Origin: an uncultured virus (IMG/VR IMGVR_UViG_3300034759_000219)
Lineage: Duplodnaviria; Heunggongvirae; Uroviricota; Caudoviricetes
Strand: one strand, 5' to 3'
IMG/VR virus record: IMGVR_UViG_3300034759_000219
DNA: 64,000 bases
Shown here: piece after piece, positions 1 to 64,000 of the stretch
Layout: the number at the start of each line of letters is the position of its first letter
How positions within the stretch are numbered: position 1 is the first letter of the stretch
Position numbers and translations under genes: made by a program
Notes under the pieces: model-generated
What the model was told of the DNA's origin: nothing
The model's database searches: none
The model's input: only the letters and a program-made list of their open reading frames with translations

Positions 1-644
1 GTGATTATAGATTCAACTTCACTAACAATTTGGTCTATCTCATTTGAAATATCTTGGTCTGTGCTTAAAGTTATGTCATCTGCGTATCTAGTGTATACAA
101 ATCCATGTTTTTGGCAGTATTCACTAAGCGCCAAATCGTACTTTTTAAACGCTATATTAGACGCTACAGGGCTTGTTATAGCACCTTGTGGGAGTCTACC
201 TTTGTGTGCAACTAATCTTGCAACAAGCCATGCGCCCATCTCATTCCAACCTTCGGCTTTGAGAGCATTCAAAACTTGGTCACTACGTGTAGACGGGAAA
301 AAGTCTCGTATATCTAACGAGATAAGATACCTTTTACCCGCATGTTTAAGTGCACAAGTCTTAATTGTCTCGTTTTTGCGAAATCCAAATACCATCTCTG
401 GAAGTGGAATTTCATCTAACAAGTCTTTAAGTTTGCGATGTACAGTTTTAAGCAGTTTAGAATACTCTACGAGCTTTTCGTCCGCTTGATCTTTAGAATC
501 GCACAGGTACATATTTATCTCACGCTTTTTGCCGTTATGCTTTTGAACATAAAAATCTGTATACAATTTGCCATGAATTTTCTCTAAATAAGTAAGCGTC
601 CGAACTGGTATACCAACTTTAAAGCTTATATCTTCCAAAGTCAT
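1..644 (-). CDS. Retron-like reverse transcriptase (runs off the left edge of the window)
   Basis: Manual minus-strand translation from ATG 644: MTLEDISFKV...GFRKNETIKTCALKHAGKRYLISLDIRDFFPS...GRLPQGAITSPVASNI...FVYTRYADDITLS. Contains RT motifs DxxDFFPS, LPQGAxTSP and YADD, plus a retron-like xAxxH. Absent from the ORF track because its stop is outside the window. Confidence 0.92.
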   Translation of the reverse strand, partial: MTLEDISFKVGIPVRTLTYLEKIHGKLYTDFYVQKHNGKKREINMYLCDSKDQADEKLVEYSKLLKTVHRKLKDLLDEIPLPEMVFGFRKNETIKTCALKHAGKRYLISLDIRDFFPSTRSDQVLNALKAEGWNEMGAWLVARLVAHKGRLPQGAITSPVASNIAFKKYDLALSEYCQKHGFVYTRYADDITLSTDQDISNEIDQIVSEVESII

Positions 645-1234
645 ATTTCTACCACCCCCGAATCTATTAAGTCTTGAATTGTAAGTGTATCTTGCAACTG
701 GTCTGGTTTTTGCAAGTTTCTAACACCATGTGAACTTACAAGAAATGTTTCATCGCCTTTAGTAAATACCTTGCCATATTCGAACAAACCAGTTGCACGT
801 ACACGAAATAATTGTGTATGAGTCTGGCAGAGAAAATAATTACCCTGCCAAATTACTGTGGTTATCGCATCTGTATCATAGTTACAATAAAAAACAATTC
901 TGTCAATTTGCGGTTTCTTCTTAAGATTACCTAATGTGATTAGTATAGCTTCAAGTGCATTGTCGGGACTTTCTAATATCTCAGGAATAATGATTTTATC
1001 ATCGTACACAACAAACAAAACTGCTTTTGAACGAACCTCATGTTTTCTGCTCGGACGCGGATCTGCACAAATTTTGTATGTTGTAATCTCATATTGTTCT
1101 CTAAATCGCTCTATTATATTAACACTGTTCTTGTAGAGCGGATCTGTAACTCTCATGGACTCTATTGCTTGTTTGTCGCCAGATAGGATAGTAAGCATAA
1201 CTTGATTTAATTCTTTTTTACTGTACGGTCGCAT
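641..1234 (-). CDS. RT-coupled partner protein, possibly a degenerate RNase H-like fold
   Basis: 197 aa ORF with AGGAGG RBS. Its TGA overlaps the RT ATG (ATGA). The pattern KICAD...AVLFVVYDDKI...ALEAILITL...RIVFYCNY parallels RNase H. Confidence 0.6.
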   Translation of the reverse strand: MRPYSKKELNQVMLTILSGDKQAIESMRVTDPLYKNSVNIIERFREQYEITTYKICADPRPSRKHEVRSKAVLFVVYDDKIIIPEILESPDNALEAILITLGNLKKKPQIDRIVFYCNYDTDAITTVIWQGNYFLCQTHTQLFRVRATGLFEYGKVFTKGDETFLVSSHGVRNLQKPDQLQDTLTIQDLIDSGVVEI

Positions 1235-1249
1235 ATATTCACCTCCTAA

Positions 1250-1362
1250 AATGGGCGTATCGCCCTGTACTTGATGAGGTTACCTCTAAAAGAGCTGTTC
1301 TACAGAGCTCATAGATGCGAACGAAGTGAGCCCGGTTGAGCTCTACCCCACTTTCCCATTGA
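1250..1362 (-). ncRNA. Candidate structured RNA (possible retron msr/msd) upstream of the RT operon
   Basis: Non-coding, with short inverted repeats GGGCG/CGCCC, GAGGT/ACCTC and AGAGCTC/GAGCTCT, and an outer AATGGG/CCCATT pair. All pairings are short. Confidence 0.35.
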
Positions 1363-1451
1363 CCATCTCCTTTCTGTATACTTTTCTCTATATGTTCTCA
1401 AACAAATCTGTTTCATCTATTGTGTCCGAGAAGTTGGATTTTGCAGGCTTC

Positions 1452-1746
1452 GTTTCAATCGAACCTTAGAGGGATGGAAACAAGTTCAATGCGAAGCCCA
1501 GCAAGTGCACCTAAAAGTTTCAATCGAACCTTAGAGGGATGGAAACTGTCTTTGGCTAAGCTTCTCGAAGCTGCAGGAGAAGAGTTTCAATCGAACCTTA
1601 GAGGGATGGAAACGGCATATCGGTAGCGATTATAACGCATATCAGCAAGGGTTTCAATCGAACCTTAGAGGGATGGAAACATAGAATTCTTCAAATTTTT
1701 CCTTATCTTGTAGTACGTTTCAATCGAACCTTAGAGGGATGGAAAC
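1452..1746 (-). CRISPR. CRISPR mini-array with 5 identical 30-bp repeats and 4 spacers (35, 37, 37, 36 bp); no cas genes in the window
   Basis: GTTTCAATCGAACCTTAGAGGGATGGAAAC at 1452, 1517, 1584, 1651 and 1717. The reverse complement ends in ATTGAAAC, typical of type I-B/III repeats. It resembles Thermotoga-type repeats. Confidence 0.97.
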
Positions 1747-1941
1747 TTATGTTTCATTATATTACACAACTCTATATCACCCCTCTTTGAAATATGAAAG
1801 GATATGCTATTGTGATTAGATCATCCTCTGTTTGCGCGTCTCTGACTGTAAATTTTATTCTTTCCAACGGATCTATTACGAATACGATTATTTCTTCGTT
1901 GTATATTTTTAGCAAGTCGCCTGAAAATTTTACGATGATCC

Positions 1942-2118
1942 TCATAATCTCGCCTCCTCTTCAATTTTAGCTTCTATGTATTCATATAGATTGCGCAATT
2001 GCTTAGAATCGAGCTGGTCTAATAATAGCTTTATATCGTCTATATCGAACTCAACTTCGGCTTGTGGCTCGGAAACAAGATATGGACCTTCTGGTAAGGT
2101 CACAAATAACTTAGGCAT
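1942..2118 (-). CDS. Small hypothetical protein
   Basis: MPKLFVTLPEGPYLV..., 58 aa, with AGGAGG RBS. Confidence 0.6.
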   Translation of the reverse strand: MPKLFVTLPEGPYLVSEPQAEVEFDIDDIKLLLDQLDSKQLRNLYEYIEAKIEEEARL

Positions 2119-2131
2119 ATTTAGCCTCCTT

Positions 2132-3205
2132 TCAGAGAAGTGAAATGCTCACAGCGTTGCCATTATTTACAAATGTGATATACGACTTGGTAGGTGCAAA
2201 ACACTTTAGGTATGAAACTTCAGCAGTAGGTACACACGTAGGTACACACGGGGATATGAACGATACAATAGCAGAAACAGATTGCTACTTTTGTGTCGTT
2301 ATCTGCAATGCAGGCTCGTGAAATTCGTATTGGTTTGAGCCATGTAGCAAGACAAGCCTTGAATCTAACCGATCTTTATCCGTAAATACGACCTAATCGT
2401 AATAGTTTGGCATCCTCTTCAGCTATGTAACAAACAATCCAGACGGCTATAACGTAAAGTAAAACGGCATGTTCAGGTCGTATTTACGCTTAGAGATGTC
2501 GGTTACAAGCGCGCAATACGCGGTATACTACTTTTGTGTGTAGTCTGTAAGAATTGGAAAGGTCTATAATGGTAAGCTAAACGGGTTGCTTAGATTCAGT
2601 ACAAGCTCGCCATATGGTAGCGCTTTCATATGCAAAAACGCCATACGCATAATCTGTGACAACACCTATTCTGCAGCCGGCAAGCCGATATACACAGGTT
2701 TGCGGACTAACAACTCAAGCCGCTTGTCTGTATACGCGCTCAACGCCCCAGCTTGGTACGATAGCGATGCGGTATACTCGTCCGTTATAACTTGCGCTTG
2801 AGTCTGAACCTACGTATGAAATTCGCCATGCGACGTGTATCCTCCTGATTTGGAATATAACGTAATGGACGGGGGCGTATCAAAAAACAGGGCGTCTACA
2901 GGCACGTACTCAAATCCAAGGCTGAATAACCGCTGTGCGCCAATTATATTACCGTCTTTGTATGTGAATATGTCGATATACAGTATACTGTCCTGCTGGA
3001 TTAGCTTGGCTAAGTCGTACGTAGACACAGACTCAAGCGTCCCAGCCGTTATGTATGTGCGCAACAAACCTGAACCAAGTCCGATGTCCAACTGAACACC
3101 TGTAAACTAGTCCTGCGGGATATCACTAAACACCGCAGAACTGTACCTCTTTGCAAAACTCAACGTAACTTGCGGCTGGTCGTATACGTACGCCTTAACG
3201 TTCAA
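2132..3205 (-). CDS. Hypothetical protein, TAG-recoded (357 aa)
   Basis: TTG start after GAGGTG. Open to TGA with about 8 in-frame TAG codons. Includes track fragment 2810..3091. GTTAGTC motif at 3230-3236. Confidence 0.75.
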
Positions 3206-3244
3206 CTCAACAACACCTCTTCAGCTTAAGACTAACGCTAAGAT

Positions 3245-3266
3245 AAAAAAAGGGGCGCGTGCCCCG
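3245..3266 (-). terminator. Intrinsic terminator after tRNA-Ser
   Basis: GGGGC...GCCCC stem followed by a T-run on the minus strand. Confidence 0.6.
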
Positions 3267-3277
3267 TTAATTGTTCT

Positions 3278-3369
<92 letters not shown>

Positions 3370-3388
3370 AAAATCATGCAAACCAATC

Positions 3389-3532
3389 GTGAACCGCTCA
3401 TGACTGAAGTCACGAGCTTCCTGCTTCACAGACAAGACTTGCTACCAGTGACGTACCACCGATAGTAGAGGTCTTGCCTCCACAGGCATCGCCTTCCGGC
3501 TCGGACCGTCCCAGCCCTACGGGTCGCCAACG
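3389..3532 (-). mobile_element. Orphan IS200/IS605 (TnpB-type) right end / reRNA scaffold
   Basis: Minus strand GTAGGGCTGGGACGGTCCGAG...GCCTGTGGAG...GAAGCAGGAAGCTCGTGACTTCAGTCATGAGCGGTTCAC resembles tnpB 3' ends. No tnpB ORF is present. Confidence 0.65.
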
Positions 3533-3562
3533 CACAAGGTATACTCTCTCATGCACAACACC

Positions 3563-3985
3563 TCACGCAGCCGACCTTGCGGCATACCAGAACATGTCTA
3601 CTACATATCCGCGAGCTAACGCATCTACCGCAAGATTCATATTATCGTTCTTCTTTGAAACTTTTCTAAACTCAACCTTGATATCCTGCACGAGCTTGAG
3701 CATATTAGACACGTATTGAATTGCGACATCCGTCTTAGGCTTCCATGCGCCAGTTGCGAATTTTTCGATACCTGTATAGTCATAGCATAATTCAACTTGT
3801 GCAACTCCAAGCGACTTGGCATATTCTAACGCTTTAACCGTAGCAGTAAGTTCAGCGTCTACATTCGAACCATTTCGCTTATTCACCTCGCCACTTCGAA
3901 AGTCCTTGATTTTGCCGTTTTCGACAACTATGAACGCCCAACGGACCTTGCCGCGTATGACTGAACCATCCACATAAATTTTCAT
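3563..3985 (-). CDS. rnhA: Ribonuclease HI
   Basis: MKIYVDGS...NVDAELTA...LCYDYTGIEKFATGAWK...MNLAVDALA. Likely start is ATG 3985 (RBS GGAGGTG), not 4096. Confidence 0.88.
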   Translation of the reverse strand: MKIYVDGSVIRGKVRWAFIVVENGKIKDFRSGEVNKRNGSNVDAELTATVKALEYAKSLGVAQVELCYDYTGIEKFATGAWKPKTDVAIQYVSNMLKLVQDIKVEFRKVSKKNDNMNLAVDALARGYVVDMFWYAARSAA

Positions 3986-4281
3986 ACCATCACCTCCAGG
4001 ATTTTTAACATTGCGTCCGTAACGTACGAAACCATGGCATTGAAATCTGCCATGCCGGATTCGAGTCTGGACCTGAACTGGATCAAACTGTCGCAAATGG
4101 ACTTAGTTCGCTTAGAGCGAGGTGCTAAGACCTGAATGATAGACATCGCACATGAGGCGTCTATTAGCATATCTGTTACGAGCTTGTCTTTTTCGTCGCG
4201 TGAAGATGCGGTTTGCAGGCGTTGTATGTTGTTAAGAACTGTACGAAGTAGCGAATATGCGCGCTGGTATGCCCAAGACAT
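3982..4281 (-). CDS. Hypothetical protein
   Basis: 99 aa ORF in the operon; its stop overlaps the RNase H start. Confidence 0.7.
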   Translation of the reverse strand: MSWAYQRAYSLLRTVLNNIQRLQTASSRDEKDKLVTDMLIDASCAMSIIQVLAPRSKRTKSICDSLIQFRSRLESGMADFNAMVSYVTDAMLKILEVMV

Positions 4282-4308
4282 ACACTCAACTCCAAAAAAG
4301 TGCGGGCA

Positions 4309-4581
4309 TTAATTACCCGCACTCTTATTGAAGACTATGTATTTGAATATCGCTTTATTTATAACGACACCCCACAGCTTGTCGCCTTCGAATATATTGA
4401 GCACTTCGTTTCCCTTTTCGGCAAATTCGGCATATCGAGATTTCTTTGCGGTACCTTGCTGGACAACTACGAAATTACCGTGTGCGCCTTTATTCAATCC
4501 GGTTTGAGTCTTCGCTTCGCCTTTTCGACATTTTTCGATAGCAGTCGCTAAATCACTTGGAATTTTCACCATCAATAACAT
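4309..4581 (-). CDS. Hypothetical protein
   Basis: Likely start ATG 4581 after GGAGGGTG. Confidence 0.65.
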   Translation of the reverse strand: MLLMVKIPSDLATAIEKCRKGEAKTQTGLNKGAHGNFVVVQQGTAKKSRYAEFAEKGNEVLNIFEGDKLWGVVINKAIFKYIVFNKSAGN

Positions 4582-4624
4582 AATATCACCCTCCTTATAG
4601 CCCCCATAACCGGGGGCAAATTTT

Positions 4625-5074
4625 CTACCTATGTGTGGGAATATATATCTCAACTGGGATATCCATTTTAGAAGCATAGGCTACAATAATAGCTCCAACA
4701 TCTTCCCAGTTAAGCCCGCCTAACCCACACCCAAGGGCGGGAATTGCAATAGATCGAATACCTTCACGCTTATAGTTCTCGTGCAACCAACGCATACCGA
4801 GCTCGATATATTCAAGCTTAGACGGATTTCGCCAATCGTCTTTGGTAGGGAACATCAAAAACCACGGAAGCTGAGTACGTCTATAGACACAAGGCTTGCC
4901 AATTTTAAGCACGCCATCTGCGCACATATTCGAATATGCGACAAACGCATCGTAATAATTTCGCTTGAGTTCAAGCGCAAGACCTTTGCCCATAACGCCA
5001 ACTGTATTAACGGGAATCGTGAGCGTTTGCATCTTCGAATCGAAGATATTGCCACGAGAAACTGTAATGTTCAT
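4625..5074 (-). CDS. Macro domain protein (DarG-like ADP-ribosylglycohydrolase)
   Basis: GNIFDS...IPVNTVGVMGKGLALE...FPTKDDWRNPSKLEYI...SIAIPALGCGLGGLNW. Ends in TAG. Confidence 0.9.
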   Translation of the reverse strand: MNITVSRGNIFDSKMQTLTIPVNTVGVMGKGLALELKRNYYDAFVAYSNMCADGVLKIGKPCVYRRTQLPWFLMFPTKDDWRNPSKLEYIELGMRWLHENYKREGIRSIAIPALGCGLGGLNWEDVGAIIVAYASKMDIPVEIYIPTHR

Positions 5075-5085
5075 ACCAACACCTC

Positions 5086-7491
5086 CTATATTGGAAATAC
5101 GTAGACTATATCGCCATCATCATCGCCATCGATATCTTTTGCGATATCTTTTGGGATTAGGATTACTTTAGTACGTGCAGGTTGGACTTTGACTTTAGGC
5201 ATCGCGCCAACTATCGGATGTCTAACTGCAATCCATACGTTGTCTTTCATCTGGTCGGCTTGAGATGCTAATGCGACACATTGGTAATAAAGCTTCCTTG
5301 GCACAAGTACAGTATCTGCTGAACTAGTCGCATGCCTGCCGACTATAGCGAATCCACGAGGTTGAGTCATGGCTTTTGTAAACGTCATGCATACGGATTT
5401 CGTAAGCTTTGCAAGTTGAATTGCAAGCCAATGTTTGGTATACTCAGTTGGATACGATGCATAGTCTACAAGCGCATTAAAATACGCAAGCAAGGCATGT
5501 GCAAAGTCATGTAGCATGATCTCGTCGTCTACCTTGCAAAGTAGATTCAACGGCTTGAGCGAAAACCAACCGTGCATAGACGGGAACTCGATTTGCATAT
5601 TTACAAGCATATTCAAAGCTTCGACATTAACCGAATTCAGTGCATCGATTAAGCTTGCAAGGCTAGCTGGTGCTATACTAGCTAAGACAGCCAGACGCTG
5701 GTCTTTAGGTATCCTGTTTTTCGGTACGTCTAGCGTAATTTGCGCATTGTCTTTAAGATCTTGCGCAATAGTCTCGATTACACGTATCCAGTCAAGCGCT
5801 CTTGCGGCAAGTTCTTGGTTTTCAGGCTGCGTAGGTAGTCTGTCTATAGCTTTATCCAAGCCGAGTATCTGTTCTACAATCTTAGCTTGCGCATAATCCA
5901 CCGCAACACCGTCTATACGTGCATTATAGTCCATAGAATTGTCGATAAAGAACTTCTGGATGCCGACATATCCCGTAATAGTATGCATCTTACCGCCAAA
6001 CGGGAAGTTTATCTGAACTCGGCATTTATCTAATACGTCCTGTATAAACTTTTCGTCTAAGGCTTGTTCGATATCTATTACGGGCATATCAACACCTTCG
6101 CTTTGGAGTAGTCTCATACACGCTGCGACTATGCACGCCAGCTTATTTTTTCGTTTACCTTGCGTATTCTGGATTACGTCAATTGGGATCCAACGGCCAT
6201 TAAACGGTGCAAAGCATTTATCGAATTCGCCGATCTTAATACCTTTCGCTCTACCTGGCGCTTGGAGCTTATATACGTTTTCAGACAAATCGAAACCGTC
6301 TATATGCACCGTCTTCTCCCAGTTACTTGAGACGACATACCCGTCACCAGATAACGATACAGGCAGGTCGGTAATATAATTCAAAAACACATCAGTCTCT
6401 GGGTCTGTATGGTCTAGCATAAGTACCGTAGCCTGTATGAGCGGTAATTCAGGTCGGGTCACACCATCTACACGTAACCGCAGGCGTACAGGCCGCCGTT
6501 CCTGCCAACATACCGGATGTACAAAGAAAGCCGTATGAGAAGAGCGTTTCAGTTCGGTAAAGTGCGCAAACGGATTTACCAAGTACTCGATCAGGTTCCT
6601 GCGATGTGATGCGAGTTTTGGAACTGCAAGCGACATAGGACGGTTGACAGAACTGAATGAGAGCGCATCGAGCGTATCCAAAGTCGCTATAGATGCACGA
6701 ATGCGGTCTTGCGCACTAAGCGATTTCACATGTTCGAGTACAAGATCGTCCTTTTTAATGCTTACGAAGCACTTTTTAAGCAGTTTCGCGTACATACCGA
6801 GCGGTCTTTTCAGCGCAGGCAGCACGGACTTAGGGTAGTTGAAGCACTGCGCGACGTCCTGCGGCTCACCTTCGATGACAAGGAAGGTATTATCGTCCAA
6901 TTGCTTGAATACGCCATTGACGAAGAAAGTGTTTTTGGCGGTATCTTGTTCTTCATCTTGCGGTTCTACGTCTTGGTCTTGCAACGAGTCTATGGCGTGT
7001 ATTTGCAAATCTGTATGATGTACGGTTATATCAGCACGGCGGGCTATAGCGAGTATAGCGTCTATGAACTGTTCAGCGCTGAAGGACTTATAGGCTTTGA
7101 TCATAGGCAAGAGTGTACGCTTAGCCCACTTACCGAGTCTAAGCGGTGTAAACGCAGAATGCACGCCGATCTCGCCGATACCTTCCAGCGCATTAGCCAC
7201 GTCATTAGGCAGGTCAAACTGAGCGATGGTCTTGTCGATATCGAACTTATTCTCTATACATGCGACAGCGAATAGTTTAGACGCATCGTCTTTATGTACG
7301 GCAGCTTCGCATTCGTGCTTTGCGAACTTGAATACAGGTTCTAGCGCATCAGGTCGAGTTTGCATGATATACGGCACAACGCGGTCGAACCAAAACGACG
7401 TGACCGGCCCCATAAGCGCCTTGACCTTCGACGCCTGATACAGGGACTTATCGTTAGCGGGGGTCGAAAACTCTTGAGTAAAGTCAATCAC
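5086..7491 (-). CDS. Putative single-subunit double-psi beta-barrel RNA polymerase (standard code)
   Basis: 801 aa with no internal TAG. Contains GRAKG and IPIDVI (beta-like) and a C-terminal RHP...DIDGDDDGDIV (DxDGD catalytic-type motif). Ends in TAG. Confidence 0.65.
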   Translation of the reverse strand: MIDFTQEFSTPANDKSLYQASKVKALMGPVTSFWFDRVVPYIMQTRPDALEPVFKFAKHECEAAVHKDDASKLFAVACIENKFDIDKTIAQFDLPNDVANALEGIGEIGVHSAFTPLRLGKWAKRTLLPMIKAYKSFSAEQFIDAILAIARRADITVHHTDLQIHAIDSLQDQDVEPQDEEQDTAKNTFFVNGVFKQLDDNTFLVIEGEPQDVAQCFNYPKSVLPALKRPLGMYAKLLKKCFVSIKKDDLVLEHVKSLSAQDRIRASIATLDTLDALSFSSVNRPMSLAVPKLASHRRNLIEYLVNPFAHFTELKRSSHTAFFVHPVCWQERRPVRLRLRVDGVTRPELPLIQATVLMLDHTDPETDVFLNYITDLPVSLSGDGYVVSSNWEKTVHIDGFDLSENVYKLQAPGRAKGIKIGEFDKCFAPFNGRWIPIDVIQNTQGKRKNKLACIVAACMRLLQSEGVDMPVIDIEQALDEKFIQDVLDKCRVQINFPFGGKMHTITGYVGIQKFFIDNSMDYNARIDGVAVDYAQAKIVEQILGLDKAIDRLPTQPENQELAARALDWIRVIETIAQDLKDNAQITLDVPKNRIPKDQRLAVLASIAPASLASLIDALNSVNVEALNMLVNMQIEFPSMHGWFSLKPLNLLCKVDDEIMLHDFAHALLAYFNALVDYASYPTEYTKHWLAIQLAKLTKSVCMTFTKAMTQPRGFAIVGRHATSSADTVLVPRKLYYQCVALASQADQMKDNVWIAVRHPIVGAMPKVKVQPARTKVILIPKDIAKDIDGDDDGDIVYVFPI

Positions 7492-7779
7492 GTCAACACC
7501 TCCTTTGCACAGACCTAGGTGGTGTCTTGAGGTTGTATGTTACAATGGCACAAGCCAGCGCACACATAGGTAGTAAGTGTGTCTTAAGCATTTTCCAAGC
7601 TGTGTCTTTAACAAGTTCGCAACACTACCTATGTGAATAGTTTCACTCAGCCCCCCTATAGTATACAAATGTATACTATTTTCTGCGATGCGGATTAAAT
7701 GCGGATTTGTTATCGATTTGTCCGTAGCTGGAGATTTGTTCGCATCACGAACCAAAATGCGTAAGTGCGGATTGGGCGG

Positions 7780-8238
7780 TTAAGATTTTAACAATAGCAT
7801 AGTCCAGTGCACAGTGATACGCATATACGGTATCTCGCTGATAGTGTCTTGGTGTGTCTCTAAGTATCTACCTGTAGTTGGGCTTATGACCTTGACATCG
7901 CCATCCCAGCCGAATTTGTCGCGTGTGGCTTGAAGTTCCACTAATTGCCCACGCTGGTTTTCGCCTTGTACACGTACAGCTGTGGCTTTAACAAGCCCGT
8001 TTTCGCCAAAAATCGACATCTCGCCGTCTAAGATCTCTATATACTTAACCGTACTATCCCGCTCAAGTTGTACAAGCATATCCCGCGCACGGGTTAAGTC
8101 GCCCAACACCTTAGGATCTCTTAGGTCTTTGCCGTACACGTCCGCTAGCACCTGCAAGATGGGCACTAACCTCAACGGCAACACCTGCACGGTCTTGTAC
8201 ATATCGTACGCGTGTCTTATGTATTCGCCTGCCAACAC
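7780..8238 (-). CDS. Hypothetical protein (5' end abuts IS remnant)
   Basis: 152 aa ORF; the frame stays open up to the IS end at 8294. Confidence 0.65.
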   Translation of the reverse strand: MLAGEYIRHAYDMYKTVQVLPLRLVPILQVLADVYGKDLRDPKVLGDLTRARDMLVQLERDSTVKYIEILDGEMSIFGENGLVKATAVRVQGENQRGQLVELQATRDKFGWDGDVKVISPTTGRYLETHQDTISEIPYMRITVHWTMLLLKS

Positions 8239-8293
8239 CTGGTCGTTATCGCGTATCGCGTTAATCGCGCAATCTAACAGATACCTAATCCTA

Positions 8294-8555
8294 GTGACCT
8301 CCTCCCACCCACTTCAGGGGTGGGCTTCCCCTTTCACCGAGGAAAGCTTATGCGGATATAGGGGTTACTCCCCAGCACCCGCACGGCGGCTTCTCTCTCC
8401 AGGGGCTTGAGTTCGGACCGGTCCAGCCCTACGGCCTGATCAGGGCTCAGGCCAAGCCCTTTCCTCAAAATCACAAGTGCAGCGTTCACGTCCCTGTCGC
8501 TCTCCCAGCCACACTCACATTCAATTACCCTCTCCGACAGTAAACATCCCAACAC
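8294..8555 (-). mobile_element. TnpB C-terminal fragment plus IS605-type right end
   Basis: CECGWESDRDVNAALVIL (TnpB zinc ribbon/RuvC-III), followed by the GAAGCCCACCCCTGAAGTGGGTGGGAGGAGGTCAC end hairpin. Confidence 0.8.
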
Positions 8556-8649
8556 CTCCTCTTGGCTTGTTTCAAAAAAACAACACCTCTTAGCTGGCTA
8601 TTTTTTTAAAATGGCAAAGACCTAGGTATATTTTAAACGAGGCGGTTGA

Positions 8650-8826
8650 ATGGCCAAAATAACCGAGACGGAAGATAGTATACAAATCGAATTTGACGAC
8701 CTAAACGAGGCAATAACTGCACTGTGTATTGGCGATTATATAGGCGTGATCGTAGACGGTAAGCTTAAGATATTCGAATCGCCCAAGATACGTATAGTCG
8801 CATACTTAGACAAGGTACAAGAATAA
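8650..8826 (+). CDS. Small hypothetical protein
   Basis: MAKITETEDSIQIEFDD..., 58 aa, with GAGGCGG RBS and TAA stop. Confidence 0.55.
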   Translation: MAKITETEDSIQIEFDDLNEAITALCIGDYIGVIVDGKLKIFESPKIRIVAYLDKVQE

Positions 8827-8872
8827 CCTCTTAGCGTCTTTACGAACGAAGGGACGGGGGCGCGCCTGTGCG

Positions 8873-9526
8873 TTAGAATACTTCGTGCAGTCGCTGGAGC
8901 ATGAGTACGAATTCTGCATATGAGCGCGCAGGTTCGTAGAACGCATCGTACATTCTGTACGCCTTTTCGAATACTTCGACTAATTCGCGATTGTTCTCGT
9001 ACATTTTCGCAAATCGCTCGTCTATTGGCTCGATCGGTATTTCGACGTATTCTTCGGATTCGATTTGCTGTATCTCGGCTTGAATACGTTCAATATCGTC
9101 TTTCGTTAGTAGCTTATCTCGCATGACTTCGAGTACCCAACCGTTCTCTGCGAGAAACTGCGAAATTTCTTCGCTGGTCGTTAACCAGTAATGTTCGAAC
9201 GGATTTATCCATTCGGGGTACGCATCTGGCGTACCGCAATATTTCGTAAAACTGATTCGTGCGATTTGCCCGTTTTGTAGCGTTACGCATACGTTTCTGA
9301 GTCCCGTTGAGCCGCGGTATTGTCCGGTTCTGCCCTCGAGAATGTAGGATCGGTTTGCGTCCTCGAGCTGACGTTTCAGCCAAAATACGCTATGTTTTCG
9401 GTCATATCGCGCCATGTTGATATCGTTTATTTTTTTGACGCGTGCGTATTCTGCGAGATATTCGTCTAGCGTAATCGAATACGTAGCGAGATATTCCGTA
9501 AATTTGAATTGCGAGGGGCGGATCAT
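8873..9526 (-). CDS. Hypothetical early protein
   Basis: 217 aa, GGAGG RBS, ATGA-coupled to the preceding gene. Confidence 0.75.
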   Translation of the reverse strand: MIRPSQFKFTEYLATYSITLDEYLAEYARVKKINDINMARYDRKHSVFWLKRQLEDANRSYILEGRTGQYRGSTGLRNVCVTLQNGQIARISFTKYCGTPDAYPEWINPFEHYWLTTSEEISQFLAENGWVLEVMRDKLLTKDDIERIQAEIQQIESEEYVEIPIEPIDERFAKMYENNRELVEVFEKAYRMYDAFYEPARSYAEFVLMLQRLHEVF

Positions 9527-9879
9527 ACTCCCCCTCCTTTCGCTACGTTCACAGGCACGATTTCTACGAAGCTAATTCCGTTGTCGTGGAACGTATACTT
9601 CACGTGTCCGATTCTGAACGCATACTTTGCTTCGGTATCTGGTACGTCTTCGTCTATAATTACGTTATCGCAAATTACGTAATACGTCTTACCGCTTCTC
9701 TTAATCTCGATACACTTTTCGCCTTCGTTGACTGCGAGTATATTCAGTGGCGACAAGTCGAGTCGTGGTAAGACTCGTACAAACGCATCACCGATTTGTA
9801 CTGTTACGTTTTCGGGCAAGAACTGCGCGAGTTCGGCTACGATCTGTTCGAATTCGTTCAATTCACGTACGGGCTTCAT
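9523..9879 (-). CDS. Hypothetical early protein
   Basis: 118 aa. Its N-terminus (PVRELNEFEQIVAEL) resembles that of 10040..10426. Confidence 0.7.
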   Translation of the reverse strand: MKPVRELNEFEQIVAELAQFLPENVTVQIGDAFVRVLPRLDLSPLNILAVNEGEKCIEIKRSGKTYYVICDNVIIDEDVPDTEAKYAFRIGHVKYTFHDNGISFVEIVPVNVAKGGGV

Positions 9880-10043
9880 CGTTTACCACCTCGCTGTTTT
9901 TCGATTTCACGTTTTACGTCTTTTGCGAATTTCTTCGATTCTTCGGATACTTTCTTTGCGAGCTCATCGGCTTTTTTTACGGCTTTTTCGGTTACGTTCA
10001 TCGTCTTAACGATTGCTTTTGCGATGAATTCTGCGAATTTCAT
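9876..10043 (-). CDS. Small coiled-coil protein
   Basis: MKFAEFIAKAIVKTMN..., ATGA-coupled at both ends. Confidence 0.6.
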   Translation of the reverse strand: MKFAEFIAKAIVKTMNVTEKAVKKADELAKKVSEESKKFAKDVKREIEKQRGGKR

Positions 10044-10426
10044 GCGCTCACGCCCTTTCTTCTAGGCGCAGAAATCGCAATTGGTTTCGTACTGCCGTTA
10101 TAATACGCAGTTACGACATATTCGCCATACTCGAAATCTTTTGCGCGCTCTGGCTCGAGTTCAACTTGCGTATATTCGATATACGTATCGTCTACTGCGA
10201 CTCCGATCCACTTATACGGATATTCGGCTGGCTCTTTTACGAATTGTACGACTCGCTTACCGGATTTCGCCAAATACGCCCAAAACGAATTTTTCTCCGG
10301 ATTCTGCAAAATCGCAACTCGGCCATCGTCTAGGCGCATTTTGGATTTCGGTATACCGAGTTTCGCAAGCATTTCGCATACGCTTTTTTCGTAATCGTTT
10401 AAACGTCTCATTGGATGGACTTTCAT
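10040..10426 (-). CDS. Hypothetical early protein
   Basis: 128 aa, MKVHPMRRLNDYEKSVCEML. Confidence 0.7.
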   Translation of the reverse strand: MKVHPMRRLNDYEKSVCEMLAKLGIPKSKMRLDDGRVAILQNPEKNSFWAYLAKSGKRVVQFVKEPAEYPYKWIGVAVDDTYIEYTQVELEPERAKDFEYGEYVVTAYYNGSTKPIAISAPRRKGVSA

Positions 10427-10809
10427 ATTAATCCACCCACCTTACGATACCGCAATTCGAAAAACGTAATAAACTTTTTCCATAATTTCATCCAATCACC
10501 TCCATCAAATTTTCGCGATTTTCGCGAGTCGTTCTTCGATATCTGCGAATTATAAAAAAAATAAAACGGCACCCGAGTAAGGGTGCCAATGTTTCGTACA
10601 ACTGCTTCATAGTCATGACGGTCACGCCGTTCACCCCCTTTCTTCTATCCAACCGTAGGCGGCGCGGACCTACGGCGGGGAATTTTCACAAACCTTAACA
10701 CGTCTTTTCGTGTCTTCATCTTTTCGAAGCAAGACGTGTCGTAGTGCATAACGGGCGGGCGTAACCAGTAACGGACGGCGATGGGTTTGGTTCTTACCTT
10801 TCTGCATGG

Positions 10810-11115
10810 CGTATAAAAAAGGGGGTAACGTTACACCCCCAGGCCATTGTGCGCTAGCCCTCGGTCTAGCGGGGTGCCCGACCAAGGCACCCTCCCTCAC
10901 GTGGGACGGCTGAGGTTGGCCGCTCCCTTGGGCTACGCCTCCTTTACGGAGACGACTATTGCCCAAGGGAGAAGGGCCTTCACCCTTTCCTTTGCCTCCT
11001 CGACAGAGGAAGCAAGGAGGGTGATTTCCCCCTCCCTGTCGTCCCAGGAGCCCCATGGAGCCTGAGCCCCTGGGACGACGATGACAACCTCAAATTTATG
11101 AGGCGTCATCGTCTG
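10810..11115. other. GC-rich cluster of stem-loops between the divergent arms
   Basis: Examples: GTCGTCCCAGG (11038) / CCTGGGACGAC (11069); GACGATGAC (11077) / GTCATCGTC (11105); TTGCCTCCTC/GAGGAAGCAA (10992-11015). Confidence 0.6.
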
Positions 11116-11401
11116 ACCCTCCTTTCTAGTTGCCCCATCGGTGGGCCCAGCTTCCTGCCGAGGGTTTGCAGGAGCCAGGACTCAATGCATGCAGAGCCTT
11201 TTGCACACATTGAGCTGCCGTCGCGGTAACGGCACCACCCATTGGCGGCTTCACCCCTCCAAGAACAGAGGGCTCGAAGGCGCCGCCGGGGCTTCACAGA
11301 CCTTAGTGACGGTTTTGTGTCTTGCACAAGAAAGGAGGGGTGTAGGGCAAAAATCTCAGGCTTTAGGTACTCTGCGGATAACTTGGGGTACTACCTCTCT
11401 C

Positions 11402-11617
11402 CACACAACCTATACATGTACTTGTACAAGGCCAGGAACATGTGATGACCTTTTTTGCTTTTTCTTTTCACACAACCTATACATGTACTTGTACTTGTAC
11501 CAGTACCTATACCTATGCTTGTACCGGTACCTATACCTATACTTGTACTCGTACCTATACATGTACCTACACATGCACCTGTGCTTGTACCAGTACCTAC
11601 ACATGTACTTGTACGCA
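11402..11617. repeat. 26-bp direct repeat plus 23 degenerate hexamers (consensus TACNNN)
   Basis: CACACAACCTATACATGTACTTGTAC at 11402 and 11469. Hexamer phase TACATG TACTTG TACCAG TACCTA... runs from 11480 to 11617. Confidence 0.85.
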
Positions 11618-11656
11618 GTGACAGGCGAACTGGTGTTGTACTTAATTAACGGGCAG

Positions 11657-11663
11657 GTTAGTC
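11657..11663 (+). promoter_or_regulatory. GTTAGTC candidate late-promoter motif at the start of the late arm
   Basis: The same heptamer lies just upstream of several recoded genes and of the suppressor tRNA (see findings). Confidence 0.55.
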
Positions 11664-11682
11664 AAGAATATGGTGGTTGGCG

Positions 11683-14600
11683 TTGAAATAGGGTGATTTT
11701 AGTAAGGAGCTTATAGAGGAATTCACACAGTTATTGCCATAGGGGTTAAGGCAGGCGGAGTTAGGGCCTGAGCTTTTAGGCGGGCTGAATGCGTACAAAT
11801 AGGTTAAGGAATAGGGGATAGAGGCTGGCGAGCTATTCAAGTCGTATTATGAGATATAGGACGTGGTTTAGCGGTACAAAGAAGCACTAGCTACAGGGTA
11901 GGAGCAGTATGTTACGCCAGGTACATGGAAGCAACTTGGCAAGCGGATAATAGACTAGTACAAGACGGTAGTTCAAGCTGGGCTGATGGACAAGGTAAAG
12001 GACGAGCAGGCGAAGTAGTTTATATCTGGTATGGGCTGGATGGGGGACATACTCTAGTCTGGCAAGTCGTTTAGTGAAGGGCGCGTGCCGCTGTTAGACT
12101 ACACAAACCTACTCATGCTAAAGAAAGGCATGGGTTCTACGGTTGCGACTTACACAAAAGGTATTATGCCCTTGTAGATGTTTTACTACAAAAATGACAA
12201 GACGTTTATTGACTTTATGGGTCACATGTTTTCGCTAGAATAGAACACGATGATCGCTGGGTAGAAGAAAGGTTAGCCACCTGTTTTGGCGTAGATGATG
12301 TAGTAGTTAAGTTAGGAACCTGAGGATTAGTAGCAGATGGCTGAAATTTTTTCTACCATGTTTGGTACGCTCAAGCAGAATACAATTAAAGTCATTTAGG
12401 AGACCTTAGGCTTAGATGAAGCTAGTGTATAGCAACAACTCAGCAATTTAGAGGACATCTTTTTGATACAAGACGAGTTTGAACTAAAAAAGCGGTTACA
12501 GGAACAAACGCTAATTTTGGAGACAGTTGAAAAGCTCACAGGTGCGTCTAGAGAGCTTACGTCTGCTTATTTGCGAAGACCATTTGAAGAATATATGGAC
12601 ACTGGAAAACAAGAATAGAAAAAGCGATTCTTATAGCTTCTACCAGGCTGGTTGATACAATTTAGGCAAGCTGCACAGGGCGCACTAGGCGAGGCTGGCT
12701 TGAAAGAGACTTAGGACCTATACTACAACAAACTTGTACTGAAACTTGGTATGACGCCGTACTTTACTTCAATGTTTTTGTACAGTTCTGCTTCGGATTT
12801 TGCTTCAGATTGGATGAAAAAAGGTAGGGGATTTCCAGTACCAGACTTTGGAGTTGAAACAGACAGCCATTAGCGCTATTACATTGATCTTGTTTCTGAG
12901 CCAAGTCGTGAGGCTAGCTATACTTTCGAAACGGAAGATTACTATAGATCTTTGGAAGAGTTGTCGCAGACTATAGGTCACAAATACGACGTATTTGTAC
13001 GACAGAACTTAGAACTATCTGCGGCGATACAAAAGATTGTAGACAAAGTAGCTGGTACTACAGACAAGGACCTATTAGAGTACTTATCTTACGAACAGTC
13101 TGCAACAGACATGGCTTAGGACATATAGAACCAAGTTACTAGTGGCAAGACTGGCCAGCTTAGGAATTTTGTCCGATAGACATTTAGGGAGGTAAACGTC
13201 CCGCTTGCTGCCAGGCTAAATCAGTTTGGTCTACCTGCTTTGTAGAGTGAACTTGTCATATCGCCGTATATTAAAGGCAAGCTATTAGCTAGGCCCGTGT
13301 TAGAATAGTCACTCATGCGTGGGTCTAAGATACTTGCTTCTACTCAAGACTTTGTTATTAGGTAGGGTAGAAGCAGTCAATAGCTACTCAAATTATCTGC
13401 AAGCGAGCTGATTGCAAAGGGTTAGAACACAGACTTGAGCGCGTTTGAATACAAAAAGGTACTTGCGAACCTACTTGAAAACTACTAGCCATACTAGCGT
13501 TAGGGATACAGGGGTTTAAAGCTTGGAGATTAGTCTAAGATTATAGGCCCCATGAAAAAAGTATATGCATAGTAGGCGGAATTTGCAAAGACACATCCAA
13601 CTCAGGCGGCAGATGTATTAAAGTACGGGCCGTTTAATATAGAACAAGTTCAAAACATAATTCGCTAGTTTGAGTTAGCTTCAATAAGTTATCCAAATAA
13701 GACATAGTACATAGTAGCAAATGTCATAATGAATCCAGAGTATACTAAAGTGCGGTGGACTGAAGAGGAAGAAGCGTATAAAAGGATTGTGTTATAGGTA
13801 CGATAGTAGCTTACAGGCCAGACAGAATATGCGCCGTTTATAAAGCCAGGCACGAACATTGACGAATTCATAAAGCAGATGTTTACTGTAGCTGGGTCAC
13901 TTGAAAACAAAGAAGACATAGCCAAAATGTTTAACCTGCTCGGAATTGAAGTCAAACCAGAATCAATTAGGGATACGACTGGCAAGCATATACGCGATGT
14001 TTTAACGTAGGTGACTGAACTAATAGACTATGATCTATTGAAACAATATACAGGTATAAGCGACATAAAGGTACACTTTGGTGGTATGTTATCTGCCAGG
14101 ATAGCTGGTGCATAGTCTTTGGATAGGATTGCGATATAGTCGCCAAACAGGATAGGCAGTATGATCGCATTTAAGCGTGCAGGGCAAGAATTCTCGCCTT
14201 TGAAATATTTTCTACAAGCAGGTGGTGAGCTTGATGAATACAAAAGGACTATTGGATCTAACCTTGTAGAAGCTGCAGACATCACCATATTGCCCAAAGC
14301 TGGAGCTGAAAGCTTAGCTGAGTTCTTGAAGAACTTTCAAACTGCATAGTTTATAGATTTGAGTAGACTGGACAAAGACATCGATATAGGTTTTGGAACA
14401 TAGTAGCAAGAACTGCAACGAATACCAACCATATTCCCTGCGCTTATGATGTCTGAAGAAGACCTAAAAAAGCTACTTTCAAAAGTAAACGAAATTACAG
14501 GTAATGTACCATACAGCTTTGCTGGTGATTAGATACTTTCTACAAAATCCGCACGAAGTGTCTTGGGTTATGTATAGATGACACAAAAGGGGCAAAGGGT

Positions 14601-16551
14601 ACTCAGACTTCCAAAATAGTACAAACTCACAGGTTTTGGGCGCGAAAAAGGTATGGTTAGAGAACTGCCATTTGAGCTATATGCCGTCTTAACTACATAG
14701 GAAGGCAAGGAAATTCAAGTGCCGATATTGTACATGTTAGGTTCTCAGCGGTCTAGATTAAATAAATTCACAGTTCAAGCGCTTGGGTCTATAGGTTAGC
14801 AGAAATTCTTAGGCTACAACGTACCAGAATGGACTGGTACTCCACAGCAGGACATATAGGAGTTTCTCAAGCAGGCACTGTTAGCAGGTCCGAATTTGAG
14901 ACCAAAGAAGCTCATAGTAAAAGCCGGCAAGGAATTTGAAATCACAGATGTAAACTAGTTGTTTATAGCACACAGGGCGGTTATAAACCTGTCTCAAGAT
15001 TTCAGTTCATCCTTGTCTCCAACACGCCAGATATAGTTGCAGTCACAACTTACAGGTCTGTTGTCTGGATATACTGGGCTGTTTACCACACCGTATCCAA
15101 TAGGCACAACCGGCCGTGTTGCGGATTTGTTGCAACAGACTAGAACACTCGCGGAGCTAATTAGATCGAAGAAGTCATTTAAGTTTGGCTATTACGCTAT
15201 ACCGACTTTAGGCTTGGAAAAAGCTGGAGATTAGTCGCTCTAGGATATAGACGAAGCTAGATAGTTTGAATAGTACAAGCGCGCTGTAAACGAAGTTTTG
15301 ATAAAAGAAGGCAAAGCACTGCCAGAGCAAAAGCAAGACATCCTGAAATAGACCATAGCTGTGTCTGAAATACTGCGACGTGCGTCTTAGACTGAGTACG
15401 TTAAGAAGCAAGGTAGGTTTATTACACTTGAAGAGTTGAAATCCGTGGAGTATTAGGAATAGTTGTTTAAACAAATACAGCGTACAGGTGGCATAAAGAT
15501 ATACATAGGCCAAACTAAAGCTGGCGAATGGCTAACAATGGAACTGTCTGATATCTTCTTCCGATCCGACATAGGCGAAGGGCAAAGACTTGTCCTGTCT
15601 GATGTTGGTAATAAGCTAAGAAAATATTTCATAGGCGTCGGATAGTATCTTACAGGCAAAGGCTACCAAAGATTGTACGCACAACTTTTCAACTTACAAG
15701 CCTAGATGTCCAGCCAATTAGCAAGGCAATATTTCAAAAAGAGCGGGCTTTATGTGGTTGGTAGGTTCTCTACACTGGCCGATTACACAGACGAGGCACT
15801 TAAAGCTATGGAAGGTCAATAGGCAAAAGACGTAGCAAGTCTTATGTATGCAAAAGGTTAGTAGATGCCATAGGCTAGGATGAGACAACTCATGTCACTT
15901 ATTAAGAGTACATTGGCTGAATATAAGACAAAGAATATTTCCAAAGAAAAGCTAACTATGTAGCTTACATACGCATAGCAAGTGCGATATATCAGGGCAG
16001 AAGGTAGTAAACTAATAGTCGAGGTGCCTGAATTGGCAAAAGAAGCAGTTGCAGAGGAAGAAATCATTAAATCTGTGAAAGAACTACTTGAAGGCGAAGT
16101 CGAGGTACAATATGTACCTTGGGAACGCTCACTTGAAACTGCCTTACAAGCACTAACTGAGATACAACCAAGGAAAGGCTTTGGTGTCGCAAGGGCAGGT
16201 AAAGCAAGCGCATTTTAGTTTATGACCAGAGAGCCTCAGCTTACATATAGACCGCTAGTTAGAATCTAGTACATAGACGAGTCTGAGTACATAGGTGTAC
16301 CTTAGAAAATAGCTTAGCTTATGGGTGGAGACGATGACTAGGACATAGTCTCGCAATTACCAAGCGTGTTCATAGACAATGACGTGTTAAGGTAGAAATA
16401 GTAGACCAATCCTAGATTAGCATAGATTCTCACACAAGGCTAGATAGACATCCCAACGTCTCAAGCTATATTTTAGAGCATGTACGCACGTGGTAAAATA
16501 GGCGACGAGTTCATGTAGCAACTCAAATCGCTATTCAGACGAGGGGGATGA
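11683..16551 (+). CDS. Large TAG-recoded RNA-polymerase-like protein (1622 aa), candidate virion RNAP
   Basis: All plus-strand track fragments (14161, 15037, 15463, 15982) share one frame and are separated by TAG. Contains GFGREKGMV and TREPQL...MGGDDD*DIV (16321-16350), paralleling 5086..7491. Ends in TGA. Confidence 0.65.
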
Positions 16552-16907
16552 TACCAATACACCTTGGCCGACATGTAATATGCGACTTATATGGCTGTAA
16601 CCAGCTTGTCTTAGATGACTAGCAAGTTATAGAAGATATATTGGTTGAAGCGTAGAAAATAGCCAAAGCTAATATTCTAAACGTATACACACGCAAATTT
16701 TCGCCTCAAGGTGTAACTGTTGTACTCTAGATCTCCGAGTCGCATATAACAATTCACACCTGGCCTGAGTATGAGTACTAGTAGGTTGATATCTTCACAT
16801 GCGGTTCGAGTGATATTGAAAGTTAGCTGTTGTATATTATTGAAAAACTATCTTAGAAAAGGTATACAGTTAGTCTGTTGAATAGAGGTGCTATTGGTGA
16901 GTAGTGA
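16548..16907 (+). CDS. speD: S-adenosylmethionine decarboxylase proenzyme, TAG-recoded
   Basis: LGRHVICDLYGC...VEA*KIAKA...[34 protein letters not shown]...EKLS*KRY...NRG. Confidence 0.93.
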
Positions 16908-17487
16908 AATTGTTCCAAAACTTGGGTTTATTGAATATCTTCCTGAGACTGTAGATGTGTCCGATTCACACCAACTTGCCAAAATAGACAAAGTACTTGC
17001 CAAGTTCAACAAAGGCTCGTTGTACACTGTGGTACTCACATGCCGTGGGTTGAAAAAATGCCCATATTAGGCTGATTGCCCTGTACAAGAACATGTGGAC
17101 AAGATAATTGGCAATAAGTGCCCGCTTGAGAGGTAGCAATAGGAAAAATGGTTTGATGAATACTGCAATGCGTTCAATGTTGGTACAGACCGTGTCAAGA
17201 TGCAAGATATACAGCAACTGGTTTAGCTCGATTTACAAATAATGCGCGCAAATTAGATAATCTCAAACGAAGGCTTTGAACAGGTGTAGATCATAAAAGA
17301 CGAAGAAGGCGAGATGTTCGAAAAGCGACTTCACAATGTCGCATTATTACTTGACAAACTCGAGACAAGGCGTATAAAGCTTTTACGGACCTTAGACAGA
17401 CCTGTAAAGTAGACAACTTAGTCAGATCCAAGTAGCTATATTGCAATATTGAAGAAAAAGTACACCACAGACAATTACGAGGGGTGA
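16897..17487 (+). CDS. Cys-rich protein, possible terminase small subunit, TAG-recoded
   Basis: C..CPY*ADCP..CPLE; open to TGA; lies upstream of the large terminase. Confidence 0.5.
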
Positions 17488-17494
17488 ATAATAC

Positions 17495-17833
17495 ATGGCT
17501 GCAGTTGCAAAGTAGGGAGCAGCTTCTTAGTAGAAATAGCGCAATTTCTGGGTATCGCTTTTGAAAGGTACGCTTAGGTTTCTTGGCGTAGGAGATGAGT
17601 ATATACAGAAGGGCGTCAAGGGCGTATAGGGCTGGTTTGCAGGTGCAACCATCAAAAAAGGTGACAAGTTCGTATACACAGGCGCATAGGGTAAGTTATT
17701 TACAAGATACGGTGGCATAGGCTTGAGAATTGGCTAGATATATGCAGGTATCAAGTTGCCATTTTGGCTTGTAGGTCTGCCTTTTAAAGCTGGAGACGGG
17801 CTAGTCGACTACTCTAGGAGGCGTGTTGTGTGA
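17495..17833 (+). CDS. Hypothetical protein, TAG-recoded
   Basis: ATG to TGA with internal TAGs; hydrophobic C-terminal half. Confidence 0.6.
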
Positions 17834-18654
17834 ACAATGAAGAAACAAGCCAGCCAAATTTGGCATTAACTGCAGTTTCGTTGCCATTGAGATTTTTTGG
17901 ATATTTTCTAAAAGAAAAGGCATATATAAGCATATAGACAGCGCCATAGTTTGGGCTGTTTGACCAATTTAACCCACTTGGTTCACGGGGCTTAAGGCTT
18001 GCATAGTGGTCTCAAAGGCGTGCACTTGAAGCAGGAAAGCCAAGGAGCATAATTACAAGTGCAATACATGGTATAAACAGGCTTACATTTGACCCAAAAT
18101 TTTCTAAAGCTGTTTAGAACCAGATGAAGTTAAGAAAACTTGTTAAAGGCTACATCAAAGGTGGTAAAGACGTAACTAACCTGTTTGATATTGGTGTACT
18201 ACGGTTTTCAGATTAGCTTAAAAGCTATTTTAAGGTATCAGATGAGGTGCTTAAAAAAGCTACAGGCACAAATGTCATACTAAAACAATTTTTTGTAGCA
18301 CCAGCTCGCGGATTTAGAGTTTAGACATAGCCAATGTACCATATTGGAAAACTGTTTTAGTAGTATGAACTATAGAGTTTCTATGGGTTTTTAGGCCAAC
18401 TTGCGATTGGCCTTGGTACGTAGGTATATCATGGATTTAAGAACCTTGGTGTGAGGTACAAGTATCTACAGTACCAAAGACACGTGTAGTCTAACGCGAT
18501 GCGGCTTTCAACTGTAGGCAGGCAGAATGTGACGGCAGAAGAGCAGATGTACCTACAATAGTAGTTTGTCTAGCTTGGCAATGTGACAAATGAATAGTAG
18601 ATGTTGCGTGAAAACCCGTATTAGAACTATTACTATATGGGAGTGAATTCATGA
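17830..18654 (+). CDS. Hypothetical protein, TAG-recoded
   Basis: GTGA and ATGA coupling at its two ends. Confidence 0.6.
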
Positions 18655-20324
18655 AAAGCAAAGACTAGCAAAAGGCAAAAGTGATTGCCAAGATAGACTA
18701 CGAACCGTGTGAAATATGCTAGAAATGCATCTTAACCCACGTCTTCGATAAAGGCTTGAAGTTTGATATACAATGTAAGCCGATAAGTGCACAGGAGTAT
18801 GACAAGCTTATCAACGAATCGAATGAGCTTGTTAAGATAGCTAGATTTGCACCGTAGTTTGTAGAGTATGTATTGAATTTACAGCCTAGGGGCTTTCAAC
18901 ACGAATAGCTTGTATGCAATTCCAAGCGTAAAGTACTGAGACTACCAAGAAAAGCAGGTAAGACATGGCTTATGGCTATGCATATACTATACGAAGCGTT
19001 TACAAACGAACACTACAGAATACTCGTAGCTGGTCCGAGGCAAAACCATATAGCTGAAATCTTTGACAGGTTAAATGATTTTGTATCCAGCTCGGAAATT
19101 TTGCAAGAATCTGTTGTAAGACAATCTAACACATTTGGCAAATTTTACAAATCCAATCCATTTGAGCTGAGGTTCAAAAATGGCTCAATTGTAAAAGGCT
19201 TCACAGCTGGATAGGACGCAGATGCTGTGTCTATACGTGGTCAATCTGCAGATTTTATAGTTTTAGACGAGCTAGATTACATGCTTCCAAGCCAAGTAGA
19301 CAGTATAATTGCCATATTGAACACGAACAAAAACTCGAAGCTTATATAGTAGTCTACACCATCTGGACGCAGAGATCACTTTTACAAATGGTGTAACTAG
19401 CCACACTTTAAAGAATTTCACCTGAAATACCAAGAGCTTGAGATATACGATGAGCGACAAGATAAGGAATACCAAAACTCAATGTCCTAGGACAGGTATT
19501 AGCGTGAAGTCTTAGCAGAGTTCATAAGCCAAGAGTCTGGTGTGTATAGGAACGAACTTATAGACCAATAGCTAGACGAATACAACTTTGACGGCTTAAA
19601 CGCAATTCAAGGCTGTAGGTACTAGATTGGTGTAGATTGGAATGAAAGTAATGCAGGTGTGTATGTCGTTGTAGCTAGACTTGAGTATACGCCAGACGCA
19701 GATTACAAAGTGCGTATAAGCAATATCATTCATATACCACCACATGAATTTACACAGGTAAAAGCTGTAGAGTAGATAGCAAAGTAGTGTAACTAGTACA
19801 AGCCTGATTATTTAATACCAGACGAAGGGTTTGGAAATATGCAAATACAAGTCTTAAAACAGATGTAGGATGCAGGTTAGATACCTATTATGCAAGACAG
19901 AATTGTACCTGTAAATTTTGGTTAGAACATACTTGTCTTTGATTAGATAACCAAACACAGGCAAGAGACAAAGTAGAAGCCGTTCTTGGTTTCTAATTCG
20001 GTTAGAATGCTAGAAAATGGCAAGTTGATACTACCTGCGTCTGAAGATACACCAGATAAGTTAGTTGGCATAATGCGGTCCTACCAGTTTATAGGTGTTA
20101 CAGAGAATGGCATACCAAAATACACAAAAGGCAACACACACGTACTTGAATAGATGCTTTTATAGCTTTACGGCATATATCTTACGCTCAATTCACAACC
20201 TTTAGCTACTATTCCAACCTTTTCTGCTCCAACTGGCGTATACATTTCAAGACCTGTAGGATACGAACCAACCAAGAATCGGTACTTTGAAAGGCGAGGT
20301 GTACGGTCTTGGAAGAGATTTTGA
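18651..20324 (+). CDS. terL: Terminase large subunit, TAG-recoded
   Basis: PRKAGKT (Walker A), IRGQSADFIVLDELD (Walker B), LI**STPSG, REVLAEF, IGVDW, HVLE*MLL*L. Confidence 0.9.
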
Positions 20325-22210
20325 ATTACAAGCGCGAATACAAGAGCCATGACCAAGTAGAAACAGAAATTTAGACAGTTGAAGACGTGGCTAGTTCTAT
20401 AGAACAAACCGCGCAAGAGTACTATGGTAGAGCTAAATAGGTTGTAGACACATAGAGATAGGTAAGAGCCAGCTTATTCAAGTCCATGAAACAATTTGGT
20501 GTACCTGTATAGCCGTCAAGGACAGATGTACAACATTAGATAAAAGTACTCAGACAGGCAGGTGGCAGAACGAGTACAGACTTGACAGACACGTCATTTA
20601 TAGACTTTGATGACTTTGTATACTAGACCGATGTGGTACAGTAGACTATACCACCGTACGAAGTTATATACTCAGGCATGGAAACTAAGCCAGTTTAGAC
20701 AAGCCAAGGTATAGTGTACACACATCGAGATGGACAATAGCCTATTCAAATCACCCCGGCTGGCGATATTTAGATGTGCCCGGATGACAAAATTGAACAA
20801 GTTACTATGAGCATTGAATTTGACAAAACACCGTCTAATACAGACAGGTTCAATGACTTATTCAATAAATACCGAGCTAAGAAAGAGTACGCATAGAGTA
20901 CAACTGTCGAGTTTGACAGTAATGTATGTAAAGACTCCATTCAGACTTCGGACCAATTTGTACTCAAATTACTTATGAACAATTTCAGTCAAATAGACTT
21001 AATGTCCGTCTTATCTAAATGGCTCTTATGCCCTATACAGAAGGCTATCAACGATATAGTAGATTAGTGGAATGCGCTTGCGTCTTTTGTAATGCATATA
21101 TTTGTACCTATTTTCAATTAGCACATACACACCACACCAATTGGCCCGACTTCGCCTCCAACTTCTACTGTAACGAACTTTGGTGATGTACCAAGGTGGT
21201 ATAAATTGCCATACGTATGCTTTGTAGAAGAATTTGCATACAAAATAGAATCCGCAAAACGAGCTCAGCTATGTGTTCAGCCGTTTCTGAACAAGACATA
21301 TACCTGTGGTGATATGAGATAGATAACTAAATTTTTAGATAAATACTCAGATAATTTAGCTTTAGAGATAGTTGGCGAACATGAAGACGACCCTAAGGTA
21401 AAAGCAATGCGCGAGAGTGGCTAGTGGAAAAAGATGAGCATGTACAGCGCAGATTAGGCTAATTTTGTACTCTTGAAGGTACATGATACACCAGCTTAGT
21501 TTGTCTCACCTTTAGCTTAGGAGCTTTTTGACCAACTCAGGTACATACTTCAACCTGTTGTGAATATTCCAGATGATGTATTTTTGTTCTGTGGCGATTT
21601 TGCTCAAAGTATGCTAACTGATATATCTAAGCTATCCGAATACGCATCTGCCGTAGACTCATTGTGTGAAAAACTACTTACGTTCTTAAAGCACTGTAAC
21701 TATGGCACAGTTACTAGCGCATTAGTACAAGACATAGCAAATGAATCTGCCTTGGCATTGAAAAAATCCTTTATATCTCAAGCGGACATAACCACATTTG
21801 TACAATTCATACAGAAGAATTAGGCGTGTGTAACGGACTAGTTTTTGCAAGCTATGTAGTATCTTGAACAATAGCTTAAGACAGGTAGCACGTCATATGC
21901 AGACACTATATAGCAGCGCATAAACGAGTAGTTTGTTGTATGTTCTTACACAGACGCAGAATAGATGTTTGAAAATATCAAGACTAGGTCATAGCCTAAG
22001 ACAACTAGCTTCACAAAGCTCATTGAAAAGATATAGGTCTTGTTTGGTGTAGACAAGTCTATATTTTTCAATACAGAGAACAAATTGACATTAGACGTAC
22101 TCAAACGTGCTGCAAGATTCATAAAGGCGTACCGCGATATGAAAAACCAGCTTTATCCATTGAACGGTTCTGGTGCAGTAGATGAGGATGTAATCAAATA
22201 GATGGGATGA
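20309..22210 (+). CDS. Hypothetical protein, TAG-recoded
   Basis: Continuous frame including track fragment 21560; ends in TGA. Confidence 0.65.
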
Positions 22211-22214
22211 GAGT

Positions 22215-23714
22215 ATGTAGTGTAAAGTTGTTAGAGAACGCGGTGTGGACATAAACTTCCCAGATATAATATCCGATACAGACTATGTAATTTCGCCAAT
22301 TTTAGCATAGCGAGACAGTGAAGTAGCATAGGCGTAGTAGACTATCAAGCAGTATTTTGCTGAAAACTTTCTAACCGACAATCCAGACGCAAAGGATGCA
22401 CTGTACTTTTTCAATTAGTAGGACCAGATAGTTAAATCCTAGCAATAGGCTCAAACTTAGGCAGATTGGTAGTCTGAATAGGCTTCGTATAATGTACAAA
22501 ATCCAATTTTACAAGTTACAGTGCAAGACTATTCAGGTCTTTTAACTGGCATGTACAATTAGAATAAGGAATCACCAACCTTAAACAATGTCGTGGACAC
22601 AGTAGAAAACCTTGAAGAATCACTCGCTTGGCTTATTGCATAGACTGCGTATGTAGATGAGTTTATAAGCAGGACTGTGTGCTGTATGCTCTTGTTTTCT
22701 AACAAACTCAAGCCTGAAGTCTTTTGGTATCTAAACGGACAGTAGCAAAACGAAACCGAGTTGAAACAGGAACTAACTTCACTAAAACAAGACATACAAG
22801 AAACTATAGACGTGATAAACGCATTAGACTTCTCACAACTTGCAAATATGGTAAACCTGCAACAACAAACCGACTCGCTTGAAACTACATATATGTCCGT
22901 CATGAACCAATAGTTTGCGTAGTTATTGAATAAACTCAACCAGATAATATCAACCAAGTACATGCCTGCTTTAGACAAGCTATAGTCTAAAAGCTTACTA
23001 GACCAAAACGCAACTATTACAGACATGACCAAGCTTATAAGCCAATAGTATGAGACATAGCTGAAAAACTTAAAACGCACAGATGTGTACAGCCACATGT
23101 CCAAACTTCAACGTACAGATGTCGAGAATAAGCTAAAATCCGAATTTGACGCAATACAACAGCAAGTCTGGTCTTCTTTAAGCCAAATTCGTATACCAGA
23201 TGGTACTAAGATAGGCGAAATTTGTGCGCCATTGTTTTCAAATATATCAAGCCAGCTGAACAATGTCGCATAGGGCTTCTTTGTGAATATTCTAAATTTA
23301 CTCAAGCAGTATTACTACACTGCACCTAAATTTGAAAATTAGCAACAATTGTCTGTTAAATAGTCGAATTCTATTTTGAAGAGATGTGCACAATAGCTCC
23401 AAACTGTTTAGGACAGTGTAAGTACAGACCAGCAAGGCTATGCCCAACTTTAGAGATAGTGCTTTAATCTGAATATCACGTTAGATTGGATACAAAATAC
23501 TACAAGCCAGCAAGACAGCACAAGCTCAGACCAATCTAGTGACACCACAGTGCCAAATACCGCTCGTACACTCAAATACGGCATCGTGTCGCTTGGTACT
23601 ATTGGACAGGACGTGGCAAACAAGATCACACTGTCTATGTCAGATGCGGTTAGTTCTAAGTTGCAGGGCGTTTTAAACCAACTGCGTGGGTTCTTGCCTA
23701 AAGGAGGCAGTTGA
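22215..23714 (+). CDS. Hypothetical coiled-coil protein, TAG-recoded
   Basis: Continuous frame including fragment 23085. Start is 22215 (ATG TAG) or 22245. Confidence 0.6.
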
Positions 23715-23715
23715 C

Positions 23716-25128
23716 GTGTAGTTTTGGGATATCTTCAAACGCAAGAAAGTCGAGCAAGTTGAACAAAATAACATAGATACAATGCGCCTGCTAAACCCGC
23801 CAGTTCGTGGAAAGCATACGCATATTATAGACGAGCAGTCTTTTGAAAGAACTGGCTATATAGAATTTGTGCATAAGGCTATAACAACAGATTAGATTTA
23901 GTAGCGTGTTGTAAAAAGGCTAGTTGAGATGTAGCTGTCTAATGGATTTCGCATCTTTTCTATAGACGAGAAAATAGATAATAGCGTGAGTAGGCGCTTA
24001 GATGAAATACAACTCTAGTCTGGTATGAGACTGTACCAAATCATACACGACTTGTTTTATGAATTTGTTGCATATGGTAATTAGTTCGCTGTACTTGTAA
24101 GAAACCAAGCACTTACTTCTGGCAAGAAATACAAATTTTAGGGCAATACCTTGGACCCAATAGCTGCAATTTTCAAATAGCCTACACGATTTGTATCTAT
24201 ACGCAGAAAAGCCAATGGCGACCCTATAGAATACAGGATCGCATTGAATGAATTACTGCCTTCAGACCAAGACAGAGAGCTTATAGCCAGGCGGGCTCAA
24301 TCTGCGTCTAATAATTATTAGCAAAGATTTCAGTAGAATGACGTTGTACATTTCGCTTTGAATCCAGACCCAGACCTAGGTGGGTTTGGCAGACCGATCA
24401 TATTAGAATAGCTGGATGATTTGCTCGTACTACGCAGTATGGAGACATAGCTAGATGATATGATACGCAGAGCAAAATTCTACCAAAAGTATTACATAGT
24501 TGGTTCTGAAAACATGCCTCCAAACCCAAATTCTGTGCAAGCTGTAAAAGAAAAGATAGAACAAAACGATCCAGATGAAATCATGATTGTACCATAGCCA
24601 GATAAGGTTGGTATCTAGTTTGAAGACATCATAACACCTGTTATAAACTCGATTAAAGAATTCAAAAACAGGACATATAGCGGGCTTGGTTAGTCTGGTG
24701 TGTAGATGGGTGAAGGTGGATCTGCAAATAGATAGACTGCAGAACGCGTACTTGAAGGATTCTATTAGATGTAGCGAAACTTACAAAAGATGTTCTAGTA
24801 GATCTTTGAATCGCAAATACTTTAGCAGATAGTTTTAGACTTAGGATACGATCCTTAGCAAATTGGCAACTAGTTTCCTAAACTTGTATTTGAAGACCCA
24901 GATATCGAGCGTACTATGCAGAAAAATTAGCATTATGCATTGCTATTTACACAAAACGTTATAACTGAGGACGAAATGAGATCGTACATAGGGCTTGGAC
25001 CGTTAAGTGAAGACCAGAGGTCTAAGCTATATGCAAACTTGTATGGGCAGACAAAAGTAAATATAAGTGCAAACCAAAACATAGTTCAACCTCAGAATCA
25101 GCACAAAGGAGGAGACCAAAATGGCTGA
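23716..25128 (+). CDS. Portal protein, TAG-recoded
   Basis: About 470 aa between terminase and protease: YGN*FAVLVR, DVVHF...GFGRP, *GLG*SGV*MGEGGSANR*TA, VITEDEMRSYIGLGPL. Confidence 0.8.
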
Positions 25129-26287
25129 CGGAATTTACGTCTGGATAGTAGCCAGCCATTCTGATAGGCCTATAAACAACAGAATATATAGGTCTGAAGA
25201 GATGATGCGCTAGGTTAAAACATGGACTAAGCCATACAAAAAGCCAGTCTTAAGGCACCATGACCAAACAGATGACGCAATTGGGCGGGTTGTACAGTAG
25301 ACATACGTGGACAAGTCGAGATGGAATACCGCTATACACGAGCTTGGTGTTGGAGATGAAGTGCCATTTCCAGATGATTAGACAGGTTAGCTTGTGATCA
25401 AGTAGCACATAACAGACCCAGATGCAGTACAAAAGATCAAAGATGGCAGGTATAACACTGTGAGTGTCGGCTTCTCTGCGGAACATATGTACTGCAGTAT
25501 ATGCGGTACAGATTGGTTTGAAGAACAATGCCAACATGAACAGGGAAAGGAATATGACGGAGTTGTATAGTATGGTATTCCAACTGGAATTATATACAAC
25601 GAAGTCTCGTTTGTTAACGTACCAGCTGATGACCATGCAATTGTAGCAAAGCAGATAAACAGCGATGGAGAAAGCGTGATTATATCGAATACTTCCTTTC
25701 GCTACATGTACGTCGATTGTTAGAAAACTGTTAGTCAAGTTACAGAAAGCAATGCTAACAGCGCCGTACATAGTAACCAGCATGATTAGGAGGTTAAAAG
25801 TATGGCTGACGAAACCAAAGAAAAGGAGTATGAAGCGCTTGTAAACTAGTACAAGGAGCTGCAAGAAAAATACGACTCTATGATAAACTCCGTAAAAGCC
25901 AGTATTGTAGACGCCATAATCGATGCAAAGCAGCAACTTGGGCATGAGTATTCAGATGAGCAAAAACAGAGCTTACGTGAAAAGTACTAGGCTATGTCTC
26001 TGGATGTACTGAACGCTATATACGATGAGCTAACAGACGAATGCGAGTTCATAGGTAAGTTTATCTCAGATTCAGCTGCACAAACAGAACAAAATAGTAA
26101 CTGCGACTGTAAGCAAGAGCAAACACAACAAACCAATCCAGAGCCAATACAGGACAAAGAACCAGATCCAAAGGTAGCAGAAAATCCTGTCGGCTTCATA
26201 AACAAAGTTGGAGAGGTTAAGGAAACTCAACTGGATTAGTTACAGTACGTCAAAAGGATATTAAGAATCGGAGGGGATATTAAATGA
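25121..26287 (+). CDS. Prohead protease / scaffold, TAG-recoded
   Basis: WTKPYKKPVLRHHD...AIGRV...KIKDGRYNTVSVGF...CSICG...EVSFVNVPAD. An in-frame internal RBS and ATG at 25802 suggests a nested scaffold protein. Confidence 0.85.
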
Positions 26288-27036
26288 TCGCAAAGTACAA
26301 AGCGCTGAAAAGGCCAATGCGCGTATTTGCAGAAGGAAAGGTTATAGGTGGCGGAATCAATCTTAAACCAGCTCCATACCTGCCAATTGTTGAAGTTACA
26401 CCAGATACACAACCAGTCGTTATAAAGAAAGGTACATTTGTAACACTTGATTAGAATGGCTTCGTTATACCAGCATATCCTTCTCAAAAATAGCTTACAT
26501 ACTCAGCTGTTGATGTACAATTTGGCGTTATAAACATCGACACTGGCGAACCAGTTCAAGCAGCTGGTACATCTACCTAGACGATCTCTGGCAAACCAAT
26601 AGGAATCGCATTGTATGACTATTTTCTAAACCTGCCTTAGTTCCAAGCAGATTACAACATTCAGCCTGAAGTTGGTATATTAACCGAAGGCTTGATCTTA
26701 CTCGCACTTGACAGTGCTCATTCAAGTGTCCAATACAAACCAGGCGATGTACTAGAACTCGACTCTGCAGGTTTCCCAGTCCCAGTTGCATAGCTTAATG
26801 TGACAGTTGACGAATCTGGAAGTGCCACACATGAAATCAAACTTGATGCGTCTAATTTTGTCGGTAAGCTTGTCAGAGTAATCGATGCCACAGATTAGTC
26901 ACTTGGCTGGACTGGCGGGTATGAACTTGTCGCACCAGCATCTGGCTTAGACCTGCCTGGTATTGAAAATGGCGGTATACTTGATGGCATAGACGAGACC
27001 ACAAAGAAAGGCTTACTAATCAAGCTCGGCTTCTGA
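26284..27036 (+). CDS. Probable head decoration / structural protein, TAG-recoded
   Basis: Lies between protease and capsid; open with TAGs; ends in TGA. Confidence 0.6.
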
Positions 27037-27050
27037 TGGGAGGGTCATTG

Positions 27051-28265
27051 ATGATTAACATACCTGAACTCGAAAAGATGGTTGAATACACAGTAGAAAA
27101 GATTTTGTACTCTGAAAATGCAGATTTCCTGCCTTTGCAGAAGGACAAGATCAAGGAATCACTATAGCGAGACAGCAAGCTCAAACTCTTAAAACAAGTT
27201 ATGAACAACAATGGCTACGTAGACAGATACTCTGCAAATTCTGCAGAAGATGCAGGTAGAATTGAGCTGAAAGACTTGGTTACATCGCCAGAATTCAAAG
27301 TACTGTTTCCAAAGGTTATAACAGACCTCGCACTTGAGACACTTGAACCAGCTTTGGTCTTGCAGAATATGCTTGAAACTATACAGTTCAAAGGCTCAGT
27401 TGCAACAATACCTGTCTTCTCAGGCTTTGGTGGCAACCTTGATATCCCAGAAGGCGGAGAACCACCTGTATTCAATGTAAAAGTTGGTGCATTCGAACAA
27501 GTAGTCATCGGCAAATCTGGTGTCATGGTTGAACTTACAGAAGAGACAATCAGATACAGCGCATATGACATCTTCAATATCCACGTTAAAGAAGCACTTA
27601 AGGCACTTGCAAGATGGAAAGAATACAAAGTTGCTAAGATGATCACAGGCAATGCAAGTGAAGAAATCGACGGTGGTACCGGAAAAGACATTTCTGGTGC
27701 AGACAATGGCGGTCTTACATTGTTTGACATCATGGAAGCAGCCACAAAGCTTATAAACAAAGGCTTCAATCCAGACGTCATAATCATGAACCCACTTGCA
27801 TATCCAGTCTTTATGTATAATGGTACACTCACAGCTATGTTCTATGCATTCGGTCAAGGCTCACTTGCAAACTGGCCTGCTCTTGCAAAGATAGCTAATG
27901 CTGAATTCTACAATAAAGTCGCTGGCAATAACATATCTGGCATCTCACTACCAGCTGGCGTATTTGGTAAAGGGCTCAGTATAGTACTGTCTCCATTCAT
28001 GCCATTCACACCAGCAAGTGACCAGACACCAGCTAAGACTGACATAATAGTAGCCGACTCGTCCGCACTTGGTTACCTTGTTGTAGACCAACTGCCAACA
28101 ACAGATGAGTTTGCAGATCCAATTAGAGAAATCAGGAAATTTAAGATTGTAGAAAGGTATTCAGTTGTACCTAAAGCAAAAGGTGCAGGTATCGCAAAGA
28201 TCAAGAACGTCAATGTTGTGAAGACATTCGATCCAATTCCATTCTACCAGATTCAACCACAATGA
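27051..28265 (+). CDS. Major capsid protein (404 aa) with a single TAG at codon 39
   Basis: RBS GGGAGGG before TTG/ATG 27048/27051, in frame with track ORF 27201. One TAG at 27165-27167. Capsid-like motifs IPEGGE and DVIIMNP. Confidence 0.85.
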
Positions 28266-28283
28266 TACTTTCTATCCTATCTG

Positions 28284-28309
28284 GCGGGCTTTTTAAGCCC
28301 GCTTTTTTA
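28284..28309 (+). terminator. Intrinsic terminator after the capsid gene
   Basis: GCGGGCTT-TTT-AAGCCCGC followed by a T-run. Confidence 0.75.
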
Positions 28310-28340
28310 TGCACAATTTTAGGGTAGGAGGTATCCAAGC

Positions 28341-28877
28341 TTGAAAGTTGCAAACTTTTTAAGGAACACAGCTGAATTTGAAGATGGAACTGTGTATGAA
28401 CACCGAGGCAAACGCTGGCTGTCCTTAGAACCACTTCACTATGACGTACACAGATACTGGCTGATTTGCGACTATCCAGGTTGGATGGATAACTTAATCA
28501 AGCGTGTGAACGTCCCAACTGAGGAACAAGCGCAGTTTATGGACAAGGTATTGCAATCGAGTTCTGCAATAAGCGACATGGTATTATTTCAGATAACCAA
28601 CCCAGACTAGGCTATGGAGCATATCGTGTTAGACAACTACGAATACCTGTCTGTTGTCACACCACAGTGTCTAAACTATTTTATCCACGACTGCTTTTTC
28701 TTCATAACAAGCACCGGAAACGACACAAAACTATACTGTTGCGCATTGTGTACGCAGGATAACATACCAAACGATAATATCATACTTGCATTAATCAACA
28801 ACGACAAGGAAAGCGTGTTTAACTTAAAACTAAAAGTTGCAGACAAGCACAACTGTACACGCGTCTGTACTATTTGA
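28341..28877 (+). CDS. Hypothetical protein; two track ORFs joined across one TAG
   Basis: 28341..28610 (TAG stop) and 28614..28877 are in the same frame. Confidence 0.6.
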
Positions 28878-28900
28878 AAGCGCCGCTTTTGTGCGGCGCA

Positions 28901-29245
28901 TCATTCTTTTTCAATCAACAAATTTTCTGTTTCTACGTACACTTCGGCTGGATGCATATACTTGAACGAATAACTTAAAAATGCAAAACCGGGCATAAAT
29001 TGATTTTGTAAGTCGATCAATTTGTCTGTCGCGCTTATATTTGTAACTCTTATCATCTTATCTTCTGGTATTTGGCCTATACCTAAAGCTTGACAGACCA
29101 TTCTCTTTACCTCGTCTACGTATATGTCGCTAATTACTTTGTAGAACATACGCTCTAAATACGGATTATGCAAGTTTTCTAATACTCTGCCTATATGTGC
29201 AAGATCTTCAAATACCGCCATATCGACCTTTACTTTTACTATCAT
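28901..29245 (-). CDS. Hypothetical protein
   Basis: 114 aa, no TAG. Confidence 0.65.
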   Translation of the reverse strand: MIVKVKVDMAVFEDLAHIGRVLENLHNPYLERMFYKVISDIYVDEVKRMVCQALGIGQIPEDKMIRVTNISATDKLIDLQNQFMPGFAFLSYSFKYMHPAEVYVETENLLIEKE

Positions 29246-29550
29246 TTGCTCACCTTCTCTATGTATACTTTACTAACCGGCAATTTGTACTTGTTTTCTG
29301 TATCTATCTGTACACGTTTTTCAGGTGGGATAAACTCAAATATAACATCCAAATACTTAGCCATTTTGGGACTAAAATACACATTTTTGGGATCTAATTC
29401 ACACGGTTCATCATATACAAATTCACATAGTGCCTTGATTTCGTCTTCGTATACTTGCTGTATCTTTTGAGCCATTTTGCTTATCACAATCTCAGTTTCA
29501 CATGCCTTTACAGCTTGAGCTATTTTACTTAGCGATTTGAATATAGACAC
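29242..29550 (-). CDS. Hypothetical protein
   Basis: 102 aa, coupled to the next gene. Confidence 0.65.
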   Translation of the reverse strand: MSIFKSLSKIAQAVKACETEIVISKMAQKIQQVYEDEIKALCEFVYDEPCELDPKNVYFSPKMAKYLDVIFEFIPPEKRVQIDTENKYKLPVSKVYIEKVSK

Positions 29551-29790
29551 GTCTATAAACTATTTCAAACCTAACACCTCCTTGGTATATTTTCACCAAA
29601 CTTCAAGACTTAAACTGTGTGGTCCAGCTTCAACAACTATTGGCTTTTGGACGTACTTCAACTTAAGCACCTGCAAAGCAATTTAACTGCTTTGCTTCTT
29701 TTTCAATCCTCTTAATAGCTAGTTTCACAGGCAATTGCGGCTGGATGCCCCCGATTAAAATCGGGGGAGGAAAGCCGCCTAACCTCCCTT

Positions 29791-30048
29791 CTATGCAACG
29801 TATTTGTACCTCCAAGAGGCAAAACATACAAACTTGCAATCATCTGGTTTAGCCTGTTGGGTTAGTCTCTTGCCAGTATTGATATCATGCAGGCTTATTC
29901 TGTTGTTTATGTGCCCGCCAACATAGCACAGGCCGTATTTTGGGTGTTTAACGTAACTGCCACGTTTGAAGCCAAGTGACCTTGTACCACCTTGTCTCCT
30001 GCGGACACCACCTTTGGCGAACTGCAACATATGCAATTGCCTTCGGTT
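29791..30048 (-). pseudogene. IscB/IsrB-family C-terminal fragment
   Basis: RRQLHMLQFAKGGVRRRQGGTRSLGFKRGSYVKHPKYGLCYVGG...ISLHD. Confidence 0.7.
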
Positions 30049-30049
30049 A

Positions 30050-30490
30050 TTACCCTTTTTTATTCAACTTTTTAAGTTCATAATATATCTCTTCCATTCG
30101 TTGTAAATCTTCTTTAGGTCGATACTTATATTGTAAACTACCTTTATTAAGTTTTAAAAATTCAATCATTAAGATAGCCTGTTTCTGTTTAATCTTCATA
30201 ACATCAACTATTTCAGGTAAAAGCCAACGCATTGTATTTGGACTCAATCTTAACATATATATTTCCTTACGTCGTTCCCTTTTTTGACCATTAGCAATAT
30301 ATCCTTCTCCAATTAGTGTTTTAATATTTTCTAGTGCTTCAATATTTGTATTTCCTATATCTAGAATCGGTCTTAAACGATATCCTGAACTAATTCTTTT
30401 ATCCTTCTCTTTACAGATACCTATCCATCCTTCTCCATCTATAATCCCTGCCAAATATCCCTTCTCAATATCTGTTAACATCTTTATCAT
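30050..30490 (-). CDS. LAGLIDADG homing endonuclease
   Basis: GYLAGIIDGEGWI...IGNTN...KQKQA...LKKLNK. AT-rich relative to its surroundings. Confidence 0.88.
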   Translation of the reverse strand: MIKMLTDIEKGYLAGIIDGEGWIGICKEKDKRISSGYRLRPILDIGNTNIEALENIKTLIGEGYIANGQKRERRKEIYMLRLSPNTMRWLLPEIVDVMKIKQKQAILMIEFLKLNKGSLQYKYRPKEDLQRMEEIYYELKKLNKKG

Positions 30491-30512
30491 TCTAATTGTT
30501 CACCTCTTAATT

Positions 30513-30656
30513 CTGCCGTAGAGCCTGGAGCTAGGGTGGCACCCCGGGGTACTTATTAGCCCACTGGACGTAGCGGATTGGGTACCGCTTGGCCTAGTCA
30601 ACCGTTGCCTTGCTGCCGCCATCGCAAGCCCCCGAATTTATTCGGGGGTAGTTGAC
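30513..30656 (-). ncRNA. omegaRNA-like scaffold
   Basis: GTCAAC...GTTGAC closing stem, internal CCCCCGAAT/ATTCGGGGG hairpin, and a CTAGCTCCAGGCTCT segment. Confidence 0.65.
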
Positions 30657-30791
30657 TTGGCACAGGAACTTTATACGTTCTAACTGTGTATTTGCTCATT
30701 AAACTTCCTCCAAGTACGATCGTACCATTGCTGTACTGTTTTAACAACAAGCCCTTACTACTCCCCTAAAGGAGAGTAGCTTGCGGGCTTG

Positions 30792-31031
30792 CTATTTACT
30801 GTCATTATACACCACACATAACAATAGCGTTAAGGATGGTGTATAAAAATGAGAATCAACTGGTACAAGCTTTCTACTTAGGTTTGCCTGTGGGTCCAAG
30901 TCGACCGCGAGGATCTTAACAGGCCGTTTGGCGGTTCTGTATATAGACGTGCAGACAATGTATGATAGAGTAGTCTTGCCGACACCGCCTTTCATATTAG
31001 CAAACGCGACTTTTTTCGGCAAGTCAAACAC
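30792..31031 (-). pseudogene. parA: ParA/Soj N-terminal fragment, truncated at an IS end
   Basis: ANMKGGVGKTT...AVDLDPQANLS, then similarity is lost. IS605-like hairpin at 30748-30791. Confidence 0.8.
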
Positions 31032-31180
31032 CCCCTGTCAAAAACATTATATACCATAAAGGTCAGGCAAGTCAAAATATAAACGAAAGCCACGGTATAT
31101 ACTAAAATTGTGATGTATATATTTCATTGCCAAGATATTTGTGGTATAATCAAGTTAGCAAAGCCGGAGGAGGTGTGTGT

Positions 31181-31729
31181 ATGACGCTTGTGTCTGTGAT
31201 TATATTTTTCGTCGTGATCAGTGTACTTGGCTTAGTTTTGTTGATAATGAGGGCTCTTGAAAAAGCCGGTCTGTACTCGCCAGACAAAGCTTATGATACT
31301 TTGAAGAAAGAGGAAGAAGAAGAAAAGGCTAGGCGAATACAACAGATCGCGCAGACTGCAAATTTACCAAAGTTAGAACCAGCGCAGTTGAAAGAAGAAT
31401 GGAAGAAAAGGTTTATGGACATAGTGCGCAAAGACGATTTCGAGCAAACTCTGTGGGATATGGAAGAGCCGATTTTGTACATGTTTGAAAACGGTTTGTT
31501 AGTTGTATATGATGGCGAACTCGGACTGCAAGCGCCTGTATGTGTCGCAAAATACCCACTTAATAAGCTCAAAGGATACATCGAACGGGATGAAGACTTT
31601 TGCTATGACATCGAGTTTGACGGCGACTTTTCAGACTGGGACAAGTGGTACGCACATAGGGAAGAGCTATTCAGTGTGCAAGAAATACTTGACATATTGG
31701 ACTTTATAGACAAAGTAGAGGTGAGCTAG
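31181..31729 (+). CDS. Membrane-anchored hypothetical protein (standard code)
   Basis: GGAGGAGG RBS, N-terminal transmembrane segment, extended -10 TGGTATAAT upstream. Ends in TAG. Confidence 0.75.
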   Translation: MTLVSVIIFFVVISVLGLVLLIMRALEKAGLYSPDKAYDTLKKEEEEEKARRIQQIAQTANLPKLEPAQLKEEWKKRFMDIVRKDDFEQTLWDMEEPILYMFENGLLVVYDGELGLQAPVCVAKYPLNKLKGYIERDEDFCYDIEFDGDFSDWDKWYAHREELFSVQEILDILDFIDKVEVS

Positions 31730-31730
31730 C

Positions 31731-31934
31731 GTGCCAATAGGCAGGTATGAGTGCAAAAACTGTGGGACTGTGCAAGAGGTACTTGCCAGCAAGCTCGAGC
31801 CTAGCATAGTATGCTAGAAATGTGGTGGAATAGCAAAGAAGATGCCCCCGTCTCGAGTGGCGATCAAGTTTGTTGGTGGCGGATTCTACAGTACAGACAA
31901 CAAGTCCAAGGGTGGCGATAAAGGTGAAAAATGA
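31731..31934 (+). CDS. FmdB-family zinc-ribbon protein, TAG-recoded
   Basis: MPIGRYECKNCG...C*KCGG...IKFVGGGFYSTD. Confidence 0.8.
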
Positions 31935-32412
31935 GCTTGAACACATAGTGAAGGAACAACACAAGCAATTTTGTGACGAATTTAGTATAACCGACTTTCC
32001 AAAACTGTACCATGTACTGGCAATGATTGAAACTGAGTCTTAGTGGAATTAGACCGCTGATTCAGGCTTTTAGCGTGGGCTGATGCAAGTGTCTGAATAG
32101 GCACTCAAGACGGTTAACCAAATATACAAGACCAAACTTTCTTATGATGATATGTTTGATCCCGCGAAAAATGTATTTGTAGGTATAAGATACATGCGCT
32201 GGCTATACAGATACTTTGCGGTTACAAAAGCATTTCCTGCCGAGATATAGATACCATTGACTATCATGTCCTACAATTGGGGGATTGGCAATATAGTCAA
32301 ATGGGTATATGAAACCAAAAAGTCTAATAGTTTCATAGATGAATAGATACCAGATGAGACTAAGTAGCACTTGCTAGATTGGATCTTCTGGTAGAGCATA
32401 CACCAAAAATGA
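31924..32412 (+). CDS. Lytic transglycosylase (SLT), probable endolysin, TAG-recoded
   Basis: AMIETES*WN*TADSGF*RGLMQ...FDPAKNVFVGIRY...SYNWGIG...IPDETK. Confidence 0.88.
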
Positions 32413-32594
32413 TAGCTGTCGTATGCGTCCTGCTAACTATTGCTTAGTTTTTAGCCTTGTGGTTTTGGACAATTAGAAGGATAGAGGCTATGTATTAGCG
32501 GGAAAAGATATTGTTTATGAAGATAGAGTAGTTGTATCAAGATATATTGCGGCTGTTGAGTAAATTAAGAAAACACTTTAATGATAAAACATAA
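32409..32594 (+). CDS. Small membrane protein (lysis-module candidate), TAG-recoded
   Basis: MIAVVCVLLTIA*FLALWFW; ATGA-coupled to the SLT gene. Confidence 0.5.
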
Positions 32595-32611
32595 TCAACG
32601 AGGTGATATAA

Positions 32612-32926
32612 GTGGTACGTTTAAATGCAGCTAATTTGGCGAAGACTACACTTGAGAGTAGTATAACAAATTCGGCTACAAGTATTACTGTAAGTTCATC
32701 CACAGGTTTTCCACTACCACCATTTCGTGTGACATTGTTTGATGCTTCAAACAGTGAAATCATTGAAGTCACCGCTGTGAATGGCACGACATGGACTGTT
32801 ACAAGAGCACAAGAAGGCACAACTGCAAGGGCTTGGGACGCAGGCACAATTGTGGAATTGAGATGGACCGCAGGTTTGAAAATGATGTCCGTTAAATGTC
32901 CGATAAATGTCCAAAATGTCCGATAA
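32612..32926 (+). pseudogene. Truncated tail-fibre N-terminal module, no TAG
   Basis: ANLAKTTLESSIT...TVTRAQEGTTARAW...VELRWTAG, then runs into AAATGTCC repeats. Confidence 0.6.
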
Positions 32927-32932
32927 ATGTCC
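32893..32932. repeat. Short tandem repeats AAATGTCC(GAT)
   Basis: AAATGTCCGAT AAATGTCCA AAATGTCCGAT AAATGTCC, plus an upstream ATGTCCGTT. Confidence 0.75.
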
Positions 32933-33005
32933 TTCATTTTTTTGTGCAATATAATTTAACTTATATTGCGTTAGTGTTGCAAGCCAGCTTTAATGCTGGC
33001 TTTTG

Positions 33006-33368
33006 TTAATCTGTATCTTTTTCATCTAACAGCGAGTATAGGTATTTCACAAAGTCCTTCTGAGACAATAGGTCTATCACAGCAAGCTAGACCTAGTCTA
33101 CAAACTGGTCGTACTTACTTGGCTTTGAGGACAAATAAGGTTGGCCTGTTACAGAACCCACACCGTGTAGCCATTCGTGCAGTAGGGTGTGCAAAGTTGT
33201 CTGCTAGCTCATGTCGTCTCTGATATAAATTGCGCGTTCATCGTCGTCATACAAGCCGCGAATTTCGTCAATACTGTATGAATCTATTTGCTCAAGGTAC
33301 TTTTCCAGTAACTTGTTGTCTATTATTACCTTGTGTTTAACACCAAATATGTTAACTGTCTTTACCAC
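33006..33368 (-). CDS. HExxH zinc-metallopeptidase-like protein, TAG-recoded
   Basis: GLYDDDERAIYIRDDMS*QTTLHTLLHEWLHG. The HExxH motif lies beyond the TAG. Confidence 0.75.
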
Positions 33369-33382
33369 GGCTGTGCCTCCCA

Positions 33383-33895
33383 TTAGCGCATGCTTTGCTA
33401 TCTCAACCATGCGTCTCTTACGTCTACAAAGACATATTTACTTTTGAACAAAACGGCGTAGTTTTCAACTATCTCACAGACATCGCCAAACGGGCCGAGT
33501 GGTATCTTTGCTGTAGCGTCTAGCACATATAGGCCTTTCTTTGTCTTAACTATGCACACACAACAGTTAGCTTTACTGTTCTTACTTACTAGCGTTACAC
33601 AGTACGGCTCCAGCCCTGCACCAAACTACATGTACATGTACTAAAGCTAAAAATCGTATTGGCTGCCTTTGCGCTTAGCTAAGAAGTCTATGAAACCTGC
33701 ATTAATACCAAATAGTGTGCCTTTCTTTAAGCTTGCTTTCATTTGCTTATGTACAAAATCTAGAACGTCATATACCGTGTTGATGTTATTTATCGCGGCA
33801 AGTTTAATGGCAAGCTATCTGTCTTGTGCGGCTGTCTTTTTTATACGTAACAGCTTAATACTTAGCAACAACTTGGTTAGAAACTTAAACAGCAC
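33383..33895 (-). CDS. Transglutaminase-like fold protein (degenerate), TAG-recoded
   Basis: KRKGSQYDF*L*YMYM*...VCIV...YVLD resembles GDCEDFALA. GTTAGTC motif at 33919-33925. Confidence 0.55.
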
Positions 33896-33926
33896 ATACA
33901 CCACTCCAGCACAACCTTGACTAACA

Positions 33927-33950
33927 ACAAAAAGGGTCCAAAAGGACCCT
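33927..33950 (-). terminator. Intrinsic terminator after the suppressor tRNA
   Basis: AGGGTCC-TTTT-GGACCCT followed by a T-run on the minus strand. Confidence 0.75.
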
Positions 33951-33954
33951 CGGC

Positions 33955-34030
33955 TGGTGGAGCGGATGGGATTTGAACCCACAACCCACGATTTTAGAGA
34001 CCGTCGCTCTCCCGCTTGAGCTACCGCCCC
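33955..34030 (-). tRNA. Amber-decoding tRNA-Ala(CUA)
   Basis: GGGGCGG TA GCTC AAGCGGGA GAGC G ACGGT CTCTAAA ATCGT GGGTT GTGGG TTCAAAT CCCAT CCGCTCC ACCA. 76 nt, anticodon CTA (33995-33997), G3:U70 (34028/33961), A73, encoded CCA. Confidence 0.96.
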
Positions 34031-34129
34031 ACGCTTGTTTTCACCATGCTTTCACCTCCTGTCGCTTCAAAGACTAACACCGCTATAAACACTTAAATTG
34101 GCTTGGTTAGTCGCATCTGAGGTGGTTTG

Positions 34130-35290
34130 GTGAAGCTACTAGACACTTCTGCGTTCATTGCTAATGAGTTTGAAGATCTTTCCAATTGTGTTACTACTTA
34201 CCATGTAATTGAAGAATTAGACAGGCTGAAAGAAGTGAAAAGGGTAGCACGCAGGTAGAGACATGCTATTAACAAGATAATTGAATCTGGTATGTACATA
34301 ATACAAAACAATTAGGCATGCGCAGACGATTCGCTGATTACTTAGTAGAGCACAAACACCGAGTTTGAAATAGTCACGTAGGATTCAGCTCTATACCTTA
34401 GGTAGAAAGCGCTCGGTTTGAACTAGACATTAGTACACGAAACATTACCAAATTGGCTATTTGACCCAATTCCAACGATAGAAGTCCAAGAGAATTTATC
34501 TGGCAAGTCGATGCCTATGCAATATGAAAGTGAACTTGAAGGCAAATATGTGTTACTTACAAACTGCGGCTAGTCGCGTATTGCAGTTTTAAGGGAGCAA
34601 AAAGCACACTTTGTGAACCCAAAGTCATTTTCAATTGGCGATACTAAGATTCAATAGCTAGACCTACAGCAGAAGATACTTCAGGCGTAGATTGAAGATG
34701 CTAGCATAGAGCTCGTAACATAGATTGGCACTGCAGGCTGTGGCAAAACATTTCTGTAGCTTTAGGTCTAGGCAAAGCTTGTTATGGAAGGCAAGTACAG
34801 TAATATACTGGTTTAGGTCCCACCAGTTCAACTTGGTGGTACTGACAGGTATGGATTTCTGCCAGGTACAATTGAAGAAAAGACAATCCAGCAGATGTCT
34901 GGTATCGTTGACAACATACATGTTATATTTGGACCTGCAGAAGGCGCAAGAATGGTACGCGAATAGATGGGCTCACAGACGTCGATTATACAATTGCAGT
35001 AGTTTTCCAATATACGCGGCAGATCGCTCAATAACACAATTGTAATCGTAGATGAATAGCAAAATATGTCTGTCCTAGAAGCAAAGGCATTTCTAACTAG
35101 GATAGGCGAAAACTCGAAGATAATACTCTTAGGTGACATAGAGCAGATAGACACAGGCATGAATGGCATAGAAACAAACGGCTTAATTTAGACGTAGATT
35201 TAGTTTAAGACAGAAAAGATGTAGCAACACGTATGTCTCAAAAAGTGTTACAGGAGCGATATCTAGCGCGTATAGGCTGAGAAGCTTTGA
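34130..35290 (+). CDS. phoH: PhoH-family PIN + ATPase protein, TAG-recoded
   Basis: LLDTS...VIEELD...*RHA...ADD...LR*KALG...GTAGCGKTFL*L*V*...GFLPG..EEK...IRGRS...DE*QN...LTRIGENSKIILLGD..QID. Confidence 0.92.
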
Positions 35291-35331
35291 AATACGTATT
35301 TTTTCTGTTAGTCCTGTCAGAGGTGCATTGT

Positions 35332-36462
35332 ATGATTATTCAAACAGTACAGCCGTCGGATGGTAGCAATAACGTTGCGGTTAATACTGTTATAACAATA
35401 CAGTTTTCTATACAGATACCGGAAGACCAGATTCTCACAAGGTTCATAACACTCTTAAAAGGCTAGACACCTGTGCAAACAACTATACAGAAAAACGGCT
35501 AGACTGTGTTTGTCACTCCTGCACAACTTGAACCGAGTACAGAGTATACACTGTACGTCTATAACCGCAATGTAATAACCAAAGAATACCTCAGAGGTTA
35601 GGACGGTACGACACTTGACAAGACGTACGTTGTGAAATTCACTACAGGTACGGAATAGTCTGACACACCATAGTACGAAACGCCAATATTTTCCACTCCA
35701 ATAACTATTACCACCAATGCAGTGTTAACAGATGCTGGTGAGTTTGTCTTATACACTGAGAATCCAAGCATAATACTCACATTTTCAGATGAGCCAATAA
35801 ATTGTTCTGCTACATAGACCATGGAAACATTAGATGGCAACATAACACAGCTTCAACCTGCAGTACAGTTTATGAACAACACGTTAGCAGTGAATATCAC
35901 CGGTGTAGTGCCTAATTAGCTTATAACGATAGTACTAAGAAACATACAGTTTAAACATTCTGCTACTACACCAGAACTTGTAGTCTACAAATACACATGG
36001 CTCAAGCCGTCATTTGGTACTCTGCACAGTATACGCATAAACTTTGGCAGATTCGCAAATTATTTGAAAGACTACGAGCTTGTTGGAAATATACTCAAGT
36101 AGTAGCAAATGTATGAAAAAATGACTGGCGCAGTTATACTCAATAGCGATTAGATATCCTCAGATTAGAAACATGCAATTTTGTTACTTGCCAAGTATGC
36201 TGTGCTTGAGGATATGCTATTAGAAAAAGGCTACAAAGAGCGCGACTCTGTTACTTATACTGACATGACCGTCACGTTTGGTACACTGAACTCAGACTTA
36301 CTCGATTACCTGAAAGGCCAGAAGGAAGAGTTAGAACGAGAGTTGGCTCAAAACAAACTCAGCCCAGACTTTGCAACTTAGGGCTTATTATCCGAAAACT
36401 GGGTTAAGTCTGTACGAAGTGCAGATTATAAAAAAGGCGGGTCTGCAAGATGGAGACTATAA
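35332..36462 (+). CDS. Ig-like domain / head-tail adaptor-like protein, TAG-recoded
   Basis: N-terminal P.DG..NV.VNT.I.IQFS Ig-like pattern; continuous frame to TAA. Confidence 0.6.
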
Positions 36463-36869
36463 ACCTGCTTGAAGGCATAGATACACTGCTGAAAAAATTC
36501 GGCAGGCTTATAATATACAGGAAGGTAATTGACGGAAATGTATTTGACAGAGTAATCGAGGTATGTCTTACTGTACGTACCAGGCTTCAAGGTAGGATAG
36601 AGCCATATGAAGTTATGATACCTGGTATATCAGACAAAACAGGATACCAGATCTTAATAGAAGCTAAACACGGTTTTGTACCTTCAATAGATGACTTGGT
36701 ATTTATTCCTAAATGCGATGGCAAGGTTATAACGAACCCGCCTGTAATCTTAGATTATTTACGTGTTACGAACGTCAGTGATATATTCTACCAAAGCGCA
36801 ACTATTGCGTACAATGTATATTGTGTAAGAGAAGAGCGGCTTAGGGGTGTATTCAGTGGAAAAAGTTGA
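36450..36869 (+). CDS. Putative head-closure protein
   Basis: 139 aa, located in the neck module, no TAG. Confidence 0.5.
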   Translation: METINLLEGIDTLLKKFGRLIIYRKVIDGNVFDRVIEVCLTVRTRLQGRIEPYEVMIPGISDKTGYQILIEAKHGFVPSIDDLVFIPKCDGKVITNPPVILDYLRVTNVSDIFYQSATIAYNVYCVREERLRGVFSGKS

Positions 36870-37446
36870 AAACATATCAGTACGGAAATTACTTCAAACT
36901 ATCTAGGCGCAATTCACTGAGTATATGTAGTAGCAATAGGATAAGATACCTATAATATTCAAGCCGGTTACGCCAAGTGAATCTATCCAGGACATAGGCA
37001 AACTGGTTGTTATCACCTACAGGTTATTAAGAAGAGAACCTGCTTCAATGCAAGGTAAGCCATTCACAGGCGATAAATTTTACACACCCCGTCCTACCGC
37101 AACTGTCGCAACAGACCCTGCTGTTATTGCAAATGACGTACTAATGCACATACATGAGAACATAGTTGAATTCACGTTCGTATCCGACTCATACAGCAAA
37201 GCGTCCGAATAGAGCGATTACTTTGAAGATTTCATGTAGCTTAACAGGAATGTACTTAGAAAAAACGGCTATCCTGAGATAATATTCTGGGAACGGCCGC
37301 AAGATTCAAGTGAAGAAATAAACGGTAAGGTTGTGTACTACATCTTCCAACGGTACTATGTGCGCACCAAGCGGTTAGTTGTAAGTACAGAGGATGTTAT
37401 AAGAAGAATCGAGCTCAAATTGAATGAGCTTAAGACTGGAGGTTGA
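36856..37446 (+). CDS. Putative tail-completion protein, TAG-recoded
   Basis: Directly upstream of the sheath gene; open to TGA. Confidence 0.55.
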
Positions 37447-37450
37447 TTAG

Positions 37451-39103
37451 ATGGTAAAGTATCCAAACTTGCCTGGCATTACTACTTATATAATTGATGG
37501 TGGAGCTAACGTAGAAGTAGACGAAACAATACCTAAATAGGTTGTACTTGGCACAGTTTAGGCTGACAGCTTTTAGGATGGTACACCAATTTTGTTCAAT
37601 GAGCCATATCTTGTACCAACCACACAAGCTTTGACATCGTTATTTGCAAGTTCGCCATTGGCTAACACACTTACCGTACTCGCATCTGGCTCTGGTAGCT
37701 AGTTGTTACCTGTTGGAGTGAGAATAGGATATCCAGAGATTAAATTTGGTGTGCACAATGCAACTGACATAGTATGGTAGACTGGCGATAATGTAGTTAC
37801 AAACGTGGCGTTCAATAACACAACTTAGGTACAAAACGTCGCTGGTTTAAATGTCGAAGGACCATACACTGGCAGGTTCAATGGCACATTGTTTGTCAAA
37901 ATTGAGACGAACCAAAACGATGTAGAAAGCATGGATGGAGTCAAGTACAGTGTCTCATTTGATGGTGGGCAGACATACGATACACAGTATACTAATCTAG
38001 ACGCAACAGTTCAAACTACTATAAAAGAGACAGGCTTGACCATTTCATTTGCGCCAAATTAGACTGGTACAGAGCTCACAGCTGGAATGGTATACAAGAT
38101 AGCTGTACAGTATGCAAGACTGCCACAGAATAAGGAAGAAATGTACAAGGCATTAACTGAAGCTTATAAATAGCTTGAAGGCTTAGATTAGGCGGTTGTT
38201 GTGCCATAGGATGTACATATAGACGATGTTGTGAATAAGACATCTGTTTCCGTCTCAAGTGATGATCCAGATTAGCAATAGGAAAAGATAAACTTCGGAT
38301 ACCAACTTGCAAGGTTCTGCTACAATACAAGTACAAACTTCAGGAGCTGTGTAGGCTTTATAGGTGTAAACGAGCCAGATTCGTTTGGGTTTGTAGACCT
38401 AAAAGCATGGGCAAACAAATTACTTACACTTGACGGATACAAAGATGGATTCTTCGCAACACAAGATGGTACCATGACAGGCTAGCCAATTGTAGATTAG
38501 CAAGGTTCACCTGTAGATATAGGTAAGCACCTTGTGGTAGTTGCAGGACATGGTACAATACCCGCATTCACAAAGCGCATAAACCTTGCACCTTATGTAG
38601 CTGGATATGTGTTCACACTGTCTGAAGAAGTCGGGCCAACTTACCTTGAGTTACCAAAAGCTACACTGTCCTATAAAGTACCATTTGAAATTGCAGATAA
38701 ACTTGCCGCATAGAGAATTACACCGCTTGCTACAGAGTTCACATCTGCAGGCCAAAAGACAATAATCGTGGTTGGTAGGACCTAGGCAATGCCTTCATCC
38801 AGTTTTACAAAGATCAGTACAGTACGCGTCTAGAACGAAGTTATGCAAGGCTTAAGAGAAATTGCAAAGAACTACTTAGGCAAGCCAAATAGCTTTGTAA
38901 ACAGAGAGGTCATGAGAACTGAAATGCAAAATTATCTCAACTAGCTTGCATCCCAAGGAAAATTTGCATCTTAGACTGTATAGGTCTCAACAGGTGGCAT
39001 TGGAGGCTCGTTAGGTACAGTCAATGTTGATGTGTACATAAGAGCATATGTTGAGATCCATGACGTTGTAATCAATGCAGTTTTTGAATTTGTTGCAGCA
39101 TGA
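37451..39103 (+). CDS. Tail sheath protein, TAG-recoded
   Basis: YPNLPGI N-terminus; ISTVRV*NEV...YLGKPN C-terminal sheath pattern; 550 aa. Confidence 0.85.
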
Positions 39104-39120
39104 CGAAGGGGGTTTTCTGA

Positions 39121-39723
39121 ATGGCAGAAATTGACTACACAAGATATTCATAGATAAGTGGTACAGATGTACAGATCATAATAGACGGGATTGTAATAGG
39201 CGAAGCAGCTGGAATAACTGTGTCTTAGACAAGACGAAAACTGCCAGTTTACACCTTTGGTACAGTAGATCCTAGAGGATACGGCAGAGGCGTTAGAAGT
39301 GTGTCTGGTGTACTGGACTTTGTCTCGCTTAACGGTTAGCTTATAGACAAAGTGCTCAAAGAAAAAGGATTTGAGATGTACGTTCCTGAGACAAGAGCAG
39401 ATTATGCAACTATAGTTGGGCTCAGACAACCTGGTACCCGAGTTGAAATTTAGGGTGCAGAAGAAGCTAGATTTGAAAAGGTTTCTGTATGGTATGCAGA
39501 TGAATTACCTCCATTAGACTGGATAGTTGTTGGTATGAACGAATATGGCAAGAAAGCAATGATGAAACTCTATGGTGTGGAATTTCTCAATAGCGATTGG
39601 GCAATAAGCTTAGATGACGTATCCAGTGCAGAACGCTTGGTATTTGTTGCAAGAACATACCAGCCTTGGATGATAATTGAAGACAACACTGGTACTTCAA
39701 CTGGTGGCGGAACTATCGTATAA
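39121..39723 (+). CDS. Tail tube-like protein 1, TAG-recoded
   Basis: MAEIDYTRYS*ISGTDV...KLPVYTFGTVDPRGYGRG...YADELPP...GMNEYGKKA. Confidence 0.75.
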
Positions 39724-39764
39724 TGCGTGGTGGCGCAAGCCACCCGCTTTAAGGAGTGAATGAT

Positions 39765-40415
39765 ATGTAGAACATAGACTATACAAAGTATTCATCTATC
39801 TCCGCGACAGATATACAGCTTGTCATGAACGGCGTCATAATAGGTAGCGTACAGAATCTAACATACTCAGAGCAAAGGCAAAAGGTACCAATATATACAT
39901 TTGGATCTACAGATCCACGCTAGTTTTTGCGTGGCAACAGGATAGTTAACGGCCGAATTGGCGGTGTATAGCTCGTACCAGATTCGTTCATAGAAGCTAT
40001 TGCAAAGACTATATCCGACTTCATGTCTGGCAAAGAGAGCGCAGGTATTGTACTATTTCCACGAGATAAGTACCTATACTAGGACAGGGATGCTATAGTC
40101 GCAAAGTACATAAACATAGCCAGAAAGCTTGGTCTTCCAACAAGTGGCGAATACTGGCGCACATATAACTTAGACACAGGTATGATAACCGTACAGTACG
40201 ACAAAACTGTACCGATCTTTCTAAATGAACTCCCACCATTTGACATGTTAATTTAGGGTATGAACGAATACGGTAAGAAGGCAACAAAGTGGATTTATGG
40301 CTGTGAAATAACAGATGAAGGTATCTCAATAGACATGTCAGGTACTACTTAGGTCTTAGAAAGCTTGTAGTTTATCGCCAGAACATCCAGTCCATGGTAG
40401 GAGGTAACTGATTGA
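39765..40415 (+). CDS. Tail tube-like protein 2 (paralog of protein 1), TAG-recoded
   Basis: M*NIDYTKYSSISATDI...KVPIYTFGSTDPR*FLRG...NELPPFD...GMNEYGKKA. Confidence 0.75.
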
Positions 40416-41074
40416 GCACAACAGGCTCAATATTTGTTACATAGTCAGATGCGGCGGTGTATATCGTATATGACCTACCTGCAGGCTAGCAGCGTCTTAA
40501 AGGTATAATCCCACTTGATACGCTGCTTACGTTATCTGCACAGACAGACATGGAGACCAGACCTGTATTATAGCTTGGTGTACCGTATTAGACTGGATAT
40601 ACAACAGGTAGCATGGTCTAGGCTGGATAGATGGCATTTCCAGCATCTATAGACTCGCCATTTCAAAAATACATTGAGCTTGTAAAACAGTAGGAACAGC
40701 TTGAAGGTGAACCGCTAAGGAACAGGTATATGAGTGGTCCTTCAGAGTGGTATGGCGAAGAATTCCTGCCTTAGTTTTCACTTCTTGTAGCCTACATACC
40801 AGAAATTACCAAAACAACCAATAACACCGTGGATATATCGTACATATTCATACCTGGTGTCAAGATAACACAGCGTTCTGAAGAATAGACACCTGAAAAT
40901 GTGACTATTATCCTGTACAGGTTCTAGTAGCTTGGCATGTTTAGGTATAAACAAACCGTGAGTGTTGCAAATAAGCAGATAGACTTGGACGTATCTAAAC
41001 TTGTACAATTTAAGCCATATGGCGAATACTTTGATATGTACAACACGCTTATCAAGGTGGTAAAAGGTGAGTGA
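40412..41074 (+). CDS. Tail structural protein, TAG-recoded
   Basis: Continuous frame to TGA. Confidence 0.55.
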
Positions 41075-41525
41075 ATAGCTGTACTATTCTGGCGCTGACG
41101 TGCTTGTCATAATAGGTGACATGGTTCTGTCTGGCTTGTCCTACATACAGATAGTTCCATAGCAACCGGTTATACCTGTGTACTCGGTATTTTCTCAAAG
41201 ACCGAGCGTCATGCTAACTGGCAAGAGCTCAGTACGAGGCACAATCGCATTCAATATGCAATTTTCATAGCCGTTTGAACATATGACTGTATCGCACCCT
41301 AAACTTGTGTATAAACATGGCGACGACATCTATTTTGTGTCTAAAATTGATGTTATAGTCAAAAATGAGAGCCAACAGCCTTTTATACCGCAAATCTATC
41401 TAAATGGAGTGTACATAACTGGTGGTACAGTCAATGCTATACAAGACGGTAATCCATTGCAGGACGTATATACATTTACAGCTTTAAGCATGGACCGGTA
41501 TGATAAGATTGTCACTCGGAGGTGA
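41067..41525 (+). CDS. Tube-fold-like structural protein, TAG-recoded
   Basis: YYSGADVLVII...IPVYS...VRGTIAFN...YTFTA. Start is approximate. Confidence 0.55.
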
Positions 41526-41989
41526 CGGTTGTGGAAGAGCAGAAACAGCCAGACAGAGAACTAGTTGAAAACATAAAGACAGCACTCAAATCTGGTATAG
41601 CAGATGTAAATGTTAATGCTGTAAATTTGGAAGATTTTACAAGTGCACTTAAGACAGCTACACTTGAAGTATTGAAAGAAACTGTACCTGACTTCGAGAT
41701 GACCGTACGCAAGTACATAGAACAATATCCTGACGCGTGGCTTGTAGCTGAAGACCAGAAGCAGTTTTATATTGTAAGACCGCTATCTAGGCTAGAATTG
41801 AAAAAACTGTCTAAAAGTGCCGCGACAGATGAAGACTTGGCAGATTTGGTGATTTCCACATGTGTAGTTTATCCTAAGATGGACGTTGAGAAGATCTTGA
41901 ATCTCAAAGCTGGTACAGCTAAGAATCTGCTTGATACTATAATGACAATTTCAAACTTCAACGGTGCTATGCCGGTGGTTAAGCTGTGA
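41522..41989 (+). CDS. Putative tail assembly chaperone
   Basis: YIVRPLSRLE...CVVYP...LKAGT...IMTISNF. Confidence 0.6.
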   Translation: MTVVEEQKQPDRELVENIKTALKSGIADVNVNAVNLEDFTSALKTATLEVLKETVPDFEMTVRKYIEQYPDAWLVAEDQKQFYIVRPLSRLELKKLSKSAATDEDLADLVISTCVVYPKMDVEKILNLKAGTAKNLLDTIMTISNFNGAMPVVKL

Positions 41990-42480
41990 TGGACTTAGTT
42001 AAGTTACTTAAGCTCAAGGCACAATATGGCGATGTCTATGTAGTAGATACTCCGTCTGGCATGGTAGCTTGCAGATAGCCTACAATAGGCGAGTTGTGTT
42101 AGCTTGAAGAAATATAGGAATCCAAGAAGCTATCTGAGACGGACCAATGCAAGTTGATATAGAAATAGACGCTCATAGAAGGTGAGCCGACAGATCAATA
42201 CCTACTCGCGCTCGGAGAGCAGATACTTATGGACCAGCCGACAGATGAAAACGAATACAATGCGCTATGTGCAGAACGGCTTGACAACTAGAATGTCCAC
42301 GAACAGGTCATGATCTACTTAGCTGCAAATCTCAATTTAGACGTAGCAAAGATTAAGCAATTGGATATGAAAACTGTATGTCTGCTGTTTGGACTTACAA
42401 AAAAGATAGAATATGCCATACAAGAAACACAGGATCACAATCCTACACAGCGATATACTGTGAGACCAAGAGTTGAGTAA
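41989..42480 (+). CDS. Putative tail chaperone 2, TAG-recoded
   Basis: LKAQYGDVYVV...CR*PTIGE; ends in TAA. Confidence 0.55.
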
Positions 42481-42481
42481 C

Positions 42482-42823
42482 ATGGAAGAGTATAAGGATC
42501 TAATAGCCATTGCACAAAAGTTCGGTCCTTACCAATTTGTAATTATATAGTTATAGCTTGTGAATGTAATAACCGCATTGAGCTGTTTCAAGCACATAAA
42601 CAAGTTATCTGAATAGTTTACACAAATTATACAGAATATCTTAAAGTAGATGCAAGACATATAGTACAAGTACGACTGTATGTTGAAAATACTACAAGAA
42701 ACCAAAAAGAGTGGTGGTGTGGATGATTCTACTTGTGATAATACTTTAGGTAATGACAACCGTAATGTTAGTCTAGCTCATGAGGATAAGAAACGCAGTA
42801 AACATGATAGACAGGGTAAATAA
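42482..42823 (+). CDS. Holin-like membrane protein, TAG-recoded
   Basis: FGPYQFVII*L*LVNVITALS transmembrane segment followed by a coiled coil. Confidence 0.45.
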
Positions 42824-42879
42824 GCAGTTTACAAGCTATATCAAGGGGTATGTTGTAAAGTACAAGGAGGTAAATCGAC

Positions 42880-43116
42880 ATGTCTGACGCTTGGAATCCT
42901 CCAGCTTAGGGGTCAAAAGAACGTGAAGAGATGCCATCTCATGCATTTTTACTGCCTAGTGAAAGAAAATTTCCATATAAAAAGAAAGTGAACGGACAAT
43001 GGCAGATATCCTGTGAAGGGCTTAAGTAGGCGATAACTCGCGCATAGCAACATGGGTATAAGTCAGTTGAGGCAAGAGCAAGGTAGTTATACAACAGACA
43101 CTGCAAAAAGGACTGA
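42880..43116 (+). CDS. Small phage protein, TAG-recoded
   Basis: REEMPSHAFLLPSERKFPY...LK*AITRA*QHG...ARAR*LY; AGGAGG RBS. Confidence 0.7.
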
Positions 43117-43123
43117 GCTTTAA

Positions 43124-44455
43124 GTGCCAGACTCGTTCTCAATAGTAACAGCATCTACAGCGTACTAGGTCTTAGGATATATAAGAGACTCAGGCTCGTC
43201 TTTCAATGTAAGCAAAGAGCCTTTGTATGTTGTGAAGTACTCAGCACAGTTCCCAAATGGGGCTGTGCTGGTTAAAAATACAGATTGGAGCTATTAGAAC
43301 AATACGGTAACATTAACACAATAGCTTCAAACTGGCGAAACTGTAATAGCTACAGACAATTTAAACACAGTACTCCAGTTTGATACGACACAAGCTGGTA
43401 GCATCTACATAGACACGTCTAAGATTGCTGAAGAAAGCAGGACAAAACTTGTACGAGCTGAGCTAGTATAGAGCGATACAGCTAATTTCTTTGAAGATGC
43501 GAAAGTGACTGTAAACAGTTCATACACAGGCTAGCCTTCAAGTCAATCTGTATTGGTTGCACCGGATGTTGGCGGTCAACCTGGACAGTTTTCAAATGTT
43601 GCCAGCATCGGCAGGGTCCTTCCAGGCGAAAGAACATTTTTCTGGATAAAACAAAGTGTGCAGTATGAATAGCAGGTGCAGACTGGTGTATACAACATGC
43701 TCAACGTAGAATATGTACCAATTCAACCAATTGTACAGAGTATGTACATGTAGAACCCCGGAATATACTAGCTCGAAGCACCATTTTACGCTCCAAATTG
43801 CTTGATATTCTCGTGCGCGAAGTTCGGGTCTGGCATTTCAAAGACCAACCAAATGTGGTTCACTGGCTTCTCGTACGTAGTTGACTATGGAAATGCACAC
43901 AGCTATGTCTTTGTAAAAAAGAATGTGACTTACCCATGCATATTCAACTTTATGTTTGTACCAACAAGGCCAGCACAATTTTTGAATAGATAGGACAGGA
44001 TACAGACAACACCAGTGTCGTCTGTTGTAAATGCATTTTCCACATCTGACGGGTTTTAGCTGAAATTCGCAGTGGCCTCATACGCAATTCCGTACAACGT
44101 GCTTACAAGTGTTTTCCCTGGAAACTATATAGACACGTTCTCACAGTACGTGCTCAATAATAGTTTTACTAACGTGTCTCTATACACATATGGTGGGATC
44201 TTTCAACCACCGTTGTATACTAAATTCAACACGTACTAGGTAACGATAACAAATTCATATACGGCAATTAACATTTCAGATGCCGTGCTTGGTATATGTT
44301 CTACTTCAACAGACGGCAGCTATACTGTCCGTTCGTCTCCAGTCTTGATACAGATAGGCACACAGTACATGCCTGATGTGTATTCTCAAAATACATCGTA
44401 CACTTTCAATGTGCATTTTATGTACGTTAACGTTCAAAATGGAACCATTGTATAA
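43124..44455 (+). CDS. Tail-associated structural protein, TAG-recoded
   Basis: Continuous frame including fragment 43802; ends in TAA. Confidence 0.6.
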
Positions 44456-44471
44456 AGACGTTGGTGATAAG

Positions 44472-46526
44472 ATGCCATATAAAAAAGAACAGTTTCTTCC
44501 AGGCGACCTTATACGTTCTGAGTGGGCAAATAAGATAGAAGACGAACTGCTAAGCAAGTCAAGCTTCATTGGAAGCTTTCCTACATACCTTGACTTGCCA
44601 AATTCTTTGCTGCTTGAAGACGGATCGTGGTAGGTAGTACAAGACGAAAAGACGATATATGTTGTTAAAGACAAACAATGGCAGAAGAAGCAAATTAGCA
44701 TAGAACTTCAAGGCGATATAGTAGGTACTGGTATTGAACATAACAATGCAGTTATACTAAATACCACGTAGGTCGTCGCACAGAACCTGGTCAAGTCCGT
44801 ACAGATAACTGGCGACGTACAAGGCACAAGTATAGTTGAAAATGGCGTAGCTACTGTCTATACGGCCATCCCAAACAAGATCAATTCCATTCAACTCACA
44901 GGCGAGGTAAATGGCTTTGCCCAAATTACGAGCCCTGATGTCGTCATACAGACAAGTACGAACATCGGCAATGTAGTTAAAACTGACGGATCTGTACCGG
45001 AAGCACTATCTGGATATGAAACACAAAGACCAGAACCTGGCAAGCAAGGCAGAATATATGTATAGCATGATACGAGGACTATATACTACGACACAGGTAC
45101 GGATTGGAAAGCAATAGCGTACTAGCCTGGTTATATAACCGTACAATACACACCGCCATCTGGCCAGCTCACTATAAGTGGCGTTTTTTACTTGTACACA
45201 GAAAAAGATGGTAACACGTACAAGGTTCATGTACTGAATTCAACAAGTAACGATGTCGAATCCTAGATTGTTACGGTGCCTGTAGACGTGCTTGAAATAA
45301 CAAGCACAAGCGAATCATTGAGGATAGGATTCGGATACCCATATTACATAGAATAGCATGGTTCAAACAGGGATATACTTGGAAATGTACTAATGTTTAG
45401 AGTACCACTTATACCAGCAAATAGCGAGATTACAATTCCAATTGAAAAAGTACCTGGGTTTAGCCCAGATAAGGATGCTTTCTTTTTCAACACTGAATAG
45501 CCTTTATTTCAACGCAATTCTGCTGCATTCGACCTGTCTAAGATTATTCAAACTAGAAATTTCAACAGCTGCGTGCAGTTGGTTACGAATCATAAACCAA
45601 GGTATATATCGAATTACGTAATTATAGAAAAAGGCACCACTAACCTTCTGTATCCAGAGTACGCAAAGTGTATATCACTGCTTTCTAATGTATAGCACCC
45701 AAACGTATTTTCGTTGAACACCTTAAGTGCAGTGTCACTAGCAATAGATAAACCTTACCCAGGTCACCTGTCAATTAGCGTTGGGGCTAATAACTATTCG
45801 ATTATTCAGCCTGCAGGATACAAAGCCACGGCATTAAACATCCCAAATAGTTCGGCTATTCCGTATTTTACGTCGACAATAGGCAGTAACTCAACGTTTT
45901 AGTTGCCACAAATTGAGCAGGGCGACCTGTCAACAACATGGGTTCCAGCTGGATTCGTTAGAGAGCCAGAGTCGCTTCAGATACCAAATATTGCAAGCAG
46001 TTTGCCATAGACAGGGTGGAGCATAGAATGGCTTATTGCACCGAGGGCCAGCACACCATATTAGCCTATTATCGTAGTTGGCACGCAACTAAATTATATA
46101 TAGCTGTTTTCGTCCACAGATAGCTCATATGTATACATTAAGGTTCGAACTGTTAAAAACGGCGTTCTGTCCGAGACAACAAATGTAAAAGTGTCTGCAA
46201 GTTTGAGCAGTTAGCCTGCATTTTCTGGATGTTATATGAAACTGTCCGCGTATCAGAACGGTGTTGTAAAAGCAACTCTTGCGTATGGCTCATACTCAAA
46301 CACAGTAACTACAAGCTTTACCTAGCCCCCATCGCTATCTGGTAACCTGTACATCTGCTATAATCCATTTTTCTCTGACGCACAAGGTTCAATATTGTTT
46401 AAAAACCTCATGATTACTAACAACCCAGACCATAATTAGCTATAGAACTAGTGGTAGATTGACTCATCCGTGCTGTACTTCGTGCCATTTGAAGGTCACA
46501 CCTTGCCTACCGTCGTGAGAATCTGA
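44472..46526 (+). CDS. Tail fibre / receptor-binding protein, TAG-recoded
   Basis: Repeated LxGDVxG units, RPEPGKQGRIYV*HDT, IIEKGTTNLL, PQIEQGDLSTTW. Confidence 0.7.
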
Positions 46527-46542
46527 AGTTAGTCCATCTTTG

Positions 46543-49500
46543 ATGGACATATACTCGCAAGACGCTCAGCTTAAAGAGAATCTAAAAAGGCGTGTAGAAG
46601 CACCGTCCTTCGGGACTGTGTTCTTTGCAGGTATAGCTGCAGGCTAGGCTGGCTTTCTAACTAGAGGCTTAACAAAGAAAGCCGGTAAGTACGTATTGGG
46701 CTAGATTTCAGATAGGTTACTTAAGTAGTAGAAAGAAACGTATTCAGCTATACCTGTCTTATAGCGTGAACTTGGTGTATCTGCACTGTCTCCTGTATAG
46801 TAGCTCACATACTATGGTATAACAAAAGCTCAAAAGTCGCAGAGTGAGTAGTCCGCATTGGCATATGTACCACTTTAGCTAACTGGCTAGGCTATCTAGC
46901 TTGCCGCACCTGCCAGATAGTAGGCATTTGCTTAGAGATACCTAACTCCAGAAATTGCAGAAAAAATTGCACTTTAGCCTGAAACTATATAGACAAGCAT
47001 AAGACGCTATACCTCAGATATAGCACAATAGTTTGTGAAAGGCAAGCAGGTGTCTTTTTAGGAAGGTATTGCAGGCTAGTTTAGTAATGTTGGCAAGATA
47101 TTCACAAGACAATTCTGGGCACAAGCATTTCAAAGCACAAAAGAAAGCGTACTTGTAAGATACTAGCAAGGTGCACTTGGCATCATGAGCTTAGCCAAGT
47201 TTTACAAGGAATACGGGCCTTCAAAAGCAGTAAAGCACCTTGCATTGGAAGAAGTTGAAAGACGCCTAAAGACTTATGGCAGGTCAGCTGTAGCTGAAGG
47301 CATGGGCTTAGAGCCAGTTAGACTCATTGATATCATTGGCGAAGACCAAGTACGAGACTTGATCCTTGCGGCATACAAAGGTAACAAAGTGGATGTACTA
47401 TCTGTCATGAAACGCTTGGCTGGTACAAGCAACAAGATAGCCAAGATGCCTATAGGATATGGCATATACAAAAAGCCGTCTTAGACTATAAAAAGCCTGT
47501 CTGATATATACATCATCCCAAGCTGGAAATTGCCCTTAACTGACATGTAGCTTAGATAGTCCAAGCAACTCCATATACCATATCTGTCTTTCAACCCGTT
47601 AAGATTGTTCATACCTCCAACTTTGGAAGAATCAATATTTGGTGAAGTAATACGCCCAACTGGTAAACAAGACGTTGTCCCGACCTTGCTTGGTACAATG
47701 GGCCAAGGTACTGCATAGGAACTACAATATTTTGCATGGTACGGCTCACAACAAAAGCTCAATTCTGAAGTATATGAAAATGCAAAAAGGCTCAATGAGT
47801 TATTGAATAAAGCTGGTAACCTATCTAAACGTGAATTAGAAGAAGTCAAGTACCTACAACAGTCAATGCGGTCTTACTTTGAATCTATAAATAAGCAACC
47901 AGACGCACAACTTGTCATAGCTGGTAAGACGCCAGTTGCAGTTTGGAAAAACTAGGCTGGTGGAATTACATAGTCGCGTGTATCATTCATGCTACCTGGA
48001 TATGCCGTGCCAGTTGAAGAAACAGGTTCTGGATTATACAGGTAGTATCACATGATGCTTGGCACAACTATAAGAAAACAGCAAAGTGATATAGCCTTCT
48101 CGCAGTAGTATAATTTGCAACCAAACTTACTGCAGCAACTCGCTTAGATGGTAAAGTATGCCATAACAGGCGACGAATCGTAGAAGGCTATATTTGAACA
48201 AGCAAGCTCAGGTTAGCCAGATTAGCAGAGCCTGTTTGGACATATAGGTGATGTACTCTAGAAATTGCGCTAGTCTGGTTATTTTCGTGAACAATATTCG
48301 AAGATAGACATAAAACAGTACTCAGACAAGGAAATACTGGAGATTATTGAACAAACCTTTGGACTCGGAGAAGGCGCAACCAAGAAAACAGGACTATTAC
48401 GTTTTGCAATAGAATAGGTAGGTAAGCTTGAGCCGTAGGAAAAATCTGTGATTTCAGAATTAGAATAGTAGTTCTCCAGAAATATAATCACAGAAGAATG
48501 GCTTTCTACTACAGTTAAAACTGGCGGTAGGACAAGGCGCGAGATTTTGCAAGAAATCATCTTCTTTAACAGAATACTGTCTGGCTTAGAAGATGTAGGT
48601 TAGATAAAAGATAAGCCTGTTGCAGAGTTACTTGGTACAATTGCAGATTAGTACCAAAGTGCACAGATGTTCAAAGCTAAAGAAGCAGAAAATATACTCA
48701 GTAGCATCCTAGATGACACTGAAACTTTAAAGCAATTTTAGCTGTTTTCAAAGAAGCGTTTTGCTGGGCTTAAGTCTCTGCTGAAAGCTGAGTAGGATGT
48801 AGACTAGCAATTTACTCAATTTTCCAACCAATTTCTTTATATACCTTCCATGCTTAGCTAGGAAGAACTCAGTGAAAGAAGCATAAAAGCTGGGTTTATA
48901 GAACAGCTATTTCCTGGTGCACTTAGAAAAATGACTACATTAAGTGAAGTACGCGGGCTTATAACCGAGCCTGGTCTTATGCTGACGCATTTTGCTTACA
49001 GACCAGTTGAGCTAATGGAGACACTTGGACTTGGTGGTATAGACTTTTCTAAGGTGCACAACGCATTAGACATAATGTAGCGCACATTTACAAGAAAGAT
49101 ATTTCCTGTCATGGCTGGAATAGCGTCGTTTTATACTATAGATTAGCTACTTGGCATCGGCTCACCTACATGGTCTCTGGTGTCAGATTTATATGTAGGT
49201 GGCATCAGCTTACTCAACCTAACTGGTATCGGCCCACTTGGCAGGTACATCCATACGCATGCACCTTCATTATTGTCTACAGTTGGATAGGCAGTAGGCT
49301 TGTATGCAACAGGTGATGTCACACCATAGTTCGTAATGGGCTAGTTAGGATAGCTTATAGAGCGTACACCAACATCTAAAGAATAGTAGATACAGTAGGA
49401 AGGACTCGGATTAGTAGAAAAGCGCAAATCTGCAGGTTGGGAATTTGGACGTGGGCCATATTGGGGTTCTAAAACTCAATATTACAGACCGTTTTTACCT

Positions 49501-51837
49501 TATTTGCAAGAAAAAGAATGGCAATTTACTGAAAATGTCTATGGTTCTAAATTTGAATACATGGCATTTGGATTTCCATTTCCAAATCCATTTAACCTAT
49601 TTGGCTTGACATGGCTTATGGATCCGTATCATTATGAACGAGAACGATTCTACTACAGACCCTATCCAATATCTGGTCCTATGCCATTTACGGAAATACC
49701 ACTTTTAGGCCCGTTCTTATCGCCAATAAGTTACATGCTCAAGCCTACAACGAATTTAGTTCAAGCTAATCCACAAGGTATGATACAAGCCCAATAGGGT
49801 ACAAGCGGGTTTACATACATGGCACTATAGAGAGAATATATGTAGGAATATGGAACTGGATACTTCGACTTGTCTTCAGGTACGTTCTCGCATGTGCAAC
49901 TACCAAAGCAGTTACAAGATTATCTTGGTATAATCGGGTTCTAGACTACATAGTTCACAGCTGAATAGTTTGCAGGTGAGTAGGAATACTACAGTCCCAA
50001 GTTGTAGCATTCTGGTACTTGGGGTTCTGTAGAAAGAATGTATTACATGTCCAAGCTTGGTAATATCTTTGGCATGTCTGAATTCGTACGCAGAATGATA
50101 CCACACGATGAAGCTGGATACCCATAGTTCAACCCAGTTCCTAACTAGTACCTATCTCAATTCAGTTGGCTACCAGATCGTTACAAAACTGGAGACTAGT
50201 ACTAGACTATGGACTTTGGCGAAGTCAGGTTGCCAGGCCCATAGTATGAAAAGACCAGGTATATGGTAGACCAGTATGGACCCATAGACCAGTTCCTTAT
50301 ATTGTAGAATGTATAGCCATACTCGCAATAGTACGAATTTGCCAAGAAAAATATATTAAGTATGCTCGAAGAAAGGCCTCAGGACTTTTCTGAAATGACA
50401 CGGTTTTTAATACAACAATAGATTGAAAATGCAGAAAATGTCAGGCGTGGGTTGGATGAGTACCAAAAGGTATACACTAAGCAAACTGAAACTATCGAAT
50501 TGCAACTTGGCGAATACTTAGGTAATGGCATGTTCACTGTCCAAGGCTAGTCTTACCTTGCACGTGTAAATGGCATAGTAGCAAACGAAGATGAACTTGC
50601 ATATCAAATATACAAGACAACAGGCGCATCGTTTGAAGAGTAGTACCAACGTGCAAGATAGATAGCACACCAAATCAACTCGCAACTACAAGAGATGTCC
50701 AAAAAGACGGTCAAGGTACGTGTACTTGAAGACGAAATGGCGAGGTTCACATACACAGAACAGGGTAACTTAATACTTGAAGTGGGTATGCCACAAATAG
50801 ACGTACCGCGTGAAGCTAGAAAATACGATACTTAGATGTAGTACAGTACAAACGGGTTCAACCTGCTCAGGTAGTTTTGGGATGTGTAGAGTCAATTTGT
50901 ACCTCAGGCGTTCATGTTTGAAAAATTCTTCTAGTATAGAGAGCCATTAGAATTGTACGAACGATACAGTGCAGTTGGAAAGTACAGAATGCTATGGCAT
51001 AGGGTTGTACAGGACATTATTGTACCTAATTTCAACATTTTAACATTATCAAACCCAGTATCTGCATTTTTAGGTGGCGTAACAACAGGCTTACTGTCTT
51101 CACCTGATACAATCACTAGATATGCAACTTAGGCAATTGGCGGGATTTAGTATGCAGGCTAGTCTCTATTCCCATAGAGACCATCTAGCGAGACACAACA
51201 ACGCTGGGAATTTGAAAAGCAAATGGATTATTTGCAAATGCTACAGGATAACATGCGTGGCAGTAAGCCGAGAAGCTTACTAGGCATGAGAACAGTCCAA
51301 GGGTATCAGACATTGTACAAAAATGTGCCACTTGAATACAAATAGTACATACCTTCAATAGTAAACGTTGCACAAGAAGACATGGACAGAGTAAGAACTA
51401 TGTTGCCAGATTATGTCATGCAAGTTGTGCAATAGACTTGGGATGCCAAACAGCGTGCTATAGAACGTTAGAGACAAGGACAAAGTTTGAAGTTCAGGAC
51501 ATAGGTAGAAAACATAGTTAATGACGTGGATGCTGAAGAATATTTGGAAGAATTAGGTGACTCGCTACAGTACATAGACATGCGCGCATATAGATAGATG
51601 AATTAGCTATAGCAATTTTCAGATGTTACGAAACTATCGGTTACACCACAATCTGTGTATCAGTAGCTTATCACGACACTAGATTAGGAATACATGACAA
51701 GAACAGCTTACTCAACTGCACAATTCAATTCAGAATACATGAGACAGATGTATCAATCTTAGCAGTACCAAGGTCAATAGCGCGTCGTGTTAGGTTAGAA
51801 TAGACGCCAATCTACGTTTAATTACACACTGAGGTGA
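46543..51837 (+). CDS. Very large virion protein (tape-measure or ejection-like, about 1764 aa), TAG-recoded
   Basis: Fragments 47185 and 49504 are in frame; ends in TGA. Function inferred from size and position. Confidence 0.6.
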
Positions 51838-51841
51838 TACC

Positions 51842-54334
51842 ATGGCTGATCCTAGAGAGCAATAGCTAAGCCAGCTTGCACAGGATATAGCATAGATCAA
51901 TCCAACTGTAAGAAAAATCGGCCAACTGTTCCCAGAAAAATACTAGAAGTTCATAGACTTTTCTAAGCCTGTAACTATCGCTATTAAGCTTGGGCCGAAA
52001 GAATACGATGAGTTGTAGCAATATATGCTGTCCAACCAGGGAAGTATTAGGAACATAATGCAGTTTCTCTCAGAAAGGCAGATCCCGTACTAGTCTGTAC
52101 TGTACCATTATGGCACAACAAAAGGCAAGCCATAGAACCTAGTCTCCGCAAAAGGTATATTTTGGAATGAGTTCGTCTTCAGACGTGTAGAGTAGCGACC
52201 TGACCTGATACCTGGTTAGACAGCTGGATTGTGGTTTGCATAGTATCCAGCACAGCGCCCGAATGCACCTGCTGTTGTCTAGGATAGGCCTATAAACCTA
52301 CTGATATACAAAACTGAAGCCCAGCCTCAACTCAATTAGACTGCAGAAGAGCTGGCTGTATACAAGTCAATATCAACCGAGCAGGTAGGTACAAGCACAG
52401 CAAAGCAAGCTTCACGTGCTGGCACAGGTAAAACCTAGCAAGCTACAGGCAAAGCTAAGACCACATCTGAAACATAGCAACAGTTTGTGCAGCCAACTAA
52501 GCTTAAAAAGCCATACCAAGTCTTAGCCCAATAGTTTAAACAATAGAACACAGCCGAACAGTTAAAGATACAATTTGGTACATCTGGTTTAAGATACATA
52601 CCATAGACGGTAGGCACAAAACAAGCTATTGTGTTCAAACCAGACTTTGGCGTGACAAACCTGAAAAAAATGAAATTGTACGCATTGCCTCATGCCTTTA
52701 CTATTGGCGACATAATAGGCAGACAGCGCCAACCTGAAATAGAGCAACTTGTAGATTTTTTGAATAAGAACGTACTTGGTTTAGCTGAAACTGGATAGCA
52801 ACTTGCAAATCAGCCAGTTGGGCTTGAGTAGATCTACAAATAGCAACCAGAATTCTTCACTCAACTAAAGGCATACAGTGGTCTGATACATGACTTGTAC
52901 ACGTAGACATTAGACGAAAGAATGTACGTGCTCAGTCAGCTATAGGAAGGCAAAACTGATATCGGAATAAAAAACGAAGGTGTAGCAGGTAGGGTTCGTG
53001 CATAGCTTGACTTTCTTACACGTACAAGACCTGAAGATACCGAGCTTGCTAACCTTAATGAATAGTTCTTGATACAAGCAGGAAAGCGCATTGAGACAGT
53101 TGATGAACTTGGTGAGTAGCTCAAAAGTGGAGCTGTAATATTCTAGCCCGCCGTATCGAGAAAGTATCTTGCTGCTATTTCACGGCTGCAACAGGAATAG
53201 GGAGATAAGATCACGGAACAGCAGATAACTGAGATTGTGAGCCGTGCGTGGTTACTGAATGCTGGAAAGAGTTACCAAGCTAAAGTTATCGAAAGTGAAA
53301 TTAGTAGTAGGTTAATTTAGCTTGGCGTAGATGAAAGACTATAGCGTAACTTTGCAACACAGATGTAGGATATAGACTATCCACCAGATTTGTTTGTTGT
53401 ATCAGATGTGAAAAAGTAGATCACAATCCAGGATGAGGCTAAACAATAGTACATCATCAAATAGGGGCAACGTGCATATGTCGTAACAGACACAGGACAC
53501 GAATCGTACGTAATCTAGGGCTATGGCGAGTCTATACCTACAGATGTAGAAGAGTTAACGGATATAGAACAAGCGCCTGGTGAGACAATACGAGTATATC
53601 CAACTTCCGAGGAAGATAAATACATAGAAATTGAAGCACAAACTAAGACTATACAACAAGAGGCATTGGAACAACAGGCTACACAACAATAGTCTACACA
53701 ACAACAAGCTCAAGAGTAGCAAGCTGTACAGGAAGTTCAACAAGAGACAGCTGAACAAGCTGCAGACCAAGGTAAAGTAGAACAAGACTTGGCAGATGCA
53801 AAGTAGTAGCAAGCACAGGATAATGCATAGCAAGCATAGCAAGAGCAAATGGAACAGTCTCAACAAATCCAGGATTAGGCAAATGCTACAGCTCAAGCGC
53901 AATCTACTGGTGCTGAGTCTGGATGTAAGTCTTAGCGTGAAGCTGTAGAAGAGATTGTTGAAGAGACTACAGAAAAAGAAGCTGGTGAGGAAACAAGTTC
54001 TATAATTGGCAACTTTCTCAAGCGCCTACAACAGGCATTATTTGGCTCACCTAAGCGTACAATTACGACATTAGCTGTACTTGGTGGTGTTACGGCTATA
54101 TAGATAACCGGGTAGGCACAGCGTAAAAAGGTAAGACGCGATATAAAAGACCAGATTGCAAAGCAACAAATGGCATCTCAATATACAATGCCCAACATGC
54201 GCTATACTCCATCAGCTGTTAAAGTACAAGCTAATGTATACAGCCATTATTACGACCAAGAATTGTAGCAGATAAACGCATAGATGAATTCATTTGGTCC
54301 TTCGGAAATTGTAGTCAACAGATATAAGCGCTAA
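51842..54334 (+). CDS. Large virion protein with Q/E/A-rich tract, TAG-recoded
   Basis: GAGGTG RBS; open to TAA; transmembrane-like segment near the C-terminus. Confidence 0.6.
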
Positions 54335-54350
54335 TGGTTAGTCTCTGTTG

Positions 54351-57300
54351 ATGACCGATATTGATAAAATAACCATTTAGTGTCCATCCATAAGCAAAAT
54401 AGGAGATAAATACTACGCGCAGGACGATTAGCTTGTAATAGGCTAGTGCCTTGCGCCATCTGGGCCTGTCCAAATAGGCGTGATGTCTATAAGTCACGCT
54501 AATGTCACGCCAGTACCTAAATAGCGTGCAAATTAGGTTTCAGATACAGGCAGAATTGAGCTTCAACTTACAATTGAGTTGGTATATCCGTAGGAATTGG
54601 CCTTCGGATAGGACATGTAGGTATACAAAACTGGCAGTGTGTTCATGTCACTGGAATAGTTACTTAGACAGATTGAACTCACACCGTTTATTCCAATATA
54701 CAACAGCGATATATCGAGACTCATTTCAGATGGTCTTTAGGACTACGTATGGTTTGCAGTTCAATCGGTTAGAGTACAGAGTATACAAGAATAGCCTGGT
54801 TCTGTATAGATACAATTACAGCTACTCAAGACCAGTGTAGAACAGCTTGCTGGCGGAATTGTAATGTTCAAAGACACACTTGATGGCAAGGTGTATACGA
54901 TAAAAGGCAGGATGTACGAGTCAGAGTACATAAAAAATATAATTAAAGACATGCTTTCAGACGAGAAAGAACTGCCTAAGAATGATGTACTGTCTATAGA
55001 CTGGAATGAAGTGATAAACACAATTAAGTCACGTGTACAATAGCAATTTTCCGTATTACAGACACTAGCGCCAACCGAAGGCAAACAGTAGATTGCGGAT
55101 ATATGGAATAACTACCAACAATAGACATAGACGATAGAAAAAACTGTAAAAGAGATCGGCTAGTAGTACGACATGGGCACTGTTATTGAGTTTGAAGCTT
55201 AGTACCAAAATTACCTATAGCCGCACTCGCTTATATCTAAGCCAAACTTATTTCACCAATATCTCGGCTCTACTGGCTGGCAAGTACGTGTACAAACTGT
55301 ATGCAATAACTATGACAATATAAGCAAGATGCAACGATTTAGAGAAGCAGTTGGCGAGCTTGTTATTGTTGCTAATGACTTGATCTACAATGTGCCAGTC
55401 AGGCTACACTCAAGAATATAGAATTTGTTAAATATGCAAATACCGTTTTTGACAACTGTAGATGTATCAAGTGTAGATGATTAGGTCAATTCGTACATAG
55501 TCACGATGCAACTTTTGGATACAACTAAGCTGTACGAACTAGAAAAACTCATAGATGTGTCAATGAACGCATAGCAAAACTTATTGACTAAGAGTCAGAA
55601 GAACCGCGAGTATTTGTTTGAAGACCTGTCTATTCCAACCGTAGACACAAGTCAAAGCAGGCTTAGTGATATATAGAACGTAGTTGGTACACCAACTAAG
55701 CAAGAACTTGATTAGCTTTTAGATAAATACATGCGTGCTATTGCACGGCTTACGAACGAAAAACTCGCTACAATTTAGCTTGCAGGCTAGTTGCTTGACC
55801 TGTCATTGTTTGATAATACCGAGTACTTTAAGCCAAACATGTTAGCCACAGCATAGACACGATATGCGGTGTTACACAGGAAATTGAAACAATCGTACGA
55901 TACAAAAACCGTTGAAGCTGTGGTTTCACAATTAGAAAAAAGAGACTAGATAGATAGAATCGCAATGTAGGCTGTAGTAGCTGTAGAACTCGGGTGTTGT
56001 AGAACTACGCCTGCAGATTTGCACGCTCTCTCAGATGGTGATATTACAGCCTAGTCGTTTTCTGCATAGGTATAGCACATGTATTCAATTCGAGACTAGA
56101 TTGGCACTTCAACATTTGACGGAATATTTTCGTATACATTGAGGTCTGACTTATAGCAAATAGTACGTGACCTAGCCGTCCAATCTCGAGATGAACTAAC
56201 AAGTAGAGAAAACGATTCTACAATACTTGGCGGCGTCGGCTAGATAATAAGGCGGTCTACAGACAGCTCGTCGCTATTGAAATATATAAAAGACAAGATG
56301 GTCATCTATCATAGTATTTCTCAGGACCAACTCAATATAGGTCTCAATATAGGTGGCGCTCCAGGTGGCAGTCGCACATCTTCAGATATGCCATCACAGC
56401 AAAATTTGTATCACTAGTAGTACTGCTGTTACTCGAAACTTGTCGATTAGGTCTAGTCTGATGTTTAGAATTAGTACTATGTCACCGTACTTATGGTAGA
56501 TGATGTAGACTCATTGCAGACATTACCAAAGTTATCCAGATTTGGCAGGTGGCTAGATGGTTAGGTTCACTTCATTTCGTGTCTCATAGAGATGCTACTG
56601 CAATTCTCTACGGATGAAATCCAGTAGCTATTGCAGAGTGTAGGCATAGATGTTAAATAGTACAGTACTATACCATTTTAGTTGGACTACAGCTTAAGTG
56701 ATATATTCACAGTTGCACATCCAGACAGGTTCACTTGGATATATGACCTAATCGAAAAATAGCTAAATATGCATAATACAGTCAAGCAGGCTATACGTAC
56801 CAGCTTCCCAGGTAAGATAGATGAGATATTAAGTCAAACTAGAGAGCTTAGAAGCGCAAAAGCACTATAGCTCATGGACTTTGAACAAGGTGGCAGTATA
56901 ATAAACGAAGTTATACAACAAAAGTACTTGAATGAGCCTGTTGCGACAGATATAGACACAGTTGCAAATGTACCTGTAGATGTCGACTTGGAAAAATTCA
57001 ACAATTGGCTTGAGACGGTAAAAGGCTATGACTTTGATACATAGCAAAATAAGCTTGGTATCCAACCTGTCCTAAATGAGCTCAACCAATCACTGGCAAT
57101 TGGTAGTTCAGCAATGATGTTCAAAAACGTCCTTGCAATAAACTCCGCAGATTATTCAAGTTCGATATTATTCGAGTAGATGTACAACCTGTTGACAACT
57201 TCGTATGATATAGACTATCTGACACCAAACGCTCAGGTCTTGTTCATATACAGGCATGATATATAGCCAATATTCTATCCGCAATCGACTTAGGTAATCA

Positions 57301-59702
57301 CATACAATTCTATATAGCAACTTAGCATAGTCAAGCAAAAAGACAATCCTGTACATGTCGCAGATTTACTGCTTACAAACATGACTGGTGTAATAGACCC
57401 AGCTAATATATAGCTTGCTGTGTACGGAAAGACAGATTAGGTACCAAATTCAATTTAGAGGCTGTTCATAACAACTGGTGTCGAAATAGCTATACGACTT
57501 GGCTATGGCAGAAATATATCTCGCATGCCAATTGTATTCCAAGGCTTTATCTAGGCAGTGCAATAGACAAACAATGCGGTGCATATAATTGCAGAAGGAT
57601 ATGGCGCATTATTAACAAGGTAGATCTTTGAAAAGCGAAAGCGAATTGGTGGCTTGGCATCTAACCCAATTGAGCTTGTATACTAGGCACTTAATAAGAC
57701 TCAAGCTACACAATTCGGGCTAAAGGGCTTAATTGAGAACGTTGTAGCGAATGTCATGCAATTGAAATTAGACGATATGCTAGCTACGTCTTATGTAAAT
57801 AAGCGCCTCCTACCGTTATTAAGAACGACAGATTAGGTTGTGAACATATACTAGCCTACCGAGTACTATAATGGATATGGCAAGAGCTCGTACGGTGTAT
57901 TCAAGAACTTTGAGACTTACTTTTGCGAATACAATGCGAAACCTGGTGATTCATAGTGGAAGCTTATACAAGACTAGGTAGACATGATGCCAGGTTATAT
58001 AACTGGCTTTGTAGACTATGGTATAGGCCAGCAACGTGTGTTCTTTGGCAGACCGTTTGACCCTGCTAAGTTCACACCTACACCATTTACAGAACAGCAA
58101 TTAAGCCAGCTTCAGAAGTCTGTCGAGTCAGTGTCTTAGCTTGAATTGCAAGACATAAAAGAGACAATTAAGCGTATACTTACAGAATGCAAAGAACTGC
58201 CTTTATTACCTGGTACACGCGAATATTCAGAACAAGAAAAGCTTGAGATTGCACATTGGTTTGAGGACTAGCTAACTCGCATGAAAAACGAGTACAATTT
58301 CGCATCCCAAATCTTGGCTCAGTTTAAGAACAGTGAACTTGAGTCTGTCTTAGAGCAGTTAAACCCCAAAAACATACCGTTTTTCAGTTGGGATGTGAAT
58401 GAACCAAGTAAGTTACGGATCATAGACATGCTCAGAGAGTCTGCATAGGATTACACAAAGTAGTACCTATTCTAGGAGTATGTATATTAGCTTAGGAAGA
58501 TACAAGAATTTGCAGATTGCTACAAAGATAAGCTATTAGCCTCAACACGAGCATAGCAGATAATAGAAAATACCACAATCTAGATAGACCAAACAGCTAG
58601 GTCGGCTACTGAGTATGCACTATTCACACGACTTTCCAAGTCTGCACAGTATAGGGATATATACAATCGAGCTATAATTTTAGGTACAAAACCGTATTAG
58701 AGTATAGTACCTGTATCTAGCGAAATAAATCTTATAGACAACTCCATAACTTTAACTACACGCGATATCGCAAATGAAGTAATTTTGTATTCGCCACCGT
58801 TCTTCCAAGATTGGTTCTTCTTAATTAGATTTGGATAGTGGATAGCAAATGCGCTGTCTGGATTCCAGGGTATAACAAAATACAATGGCAAGAACTACAC
58901 TGTGACTACGATTACAGTAGATGACGATATACCAGATGAATACAAAATTCAAAAGGTGGAAATTGTAGACTACGCAGAAGTGCTACAACAAAAAGTACTG
59001 GTTGGGACATCTAAACTCATGAAGCACCTACAAACCATGTACGATGGCAATTTGACAATGCTTGGGTACCAGCTTTTGAAACCGCACGATAGGATTGTGC
59101 TAAATGACTCTGTAAATAACATGTAGGGCTGGTAGGTTGTTAGAGATGTCATACACAGGTACGATTAGCAAGTTGGATTTATAACACAGTTCAGTATAGA
59201 ACCTGAGATTGAAGTGCGAGATTTGCATGTGTCATCTCTGAAATAGCTTCTAACACGTACAATAATGGTTGCTACTGGCTTGTTACCTGTCATAGTCTGG
59301 GTATTCAGTGCGCCAATTGGGTAGGTTGTAACTGCATTTTAGCTTTCAATGAGCTTACAGCCGTTATTCAGTTCGTTACTTTAGAAGTACGTGCCAATTA
59401 GTCCATCGTTCAAAGCTGTAGATTCCGAATCGTCTTCATAGCAGATTTCACTTTCGCGAGTTGTAAATCCTATCTTTGTAAAGCCTATAGTGAAGTCGGG
59501 CATAATATACAGTGCTGGGCTGGAAGGTTCAAAATTTAACGAATAGGCAATTGGAGTATCTGGCTTGATAAACGATGCAAGAACAGGTATCAAGTACTTT
59601 ACAGAAGGGCTCAAATAGTTCGGCTAGTAGTTCCAAGAAGGGCTTGCTATCTTAGAAGGTTAGATAGACATCGCACTCAAAGACCTGGAGAGTGGTATGT
59701 GA
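54351..59702 (+). CDS. Baseplate hub-like large protein (about 1783 aa), TAG-recoded
   Basis: IRLGYG...VFQGFI and MYDGNLTMLG...KPHDRIVLND...VRDVIHRYD...GFIT (hub-type pattern); ends in TGA. Confidence 0.65.
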
Positions 59703-59935
59703 TGTTTGTTAAATCGTACGATGTTATGTCACTTGATATGCGCAGAGGTGTGGTAGAGATACAAGTTGAAAACGGTGAAGTTATCGAATATCCGTTTCAG
59801 TTTATTGGCATCAAAAACACAAAAATAAGCTAGAGTGATGTCTCGGCTATGGTAATTGGCGAAGACAGGGTAAATGCAGTTGCAATCTTGTTCCCCAAGC
59901 ATAAGCTTGTGACAAAACAGATTGAGCAGGGGTGA
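59702..59935 (+). CDS. Small baseplate-region protein, TAG-recoded
   Basis: TGATG-coupled to the preceding gene. Confidence 0.5.
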
Positions 59936-59939
59936 GCAT

Positions 59940-60293
59940 GTGGAGAATATCCTAAAACAGGTAGTTTAGTCTCTTGAGGAGTCTTAGCTGAAAAAGACAT
60001 TCGAATCTGTTGTAATAGACACCATGAAAGGTGACAATTAGTTTATAAGGATACTTGGCAGTCAAATAGACATACATGGCACAAATGAAAACCATATCCG
60101 ACTCGATGGCGAGACACAAGTTAGAGGCTAGCTCAGGTTTTTAGGTAGCCCAGATTAGTTAAAATTTGGTGCATTACACCAGATGTCGGGTTAGACTTTG
60201 TCCTTTGTACCGTCTACTGGTATATCGCCATTGCCAGTATTATAGCCACACAATCCAATTTAGCCAATTGTTTAGCTTATAAATGGTTTGTGA
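59940..60293 (+). CDS. Baseplate-region protein, TAG-recoded
   Basis: GTG to TGA with TAGs. Confidence 0.5.
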
Positions 60294-60302
60294 GGTGCAA
60301 AT

Positions 60303-60719
60303 ATGCGCGATATAAAGATTTCAAATGGTGACATAGTCTTCAATGAAGCGGATTTTGCAAGTGCAGATAACTATTAGTAGGTTTAGAATGTAGTGCGAAA
60401 TATAATTTTCACACGGCGTGGATCTATGAAACAAAACACTACATTTGGCTCAGATTTATTACATAACAAAGCGATTTCTGAGCTGTAGGTGCGCTCTATT
60501 GATGACATTGCGTCTTATATAAAAGAAGACATGATGTACTCAATTTGGCTCACTAATCCAGGCTTGTATAAATTACTAAAGTGTGAGTATACCATAGACG
60601 AGGAAAACAAGACCATATACTGGCAGTTTTATATACAAGACAGCAGTGTCTTTGTACCATTGATGCTAGATGTCGGTACTGTACAGACGCAAATCGGTAT
60701 AAAGTTAGTCTTCAAATGA
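60303..60719 (+). CDS. gp25/gpW-like baseplate wedge protein, TAG-recoded
   Basis: MRDIKISNGDIV...IFTRRGS...FGSDL. Confidence 0.7.
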
Positions 60720-60728
60720 GGTGTTTTT

Positions 60729-61871
60729 ATGTTTGAATCTAAATCACTAAGCAGGATGATAAGCGATGTCGTAACAAGTATAGTATCAAAAACAAACATA
60801 GAGTCTGTAGAACCTGGTACAGTGCTTAGGTAGCTTATAGACTAGCAGGCATTGCAGGTATACGAATTACAAAGGTTTGTGTAGCTTTTGGCTTCATCTA
60901 CCTTTTTAACAGAATAGTCAGGTCCATTTTTGGATACGATTGCGACAATTTTTGGCTTAGCACGTCAGCCTTAGACAGTCGTCTAGTCTGTTGGTGGGAT
61001 AAGGTTCTATACAGAAACTGGGGATTAGATTTGTAACTACATTAGTGATAGCTTCTTCAGTGAAAACCAGGTTATTGTGTATGACAAGTATGGCGGGTAG
61101 TATAACGTAGAACGCACCTAGATACCATAGTACAAGATGTCACACCAATATGTCACATTAAACTAGACACCGATAGAAATAGCGAGAGAATCTATTTCGG
61201 CTGGCGAGATAAATTAGTACACACCTACAATACCAGGTGTGTTGGTTACTAATACATCAAACCTACAACTTGTACAAAGCGCAGAAACAGATTCATAGCT
61301 TAGATACAGAATATAGTAGCATCTAAATAGCTATAGAATGGCTACGTCTTAGTAGCTTAGGCTATAGTAGATGTCCGTACCTGGTGTCTAGGATTAGCGT
61401 GTTATTGAATTCCCACGTGGTATTGGATCTGTGGACGTGTACATACTTGGGCTTGACATAAATACGGATGAATAGCTAATTCAACCTGTCTTGGAGTAGG
61501 TCAAGCCGTATGTTTAGGCTGGCATAGACCTAGATGTGAAGACATTTATAAAGACATACGTCATACTCGGCGGTATTGTAAGATAGGTTTAGAATGCCAA
61601 TCAATAGAACGTATTAGACCAAATAGAGTCAGTTTAGCGGTCTGCGATAGACATAATCCAGCCTGGTGGTACAATGAACAAATTCGACTTATTGAGCCAA
61701 ATAATTCGCAGTTGCGATCTTATCAAGACCATAGACGATTTTGCGGTTTATATAAAGTAGCCATCGAAATTTTAGGTGCCTAATAAGTTGTATTAGGACA
61801 CCTATTATTGCTCTGAAAAGGAAAAGTTACTCTTAGCGCCCACAGACTGGCAGGTGTTTAAGATATTATGA
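60729..61871 (+). CDS. Baseplate J-like protein, TAG-recoded
   Basis: E*SGPFLD...FGLAR...ETDS*LRYRI...ATS**LRL**MSVPGV*D*RV...GIGSVDVYI. Confidence 0.85.
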
Positions 61872-63925
61872 GACCAATCTTTGTCAAATATGACGGCCAG
61901 ACACTGTCGTGGTTACATACCGCGCCATAGCCGTACACTGTATATGTACGCAAATTTAAAGAGACTGCGTACAAGGTATTTGCTCAGACAGATCAAAATT
62001 CAATACCATTTAGCGATCTAGATGTCTAGATACAAATTAGACCAGTTGGCACATAGCCAAACTTTGAACAAGGCGATGATTACTACATATTTTCACAAGA
62101 CAGAATACATACATCTCCAAACCTGTCGCTTTCCTTTCTAATGGACATATTCAGAAACTAGCTACCTGAATAGATTACAAAGCGGTTTTCAGATGTATCA
62201 AATGTCACACAACTTGCAGATTAGCTGTCCTAGCCTGGCGATTTTATAGCATTATCACTTCAGCGTGTATTTGCCGAGCGAAGTAAACTTGCCAGGATAG
62301 AGTTTAAACCTGCTAATAATTAGTACATAAAGTATGCTGGCAAATTTGATAACATATTCGCATTTGAGTATTCGCATTTGTTCAACACTGTAAGAGCTGT
62401 CAGACTTGTGTATAATCAAGCTCCAACATTTCCTGATTCATACGTACCTGTGGTTGTTACAGACCTAAACATAGCGGATATATTCAGCACGAACGTGGTA
62501 CATGAGCAAATAGAACGTGGCATAATCTTTGAAGACAACTCAAAATGTTCCGTCCAATTTGATATGAACGCTTGCAAGCTGAACGTCATCTCACAGCTTA
62601 CAGGTAGTGTTATATAGGACATGTCGTTTCCAGATGTACGCGAGCCTGGTGGATTTGAATTCGATTGGCACTATATATATATCTTGGACAACCATCTTAA
62701 GGTCATGCCGTAGCTTTACGATTACTAGGAGCTAGACTATGCGTATTTCGATTATTCTGGTCCATTTAAGCGCTTATTTATCTACCACATGCCAGAATAC
62801 CAGACTTAGTACATGACACCAGTTGCAGAAATAAGAGTTGATGTACCACCAGAATGGAATATCGTGTAGATAAAGATGTTCAGTGGATAGATGCTATAGC
62901 TACTTGAAGATGGCAGAGTTTAGATACTGTAGCCAAAATACTATTCATACTACAGTGCTGGCAGCAGTATAACAATCAATGACACGTTTTAGCAGGTATA
63001 GTTTTATAACAGCCAAACCAACAATTCAGTTATGTAGAGACTGAGAAAATTCAAAAAGTTACCAACAACCCTTGATGACTTGTTATACCTGTACGGTATG
63101 CACAGGTCTGAAGCTGAAGAGCCAGCTCGGTAGCTGTACAGGTTGTTTGTGGATATGCGCAACAACTAGCATGTGAACCAAACAATGATTAACCAAATCC
63201 TGCCAAATTAGTACTACCAAGTTACAAGCTTGAATGAGTTAGAATTAGAATATGGCAGTGACCTTATAGACCAGCTTGTCCAGATAGGCCAGCTACGTAC
63301 ATAGCCTACATTCAGTACATAGCAATTTGATACATCTGACATAGCAACCAAACCTGCATTATAGCTTAAGAAGACGCGATATGATACTGGAGTATATGAA
63401 AACGCAGTTACTTCTATAGTCGACGCGATCCAGCGGCCTGTCATTATAAACAATGCCAACCCGATATAGGCTCTCAACTGTGAGTATATGTTTGTGAACG
63501 AGACTAGATAGTAGCTACAGGTTAACAGTACAGATTGGCACGTGTTTAAACCTGGCAAGGTATGTATACAAGTATAGCCTTCTTAGTTGCAAAGTATAAT
63601 ACACCTTACCGAGCTTGATGCCTAGCTCGTATCGTCTAGCTTGTATGGAAAGAAGATTGTGCTATAGAGGTATCCATACGAACGAATACAAGTAGGCGAC
63701 AAATACTTCAACGGCATAGGCCTAATAAATGGCATGTACTAGTATTAGGTAGACAATACCGAGCTTGCCAAACCGCAAGTGTACTTTTATGGCGTTTGTG
63801 GGAATGAGCAATATCCACTAACTGCGTTTTCTGTAGACCAAGTTGCATATTAGTACATCTATGAAACAATTTAGCTTTCAATGCCATTAGAACAGTTTTA
63901 TCTAGTCAAGGTGGTGGGTTCGTGA
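61868..63925 (+). CDS. Baseplate-region protein, TAG-recoded
   Basis: ATGA-coupled; includes fragment 62378; ends in TGA. Confidence 0.6.
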
Positions 63926-64000
63926 AAGATATAGACCTGTTAAAGTAGAACAGGACTGTAACGTACATAACATAGTAGCACGTAGCTAACTATGTAACTG
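63922..64000 (+). CDS. Start of the next recoded gene (truncated by the window)
   Basis: GTGA coupling; MKDIDLLK*NRTV... Confidence 0.4.

Follow-up and report, generated by a model that had tools for sequence, protein, structure and literature searches.

The question raised by this locus is how one phage genome can end some genes at TAG and read TAG through in others. The window, meaning the whole 64,000-nucleotide stretch of the uncultured virus record IMGVR_UViG_3300034759_000219, was analyzed by calling 54 genes by hand from ORF lists and tabulating TAG in each. Under table 11, ORFs of at least 100 amino acids covered 35% of the window; with TAG as sense they covered 98%, compared with 61% and 69% when TGA and TAA, respectively, were read as sense. 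The TAG-poor class comprised 21 genes, whose 4,150 codons include 2 in-frame TAGs; the genes ended in TGA (11), TAA (5), or TAG (4), and one gene left the window. The TAG-rich class comprised 33 genes with 710 TAGs in 15,354 codons (4.6%; 2.0–8.2% per gene). Against 811 GCN codons, TAG would make up 47% of the alanine codons of this class. Its genes ended in TGA (26) or TAA (7), and TAG stops could not be scored because those frames were read through TAG. The features are listed below.

3563 to 11056, minus strand: left block, ten genes, all TAG-free (one RNase H-like, one with a Macro domain, the 801-aa RNA-polymerase-like gene, and seven without a family match)
5086 to 7491, minus strand: TAG-free gene of an 801-aa protein with a predicted two-barrel RNA-polymerase-like fold (homologues, AF2, Foldseek, VIA-align)
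11677 to 27036, plus strand: TAG-rich late block 1, with a 1624-aa protein (87 TAGs), SAM decarboxylase (8), TerL (22), portal (26), a protease/scaffold-like protein (12), and others
27036 to 28265, plus strand: major capsid protein gene, single TAG at codon 44
28901 to 30490, minus strand: TAG-free island of three called genes within the late region; the last gene encodes a LAGLIDADG homing endonuclease
31127 to 31729, plus strand: TAG-free gene of a protein with an N-terminal membrane helix, ending in TAG and adjoining the SLT lysis enzyme
31747 to 32412, plus strand: SLT-domain lytic transglycosylase, candidate endolysin, 10 TAGs (Pfam SLT 2e-16; PHROG endolysin)
33932 to 33951, minus strand: terminator-like hairpin with T-run directly after the tRNA (from the sequence)
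33955 to 34030, minus strand: suppressor tRNA, anticodon CUA, on a tRNA-Ala frame (ARAGORN; Rfam tRNA score 63.8 bits, gathering score 29)
34127 to 35290, plus strand: PhoH-like ATPase, 24 TAGs, divergent from the tRNA
35287 to 63925, plus strand: TAG-rich late block 2, with sheath (21 TAGs), tube-like proteins (4 and 8), baseplate (31), and giant proteins (94, 45, and 89)
36450 to 36869 and 41522 to 41989, plus strand: TAG-free genes embedded in late block 2 (ORF tabulation)

A preliminary description of the sequence had noted TAG-free early genes and TAG-bearing late genes, and the per-gene tabulation of all 54 genes confirmed this. The two sets were clearly separated by TAG density. However, early or late class is no clean rule, with exceptions both ways. 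The plus-strand genes 36450–36869, 41522–41989, and 11141–11686 were TAG-free within late blocks, gene 28341–28877 had one TAG, and the minus-strand genes 2132–3205 and 33006–33410 had nine and three, respectively. Likewise, internal TAGs had been ascribed to packaging, structural, and lysis genes, which held for most of them but not for the capsid gene, with one TAG, or the membrane protein adjacent to the lysis enzyme, with none. The two-class pattern is real and no assembly artefact or chimera, since the early/late junction was crossed by contigs from two other studies (X10 record 1, 990–13666; X9 record 18, 8613–15928).

TAG stops had been described at 4625, 5086, and 31729. All three were recovered, but the count rose to four with gene 10670–11056 on the minus strand, and three of the four (4625, 5086, and 10670) belong to the left block. 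The next TAA or TGA lay 9, 4, and 6 codons beyond the first three stops and 12 codons beyond the fourth; in gene 31127–31729, the TGA six codons past the TAG and the start codon of the following gene overlap (ATGA). Backup stops, reported earlier as 5–10 codons on, are thus present, yet barely exceed chance. A stop within 12 codons was also found downstream of 22 of the 49 TAA- or TGA-ending genes, and therefore the probability for all four is ~0.04. The 801-aa protein ends in ...GDDDGDIVYVFPI, followed by TAG, and four homologues, those at 99, 43, and 42% identity among them, share this end residue. The shared end, found also in diverged homologues, shows that at least one early gene truly terminates at TAG. 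In the related locus L117, a TAG-free thymidylate kinase gene adjoining genes at 3.7–6.3% TAG likewise terminates at TAG, a backup stop lying 2 codons further on.

Elsewhere, TAG is most likely read as alanine by the phage's own alanine-type tRNA, judging from the identity elements of the tRNA, the residues aligned with TAG in four genes, and TAG/GCN interchange in orthologues, all of which agree with the alanine assignment made at the outset. The acceptor stem of the tRNA(CUA) contains G1-C72, G2-C71, G3:U70, G4-C69, and A73, with CCA encoded. In homologous tRNAs of related loci, G3:U70 is kept, whereas positions 5–7 and 66–68 vary on both sides. Alanyl-tRNA synthetase recognizes G3:U70 without reading the anticodon; therefore, the host enzyme could charge this tRNA, and a phage synthetase would be unneeded. 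No synthetase was found within the 64-kb window. The pairing of the tRNA with PhoH is kept in relatives, and in L143, L117, L165, and L152 the tRNA is likewise followed by a hairpin. No promoter was found in the sequence around the tRNA; the hairpin directly after it makes the tRNA look like a stand-alone unit.

Alanine was the most frequent residue at the TAG sites of PhoH, SAM decarboxylase, SLT, and TerL. Across the 24 TAG columns of PhoH in 108 cellular homologues, alanine accounted for 31% (next, lysine, 8%) and ranked first at 9 columns, and DE-TAG-QN in Walker B aligned to DEAQN. Aligned TAG sites corresponded to alanine at 5 of 7 positions and valine at 2 of 7 in SAM decarboxylase, and to alanine at 2 of 4 in SLT aligned to Slt70. 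The TerL signal was modest, with alanine first at 0.19 and serine at 0.12 (20 of 22 TAG columns, 93 distant homologues). At 9 columns, TAG was common to the PhoH orthologues of all four lineages compared, and its replacements were most frequently alanine (GCN, 17), then serine (12). According to the accessible part of one report, allo-tRNAs with G3:U70 and a CUA anticodon insert alanine at UAG in E. coli (PMC5389517). As proposed here, this combination sufficed there for efficient UAG-to-alanine decoding in bacterial translation; however, those were laboratory constructs acting on one reporter codon, whereas here a canonical 7/5 tRNA of a natural genome would decode hundreds of codons.

The TAG split recurred in related metagenome contigs and in G002, a complete T5-like phage of an unrelated lineage, which corresponds to the deposited record of a phage listed as an isolate on Aeromonas hydrophila, a standard-code bacterium. 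The comparison covered the cultured Aeromonas T5-like phages AhSzw-1 (MG676225.1), AhSzq-1, and Akh-2 (genus Shenzhenvirus). Like the window, G002 has its own tRNA(CUA) of the same type with G3:U70 and A73, located in a tRNA array. In these phages, too, TAG is abundant in late genes and absent from several replication genes and the pre-early DNA-transfer gene; the host, however, is gamma-proteobacterial, and overall density is lower (2.0% of codons). In G002, DNA polymerase, origin-binding protein, A1-type pre-early DNA-transfer protein, and ligase had no TAG; tail fibre, tape measure, holin, and TerL had 84, 66, 16, and 15, respectively. The major tail protein had only 3, and helicase (16) and SbcC (24) were TAG-rich despite early-type functions. 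By analogy, this split lends indirect support to the early/late labels, with which the TAG-free thymidylate kinase gene of L117 also agrees. When a T5-like phage of E. coli with the standard code was used as reference, TAG sites most frequently matched alanine (7 of 25 and 10 of 37). A search of the complete genome of G002 for RF-1 domains found no release factor. The Akh-2 paper nowhere uses the terms stop codon, suppressor, or genetic code, and the GenBank annotation of this phage breaks the tail gene into small ORFs.

The two-code architecture is already known for TAG-to-glutamine (code 15) phages; alanine is new here. The comparison set comprised crAss-like and Lak phages, the Garnet/Topaz/Sapphire clades, and phAss-1. 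As far as the accessible parts of the sources describe, in-frame TAG restores full-length late genes in these phages, which carry their own tRNA(CUA), keep a standard-code-compatible gene subset, infect standard-code hosts, and were proposed to delay late and lysis genes by the stop-codon block (10.1101/2021.08.26.457843; PMC10607447). The window shares the first three traits, and its candidate host is also standard-code. The preliminary statement that recoded codons concentrate in late and lysis genes of code-15 phages matches what is accessible of the Borges preprint (10.1101/2021.08.26.457843). In contrast to glutamine in code 15, the window would use alanine with a tRNA on a tRNA-Ala frame bearing G3:U70, and GCN cannot reach TAG in a single synonymous step, whereas CAG can. 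The candidate host phylum, Thermotogota, and the non-gut habitat also differ. The first 50 kb of phAss-1 contained one ORF with 110 TAGs (per-ORF maximum, 4.5%), so dozens of TAGs per gene are not peculiar to the window. Nevertheless, TAG density in ORFs of at least 150 codons was 3.7% in the window versus 1.37% in phAss-1, and the TAG share of its amino acid's codons was 47% versus 26%. Jade/Agate phages, in the accessible part of the same preprint, read TGA as tryptophan and carry a "code-change module" (tRNA, TrpRS, RF1) upstream of the lysis cassette (10.1101/2021.08.26.457843). There, as proposed here, a standard-code part would enable a later recoded part tied to lysis timing; stop codon and amino acid differ, and the window has neither synthetase nor release factor in 64 kb.

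To our knowledge, TAG as alanine is in no official code table. We propose, with a probability of roughly 0.6, that the window belongs to a large two-code phage in which TAG serves as a translational gate on late functions, the timing being inferred. The 20 sequencing runs listed included no run recorded as RNA. Comparison indicates that UAG means alanine in 33 of 54 genes, as their most frequent alanine codon. Sequence and textbook identity rules suggest the phage tRNA(CUA), charged by host alanyl-tRNA synthetase, as decoder. Almost no TAG is held by the genes presumably meant for an untouched, RF1-bearing host, a set including the RNA-polymerase-like, RNase H-like, and Macro-domain proteins, and four such genes use TAG as stop. 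As the tRNA accumulates, full-length reading would become possible for the TAG-rich genes of virion, packaging, lysis-enzyme, and auxiliary functions. TAG would thus gate late functions translationally, atop a transcriptional cascade, with RF1 probably outcompeted or disabled by some factor. Very-high-output genes, such as capsid, may be limited to one or a few TAGs. The earlier interpretation is therefore partly supported: alanine, two gene sets, a true stop, and no release factor gene stood, but a clean class rule did not.

Alternatively, TAG may have drifted neutrally into genes translated while a suppressor was present, UAG termination having been abolished for another reason or a strong suppressor being simply carried; the contrast would then be a by-product without gating. 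We regard this as possible, albeit unlikely. In L143, the capsid orthologue (75% identity) carries 2 TAGs, neither at the position used in the window, first TAGs fall at codons 2 to 86 with no evident clustering near starts, and auxiliary genes (PhoH, SAM decarboxylase) carry TAG as well as virion genes, as drift would predict. However, TAG reached its 47% share although GCN to TAG requires more than one synonymous step, and the nine shared PhoH TAG codons were kept across lineages at only ~37–51% identity. The base following TAG was C in 28.6% of cases versus 16.6% after other codons (p 9e-18), a bias not found after GCN codons, and two unrelated phage lineages keep the same gene classes TAG-free.

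Rather less probable is a code barrier, where late genes are unreadable without the phage tRNA and gene exchange is limited, timing being secondary. Those excluded could be the host prior to takeover, standard-code phages in co-infection, or satellites. A barrier would fit the other tools of mobile-element conflict in this phage, namely a CRISPR mini-array and a retron-type reverse transcriptase, and the coexistence of recoded and standard-code relatives (the locus of the capsid homologue, L084, is standard-code). Nevertheless, a hijacker would gain most from the capsid gene, which has almost no TAG, and a barrier by itself does not predict which genes stay TAG-free.

The early label of the left block, under the gating model, draws on its largest gene. 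The AF2 model of the 801-aa protein (pLDDT 82.2) matched RNA-polymerase structures in all 50 Foldseek matches listed, in most cases their largest (beta-prime) chain, with a best E of 3.4e-4, and VIA-align gave Z 15.0 and rmsd 4.1 Å over 273 residues against Pol II chain B. The largest TAG-free gene is thus predicted to fold like a two-barrel RNA polymerase, which indirectly supports the label. The block also deviates in composition: nine of its ten genes had GC of 0.41–0.48 and CpG o/e of 1.15–2.11 (10670–11056: 0.57 and 0.85), compared with 0.33–0.46 and 0.45–0.96 in late genes. Segments 3267–3525, 8292–9513, and 10550–10677 are swapped in other strains. Therefore, its lack of TAG could partly reflect recent import. 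As a full account, in which the left block and the minus-strand islands, one with the LAGLIDADG homing endonuclease, came recently from standard-code genomes and have yet to acquire TAGs, this is very improbable. TAG-poor genes with late-type CpG o/e exist (capsid, 0.45; 41522–41989, 0.65; 11141–11686, 0.54), gene 2132–3205 has left-block composition yet 9 TAGs, L117 shows the TAG split without a CpG split, homologues of the 801-aa gene at 42–43% identity share the same end, and G002 is split as well.

That the host itself reads UAG as sense, so that no switch is needed, is extremely unlikely and disfavoured: although host identity is a candidate and the window lacks a release factor, the TAG-poor genes hold 2 TAGs in 4,150 codons with four ending in TAG, the 801-aa C-terminus is conserved at TAG, the phage record matched by G002 names standard-code A. 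hydrophila, and prfA is found in the candidate host, contrary to the sense-UAG host considered earlier. The phage CRISPR repeat matches, at 29 of 30 bases, arrays beside cas1 in a Thermotogae MAG, in which prfA (485.6 bits against a cut-off of 423.25) and prfB were both above cut-offs. Spacers from reference genomes gave no match to the window. The host phylum is likely Thermotogota, a link made by CRISPR repeats alone, and this candidate phylum keeps RF1, as judged from prfA above cut-off in 141 of 151 Thermotogota genomes. Gene and family searches of the 64 kb bore out the earlier statement that the window contains no release factor or recognizable RF1 antagonist. For the proteins with 87–94 TAGs, a 10% full-length yield needs ~97.5% read-through per codon.

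The two-code pattern in the window is real, conserved and replicated. PHROGs and Pfam searches of the 64 kb identified a fragment of a large tailed phage. The packaging and virion genes comprised the terminase large subunit (TerL), portal, a head protease/scaffold-like protein, major capsid protein, tail sheath, tube-like proteins and baseplate wedge, and the other genes included an SLT lytic transglycosylase, PhoH, SAM decarboxylase, RNase H, a Macro domain protein, a LAGLIDADG endonuclease and a reverse transcriptase. ARAGORN and Rfam located two tRNAs, tRNA-Ser(GCU) and a tRNA(CUA) (33955-34030, minus strand), and the Rfam scan gave no further RNA family in the window. ORFs of at least 100 aa covered 35% of the window under table 11, and 98%, 61% and 69% when TAG, TGA and TAA were read as sense, respectively. 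As expected for a recoded TAG, reading it as sense recovered TerL, portal, sheath, PhoH, SAM decarboxylase and SLT as long homologous ORFs. The window shows several features by which alternatively coded phages are recognized, namely, a recoded stop in frame, its own matching tRNA and a subset of genes compatible with the standard code.

Internal TAG density and stop usage were then tabulated per gene, a check proposed in the preliminary description, for 54 window genes called by hand from two ORF lists. Two classes were found. The TAG-poor class consisted of 21 genes with 4,150 codons and 2 in-frame TAGs, ending in TGA (11), TAA (5) or TAG (4). The TAG-rich class consisted of 33 genes with 15,354 codons, 710 TAGs (4.6% overall; 2.0-8.2% per gene) and 811 GCN codons, and these genes ended in TGA (26) or TAA (7). 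Counted as an alanine codon, TAG made up 47% of the alanine codons of the TAG-rich class and was the single commonest, followed by GCA (379). The rule that early or accessory genes lack TAG and late genes carry it held insofar as there are two sets of TAG density, but the split was not clean by strand or function. The exceptions are listed below, together with one TAG-ending gene discussed next.

Genes departing from the class rule, and a membrane-protein gene ending in TAG
Major capsid gene: one TAG
28341-28877: one TAG
11141-11686: no TAG
36450-36869: no TAG
41522-41989: no TAG
2132-3205, minus strand: nine TAGs
33006-33410, minus strand: three TAGs
31127-31729: TAG-free gene with an N-terminal membrane helix, stopping at TAG, directly upstream of the SLT enzyme

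All three TAG stops described previously (genes ending at 4625, 5086 and 31729) were confirmed in this tabulation, and a fourth gene, 10670-11056, also ended in TAG. The largest TAG-free gene (5086-7491, minus strand; 801 aa) ends GDDDGDIVYVFPI and then TAG; homologues 99, 43 and 42% identical to it stop at the same residue, indicating that this TAG is a real stop. The three stops had also been said to be backed up by a second stop. Such stops were indeed present 9, 4 and 6 codons on, and 12 codons on in the fourth gene, but the signal beyond chance was weak (P ~0.04 for four of four), since a further stop within 12 codons was also seen in 22 of the 49 genes with a TAA or TGA stop. At 31727-31750, six codons after the TAG stop of the membrane-protein gene, a TGA shares bases with the start codon of the SLT gene (ATGA), so that read-through would end exactly at the next start codon. 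The SAM decarboxylase gene (16548-16907) ends Glu-TAG-TGA, with TAG immediately before the stop.

Next, we analyzed which amino acid stands at TAG sites. Against 108 cellular PhoH homologues, the 24 TAG columns averaged 31% Ala, followed by Lys at 8%, with Gln outside the top eight. Ala was the commonest residue in 9 of these 24 columns; among the nine are the invariant Ala of residue 380 and Walker B, whose DE-TAG-QN aligned to DEAQN in PDB 3b85. TAG sites of SAM decarboxylase, whose best solved relatives were PDB 1tlu and 1vr7 from Thermotoga maritima, stood opposite Ala in five of seven aligned cases and Val in two, and those of SLT stood opposite Ala in two of four. A weaker signal was given by TerL, in which Ala was first (0.19) and Ser second (0.12) over 20 of 22 columns with 93 distant homologues. 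Codon alignment of PhoH orthologues from four lineages showed TAG common to all at 9 columns, and where TAG was replaced, GCN/Ala was the commonest partner (17), followed by Ser (12). Genetic code 15, in which TAG is Gln, was rejected for the window because Gln did not rank among the leading residues in TAG columns, where Ala came first.

The NCBI code tables (Biopython 1.87 copy) assign TAG to Q, L, Y, E or W in tables 6, 15, 16, 22 and 27-32, and never to A. Within the literature readable without subscription, we found no report of natural UAG-to-Ala recoding in phages. The window PhoH (34127-35290) stands in a public protein collection translated with Q at every TAG, giving DEQQN for the family's DEAQN; its public relatives (set P0002-P0013) similarly carry Gln at TAG, with IIDEQQN against IIDEAQN in others. 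Pipelines that assume code 15 place Gln at sites where the protein has Ala.

Alanyl-tRNA synthetase recognizes the G3:U70 pair and does not read the anticodon. The acceptor stem of the window tRNA(CUA), read from the sequence, has G1-C72, G2-C71, G3:U70, G4-C69 and A73, thereby showing the G3:U70 wobble pair and A73 of tRNA-Ala identity. G3:U70 is named as the main determinant for this synthetase in PMC5389517. Charging of the tRNA(CUA) with alanine in the infected cell is predicted from these identity elements. Together with Ala at the TAG sites of PhoH, SAM decarboxylase, SLT and TerL, the G3:U70 pair and A73 leave the claim that TAG is read as alanine well supported. A degenerate pattern derived from this tRNA hit 3 loci in IMG/VR and 59 in JGI metagenomes, with 67 tRNA matches. 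Among these, 59 of 67 had G3:U70 and A73, a fraction showing spread rather than an unbiased rate, since the pattern itself selects tRNA-Ala-like frames; stem positions 5-7 varied with compensating changes. As to origin, the suppressor tRNAs of a complete T5-like Aeromonas phage (G002) and of locus L083 were rejected as recent copies of the neighboring tRNA-Ala(UGC), with identity at 51 of 75 and 53 of 76 bases. The best matches to the suppressor in the candidate host, Thermotogae MAG G001, were tRNA-Thr and tRNA-Gly genes and were uninformative. An inverted repeat upstream of the window tRNA folded no better than shuffles (z -0.92 and +0.90).

Ten of the loci found with the tRNA pattern were relatives of the window. 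PhoH identity to the window was 51% in L143, whose capsid was 75% identical, and also 51% in L126, and was 36-38% in the L117 group, L152 and L166. The tRNA of the relatives adjoins PhoH, with a hairpin after the tRNA. The split of the window recurs in these relatives. In L117, six genes at 0-0.4% TAG lie beside genes at 3.7-6.3%, and one of the six, a thymidylate kinase gene, ends in TAG with TGA two codons later. The capsid orthologue of L143 is TAG-poor as well, its 425 codons containing 2 TAGs, at sites unlike those of the window. An Atlas search with the 181-aa protein that heads the late block yielded no usable match. No GenBank phage matched 18651-28265 in a megablast search, and TerL found no relative in IMG/VR. 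There, the PhoH profile returned distant PhoH genes and nothing closer, and the capsid protein returned one distant locus, L084, of standard code.

An independent replicate was provided by G002, an IMG/VR match rated 100% complete (115,739 bp). It equals GenBank Aeromonas phage AhSzw-1 (MG676225.1), a T5-like phage deposited as an Aeromonas hydrophila isolate, in every residue outside TAG sites, and its tRNA(CUA) carries G3:U70 and A73. T5 genes fall into pre-early, early and late classes. Over the 119 ORFs of G002, TAG amounts to 2.0%. The DNA polymerase (812 aa), origin-binding protein (981 aa), A1-type DNA-transfer protein, NAMPT and ligase had 0 TAGs, whereas the tail fiber had 84, tape measure 66, J-like protein 34, pb4-like protein 25, holin 16 and TerL 15. 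The helicase (16) and SbcC (24) are contrary to a simple early/late rule, and among virion genes, the major tail protein (3) and portal (6) are low in TAG. Where the pb4-like tail protein has TAG, Ala is the most frequent residue in a standard-code T5-like phage of E. coli, at 7 of 25 sites for G002 and at 10 of 37 for a further Aeromonas phage, Akh-2. At the G002 sites themselves, Akh-2 keeps TAG in 15 cases and carries GCN in 5. Akh-2 (MK318083.1), deposited as an isolate, resembles AhSzw-1 in having a G3:U70 tRNA(CUA) and TAG-rich late genes. In its GenBank annotation, small ORFs stand in place of an intact pb4-like tail gene, and the Akh-2 paper nowhere uses the words stop codon, suppressor or genetic code.

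Part of the TAG-freeness of the left block (minus-strand genes, 3563-11056) may reflect imported DNA. CpG is over-represented in 2132-10426 (observed/expected 1.15-2.11) and under-represented in the late genes (11141-63925; 0.45-0.96), with GC at 0.41-0.48 and 0.33-0.49 (mostly 0.38-0.43), respectively, and left-block cassettes are swapped between strains. However, relative L117 has the TAG split with the CpG split absent, and genes of native composition, such as the capsid gene, are also TAG-poor. The GpC step is not avoided, with an odds ratio of 1.21-1.28 in both the early and the late part. Near-identical DNA was found in 20 listed runs from 8 studies, labeled subsurface, soil, anaerobic digester and mixed culture, none of which is on record as an RNA-type run; two of the entries may be where the window itself came from. 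Left-block segments 3267-3525, 8292-9513 and 10550-10677 are replaced or deleted in strains of other studies, the tRNA-Ser region included, which suggests that this block is a fast-changing accessory region. An assembly artefact was rejected, as the early/late junction near 11.1 kb is bridged by contigs of two other studies (X10 record 1, 990-13666; X9 record 18, 8613-15928).

We then analyzed the link to a host. The window carries a CRISPR mini-array at 1452-1763, with five copies of a 30-base repeat and four spacers of 35-37 bases; no cas gene was seen in the 64 kb window, and the spacers had no match elsewhere in it. In other strains, 1451-1951 is replaced by a different stretch of 1,885 bases, which is probably another or a longer array. 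G001 contains 13 copies of the phage repeat, matching at 29 of 30 bases, and one of its two arrays lies ~340 bases from cas1. In digester run X5, phage-matching stretches from 3606 and from 11040 are both preceded by the same 26-base CRISPR-repeat-like end, and look like host spacers against the window phage. The 25-base core of this end occurs with 1-2 mismatches in arrays of three other genomes among 151 of Thermotogota (18-75 copies each), with one match in a fourth. No CRISPR spacer from candidate host genomes (11, then 78) matched the window. G001 has prfA (485.6 bits; cut-off, 423.25) as well as prfB, and prfA exceeded the cut-off in 141 of the 151 genomes, which suggests that the likely host, linked to the phage only via the CRISPR repeats, terminates at UAG.

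For the proteins with 87, 94 and 89 TAGs, a read-through of ~97.5% per codon is needed for 10% full-length product and ~99.2% for 50%. The base after the 709 internal TAGs of the 33 TAG-rich genes was C in 28.6%, compared with 16.6% after other codons, and G in 20.6%, compared with 29.6% (p 9e-18). This bias is compatible with selection on termination context; after GCN alanine codons, the following base was at baseline. The RF1 puzzle is not unique to the window phage, as the published code-15 phage phAss-1 has one ORF with 110 TAGs; LR745208.1 was rejected as the comparator because it has 0.15% TAG and is not TAG-recoded. The preliminary description had recognized no release-factor gene in the window, and this was borne out, since PHROGs, Pfam and NCBIfam searches with the TAG-free genes lacking a family match returned nothing release-factor-like and no family for most of them. 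Nor was any single early protein conspicuous as a candidate binder of RF1. Similarly, the complete G002 genome has no RF-1 domain gene.

Taken as a natural code, UAG-to-Ala is very probable. A wider reading, to which we assign a probability of roughly 0.3 and which is thus tentative, is that this code, overlooked by databases, exists in several unrelated phage lineages (among them the present clade linked to Thermotogota, the cultured T5-like phages of Aeromonas and dozens of metagenome contigs whose tRNA(CUA) has G3:U70) and that an unrecognized early TAG-free factor removes or blocks host RF1. The code would have been reached through the anticodon-blind alanyl-tRNA synthetase. The RF1-disabling factor, also required because proteins with ~90 UAGs need more than 97% read-through per site, would make UAG a full sense codon in the infected cell. 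Of the temporal switch proposed earlier, the two-code pattern stands, and gating of late genes is the best reading, as we infer. That recoding times late gene expression is an old idea, and the two-code architecture was already described in Borges et al. (10.1101/2021.08.26.457843). Four aspects had no precedent in our searches: the amino acid, the type of tRNA, the phylum of the candidate host and the extension to cultured phages. If true, UAG has a further natural meaning with a simple route to it, as one tRNA gene is enough when the synthetase ignores the anticodon. Standard-code annotation shreds the late genes of the isolate-derived Aeromonas phage records in GenBank. Since the gene-class pattern recurs in a T5-like phage that can be grown, both recoding as a timer and the RF1 question at ~90 sites per protein are directly testable.

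Finally, the 801-aa TAG-free protein was modeled. Pfam and PHROG returned nothing for it, nor did sequence and profile searches of the PDB, and no relatives were found in JGI metagenomes or GenBank phages. An AlphaFold model from 17 sequences (pLDDT 82.2, pTM 0.77) retrieved RNA-polymerase structures in all of the 50 Foldseek matches shown, mostly the beta-prime chain, with a best E of 3.4e-4 and low TM, including the phage AR9 non-virion polymerase and the ASFV polymerase. In VIA-align, chains of the second-largest subunit scored Z 15.0 across 273 residues, and the C-terminal motif DGDDDGD may correspond to the DxDGD metal site of two-barrel polymerases. By its model, the protein is a candidate two-barrel RNA polymerase, a function that would support the early label of the TAG-free genes. 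Macro and YspA domains are fused to this family in one distant homologue; in the window, the 801-aa gene is followed by a Macro gene. A local motif is shared (E 0.002) with the C-terminal end of the TAG-rich 1624-aa late protein (11677-16551, plus strand; 87 TAGs), whose acidic motif has TAG as its fourth position (GDDD-TAG-D), where L152 reads GDDDGD. As a lead, the phage may have an early standard-code polymerase and a late recoded, possibly virion-borne one. Such a pair would resemble the two-polymerase programs of N4, phiKZ/AR9 and crAss-like phages. The gene at 3-644 (minus strand, running off the left end), TAG-free and adjoining the CRISPR array, encodes a retron-type reverse transcriptase; the partial protein scored 155.5 bits with the St85 retron family of NCBIfam and also matched Pfam RVT_1, whereas Rfam found no msr/msd RNA family in the window.

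Follow-up and report, generated by a model that had tools for sequence, protein, structure and literature searches.

An uncultured tailed phage whose late genes probably read TAG as alanine through a phage-encoded, alanine-type tRNA(CUA)

Introduction

The stretch of DNA analysed here (64,000 nucleotides, in its entirety referred to as the window; IMG/VR record IMGVR_UViG_3300034759_000219, Caudoviricetes) raises the question of what its TAG codons mean. Under the standard code the + strand from position 11677 onward consists of fragments: table 11 returns only 41 ORFs of at least 100 aa in 64 kb, and the capsid gene is the sole long + strand gene past 11.7 kb. A first-pass annotation, made from the sequence alone, had proposed that TAG encodes alanine in the late genes. 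The evidence presented below leads us to estimate a probability of about 0.9 that the late genes of this phage read TAG as alanine by means of the phage's own alanine-type tRNA(CUA).

Results

Gene organisation and reading frames

Reading TAG as a residue yields long + strand ORFs lying head-to-tail, namely 36 densely packed genes with 701 in-frame TAGs among 15,915 codons (4.40%; 0–8% of codons per gene). These genes end in TGA (30) or TAA (6) and never in TAG, and 4-base overlaps of the ATGA/GTGA type are numerous, which bears out the initial description of late genes that are broken by TAG, closed by TAA or TGA and tightly coupled. As in stop-codon-recoded phages, one type of stop interrupts many genes and its read-through restores full-length conserved proteins; Pfam and PHROG family matches run across the in-frame TAGs. 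The base following TAG differs little from the base following other NNG codons, so that TAG behaves like a sense codon. A TAG-specific +4 context (28.6% C versus 16% for all codons) was considered and rejected as a signal, as other NNG codons are followed by C in 26% of cases (p=0.02).

The window very probably stems from an uncultured tailed phage with two codes, and covers the greater part of its late region together with a portion of the early one (Table 1). TAG occurs in the packaging genes and in those of the head, tail and baseplate, and also in SpeD, PhoH and an SLT lysin. When the sheath was searched by tblastn against a phage collection, the matches, Moorella phage MTATph1 and Bacillus phage 0305phi8-36, reached only about 27% identity. 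A further candidate recoded ORF (2132–3205, − strand, 9 TAGs) has neither homolog nor family and was left uncalled.

Table 1. Features of the window, with the TAG codons counted as residues
Feature	Position	Strand	Remarks
Standard-code block, presumed early	3–11056	−	Defence-type reverse transcriptase, RNase H, macro-domain protein, 801-aa protein, others
First + strand gene, 181 aa	11141–11686	+	TAG-free; overlaps start of recoded operon; no family match
TAG-recoded late block 1	11677–28877	+	13 genes
1624-aa protein	11677–16551	+	87 TAG; late block 1
SpeD/AdoMet decarboxylase	16548–16907	+	Late block 1
Large terminase	18651–20324	+	Late block 1
Portal	23686–25128	+	Late block 1
Capsid	27036–28265	+	Only 1 TAG; late block 1
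Minus-strand islands within late region	28901–33410	−	Adjoin the tRNA
TAG-free island genes	28901–29245, 29242–29550, 32578–32949	−	
LAGLIDADG endonuclease	30050–30490	−	No TAG
HExxH-like gene	33006–33410	−	3 TAG
+ strand gene pair	31127–32412	+	Member 31127–31750 with 1 TAG
SLT lytic transglycosylase	31747–32412	+	10 TAG
Terminator-like hairpin and T-run	33932–33951	−	Directly 3' of tRNA; 8-pair stem, 5 G-C pairs, TTTGTTGTT tail
Amber-suppressor tRNA, anticodon CUA, alanine-type	33955–34030	−	ARAGORN; Rfam tRNA 63.8 bits
TAG-recoded late block 2	34127–63925	+	21 genes
PhoH	34127–35290	+	24 TAG; late block 2
Big_5 protein		+	Late block 2
Sheath	37424–39103	+	Late block 2
Tube paralogs	39121–39723, 39756–40415	+	Late block 2
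Giant protein, 1765 aa	46540–51837	+	94 TAG; late block 2
Giant protein, 1802 aa	54294–59702	+	89 TAG; late block 2
Baseplate J	60729–61871	+	31 TAG; late block 2
Last gene of late block 2	61868–63925	+	

None of the 15 standard-code genes contains an in-frame TAG, and three of them (4625–5074, 5086–7491 and 10670–11056) use TAG as their stop, versus none of the 36 late genes. This agrees with the proposal that the recoding is confined to the late/structural block; its concentration in late, structural and lysis genes assumes that the junction near 11.6 kb is not chimeric. On the same assumption, the genome appears to switch codes from early to late genes. The left 11.6 kb differs in composition, with a G+C content of 0.44–0.49 over 2–12 kb and 0.38 in the first 2 kb versus about 0.40, and a CpG rho of 1.28 versus 0.73.

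The amber-suppressor tRNA

The sole decoder of TAG is a phage tRNA that pairs with this stop codon (Table 1). It looks like a short transcription unit of its own, as the terminator-like hairpin directly follows it; no sigma-70-like promoter was found upstream, and a collection of E. coli genomes contained no match to the tRNA. It folds into a canonical cloverleaf with a 5-nt variable loop, discriminator A73, encoded CCA and the acceptor stem G1-C72, G2-C71, G3:U70, G4-C69, C5-G68, G6-C67, G7-C66. A73 and G1:C72/G2:C71 are secondary identity elements of bacterial tRNA-Ala, and tRNA-Ala(UGC) as encoded by L095, L132 and Akh-2 has the same set. The anticodon is CUA instead of the NGC of tRNA-Ala; AlaRS, however, reads the acceptor stem and does not use the anticodon as a recognition element, so that this departure has no bearing on charging. 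Outside the anticodon arm, 50 of 59 positions, counted by eye from the alignment, are identical to those of another phage's tRNA-Ala(UGC).

PMC5389517 gives G3:U70 as the most important tRNA-Ala element. Among 48 predicted tRNAs it occurs only in one tRNA-Ala(UGC), in the Sup-CTA tRNA of an Aeromonas phage and in the tRNA of the window (0 of the 45 others), and it is not exclusive to the alanine type, being found also in tRNA-Trp(CCA) of Aeromonas phage Akh-2. Identity over the whole tRNA discriminates poorly between isotypes, the best non-suppressor matches being Ser and Thr (0.71); the isotype is therefore assigned from the identity elements and from the alignment to tRNA-Ala(UGC). Amber suppressors of the alanine type that carry G3:U70 were also seen in unrelated phages, namely a 135-kb TAG-rich IMG/VR provirus, T5-like Aeromonas phages and the source of tRNACUA-151 (see Discussion).

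The residue at TAG positions

With X denoting TAG, SpeD reads YEYXXVDIF (16779–16784), where PDB 1tlu has YGYAAIDLF, and PhoH reads GKTFLXLXVXA (34757–34771) and DEXQN (35057), where PDB 3b85 has GKTYLAMAKAV and DEAQN. In the SLT motif SGFXRGLMQ (32071), X aligns to the A of gASGLMQ in SLT70 (1sly). The baseplate J motif LRLXXMSVPGVXDX and the tube paralog starts MAEIDY and MXNIDY are likewise present. The claim that TAG falls on conserved alanine columns does not hold universally: of the 24 PhoH TAG columns, 10 have alanine as their most frequent residue and the others are mixed, and in the IMG/VR set alanine leads in 17 of the 74 TAG columns with at least three aligned sequences.

The TAG columns were scored by a Codetta-like analysis, in which log-odds were calculated over homolog alignments with the TAG of the query masked as X. 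A first set was built from 108 homologs of PhoH, 146 of baseplate J and 95 (of 114) of terminase. Over its 74 TAG columns it gave +7.2 for Ala, −55.5 for Ser, −57.4 for Thr and −121.9 for Gln, and among sense codons with n≥10 the call was right for 41 of 42. An independent set was drawn by tblastn from 45 IMG/VR loci in the standard code and includes, among others, portal, capsid, protease-like and small-terminase-like proteins; it gave −7.0 for Ala, −35.3 for Ser and −76.3 for Gln over 37 columns (controls 36/36). When the two sets are pooled (111 TAG columns, at least nine protein families), the values were +0.2 for Ala, −90.8 for Ser and −198.2 nats for Gln (controls 53/55). HMMER profile emissions of PhoH, baseplate J and terminase also placed alanine on top, at +31.9, ahead of Ser (+13.9), Thr (+13.7) and Gln (−10.2), with 43 of 46 controls correct. 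Two independent kinds of evidence, the homolog columns and the tRNA identity elements, hence support alanine. In a second TAG-rich phage (G001), fast alignment gave −21.7 for Ser and −27.6 for Ala (controls 27/34) and profile emissions +5.3 for Ala and +2.3 for Ser at n=19 (controls 19/26); the amino-acid inference is weak here and this phage is a lead only.

Another small residue at TAG (Ser or Thr), or ambiguous decoding as Ala plus Ser/Thr, is the best of the alternatives, albeit an unlikely one. Ser and Thr are the runners-up in every column analysis, but Ala is ahead of Ser by 91 nats, and by 18 nats with profile emissions. The TAG columns are also less firmly Ala than the GCN columns (per-column Ala score 0.00 versus 0.34 for GCA and 0.31 for GCT), and GCN to TAG takes at least two substitutions on any path, for instance via TCG (Ser). 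Yet invariant motif sites, e.g. DEAQN, GKTxLA and YGYAA, are Ala, and the short variable loop of tRNA(CUA) does not correspond to the long arm of the tRNA-Ser genes in our set.

Code 15, i.e. TAG as glutamine, was assumed by public gene callers, and the database entries of the phage's own PhoH (P0001) and terminase (P0271) accordingly carry Q at every TAG. We consider this reading very improbable. Gln is 42–198 nats below Ala, depending on the scoring, and even with all homologs kept, including relatives with Q at TAG in the database, Ala scored +9.9 versus −22.7 for Gln. Gln is the plurality residue in 0 of 74 IMG/VR columns and 1 of 24 PhoH columns. The anticodon CUA differs by a single step from the CUG of tRNA-Gln and can attract GlnRS in E. 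coli; G1:C72, G3:U70 and A73, however, are not the U1:A72 and G73 which the tRNA-Gln genes of our set share with the Phass-1 code-15 suppressor. In favour of code 15, the papers searched report no amino acid other than Gln for phages that recode TAG.

Composition bears on the same question. The 36 late genes contain 701 TAG and 854 GCN codons, so that TAG would be the commonest Ala codon, accounting for 45% of all Ala. Ala at TAG and GCN together would amount to 9.8% of residues, and GCN alone to 5.4%, versus 7.2% in the standard-code genes; if TAG were Gln, Gln would climb to a total of 9.1%, leaving Ala at the GCN value. Avoidance of the GC step was examined as an explanation and rejected, the GC dinucleotide having a rho of 1.26 with GCN codons still at 5.4%.

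In the database translations of relatives, 'Q' and Ala are exchanged. In a 76%-identical terminase, the residue facing a TAG of the window is 'Q' in 12 cases, A in 3, T in 2 and S in 1, with a gap in 4 more, and 'Q' faces a window Ala 3 times. In 11 PhoH relatives, columns with an Ala consensus hold 38 of the 221 Q, versus 17 of 791 in 108 ordinary homologs, and DEQQN alternates with DEAQN. Such relatives, at 37–76% identity, are shown to share the Ala/'Q' pattern in their predicted proteins, their 'Q' presumably being TAG. A viral contig search with the terminase alone returned no close relative, a genome contig search with one relative (P0004) found nothing, and when the PhoH clade alignment served as the query of such a search, all loci retrieved were those of ordinary bacterial PhoH.

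That there is no code at all, but broken genes, a decaying prophage or assembly errors, is hardly tenable. The region does resemble debris under table 11, but its frames are interrupted by TAG only, never by TAA or TGA, the 36 ORFs follow one another along the strand with their stops and starts coupled, known families cross the TAGs and the cognate tRNA is encoded. The TAGs are not assembly errors, because contigs of three other studies keep all 42 in-frame TAGs checked (42/42, depths 11–52); over 33900–37400 these contigs show 7 substitutions and 1 inserted base, none of them at a TAG. One run (X17) covered 17 of 30 bins at low depth. The TAGs are confirmed as genuine and in frame. Pyrrolysine can be practically dismissed: ARAGORN does name the tRNA 'tRNA-Pyl', a label given to every CTA-anticodon tRNA seen here, but it has a canonical cloverleaf with an alanine acceptor stem and not the atypical tRNA-Pyl fold, Pfam scans of the window found no family for Pyl synthesis or PylRS, and the residue of the TAG columns is Ala, Lys scoring −188 nats.

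Discussion

According to the alanine reading, the early genes, mostly on the minus strand, would be expressed in the standard code, with some TAG stops, and the late genes with TAG as Ala. Since the acceptor stem (G3:U70, A73, GGGG start) and the body are those of a tRNA-Ala, the host AlaRS should charge tRNA(CUA) with alanine, which would then be inserted at UAG. The late gene products would need tRNA(CUA) first, so that the tRNA may gate late expression, because the first TAG lies within 61 codons of the start in 32 of the 36 genes. Read-through of UAG would have to be almost complete: by simple arithmetic, translation of the 94-TAG ORF would reach the end in 39% of cases if each TAG were read with 99% efficiency, and in less than 1% at 95%. 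The host release factor 1 would therefore probably be outcompeted or disabled, by a factor not seen in the window. Pfam found no release-factor gene, RF1 inhibitor or AlaRS among the proteins of the window, which is part of the genome.

Judged from the sequence, TAG=Ala would be a real new variant of phage stop-codon recoding. Tentatively, and at slightly under even odds, we propose a wider picture, in which an environmental phage clade (at least 11 PhoH clusters, 37–44% identity) has fully reassigned UAG to Ala in its late genes, with an as yet unrecognised way of silencing or outcompeting RF1, and in which the anticodon-blind AlaRS makes alanine a recurrent, overlooked target of viral stop capture. 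Such recurrence is suggested by the G3:U70 alanine-type suppressors in unrelated phages. If true, every such genome is now mistranslated as code 15. Recoding tools assign table 15, so that about 4% of residues would be wrong in these proteins in public databases, degrading homology searches and structure prediction. Alanine would become the third amino acid among natural phage stop reassignments. The 87–94 UAGs read in one ORF would imply a very efficient natural suppression, of relevance to genetic-code engineering.

The description of the code as undescribed requires qualification. No phage genome using TAG=Ala is reported in the accessible text of the literature searched, including Cook 2024, the Borges preprint, a 2026 jumbo-phage survey and the theta-ribozyme paper; one phage tRNA(CUA) inserting alanine has, however, already been reported. 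According to a 2025 preprint (PMC12636597), 1 of 29 phage-derived tRNA(CUA) tested inserted alanine in E. coli lysate; the preprint speaks of 'an unusual UAG->Ala reassignment' and adds that its 'biological relevance remains unclear'. Judged by eye from the supplement row of that source, this tRNACUA-151 resembles the tRNA of the window in its acceptor stem (GGGGNGG/CCNCUCC), G3:U70, A73 and CUCUAAA anticodon loop, whereas the D and T arms differ. In that preprint, tRNACUA-151 offers Ala insertion in a cell-free system and no genome usage; the window offers genome usage with predicted charging, and would thus supply the missing genome-level case.

Stop-recoded phages with their own suppressor tRNA are described as TAG to Gln (code 15) or TGA to Trp (code 4), for example in the crAss-like phages, Lak and the phAss-1 group (10.1101/2021.08.26.457843, PMC9523058, PMC10607447). 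Like these, the window has many in-frame TAGs and a phage tRNA(CUA), limits its recoding to late, structural and lysis genes while the others stay in the standard code, and uses no TAG as a stop within the recoded block. It is unlike them in that alanine would replace glutamine, with a suppressor built on tRNA-Ala and relying on an anticodon-blind AlaRS, and its TAG density is very high (4.4% of codons, 45% of Ala). In some stop-recoded lineages the recoding is accompanied by release-factor manipulation, e.g. a phage RF2 gene. Unlike Gln (CUG, CAG), alanine is not one mutation away: at least two positions separate CUA from NGC, and likewise TAG from GCN, so that the near-cognate tRNA capture model is inapplicable and UAG to Ala, unreachable by single steps at codon or anticodon, presents an evolutionary puzzle.

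The Sup-CTA tRNA of T5-like Aeromonas phages (Akh-2, AhSzq-1, AhSzw-1, TS3 and AhP_Mru1; Shenzhenvirus) is 81.6% identical to the tRNA of the window over its full length and shares G3:U70 and A73; the top of its acceptor stem is identical to that of the same phage's tRNA-Ala(UGC), 220 bp away. The records of these phages are annotated in the standard code and label the Sup-CTA tRNA as TERM, Pyl or OTHER. As these phages are cultured, the related suppressor provides a laboratory entry point. Outside phages, Hayashi-Ishimaru et al. (1996; reference 33 of PMC12636597) reportedly described chlorophycean mitochondria in which UAG is a sense codon for Ala or Leu, which fits the mention of green-algal mitochondria in the first-pass annotation. 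There too UAG would mean alanine, but throughout an organelle genome and not in a virus that switches codes within a standard-code host.

Reading frames and gene layout

Under the bacterial code, 41 ORFs of at least 100 aa are found in the window and the plus strand is nearly empty past 11.7 kb. Reading TAG as a residue turns this strand into an unbroken run of genes. The 36 recoded genes accepted contain 701 TAGs in 15,915 codons (4.40%) and terminate with TGA (30) or TAA (6), never with TAG; 4-base stop/start overlaps are common among them. Searches of Pfam and PHROGs with TAG masked as X recognised AdoMet decarboxylase (SpeD), large terminase, portal, capsid, SLT transglycosylase, PhoH, sheath, tube-like paralogs and baseplate J. 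This is a tailed phage, and its nearest cultured relatives by sheath, Moorella phage MTATph1 and Bacillus phage 0305phi8-36, show only ~27% identity.

The density of TAG is uneven across the late genes, amounting to 8.2% of codons in baseplate J. The major capsid gene contains a single TAG in 408 codons, yet GCN makes up 8.6% of its codons, and two other late genes contain none. The likely reason is selection against a suppressor-dependent codon in the most heavily expressed genes. The base following TAG resembles that following other NNG codons.

Of the fifteen genes scored as using the standard code, ten are located at 641-11056 and the other five within the minus-strand islands (28.9-33.4 kb). 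Among the fifteen are genes for a defence-type reverse transcriptase, for RNase H and for a macro-domain protein. In-frame TAG is absent from 14 of them, the exception having three, and three of the 15 use TAG as their stop. This agrees with the first-pass annotation, which had confined the recoding to the late genes.

Composition also differs along the window. G+C is 0.44-0.49 over 2-12 kb and 0.38 in the first 2 kb, versus ~0.40 later, the CpG odds ratio is 1.28 in the left part (1-11600) versus 0.73 in 11677-64000, and late genes use the alanine codons GCG and GCC ~2-3 times less often. The shift near 11.7 kb reflects either modules of different history or a mosaic contig.

A mini CRISPR array near the reverse transcriptase gene comprises five repeats of a 30-nt unit and four spacers of 35-37 nt. 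Its repeat occurs 24 times on the IMG/VR contig L130, which also has portal and Terminase_3 genes. Window spacer 2 recurs among the L130 spacers, and two other L130 spacers match the window exactly, inside a left-end gene. This looks like CRISPR targeting of the window phage, either phage-borne or by the host, and the repeat provides a handle on the host. Since spacers of this other phage-borne array match a gene at the left end, that end is mobile-element DNA and not host chromosome.

Two further features were seen. A LAGLIDADG-type homing endonuclease gene (Pfam, 7e-6) lies near the tRNA(CUA), between the late blocks; the PHROG family matching it carries the label HNH endonuclease. Between the CRISPR array and tRNA-Ser(GCU) there is a 357-codon frame, open only if its nine TAGs are read, for which homolog and family searches returned neither; a recoded orphan gene is one possibility, a non-gene the other.

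Coordinates of features in the window
Feature	Position	Strand
Reverse transcriptase, retron/defence-type	3-644	-
Gene matched by L130 spacers (1047-1083, 1156-1191)	641-1234	-
Mini CRISPR array	1452-1746	
TAG-containing frame	2132-3205	-
tRNA-Ser(GCU)	3278-3369	
Run of recoded genes	11677-63925	+
Major capsid gene	27036-28265	+
Homing endonuclease gene	30050-30490	-
Standard-code gene with in-frame TAG	33006-33410	
tRNA(CUA)	33955-34030	-
Late gene without TAG	36450-36869	
Late gene without TAG	41522-41989	

Authenticity of the TAGs and stored relatives

Sixteen public runs contain 86% or more of the words sampled from 33900-37400. They come from four studies, the first of which is possibly the source; digester and mixed-culture runs of studies P2-P4 are among those with the phage. 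The region is present as a whole in contigs of three other studies, with seven substitutions and one insertion that touch none of its in-frame TAGs. In this stretch 42 of 42 TAGs are intact, and the TAGs are real.

Glutamine stands at every TAG in the database PhoH (P0001) and terminase (P0271) of the window phage. Relatives were compared as database proteins, their 'Q' being read at protein level: a 76%-identical terminase has, opposite window TAGs, 'Q' 12, A 3, T 2, S 1 and gap 4 times, and 'Q' opposite window Ala three times, and eleven PhoH relatives (37-44% identity) contain 5-9% 'Q' and 2-5% Ala. In these eleven, Q falls on Ala-consensus columns in 38 of 221 cases versus 17 of 791 in ordinary homologs, and DEQQN interchanges with DEAQN among PhoH relatives. 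Public gene calls place Gln at each TAG in these entries (P0001, P0271 and the relatives P0002-P0012, P0121 and P0272), which were evidently called under table 15. Should the alanine reading hold, ~4-8% of the residues in the stored proteins are wrong.

Amino acid assignment of TAG

The TAG sites from which alanine was initially proposed all lie where they had been placed, and Ala is found opposite them in PDB alignments. PhoH GKTFLXLXVXA and DEXQN align with GKTYLAMAKAV and DEAQN of 3b85, SpeD YEYXXVDIF aligns with YGYAAIDLF of 1tlu, and in SLT both the X in ESXWN and that before RGLMQ face Ala of SLT70 (ESAWN, ASGLMQ). As V, T, P, G or L stand opposite other TAGs of these alignments, a tally over all TAG columns was needed. 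TAG was masked as X, homologs were gathered and per-residue log-odds were summed over every TAG column, an identical sum for each sense codon serving as control; the table gives the number of these controls called correctly. The PhoH set comprised 108 homologs (P0013-P0120), leaving out the phage's own entry and the eleven suspected recoded relatives; the baseplate J set 146 of 150 hits, leaving out rows <250 aa or with Gln >=7%; and the terminase set 95 of 114, leaving out rows with Gln >=5%.

Summed log-odds over TAG columns
Set	TAG columns	Ala	Ser	Thr	Gln	Controls
PhoH, baseplate J and terminase	74	+7.2	-55.5	-57.4	-121.9	41/42
tblastn, 45 standard-code IMG/VR loci, without terminase and PhoH	37	-7.0	-35.3	-46.5	-76.3	36/36
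Combined sets	111	+0.2	-90.8	-103.9	-198.2	53/55
HMMER profile emissions, three families	74	+31.9	+13.9	+13.7	-10.2	43/46

This column-consensus analysis, which had been suggested as a check of the alanine proposal, placed Ala first over the combined columns and Gln below Ser and Thr. Ala also stayed ahead when all homologs were kept (+9.9 vs -22.7 for Gln). The tblastn alignments to IMG/VR loci contained only two stops overall, the raw IMG/VR tally gave Ala 387 vs Gln 36 among ~2,260 aligned residues, and of the 74 IMG/VR columns with at least three sequences Ala was the most frequent residue in 17 and Gln in none. The per-column Ala score of TAG (0.00) is lower than those of GCA (0.34) and GCT (0.31), so TAG tends to occupy alanine positions under weaker constraint, at which Ser and Thr occur too. 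GCN codons account for 5.37% in late genes vs 7.17% in standard-code genes; late genes would contain 9.8% Ala if TAG is added to GCN, and 9.1% Gln if it is added to the Gln codons. Avoidance of the GC step does not account for the recoding here, the GC dinucleotide rho being 1.26. Taken with the alanine-type tRNA described below, the homolog columns favour the proposed assignment, and on this sequence evidence we regard TAG = alanine in the window phage as well supported (probability about 0.9).

The tRNA(CUA)

ARAGORN and Rfam identified two tRNAs in the window, tRNA-Ser(GCU) and tRNA(CUA). The latter, 76 nt long, lies in a small minus-strand island separating the two late blocks, with a terminator-like hairpin directly 3' of it. 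Its cloverleaf shows G1-C72, G2-C71, G3:U70 and G4-C69; A73 is the discriminator, and the CCA is encoded. Among 48 tRNAs that ARAGORN predicts on the loci compared, G3:U70 occurs in three, namely the sole tRNA-Ala(UGC), an Aeromonas phage suppressor and the window tRNA(CUA), and in none of the other 45. A counter-case is a tRNA-Trp of Aeromonas phage Akh-2, which has G3:U70, with A1:U72 and G73. With the anticodon arm excluded, 50 of 59 positions of the window tRNA agree with those of a true tRNA-Ala(UGC) from another phage, and the two T arms are identical.

In an activated sludge sequencing run (X17), an abundant 2.3-kb contig contains a stretch that resembles a tRNA and departs from the window tRNA (33954-34031) by 14 changes. 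One of them, C to T at anticodon position 34, would produce the ochre-type anticodon UUA.

Proposed mechanism and origin

TAG is a sense codon at alanine positions in a phage with an alanine-type tRNA(CUA). Because recognition by AlaRS is anticodon-independent, the host AlaRS would charge this tRNA with alanine. The first TAG lies inside the first 61 codons in 32 of 36 genes, which suggests that the tRNA gates the making of late proteins. Suppression would have to be near complete: for 94 TAGs the full-length yield is 0.99^94 = 0.39 or 0.95^94 = 0.008, and release factor 1 would accordingly need to be outcompeted or neutralised, a means for which nothing in the window accounts.

The origin is out of the ordinary: CUA is at least two positions apart from any alanine anticodon (NGC), as is TAG from any GCN codon, and each TAG-alanine site must therefore have gone via another residue, e.g. 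Ser TCG or Glu GAG. An intermediate such as Ser TCG fits with Ser as runner-up in the TAG columns.

Alanine-type CUA tRNAs in other phages

A narrow pattern meant for alanine-type CUA tRNAs (GGGG start, CUCUAAA loop, CUCCA end) matched nine IMG/VR loci. ARAGORN confirmed a G3:U70/A73 tRNA(CUA) in four contigs, those of an Aeromonas T5-like phage, two from one metagenome and the provirus G001.

A Sup-CTA tRNA with G3:U70 and A73 is present in cultured T5-like Aeromonas phages (Akh-2, MK318083.1, L001 / L129:14060-14131, plus six further Aeromonas phage records) and shares 81.6% identity with the window tRNA. It lies 220 bp upstream of the phages' own tRNA-Ala(UGC), and its annotation goes no further than TERM, Pyl or OTHER. 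In the two metagenome contigs (L145 and L147; 76 and 102 kb) the tRNA, with acceptor GGGGAUA/UAUCUCC, G3:U70 and A73, sits inside a tRNA cluster; of the four flanking ORFs of at least 150 codons listed, three lack TAG and the fourth, 169 codons long, contains five.

G001 (135,374 bases) is AT-rich, with 32% G+C, and unrelated to the window phage save for weak terminase and PhoH matches. Its suppressor is flanked by tRNA-Ala(UGC) and tmRNA. Many of its long ORFs contain 5-41 in-frame TAGs, its terminase-portal block none. Profile emissions weakly favoured Ala and a second tally gave no decision, so that TAG = Ala in G001 is only suggestive.

Comparison with known recoded phages

Full-text searches of the openly accessible literature did not turn up a phage genome in which TAG stands for alanine. 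Term look-ups gave no such code in Cook 2024, the Borges preprint, the 2026 jumbo-phage survey or the theta-ribozyme paper, the last of which gives Gln, Trp, Ile and Tyr as predicted suppressor isotypes. The claim of an undescribed phage code therefore holds at the level of genomes, but needs to be qualified by PMC12636597: of 29 phage tRNA(CUA) assayed, 28 gave Gln, the exception being tRNACUA-151, which inserted Ala in an E. coli lysate, a reassignment that the preprint calls unusual. This tRNA shares the G3:U70/A73 acceptor of the window tRNA and differs in its D and T arms. The suppressor of the code-15 phage Phass-1 has U1:A72/G73 as in tRNA-Gln genes, unlike the window tRNA. The placing of the window tRNA, in a minus-strand island that separates the late blocks, follows the architecture described for code-15 phages. 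The window phage thus appears to be a new form of phage stop-codon recoding, for which tRNACUA-151 is the one partial experimental precedent.

Follow-up and report, generated by a model that had tools for sequence, protein, structure and literature searches.

An alanine-type tRNA with a CUA anticodon probably makes TAG an alanine codon in an uncultured contractile-tailed phage

The window analysed here, a stretch of 64,000 nucleotides from an uncultured virus, is part of the genome of a contractile-tailed phage, with Pfam matches to the large terminase, capsid, SLT transglycosylase, PhoH, tail sheath and baseplate J families. It carries a tRNA gene with the anticodon CUA together with long genes that are filled with in-frame TAG, and the question raised by this locus is which amino acid these codons specify and which synthetase supplies it. 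We consider the best answer, with a probability of roughly 0.8 and on the strength of sequence comparisons, to be that a natural amber suppressor derived from a tRNA-Ala makes TAG an alanine codon through the alanyl-tRNA synthetase (AlaRS) of the host.

TAG is a sense codon in the late genes of this phage. Under code 11 the window contains 41 ORFs of at least 100 aa, as opposed to 119 when TAG is read through, and the longest ORFs obtained in the latter way, of 1624, 1765 and 1802 aa, contain 87, 94 and 89 TAG, respectively. With 699 codons (4.49%), TAG is the commonest codon of all in 34 plus-strand ORFs, and the same ORFs end with TGA (28) or TAA (6) and never with TAG. According to the ORFs and the Pfam matches, TAG-coded genes occupy two late blocks on the plus strand. 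The first (11677..28265) includes a large protein with 87 TAG, the terminase and the capsid; TAG makes up 2-7% of its codons, with the exception of the capsid gene (27036-28265), where 1 of the 409 codons is TAG. The second (34127..63925) comprises PhoH, an Ig-like protein, the sheath, baseplate J and three proteins of 830-1802 aa with 45-94 TAG in each, and all its stops are TGA or TAA. The gene for the PhoH-like ATPase (PF02562; 34127..35290, plus strand), with 24 in-frame TAG, served as our main test gene, and that for the large terminase (TerL, PF03237; 18651..20324, plus strand), with 22, as the second; the SLT transglycosylase gene (31747..32412, plus strand, a Pfam match) contains 10. 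ORFs that are open in the standard code are found in a block at 3563..11686 (RNase H, Macro and unknowns, by ORFs and Pfam), and some short ORFs in the vicinity of the tRNA share this property. Three ORFs of the block, 4625-5074, 5086-7491 and 10670-11056, stop at TAG, and a second stop follows 10, 5 and 13 codons beyond, respectively. The standard-code block presumably represents the early genes, and TAG-ended ORFs with a second stop nearby would fit an early phase with TAG still acting as a terminator of translation. A PADLOC search gave no match for the HExxH ORF, the 801-aa ORF or the ORF 641-1234.

The tRNA gene itself was called by ARAGORN, with a length of 76 nt and the anticodon cta, at 33955-34030 on the minus strand (34030..33955 in the sense of the tRNA), and it is transcribed divergently from the PhoH-like ATPase gene. 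The Rfam model RF00005 matches it with 63.8 bits (gathering score 29, E 1.6e-11), covering model positions 1-71 of 71. In the ARAGORN drawing the acceptor stem GGGGCGG/CCGCUCC is formed by the pairs G1:C72, G2:C71, G3:U70, G4:C69, C5:G68, G6:C67 and G7:C66, and the drawing and the sequence together give the discriminator A73, an encoded CCA and the anticodon loop CUCUAAA. The D-loop has 8 nt and includes G18 G19 G20, and the variable region has 5 nt, without a long extra arm. Directly 3' of the tRNA, a hairpin search found an intrinsic terminator-like hairpin with a T-run (33922..33951, minus strand), which starts 3 nt past the CCA on the tRNA strand and consists of a stem at 33951..33932 with 8 pairs (5 of them G-C) and a loop of 4, followed by TTTGTTGTTA. 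The sequence-only reading had announced a tRNA with CUA, G3:U70 and A73 at 33955..34030, equipped with its own terminator; its coordinates were right, with the gene on the minus strand, both programs recognize the tRNA, and all the features that it named are there. A search for sigma-70-like promoters in 33300-34500 found none, where 2.9 are expected by chance. ARAGORN labels the gene as tRNA-Pyl, a name that follows from the CUA anticodon alone. Pyl-tRNAs are characterized by a short D-loop without G18G19 and by a 3-nt variable loop, and we reject the label for a tRNA with an 8-nt D-loop containing G18 G19 and a 5-nt variable region; no Pyl-related Pfam family was detected among the 47 window ORFs scanned.

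The acceptor end of this tRNA is that of an alanine tRNA. A review of tRNA identity (PMC9976931) describes G3:U70 as the major, evolutionarily conserved determinant of AlaRS, and lists G1:C72, G2:C71 and A73 as conserved throughout the known tRNA-Ala outside animal mitochondria. All four features are present in the window tRNA. Taken together, its G1:C72, G3:U70 and A73 do not match what we take to be the identity set of GlnRS. Minor AlaRS elements in E. coli are G4:C69 and G20, the former of which occurs in the window tRNA and in 22 of the 24 members of the family described below, in which G18 G19 G20 are invariant. Among 107 unique tRNAs of unrelated loci, G3:U70 was seen in 5/5 tRNA-Ala, in 1/94 other sense tRNAs and in 2/8 CUA tRNAs, and judged by these sequences its occurrence in the window tRNA is more than chance. 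Of 120 tRNAs compared, those most similar to the window tRNA are the CUA tRNAs of Aeromonas phage AhSzw-1 (locus L070) and of locus L074, with 62/76 identical positions each. The nearest sense tRNA is the tRNA-Ala(UGC) of the same locus L074 (59/76, with identical T-arm and acceptor end), a result that rests on this one close relative, the mean identity over the 5 Ala tRNAs not being the highest; the sole tRNA-Gln of the comparison set shares 44/76. Comparison with E. coli genomes by blastn gave only matches with E~2 in unannotated DNA. The alanine identity that had been claimed from G3:U70 and A73 is supported by the conserved acceptor end and by the nearest sense tRNA.

Which residue TAG encodes can be asked independently of the tRNA, from the proteins. 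The database copy of the PhoH protein (P0001) has Q at every TAG, which indicates that it was translated with table 15, and the much Q seen at TAG sites in the eleven closest homologs (P0002-P0012) probably has the same cause. In 108 distant homologs, the 24 PhoH TAG sites pooled correspond to A 791, K 210, L 180, I 155, C 146, T 134 and, further down, Q 46; several sites are nearly pure Ala, among them the Walker-B 'DEAQN' position (A in 95) and sites 380 and 383. We calculated Codetta-like column log-odds for PhoH and TerL against standard-code homologs (those of TerL being 150 representatives obtained by a full HMMER scan), leaving out 13 rows that were suspected or very close (P0002-P0012, P0128 and P0155). 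Over 46/46 TAG sites of both genes the scores are A +8.3, S -36.3, T -36.7 and V -51.7. PhoH by itself gives A +6.1 and Q -45.1, and TerL by itself A +2.5, S -5.8 and Q -20.2, which sets Ala and Ser only ~8 units apart in this gene. In a control, in which each true amino acid was masked as X and realigned, 19/20 were recovered (Met was called Leu); masked Gln was called Gln, which means that a true Gln would have been detected, and masked Ala gave the order A>S>T. The Pfam score of PhoH as a function of the residue placed at TAG is highest for A with 140.5 bits, followed by S 130.6, T 129.2, V 128.9, C 127.8, the neutral X 124.8, Q 122.2 and K 121.6; for the SLT domain the scores (S 60.7, K 60.4, A 60.1) do not discriminate. 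Across 54 ORFs, the strongest negative correlation of an amino acid with TAG use is that of alanine encoded by GCN (rho -0.31, p 0.024), as compared with +0.18 for Gln, and reading TAG as Ala raises Ala in the late genes to 10.4%, versus 6.9% in low-TAG genes. The late genes thus most likely use TAG for alanine and not, as has been assumed for recoded phages, for glutamine.

The same association of tRNA type and codon usage recurs in other loci. Three collections were scanned with a pattern in which the D-arm and the CUA loop alone are prescribed and the acceptor is unconstrained, and this yielded 91 loci and 53 unique CUA tRNAs; G3:U70 and A73 occur in 23 of the 53, and all 23 start with GGG(G). 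We defined a TAG-dense ORF as one with at least 8 TAG that make up at least 1.5% of its codons, and considered loci of at least 4 kb. Such ORFs are present in 25/36 loci of the G:U class versus 0/16 loci with other CUA tRNAs and 0/5 without a CUA tRNA (Fisher p 1e-7, for loci that are related and not independent), and 6 of the 11 G:U-class loci without a TAG-dense ORF belong to the TAA-reading lineage discussed at the end. G3:U70-type CUA tRNAs are linked with TAG-dense genes across many contigs. In an alignment of 24 members of the family 99.4% of the cells are paired and compensatory changes occur in 12/21 pairs, a number reached in 0/500 shuffles; the pairs 1:72, 2:71 and 3:70 and A73 are invariant, the invariance of 3:70 being partly circular since the set was picked by this pair, and the pairs from 4:69 to 7:66 swap. 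When columns 3 and 70 and the anticodon are ignored, 24/24 members keep a G:U-bearing nearest neighbour, and for the 30 other CUA tRNAs the neighbour is a non-G:U CUA tRNA in 27 cases, a G:U member in 2 and a tRNA-Phe in 1.

Homologous ORFs of these recoded contigs permit a second estimate of the encoded residue. At identities of up to 40%, TAG is aligned with A 49.3, S 32.9, K 19.8, N 18.8, L 17.3 and Q 13.5, and A has the best likelihood (S -11.4, K -74 and Q -93.7 lnL); A is also best at 40-60% identity. Among close relatives, at 60-85% identity, Q 13.3 and T 12.5 stand against A 2.0, and Thr and Gln fit best, a contrary result that may stem from single-step changes between TAG and CAG and from alignments of ORFs in the wrong frame where the DNA is similar. 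The claim of the sequence-only reading that protein alignments predict the same amino acid as the tRNA agrees with the log-odds, with the Pfam scores of PhoH and with the diverged cross-contig set, all of which place Ala first and reject Gln.

A sister of the window tRNA resides in cultured phages. The nearest annotated relatives, 81.6% identical over 76 nt, are found in the Aeromonas phages AhSzq-1, AhSzw-1, Akh-2, vB_AdhS_TS3 and AhP_Mru1, where the tRNA is annotated as tRNA-TERM, tRNA-Pyl or tRNA-OTHER and stands in a 30-tRNA array, beside tRNA-Ala(UGC). In Akh-2 its acceptor stem reads GGGGAUG/CAUCUCC, with G3:U70 and A73 and with compensatory changes at 5:68 and 6:67. TAG-dense genes of AhSzw-1 include one with 37 TAG in 736 codons and two helicases with 16 and 15, while the DNA polymerase and origin-binding genes have 0; in its RefSeq record genes are fragmented, RNR alpha into 3 pieces and the ligase and a helicase into 2 pieces each. 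Opposite 50 TAG sites of AhSzw-1, five standard-code T5-like phages have A 50, S 24, E 16, C 15 and, further down, Q 4. With an empirical substitution matrix A has the best likelihood (S -5.1 and Q -12.5 lnL), and in 1000 bootstraps A wins 837 times, S 131 and Q 9. Searches for AlaRS and for an RF-1 domain found neither in the AhSzw-1 record, which is rated 100% complete, and control domains in these searches matched in 14/14 and 10/14 genomes. Thus, the host AlaRS is the sole candidate for the charging of this tRNA in AhSzw-1. These phages (Shenzhenvirus, Demerecviridae) resemble the window in the CUA tRNA with G3:U70 and A73, in the TAG-dense genes, in Ala as the best fit and in the absence of AlaRS, and differ from it in being T5-like siphoviruses, unrelated to its contractile-tailed phage. 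Three of them (MG676224, MG676225 and MK318083) were placed under table 15 by Cook et al. 2024 (PMC11210395), in the available part of which the assignment comes without a residue test, and the paper on Akh-2 mentions neither stop codons nor suppressors.

The mechanism we propose is as follows. A derivative of tRNA-Ala with a CUA anticodon would have kept the acceptor marks of AlaRS, chiefly G3:U70 and A73; it would be expressed ahead of the late genes and loaded with alanine by the host AlaRS; the ribosome would then insert alanine at UAG, the late genes being written in a code in which TAG means Ala and TGA and TAA are the sole stops; and a further factor would remove the competition of RF1. 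Charging by AlaRS is independent of the anticodon, and since the enzyme does not need it, the host AlaRS is expected to charge the tRNA(CUA). In E. coli experiments of 1988, amber suppressors built on tRNA-Ala and transplants of G3:U70 reportedly directed alanine to UAG through the host AlaRS. These engineered suppressors resemble our proposal in the combination of CUA and G3:U70 that yields Ala at UAG by the host enzyme; however, they are laboratory constructs that act at single amber sites with partial efficiency, whereas the window has a natural gene that would serve up to 94 sites per ORF.

The number of these sites bears on what else is needed. For an ORF with 94 TAG, half-yield requires ~99.3% read-through per codon, and at 95% the yield is 0.8%. 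It follows that RF1 must also be removed, inhibited or outcompeted, and a suppressor tRNA that competes with an active RF1 is unlikely to reach 99.3% read-through. The earlier suggestion that one 76-nt gene may install the code without a phage synthetase therefore agrees in its second part with the complete AhSzw-1 genome, which has no AlaRS, and falls short in its first: the picture of a single gene installing the code is probably incomplete.

The alternative that fares best is that alanine is charged by an AlaRS of the phage itself, or with the help of other phage factors, encoded beyond the 64-kb window, so that the tRNA gene would be insufficient alone. The window is a fragment of a genome, the arithmetic of the 94-TAG ORF demands additional factors against RF1, and some recoded phages are described in the accessible text of the Borges et al. 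preprint (10.1101/2021.08.26.457843) as having their own synthetase and release factor. Against this explanation, the 47 window ORFs scanned contain no domain of an aminoacyl-tRNA synthetase, a release factor (RF2) or an RF1 antagonist, and the complete AhSzw-1 has neither AlaRS nor an RF-1 domain; we regard it as unlikely. Still less probable is mixed decoding, with mostly Ala and a fraction of the tRNA mischarged, e.g. with Lys or Gln, by synthetases that read U35. Many amber suppressors of E. coli are partly mischarged by GlnRS or LysRS, Lys is second to Ala at the PhoH TAG sites in the distant homologs, and at PhoH site 359 Lys is found in 100/108 distant and 11/11 close homologs. However, the likelihood of K is far below that of A in the cross-contig set, as is its Pfam score for PhoH, and site 359 is a single site that forms no pattern; mischarging of a few per cent would lie below what sequence data can detect.

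Serine as the meaning of TAG has little to recommend it beyond its place as runner-up to alanine in the log-odds, in the Pfam scores of PhoH, in AhSzw-1 (where it also takes its share of the bootstraps) and in the cross-contig set, together with its nominally best score for the SLT domain. Since Ala and Ser often interchange, this second place is what a true Ala would produce, and masked true Ala indeed gives the same order. Bacterial SerRS requires a long extra arm, and all Ser tRNAs in our data have this arm and A3:U70, as opposed to the 5-nt variable region of the window tRNA, which makes this reading very improbable. Glutamine (table 15), with GlnRS charging the CUA tRNA via U35, we consider the least credible, for although P0001 has Q at every TAG, Shenzhenvirus has been put in table 15 and Gln is the commonest sense residue opposite TAG at 60-85% identity, the standard-code homologs show Ala and not Gln at these sites, the log-odds of Q are strongly negative in both test genes with a control that calls masked Gln correctly, its Pfam score for PhoH lies under that of the neutral X, its likelihood is the lowest of those given for the diverged cross-contig set, Gln would rise to about 10% in the late genes, and the tRNA is far from tRNA-Gln.

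Alanine as the meaning of TAG has a precedent outside phages. UAG is established as an alanine codon in the mitochondria of the green algae Hydrodictyaceae and Neochloris, where the tRNA(CUA) is nearest to tRNA-Ala(UGC) (Zihala and Elias 2019, PMC6821328, from its available text). These mitochondria resemble the window in the codon, in the amino acid and in the logic of an Ala-type tRNA(CUA); they differ in that they are organelles with a reduced translation system of their own and a changed release factor, whereas the phage faces a host that still has RF1. For phages, the Borges et al. preprint (10.1101/2021.08.26.457843) reports, within its accessible text, only TAG>Gln and TGA>Trp in phages with a code unlike that of the host, and TAG is treated as Gln in what is available of a jumbo-phage survey (PMC13037316) and of the phAss-1 paper (PMC10607447). 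As far as these sources and a further one extend (10.1101/2021.08.26.457843, PMC9523058, PMC10607447), the code-15 phages (crAss-like, Lak, Garnet/Topaz and phAss-1) share with the window a setting in which the standard code prevails, their own CUA tRNA, TAG-dense late or structural genes and a standard-code block; the window stands apart from them in Ala instead of Gln as the residue, in an Ala-type tRNA and in a very heavy use of TAG (4.5% of codons). Our literature search retrieved no report of TAG as Ala in a phage, the supplements of the Borges et al. preprint, possibly with residue calls per clade, lying outside this search.

TAG as alanine would be a new amino-acid assignment among phage codes, for which the literature searched gives TAG as Gln and TGA as Trp or Gly. 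It would also exemplify the simplest imaginable mechanism of a code change, in which an identity mark of one base pair, independent of the anticodon, makes a synthetase of the phage's own unnecessary. Publicly available table-15 translations (e.g. P0001) would then be wrong at roughly 1 position in 22 of the TAG-coded proteins, with poorer homology searches, structure prediction and proteomics as the consequence. Since a sister tRNA exists in cultured Aeromonas phages, the claim is testable at the bench and the question of how RF1 is silenced becomes approachable. Natural and highly efficient Ala-type amber and ochre suppressors would be of direct interest for the engineering of suppressor tRNAs.

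The phage is not confined to the sample of the window: it is present at 0.83-0.92 of the sampled words in digester and mixed-culture metagenomes from at least three further studies. Strain contigs from two of the datasets (X5 and X10) differ from the window by 7 substitutions and 1 insertion in 3 kb, a low divergence, with the tRNA unchanged. Among 50,697 phage records, a megablast of 10 kb found no match, and tblastn with TerL found 64 records, all with less than 60% identity and the best with 30-33%. In IMG/VR, TerL as a single protein had no match, and an alignment query retrieved 64 loci of 25-36% identity. In the sole metatranscriptome (X20), in which 0.05 of the sampled words are present, no reads cover the tRNA(CUA); a 184-nt piece is identical to 35333-35516 in a late gene, possibly through DNA carry-over, and a 33-nt match with 3 mismatches corresponds to the T-arm of another tRNA.

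The scan also brought up a lineage that appears to have gone one step further. A synthetase that is blind to the anticodon predicts TAA as Ala for a tRNA with UUA, and, AlaRS ignoring the anticodon, a copy of tRNA-Ala could capture any stop codon. Nine contigs with 24% GC carry one CUA and one to three UUA tRNAs each, all with G3:U70 and A73. On one of them, L149, a TerL-like ORF (6031-7902, minus strand) contains 60 TAA, 9 TAG and no GCN codon among its 624, and ends with TGA. Against 33 homologs, with the two closest, Q-rich rows included, its TAA sites (49/60 usable) score A -6.8, Q -19.6 and S -36.5, and 16/17 testable residues were recovered in the masked-residue control. Pfam assigned no family to this ORF with TAA and TAG masked, local TerL sets gave one weak match, and the homologs came from a database search. 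We incline to the wider view, if with clearly less assurance than for the window itself, that Ala-type suppressor tRNAs are a widespread and unrecognised route of phage recoding, the CUA form making TAG Ala in many unrelated lineages and the UUA form making both TAA and TAG Ala, with TGA as the sole stop; the lineages counted are the window myovirus, the T5-like Aeromonas phages and ~20 further metagenomic tRNA variants. If this is true, the lineage with the UUA form would represent the first reassignment of TAA in phages, and those with the CUA form would all be mistranslated as Gln at present. As regards composition, rho of GpC is 1.25 in the window, 1.04 in AhSzw-1 and 1.10 in locus L088, and GpC is low in L074 (0.33) and L149 (0.18).

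The major capsid gene of the window (27036-28265, plus strand) contains a single TAG among its 409 codons, with alanine GCN codons accounting for 8.6%, and in the late genes around it TAG makes up 2-7% of the codons. The recoded codon seems to be avoided by the most highly expressed protein. In the late ORFs the nucleotide 3' of in-frame TAG is also biased: C occupies this position in 27% of cases, compared to 17% when all codons are counted and 16% when the preceding codon is GCN, and G is rarer (21% versus 29%).

In the database copy of the window PhoH protein (P0001) Gln stands at every TAG site, and its eleven closest homologs (P0002-P0012) exhibit Gln at 25-61% of these sites, which suggests that they are probably recoded relatives, likewise translated with table 15, i.e. 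with TAG read as Gln. For the cultured Aeromonas phage AhSzw-1, which carries a sister CUA tRNA, the RefSeq record lists just 141 annotated features over 115.7 kb; in the region NC_047950.1 30000-60800 (L075) the ribonucleotide reductase alpha subunit is annotated as three CDS, and the NAD-dependent ligase and the replicative helicase as two each. TAG-free genes are interspersed with TAG-rich ones in this genome.

Within the standard-code block of the window, three ORFs on the minus strand (4625-5074, 5086-7491 and 10670-11056) terminate with TAG, and a second stop codon, TAA or TGA, follows 10, 5 and 13 codons downstream, respectively. Suppression of TAG would yield slightly longer products from these ORFs. 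The block (1-11600) has a GC content of 0.45 and a CpG rho of 1.28, compared to 0.40 and 0.71-0.72 in the TAG-rich blocks, and therefore two dinucleotide signatures coexist in one contig. GpC is strongly depleted in L074 (rho 0.33), another carrier of a CUA tRNA, and in the metagenome contig L149 (rho 0.18), which represent two lineages with Ala-type suppressors; this depletion is absent from the window (1.25), AhSzw-1 (1.04) and locus L088 (1.10).

At the left end of the window, a retron-type reverse transcriptase gene (3-644, minus strand; Pfam RVT_1) runs off the sequence, with PADLOC scores of 150 bits for RT_II-A and 144 bits for RT_III-A. The adjoining ORF 641-1234 is devoid of any family match. 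About 800 nt from the reverse transcriptase gene lies a CRISPR-like array (1452-1763), in which a 30-nt direct repeat (GTTTCAATCGAACC...GGAAAC) occurs five times at intervals of 65-67 nt. The array is located inside the phage contig; no match of this array to a CRISPR family was found in Rfam at the gathering threshold. A second tRNA of the window, a tRNA-Ser(GCU) with a long variable arm (3278-3369, minus strand, 58.5 bits), adjoins ORF 2132-3205, which holds nine TAG codons.

CUA tRNAs were also found elsewhere. The one in L052, a TerL-related IMG/VR locus, looks serine-type because of its long variable arm and GGAAG... acceptor, and could possibly act as a suppressor reading TAG as Ser. A tRNA identical to that of AhSzw-1 occurs on two short contigs (L158 and L161) of a MAG labelled Phocaeicola sp., which are probably mis-binned phage DNA. 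Nine metagenome contigs of 24% GC (L082, L087, L095, L111, L126, L130, L137, L149 and L155) each encode one CUA and one to three UUA tRNAs, all with G3:U70 and A73. The TerL-like ORF of L149 (6031-7902, minus strand, 624 codons) contains 60 TAA, nine TAG and no GCN codons and ends with TGA; Ala is the best fit for its TAA sites (-6.8, compared to -19.6 for Gln). It is possible that these contigs use a code in which both TAA and TAG specify Ala and TGA is the sole stop.

About 520 nt downstream of the window tRNA(CUA), on the same (minus) strand, a small ORF (33006-33410) encodes 134 aa with three TAG codons and a HEWLH motif, and shows a weak match, below the cut-off (E 0.0015), to DUF6782, a putative metallopeptidase family. 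That its product acts against RF1, the host release factor competing at TAG, is pure speculation. Also on the minus strand, a LAGLIDADG homing endonuclease gene (30050-30490) adjoins a short N-terminal fragment of a ParA/MinD-like protein (30741-31031, 96 aa), and this ATPase gene may be disrupted.

Follow-up and report, generated by a model that had tools for sequence, protein, structure and literature searches.

In a 64,000-nt stretch of DNA from an uncultured virus of the Caudoviricetes (IMG/VR record IMGVR_UViG_3300034759_000219), called here the window, we found an alanine-type tRNA gene with a CUA anticodon that is preceded, on its own strand, by a strong Shine-Dalgarno (SD) sequence and a start codon. 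The reading frame opened by that start runs into the body of the tRNA. Our tentative reading is that this is a real ribosome site on the precursor of a suppressor tRNA, where translation would compete with tRNA folding and with RNase P. The features of the locus are given below; L005 and L007 are two related loci from metagenomes.

34127..35290, plus strand: gene of a PhoH-like ATPase, divergent from the tRNA, with 24 in-frame TAG codons
34106..34114, plus strand: GTTAGTCGC, the mirror copy of the GTTAGTC motif, facing the PhoH-like gene
34090..34098, minus strand: conserved block ATTTAAGTG, between both inverted GTTAGTC copies
34072..34078, minus strand: GTTAGTC on the tRNA side, within the conserved block TGTTAGTCTTT
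34051..34062, minus strand: conserved block ACAGGAGGTGAA containing the SD, identical in L005 and L007
34060-34053, minus strand: SD sequence AGGAGGTG, 11 nt after GTTAGTC (34078-34072)
34047-34045, minus strand: start codon ATG, after a 5-nt spacer from the SD AGGAGGTG
34021..34047, minus strand: short ORF from ATG 34047 to TAG 34023-34021; eight codons, then UAG at tRNA nt 8-10
33994..34020, minus strand: extension of that ORF, LKRESDGL, if UAG is read as sense; ends at TAA 33996-33994
33955..34030, minus strand: alanine-type tRNA(CUA) with CCA encoded (ARAGORN; Rfam RF00005)
33932..33951, minus strand: intrinsic-terminator-like hairpin and T run, directly after the tRNA
33919..33925, minus strand: further GTTAGTC just past the terminator, followed by GGAGTGGTG, an ATG and the next minus-strand ORF
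18651-20324: further TAG-bearing ORF

The tRNA was recognized by ARAGORN, with the anticodon CTA at position 34, and by Rfam RF00005, which scored it at 63.8 bits (gathering score, 29). The alanine identity set of tRNAs is G3:U70 with A73, and both the acceptor-stem pair G3:U70 and the discriminator A73 are present in the window tRNA and in all six of its metagenome relatives. A U at position -1 favors RNase P cleavage; it was found in seven of seven CUA tRNAs (the window and the six relatives). Because the terminator-like hairpin and the T run come directly after it, the tRNA appears to be a unit of its own. A gathering-score Rfam scan of the whole window returned two tRNAs only and no ribozyme family match. 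We also considered a tmRNA, which has an alanine-type tRNA-like domain and an internal tag ORF with no SD or start; it was ruled out, as ARAGORN reports a plain 76-nt tRNA and the ORF lies upstream with an SD and an ATG.

The canonical SD match covers 9 nt (AGGAGGTGA, 34060-34052, minus strand); the SD stands 22 nt and the start codon 17 nt before the tRNA. The leader frame translates as MVKTSVGR*LKRESDGL*. With G1 at 34030, the in-frame TAG corresponds to U8-A9-G10 of the tRNA, the TAA corresponds to U35-A36 of the anticodon plus A37, and the RNase P junction (T34031/G34030) falls within leader codon 6. The first-pass annotation of this DNA had read GTTAGTC, a strong SD, ATG 34047 and MVKTSVGR-TAG-LKRESDGL-TAA from the minus strand, and all of these sequence statements are correct. 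Its placement of the TAG inside the 5' part of the tRNA and of the TAA over the anticodon is confirmed by the tRNA that ARAGORN and Rfam delimit at 34030-33955. The remaining two frames are open across the entire tRNA and terminator, and one of them continues into the frame of the next gene.

In predicted folds, the SD is accessible, with a mean unpaired probability of 0.60 in the window and 0.77 in L005. The minimum free energy structure contained the cloverleaf and the terminator only, and no alternative structure pairing the leader with the tRNA appeared in the folds. The leader is identical in sequencing run X5, and the contigs from four sequencing runs were near-identical copies or unrelated tRNAs. 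In run X20, one low-depth contig (depth 2.3) carries A>G at 34031 on the plus strand, which changes tRNA base -1 from U to C and leader codon 6 from GTG to GCG.

The coding content of the window shows the extent of TAG use. Under the standard code, ORFs of at least 150 codons amount to 4004 aa, versus 23228 aa when TAG is taken as a sense codon; the names assigned by PHROGs are terminase, portal, major head protein, tail sheath, endolysin-like protein, and PhoH-like ATPase. Homologues that use the standard code, 108 in number (P0045-P0152), were aligned with the PhoH-like protein; the 12 nearest matches were omitted as possibly coming from recoded relatives. In this alignment, Ala was the top residue in 11 of the 24 TAG columns, with a summed share of 0.307 (8.2 times background) against 0.004 for Gln. 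The TAG column in Walker B holds Ala in 95 of 108 homologues, and another TAG column holds it in 108 of 108. For the large terminase, we used 88 homologues of at most 720 residues from P0162-P0302, with P0187 omitted, and 20 of 22 TAG columns were usable; the shares were 0.21 for Ala (3.5 times background), 0.124 for Ser, and 0.024 for Gln. When the PhoH orthologues from the window, L005, and L008 (another of the metagenome loci) were compared, the residue facing TAG was Ala in 16 cases, Val in 8, Ser in 6, and Gln in 4.

Composition was assessed over 22 plus-strand ORFs comprising 13649 codons, in which TAG accounts for 4.57%, GCN for 5.43%, and CAA plus CAG for 4.89%. Read as alanine, TAG brings the proteins to an ordinary 10% Ala, whereas read as glutamine it yields 9.5% Gln and 5.4% Ala. 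Genetic code 15, in which TAG encodes Gln, was rejected, as the Gln shares in the TAG columns (0.004 and 0.024) are below background. The alanine-type acceptor stem of the tRNA and these alignments point to TAG being alanine, not glutamine, in this phage. Avoidance of the G-C step, considered as a cause of TAG = Ala, is not seen in the window, where the GC dinucleotide has an odds ratio of 1.19-1.28. The literature searched yielded no case of TAG read as alanine in phages; only Gln or an unknown residue was given. The stored gene call for the PhoH-like protein has Q at 23 of 23 TAG codons. Gene callers that assume TAG = Gln would thus mistranslate this phage, and the change to Ala affects some 4.6% of all residues encoded by the 22 ORFs counted.

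Two further observations concern the recoded codon and its tRNA. The major head protein gene (27036-28265) has one TAG in 410 codons (0.2%) and 8.5% GCN; this most highly expressed structural gene largely shuns the recoded codon, compared with the average of 4.57% TAG in the 22 ORFs. In Aeromonas phage Akh-2, a cultured T5-like phage, an annotated tRNA-Sup-CTA (L002, MK318083.1 64060-64131) is 81.6% identical to the window tRNA, encodes no CCA, and shows G3:T70 and A73 by eye. Because the Akh-2 tRNA carries these alanine determinants, alanine-type amber suppressors may also occur in phages that are not known as recoded.

The tRNA and the PhoH-like gene are separated by 96 nt, which contain two inverted copies of GTTAGTC (34112-34106 and 34078-34072) placed 27 nt apart both in the window and in L005. 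The motif was counted 15 times in the window, against 8.9 +/- 2.9 expected. In eight of these 15 cases, an ORF of at least 100 codons starts 11-31 nt downstream of the motif, compared with 4.9% for random positions (binomial P 1.7e-7). The 15 sites, among them 3236-3230 (minus strand), 16869, 34106, 35307, 46528, 54337, and 60704, are co-oriented with the local genes. Additionally, copies stand directly after the terminators of both window tRNAs, ahead of the SD of the next gene. The motif probably serves this phage as a promoter or as a restart signal. If it acts as such a gene-start signal, the SD at 34060 would lie inside the 5' leader of the tRNA transcript; the transcript start is taken here from the motif alone, because a sigma-70 scan at the locus gave no promoter.

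The 9-mer AGGAGGTGA was found twice in the window against 0.28 expected, a count reached in 5 of 100 shuffles, and its second copy heads a 197-codon ORF. The shorter AGGAGG precedes the start of an ORF of at least 50 codons at 17 of 26 sites in the window. For comparison with other tRNAs, we scored GGAGG in the 60 nt ahead of each tRNA, provided that a start codon came 4-10 nt after it. From 33 tRNAs in 90 sources, only those of the window, L005, and L007 have such a site, and none of the 30 others does (0/30).

A metagenome scan for alanine-type CUA tRNAs yielded six loci (L004-L009), which represent four contexts in addition to that of the window. The upstream region is identical in L005 and L007, and their PhoH protein, also encoded divergently from the tRNA, is 55% identical to that of the window. 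When the intergenic regions of the window and L005/L007 were compared, the spacers were unalike, but four blocks were identical (GCGACTAAC, ATTTAAGTG, TGTTAGTCTTT, and ACAGGAGGTGAA). The last of these, the 12-nt block with the SD, is the longest conserved intergenic block. Ahead of it lies an indel of 10 nt, equal to one helical turn. Downstream of it there is no alignment, and the SD-to-tRNA distance is 32 nt in L005/L007 versus 22 nt in the window. Their start codon is a GTG located 6 nt after AGGAGGTG; it precedes the tRNA by 26 nt, which is 9 nt more than the 17 nt of the window. The resulting frame, VRTLSRRLVGP*LNRESG*, again places TAG at tRNA nt 8-10; the leader is 10 nt longer, and the sequence of the leader peptide is not conserved.

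The chance that two unrelated 60-nt stretches have a 12-mer in common is about 1e-4 by our estimate, which argues that the SD block is under constraint. That both leaders should have their start at 5-6 nt and share its frame has a chance on the order of a few percent, and no lower (about 0.13 squared times 1/3), an estimate that draws on a single independent comparison, the window against L005/L007. Together with the counts given above, the kept block makes the SD and start more than chance.

The other loci lack the site. In L008, the PhoH protein is 40% identical to that of the window and is encoded divergently from the tRNA; the tRNA differs from that of L005 at two positions and has the same terminator and downstream gene. 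The 250-nt upstream region of L008 contains no SD or start near the tRNA, and a weak likeness to the part ATTTAAGTG..GTGTT is found about 90 nt upstream of it. In L004/L009 and L006, which also hold alanine-type CUA tRNAs, no SD was found on the tRNA strand within 120 nt. As the neighbor of the tRNA, the PhoH-like gene is conserved in L005/L007 and L008 as well as in the window. The first-pass annotation had proposed conservation of the SD, start, and frame in related phages as a check, and the outcome is mixed: all three are kept in L005/L007, with the identical block and a GTG as start, and the SD and start are missing from L008, L004/L009, and L006. The ribosome site therefore seems to be kept within one deeply diverged module and not to be a general companion of this tRNA type. 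Because L008 has nearly the same tRNA with neither SD nor start, the leader appears dispensable for a working tRNA.

The same loci also differ in where their sequences part. L005 and L007 have the upstream region, tRNA, and terminator in common and part immediately past the terminator, whereas L005 and L008 have the tRNA, terminator, and downstream region in common and diverge upstream from the first base of the tRNA. Judged by these breakpoints, the tRNA borders look like recombination junctions, and the tRNA with its terminator resembles a mosaic module.

Further searches added few relatives. The exact 5' half of the tRNA and looser tRNA patterns gave no match in viral contigs; the loosest pattern there returned one CUA tRNA (L001), which is unrelated, lies in a tRNA cluster, and was rejected. 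The tRNA pattern had no match in genome contigs, and a three-block pattern of the divergent control region had none in viral contigs or genome contigs. A single-query search with PhoH confirmed no relative, and the PhoH alignment search gave 80 IMG/VR loci with four tRNAs, none of the suppressor type (0). The major capsid protein search gave one distant locus (34% identity), which has no tRNA and was set aside; among protein sequences, relatives of the capsid protein were found at 99%, 80% (P0002), and 78% (P0003) identity, and relatives of the PhoH protein (P0034-P0044) at 36-43%. The cultured-phage collection matched the tRNA itself only, in Aeromonas and Xanthomonas phages.

In the reading that we tentatively favor, the suppressor tRNA gene would be a stand-alone transcription unit, closed by its own terminator and built on the cassette that the phage uses for protein genes, namely GTTAGTC, a strong SD, and a start codon. 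The SD and start would form a genuine ribosome-binding site in the 5' leader of the pre-tRNA, open to ribosomes and kept by selection. Once loaded there, ribosomes would translate a few unconstrained codons and then enter the tRNA body; they probably run into unprocessed tRNA. They would halt at the UAG of nt 8-10, or at the UAA of nt 35-37 once UAG is read as alanine. A ribosome on the RNA would keep the acceptor stem and D arm from forming and RNase P from cutting between -1 and +1. A ribosome starting at 34047 would cover the RNase P junction from the outset, and at the UAG it would also cover the 5' strand of the acceptor stem and the D arm; because of this coverage, ribosome loading and tRNA maturation would be mutually exclusive on each molecule. 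Initiation would then tune the amount of suppressor, most likely by lowering or delaying maturation, and the in-frame amber would be a by-product of tRNA architecture that adds at most a small extra delay. We counted in favor of this competition the quality of AGGAGGTGA, the placement of GTTAGTC, the block and frame in L005/L007, the unpaired SD, the rarity of the arrangement, and the U at -1. Counted against it were the single comparison, the loci without a leader (L008, L004/L009, and L006), the indel of one helical turn, and the negative sigma-70 scan.

It is possible, although we find it more doubtful, that the motif, SD, and start belong to the PhoH and divergent-promoter module, to which the tRNA and terminator were joined by recombination. 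The SD block would then be kept for the DNA site of a regulator, or owing to recent exchange, and its translation would have no consequence for the tRNA. The mosaic junctions at the tRNA borders (after the terminator in L005/L007, at the first tRNA base in L005/L008) are consistent with such a history, and L008 manages with no leader. A second GTTAGTC-SD-ATG cassette follows the terminator, as if duplicated around an inserted tRNA. Because the indel ahead of the SD block, at 10 nt, has the length of a helical turn, a binding site at the DNA level instead of a ribosome site is possible. However, a protein-binding DNA site is unlikely to take the form of a perfect 9-nt SD that lies on the strand of the tRNA and is followed, in each of the two lineages, by a start at the optimal distance. 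The spacers around the SD block are randomized, so the block is hardly a neutral relic, and the estimate of about 1e-4 for a common 12-mer in two 60-nt stretches argues in the same direction.

A role as a 5' stabilizer is unlikely in our judgment. Here the SD-like element would bind 30S subunits and shield the precursor from 5'-end-dependent decay until the RNase P cut, and the start codon would be incidental. The model for such an element is STAB-SD, the 5' stabilizer of the Bacillus thuringiensis cryIIIA mRNA; like STAB-SD, the window has a strong SD-like sequence, near the presumed RNA 5' end, that does not head a protein gene. The SD would lie within about 10-15 nt of that 5' end (motif-to-SD distance, 11 nt) and is predicted to be unpaired, and the leader peptide is not conserved, all of which would suit a stabilizer. 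Unlike STAB-SD, the window element has a start codon at optimal distance in both lineages and the RNA downstream is a tRNA. The start at 5-6 nt would be superfluous to shielding, and a structured tRNA that is quickly cut by RNase P would hardly need it.

The first-pass annotation had proposed a suppression-dependent feedback, in which the in-frame UAG is a sensor and the tRNA limits its own maturation via read-through; we consider this improbable. In the absence of suppressor, RF1 would end translation at nt 8-10, whereas in its presence ribosomes would reach the anticodon and unfold more of the precursor. The leader site and frame that the proposal relies on are kept in L005/L007, and the UAG-meeting frame is found in both leader-bearing lineages despite start distances of 17 and 26 nt. 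After the UAG, both frames also end within 7-9 codons inside the tRNA, at TAA in the window and at TGA in L005. Nevertheless, the amber and the TAA are dictated by tRNA structure. U8, A9 or G9, and G10 are near-universal in tRNAs, and an amber suppressor with A37 always has UAA at 35-37. Because U8-A9-G10 and U35-A36-A37 lie 27 nt apart with the D loop of this tRNA, TAG and TAA fall in one frame. The free element would be the frame of the start alone, a 1-in-3 chance, and the TAG-meeting frame occurs in two of two leaders. The co-occurrence of TAG and TAA in one frame, which the tRNA forces, does not go beyond chance; the SD block itself appears to do so.

Selection for the least intrusion into the tRNA, or for the earliest stop, would pick the same frame as amber sensing, with no sensing involved. 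Moreover, a ribosome at nt 8-10 would already lie over the 5' strand of the acceptor stem and the D arm, and read-through of another 27 nt would add little. The leader ORF ends at 33994, at least 43 nt short of the terminator stem, which starts at 33951. Because the ORF stops short of the terminator and no alternative fold is predicted, we see no sign that the depth of read-through alters the fate of the tRNA; L008, for its part, has no leader at all. That the SD-like word and the start codon merely arose by accident between genes is highly improbable: 9 of the 26 AGGAGG sites in the window have no long ORF after them, but the block is kept in a lineage with 55% PhoH identity, such a site is absent from the 30 other tRNAs (0/30), and the 9-mer occurs 2 times against 0.28 expected.

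Elsewhere in the window (8560-8520, minus strand, with 8300-8540 and 3430-3560), a second AGGAGGTG with an ATG opens an ORF of only eight codons and is followed by a GC-rich stretch. This stretch has a segment, cgtagggctgg..ggtccga, in common with the region upstream of the tRNA-Ser; possibly it is a structured RNA that goes with the reverse transcriptase. The stretch 1452-1763 contains direct repeats, five copies of about 30 nt at a spacing of 65-67 nt, which resemble a small CRISPR array and adjoin a fragment of a reverse-transcriptase gene (3-644, minus strand; Pfam RVT_1). Units like ACCTATACTTGT, repeated in tandem every 12 nt, occupy 11396-11630, just upstream of a 1624-codon ORF that begins at about 11677.

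Several known systems resemble parts of this arrangement. Leader-peptide attenuation in trp and his, and the autoregulation of RF2 (prfB) at an in-frame stop codon, likewise use a short leader ORF with a ribosome-binding site, and that ORF holds a codon whose decoding depends on the regulated product. Unlike trp and his attenuation, the window leader is overlapped by no terminator or antiterminator fold. It further differs from both attenuation and prfB in that the regulated product would be the very RNA being translated and that the "sensor" codon is imposed by tRNA structure. The bldA gene of Streptomyces encodes a tRNA-Leu(UAA) that reads a rare sense codon; as with bldA, one specialized tRNA would gate a late gene set through its timed accumulation. 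To our knowledge, bldA has no leader ORF.

Recoded phages, among them crAss-like and Lak phages, carry suppressor tRNAs and, in the accessible text of the reports, read TAG as Gln under "code 15" (PMC9523058, PMC11210395). As in the code-15 phages of those texts, the window places a phage tRNA(CUA) beside TAG-rich late genes that need a suppressor. The window differs from them in its alanine-type tRNA, in TAG columns that align with Ala, and in the ribosome-binding site and start that precede the tRNA. Theta ribozymes, which are HDV-like, adjoin suppressor tRNAs in recoded gut phages, and within the accessible part of that report they are the nearest published cis element proposed to control suppressor maturation (PMC10879173). 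Going by that part, the two cases share a cis element on the suppressor precursor that is proposed to control maturation and thereby the code switch; the window element, in contrast, consists of a 5' ribosome-binding site and a short ORF and matches no ribozyme family in Rfam. The literature searched describes no ribosome-binding site with a start (SD) on a pre-tRNA leader.

What triggers the code switch in recoded phages is posed as a question in the same accessible text (PMC10879173). An improbable answer for this phage is that its leader ORF serves as a dedicated sensor of the switch, with the depth to which the ORF is read reporting how much alanine-inserting suppressor is active and thereby setting the maturation of further precursors; if true, the switch from the standard code to TAG = Ala would be autoregulated by a tRNA that is briefly also an mRNA. 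The competition that we tentatively prefer would, if true, make the conserved ribosome-binding site on the suppressor pre-tRNA a new and simple control point, at which translation is set against tRNA maturation.
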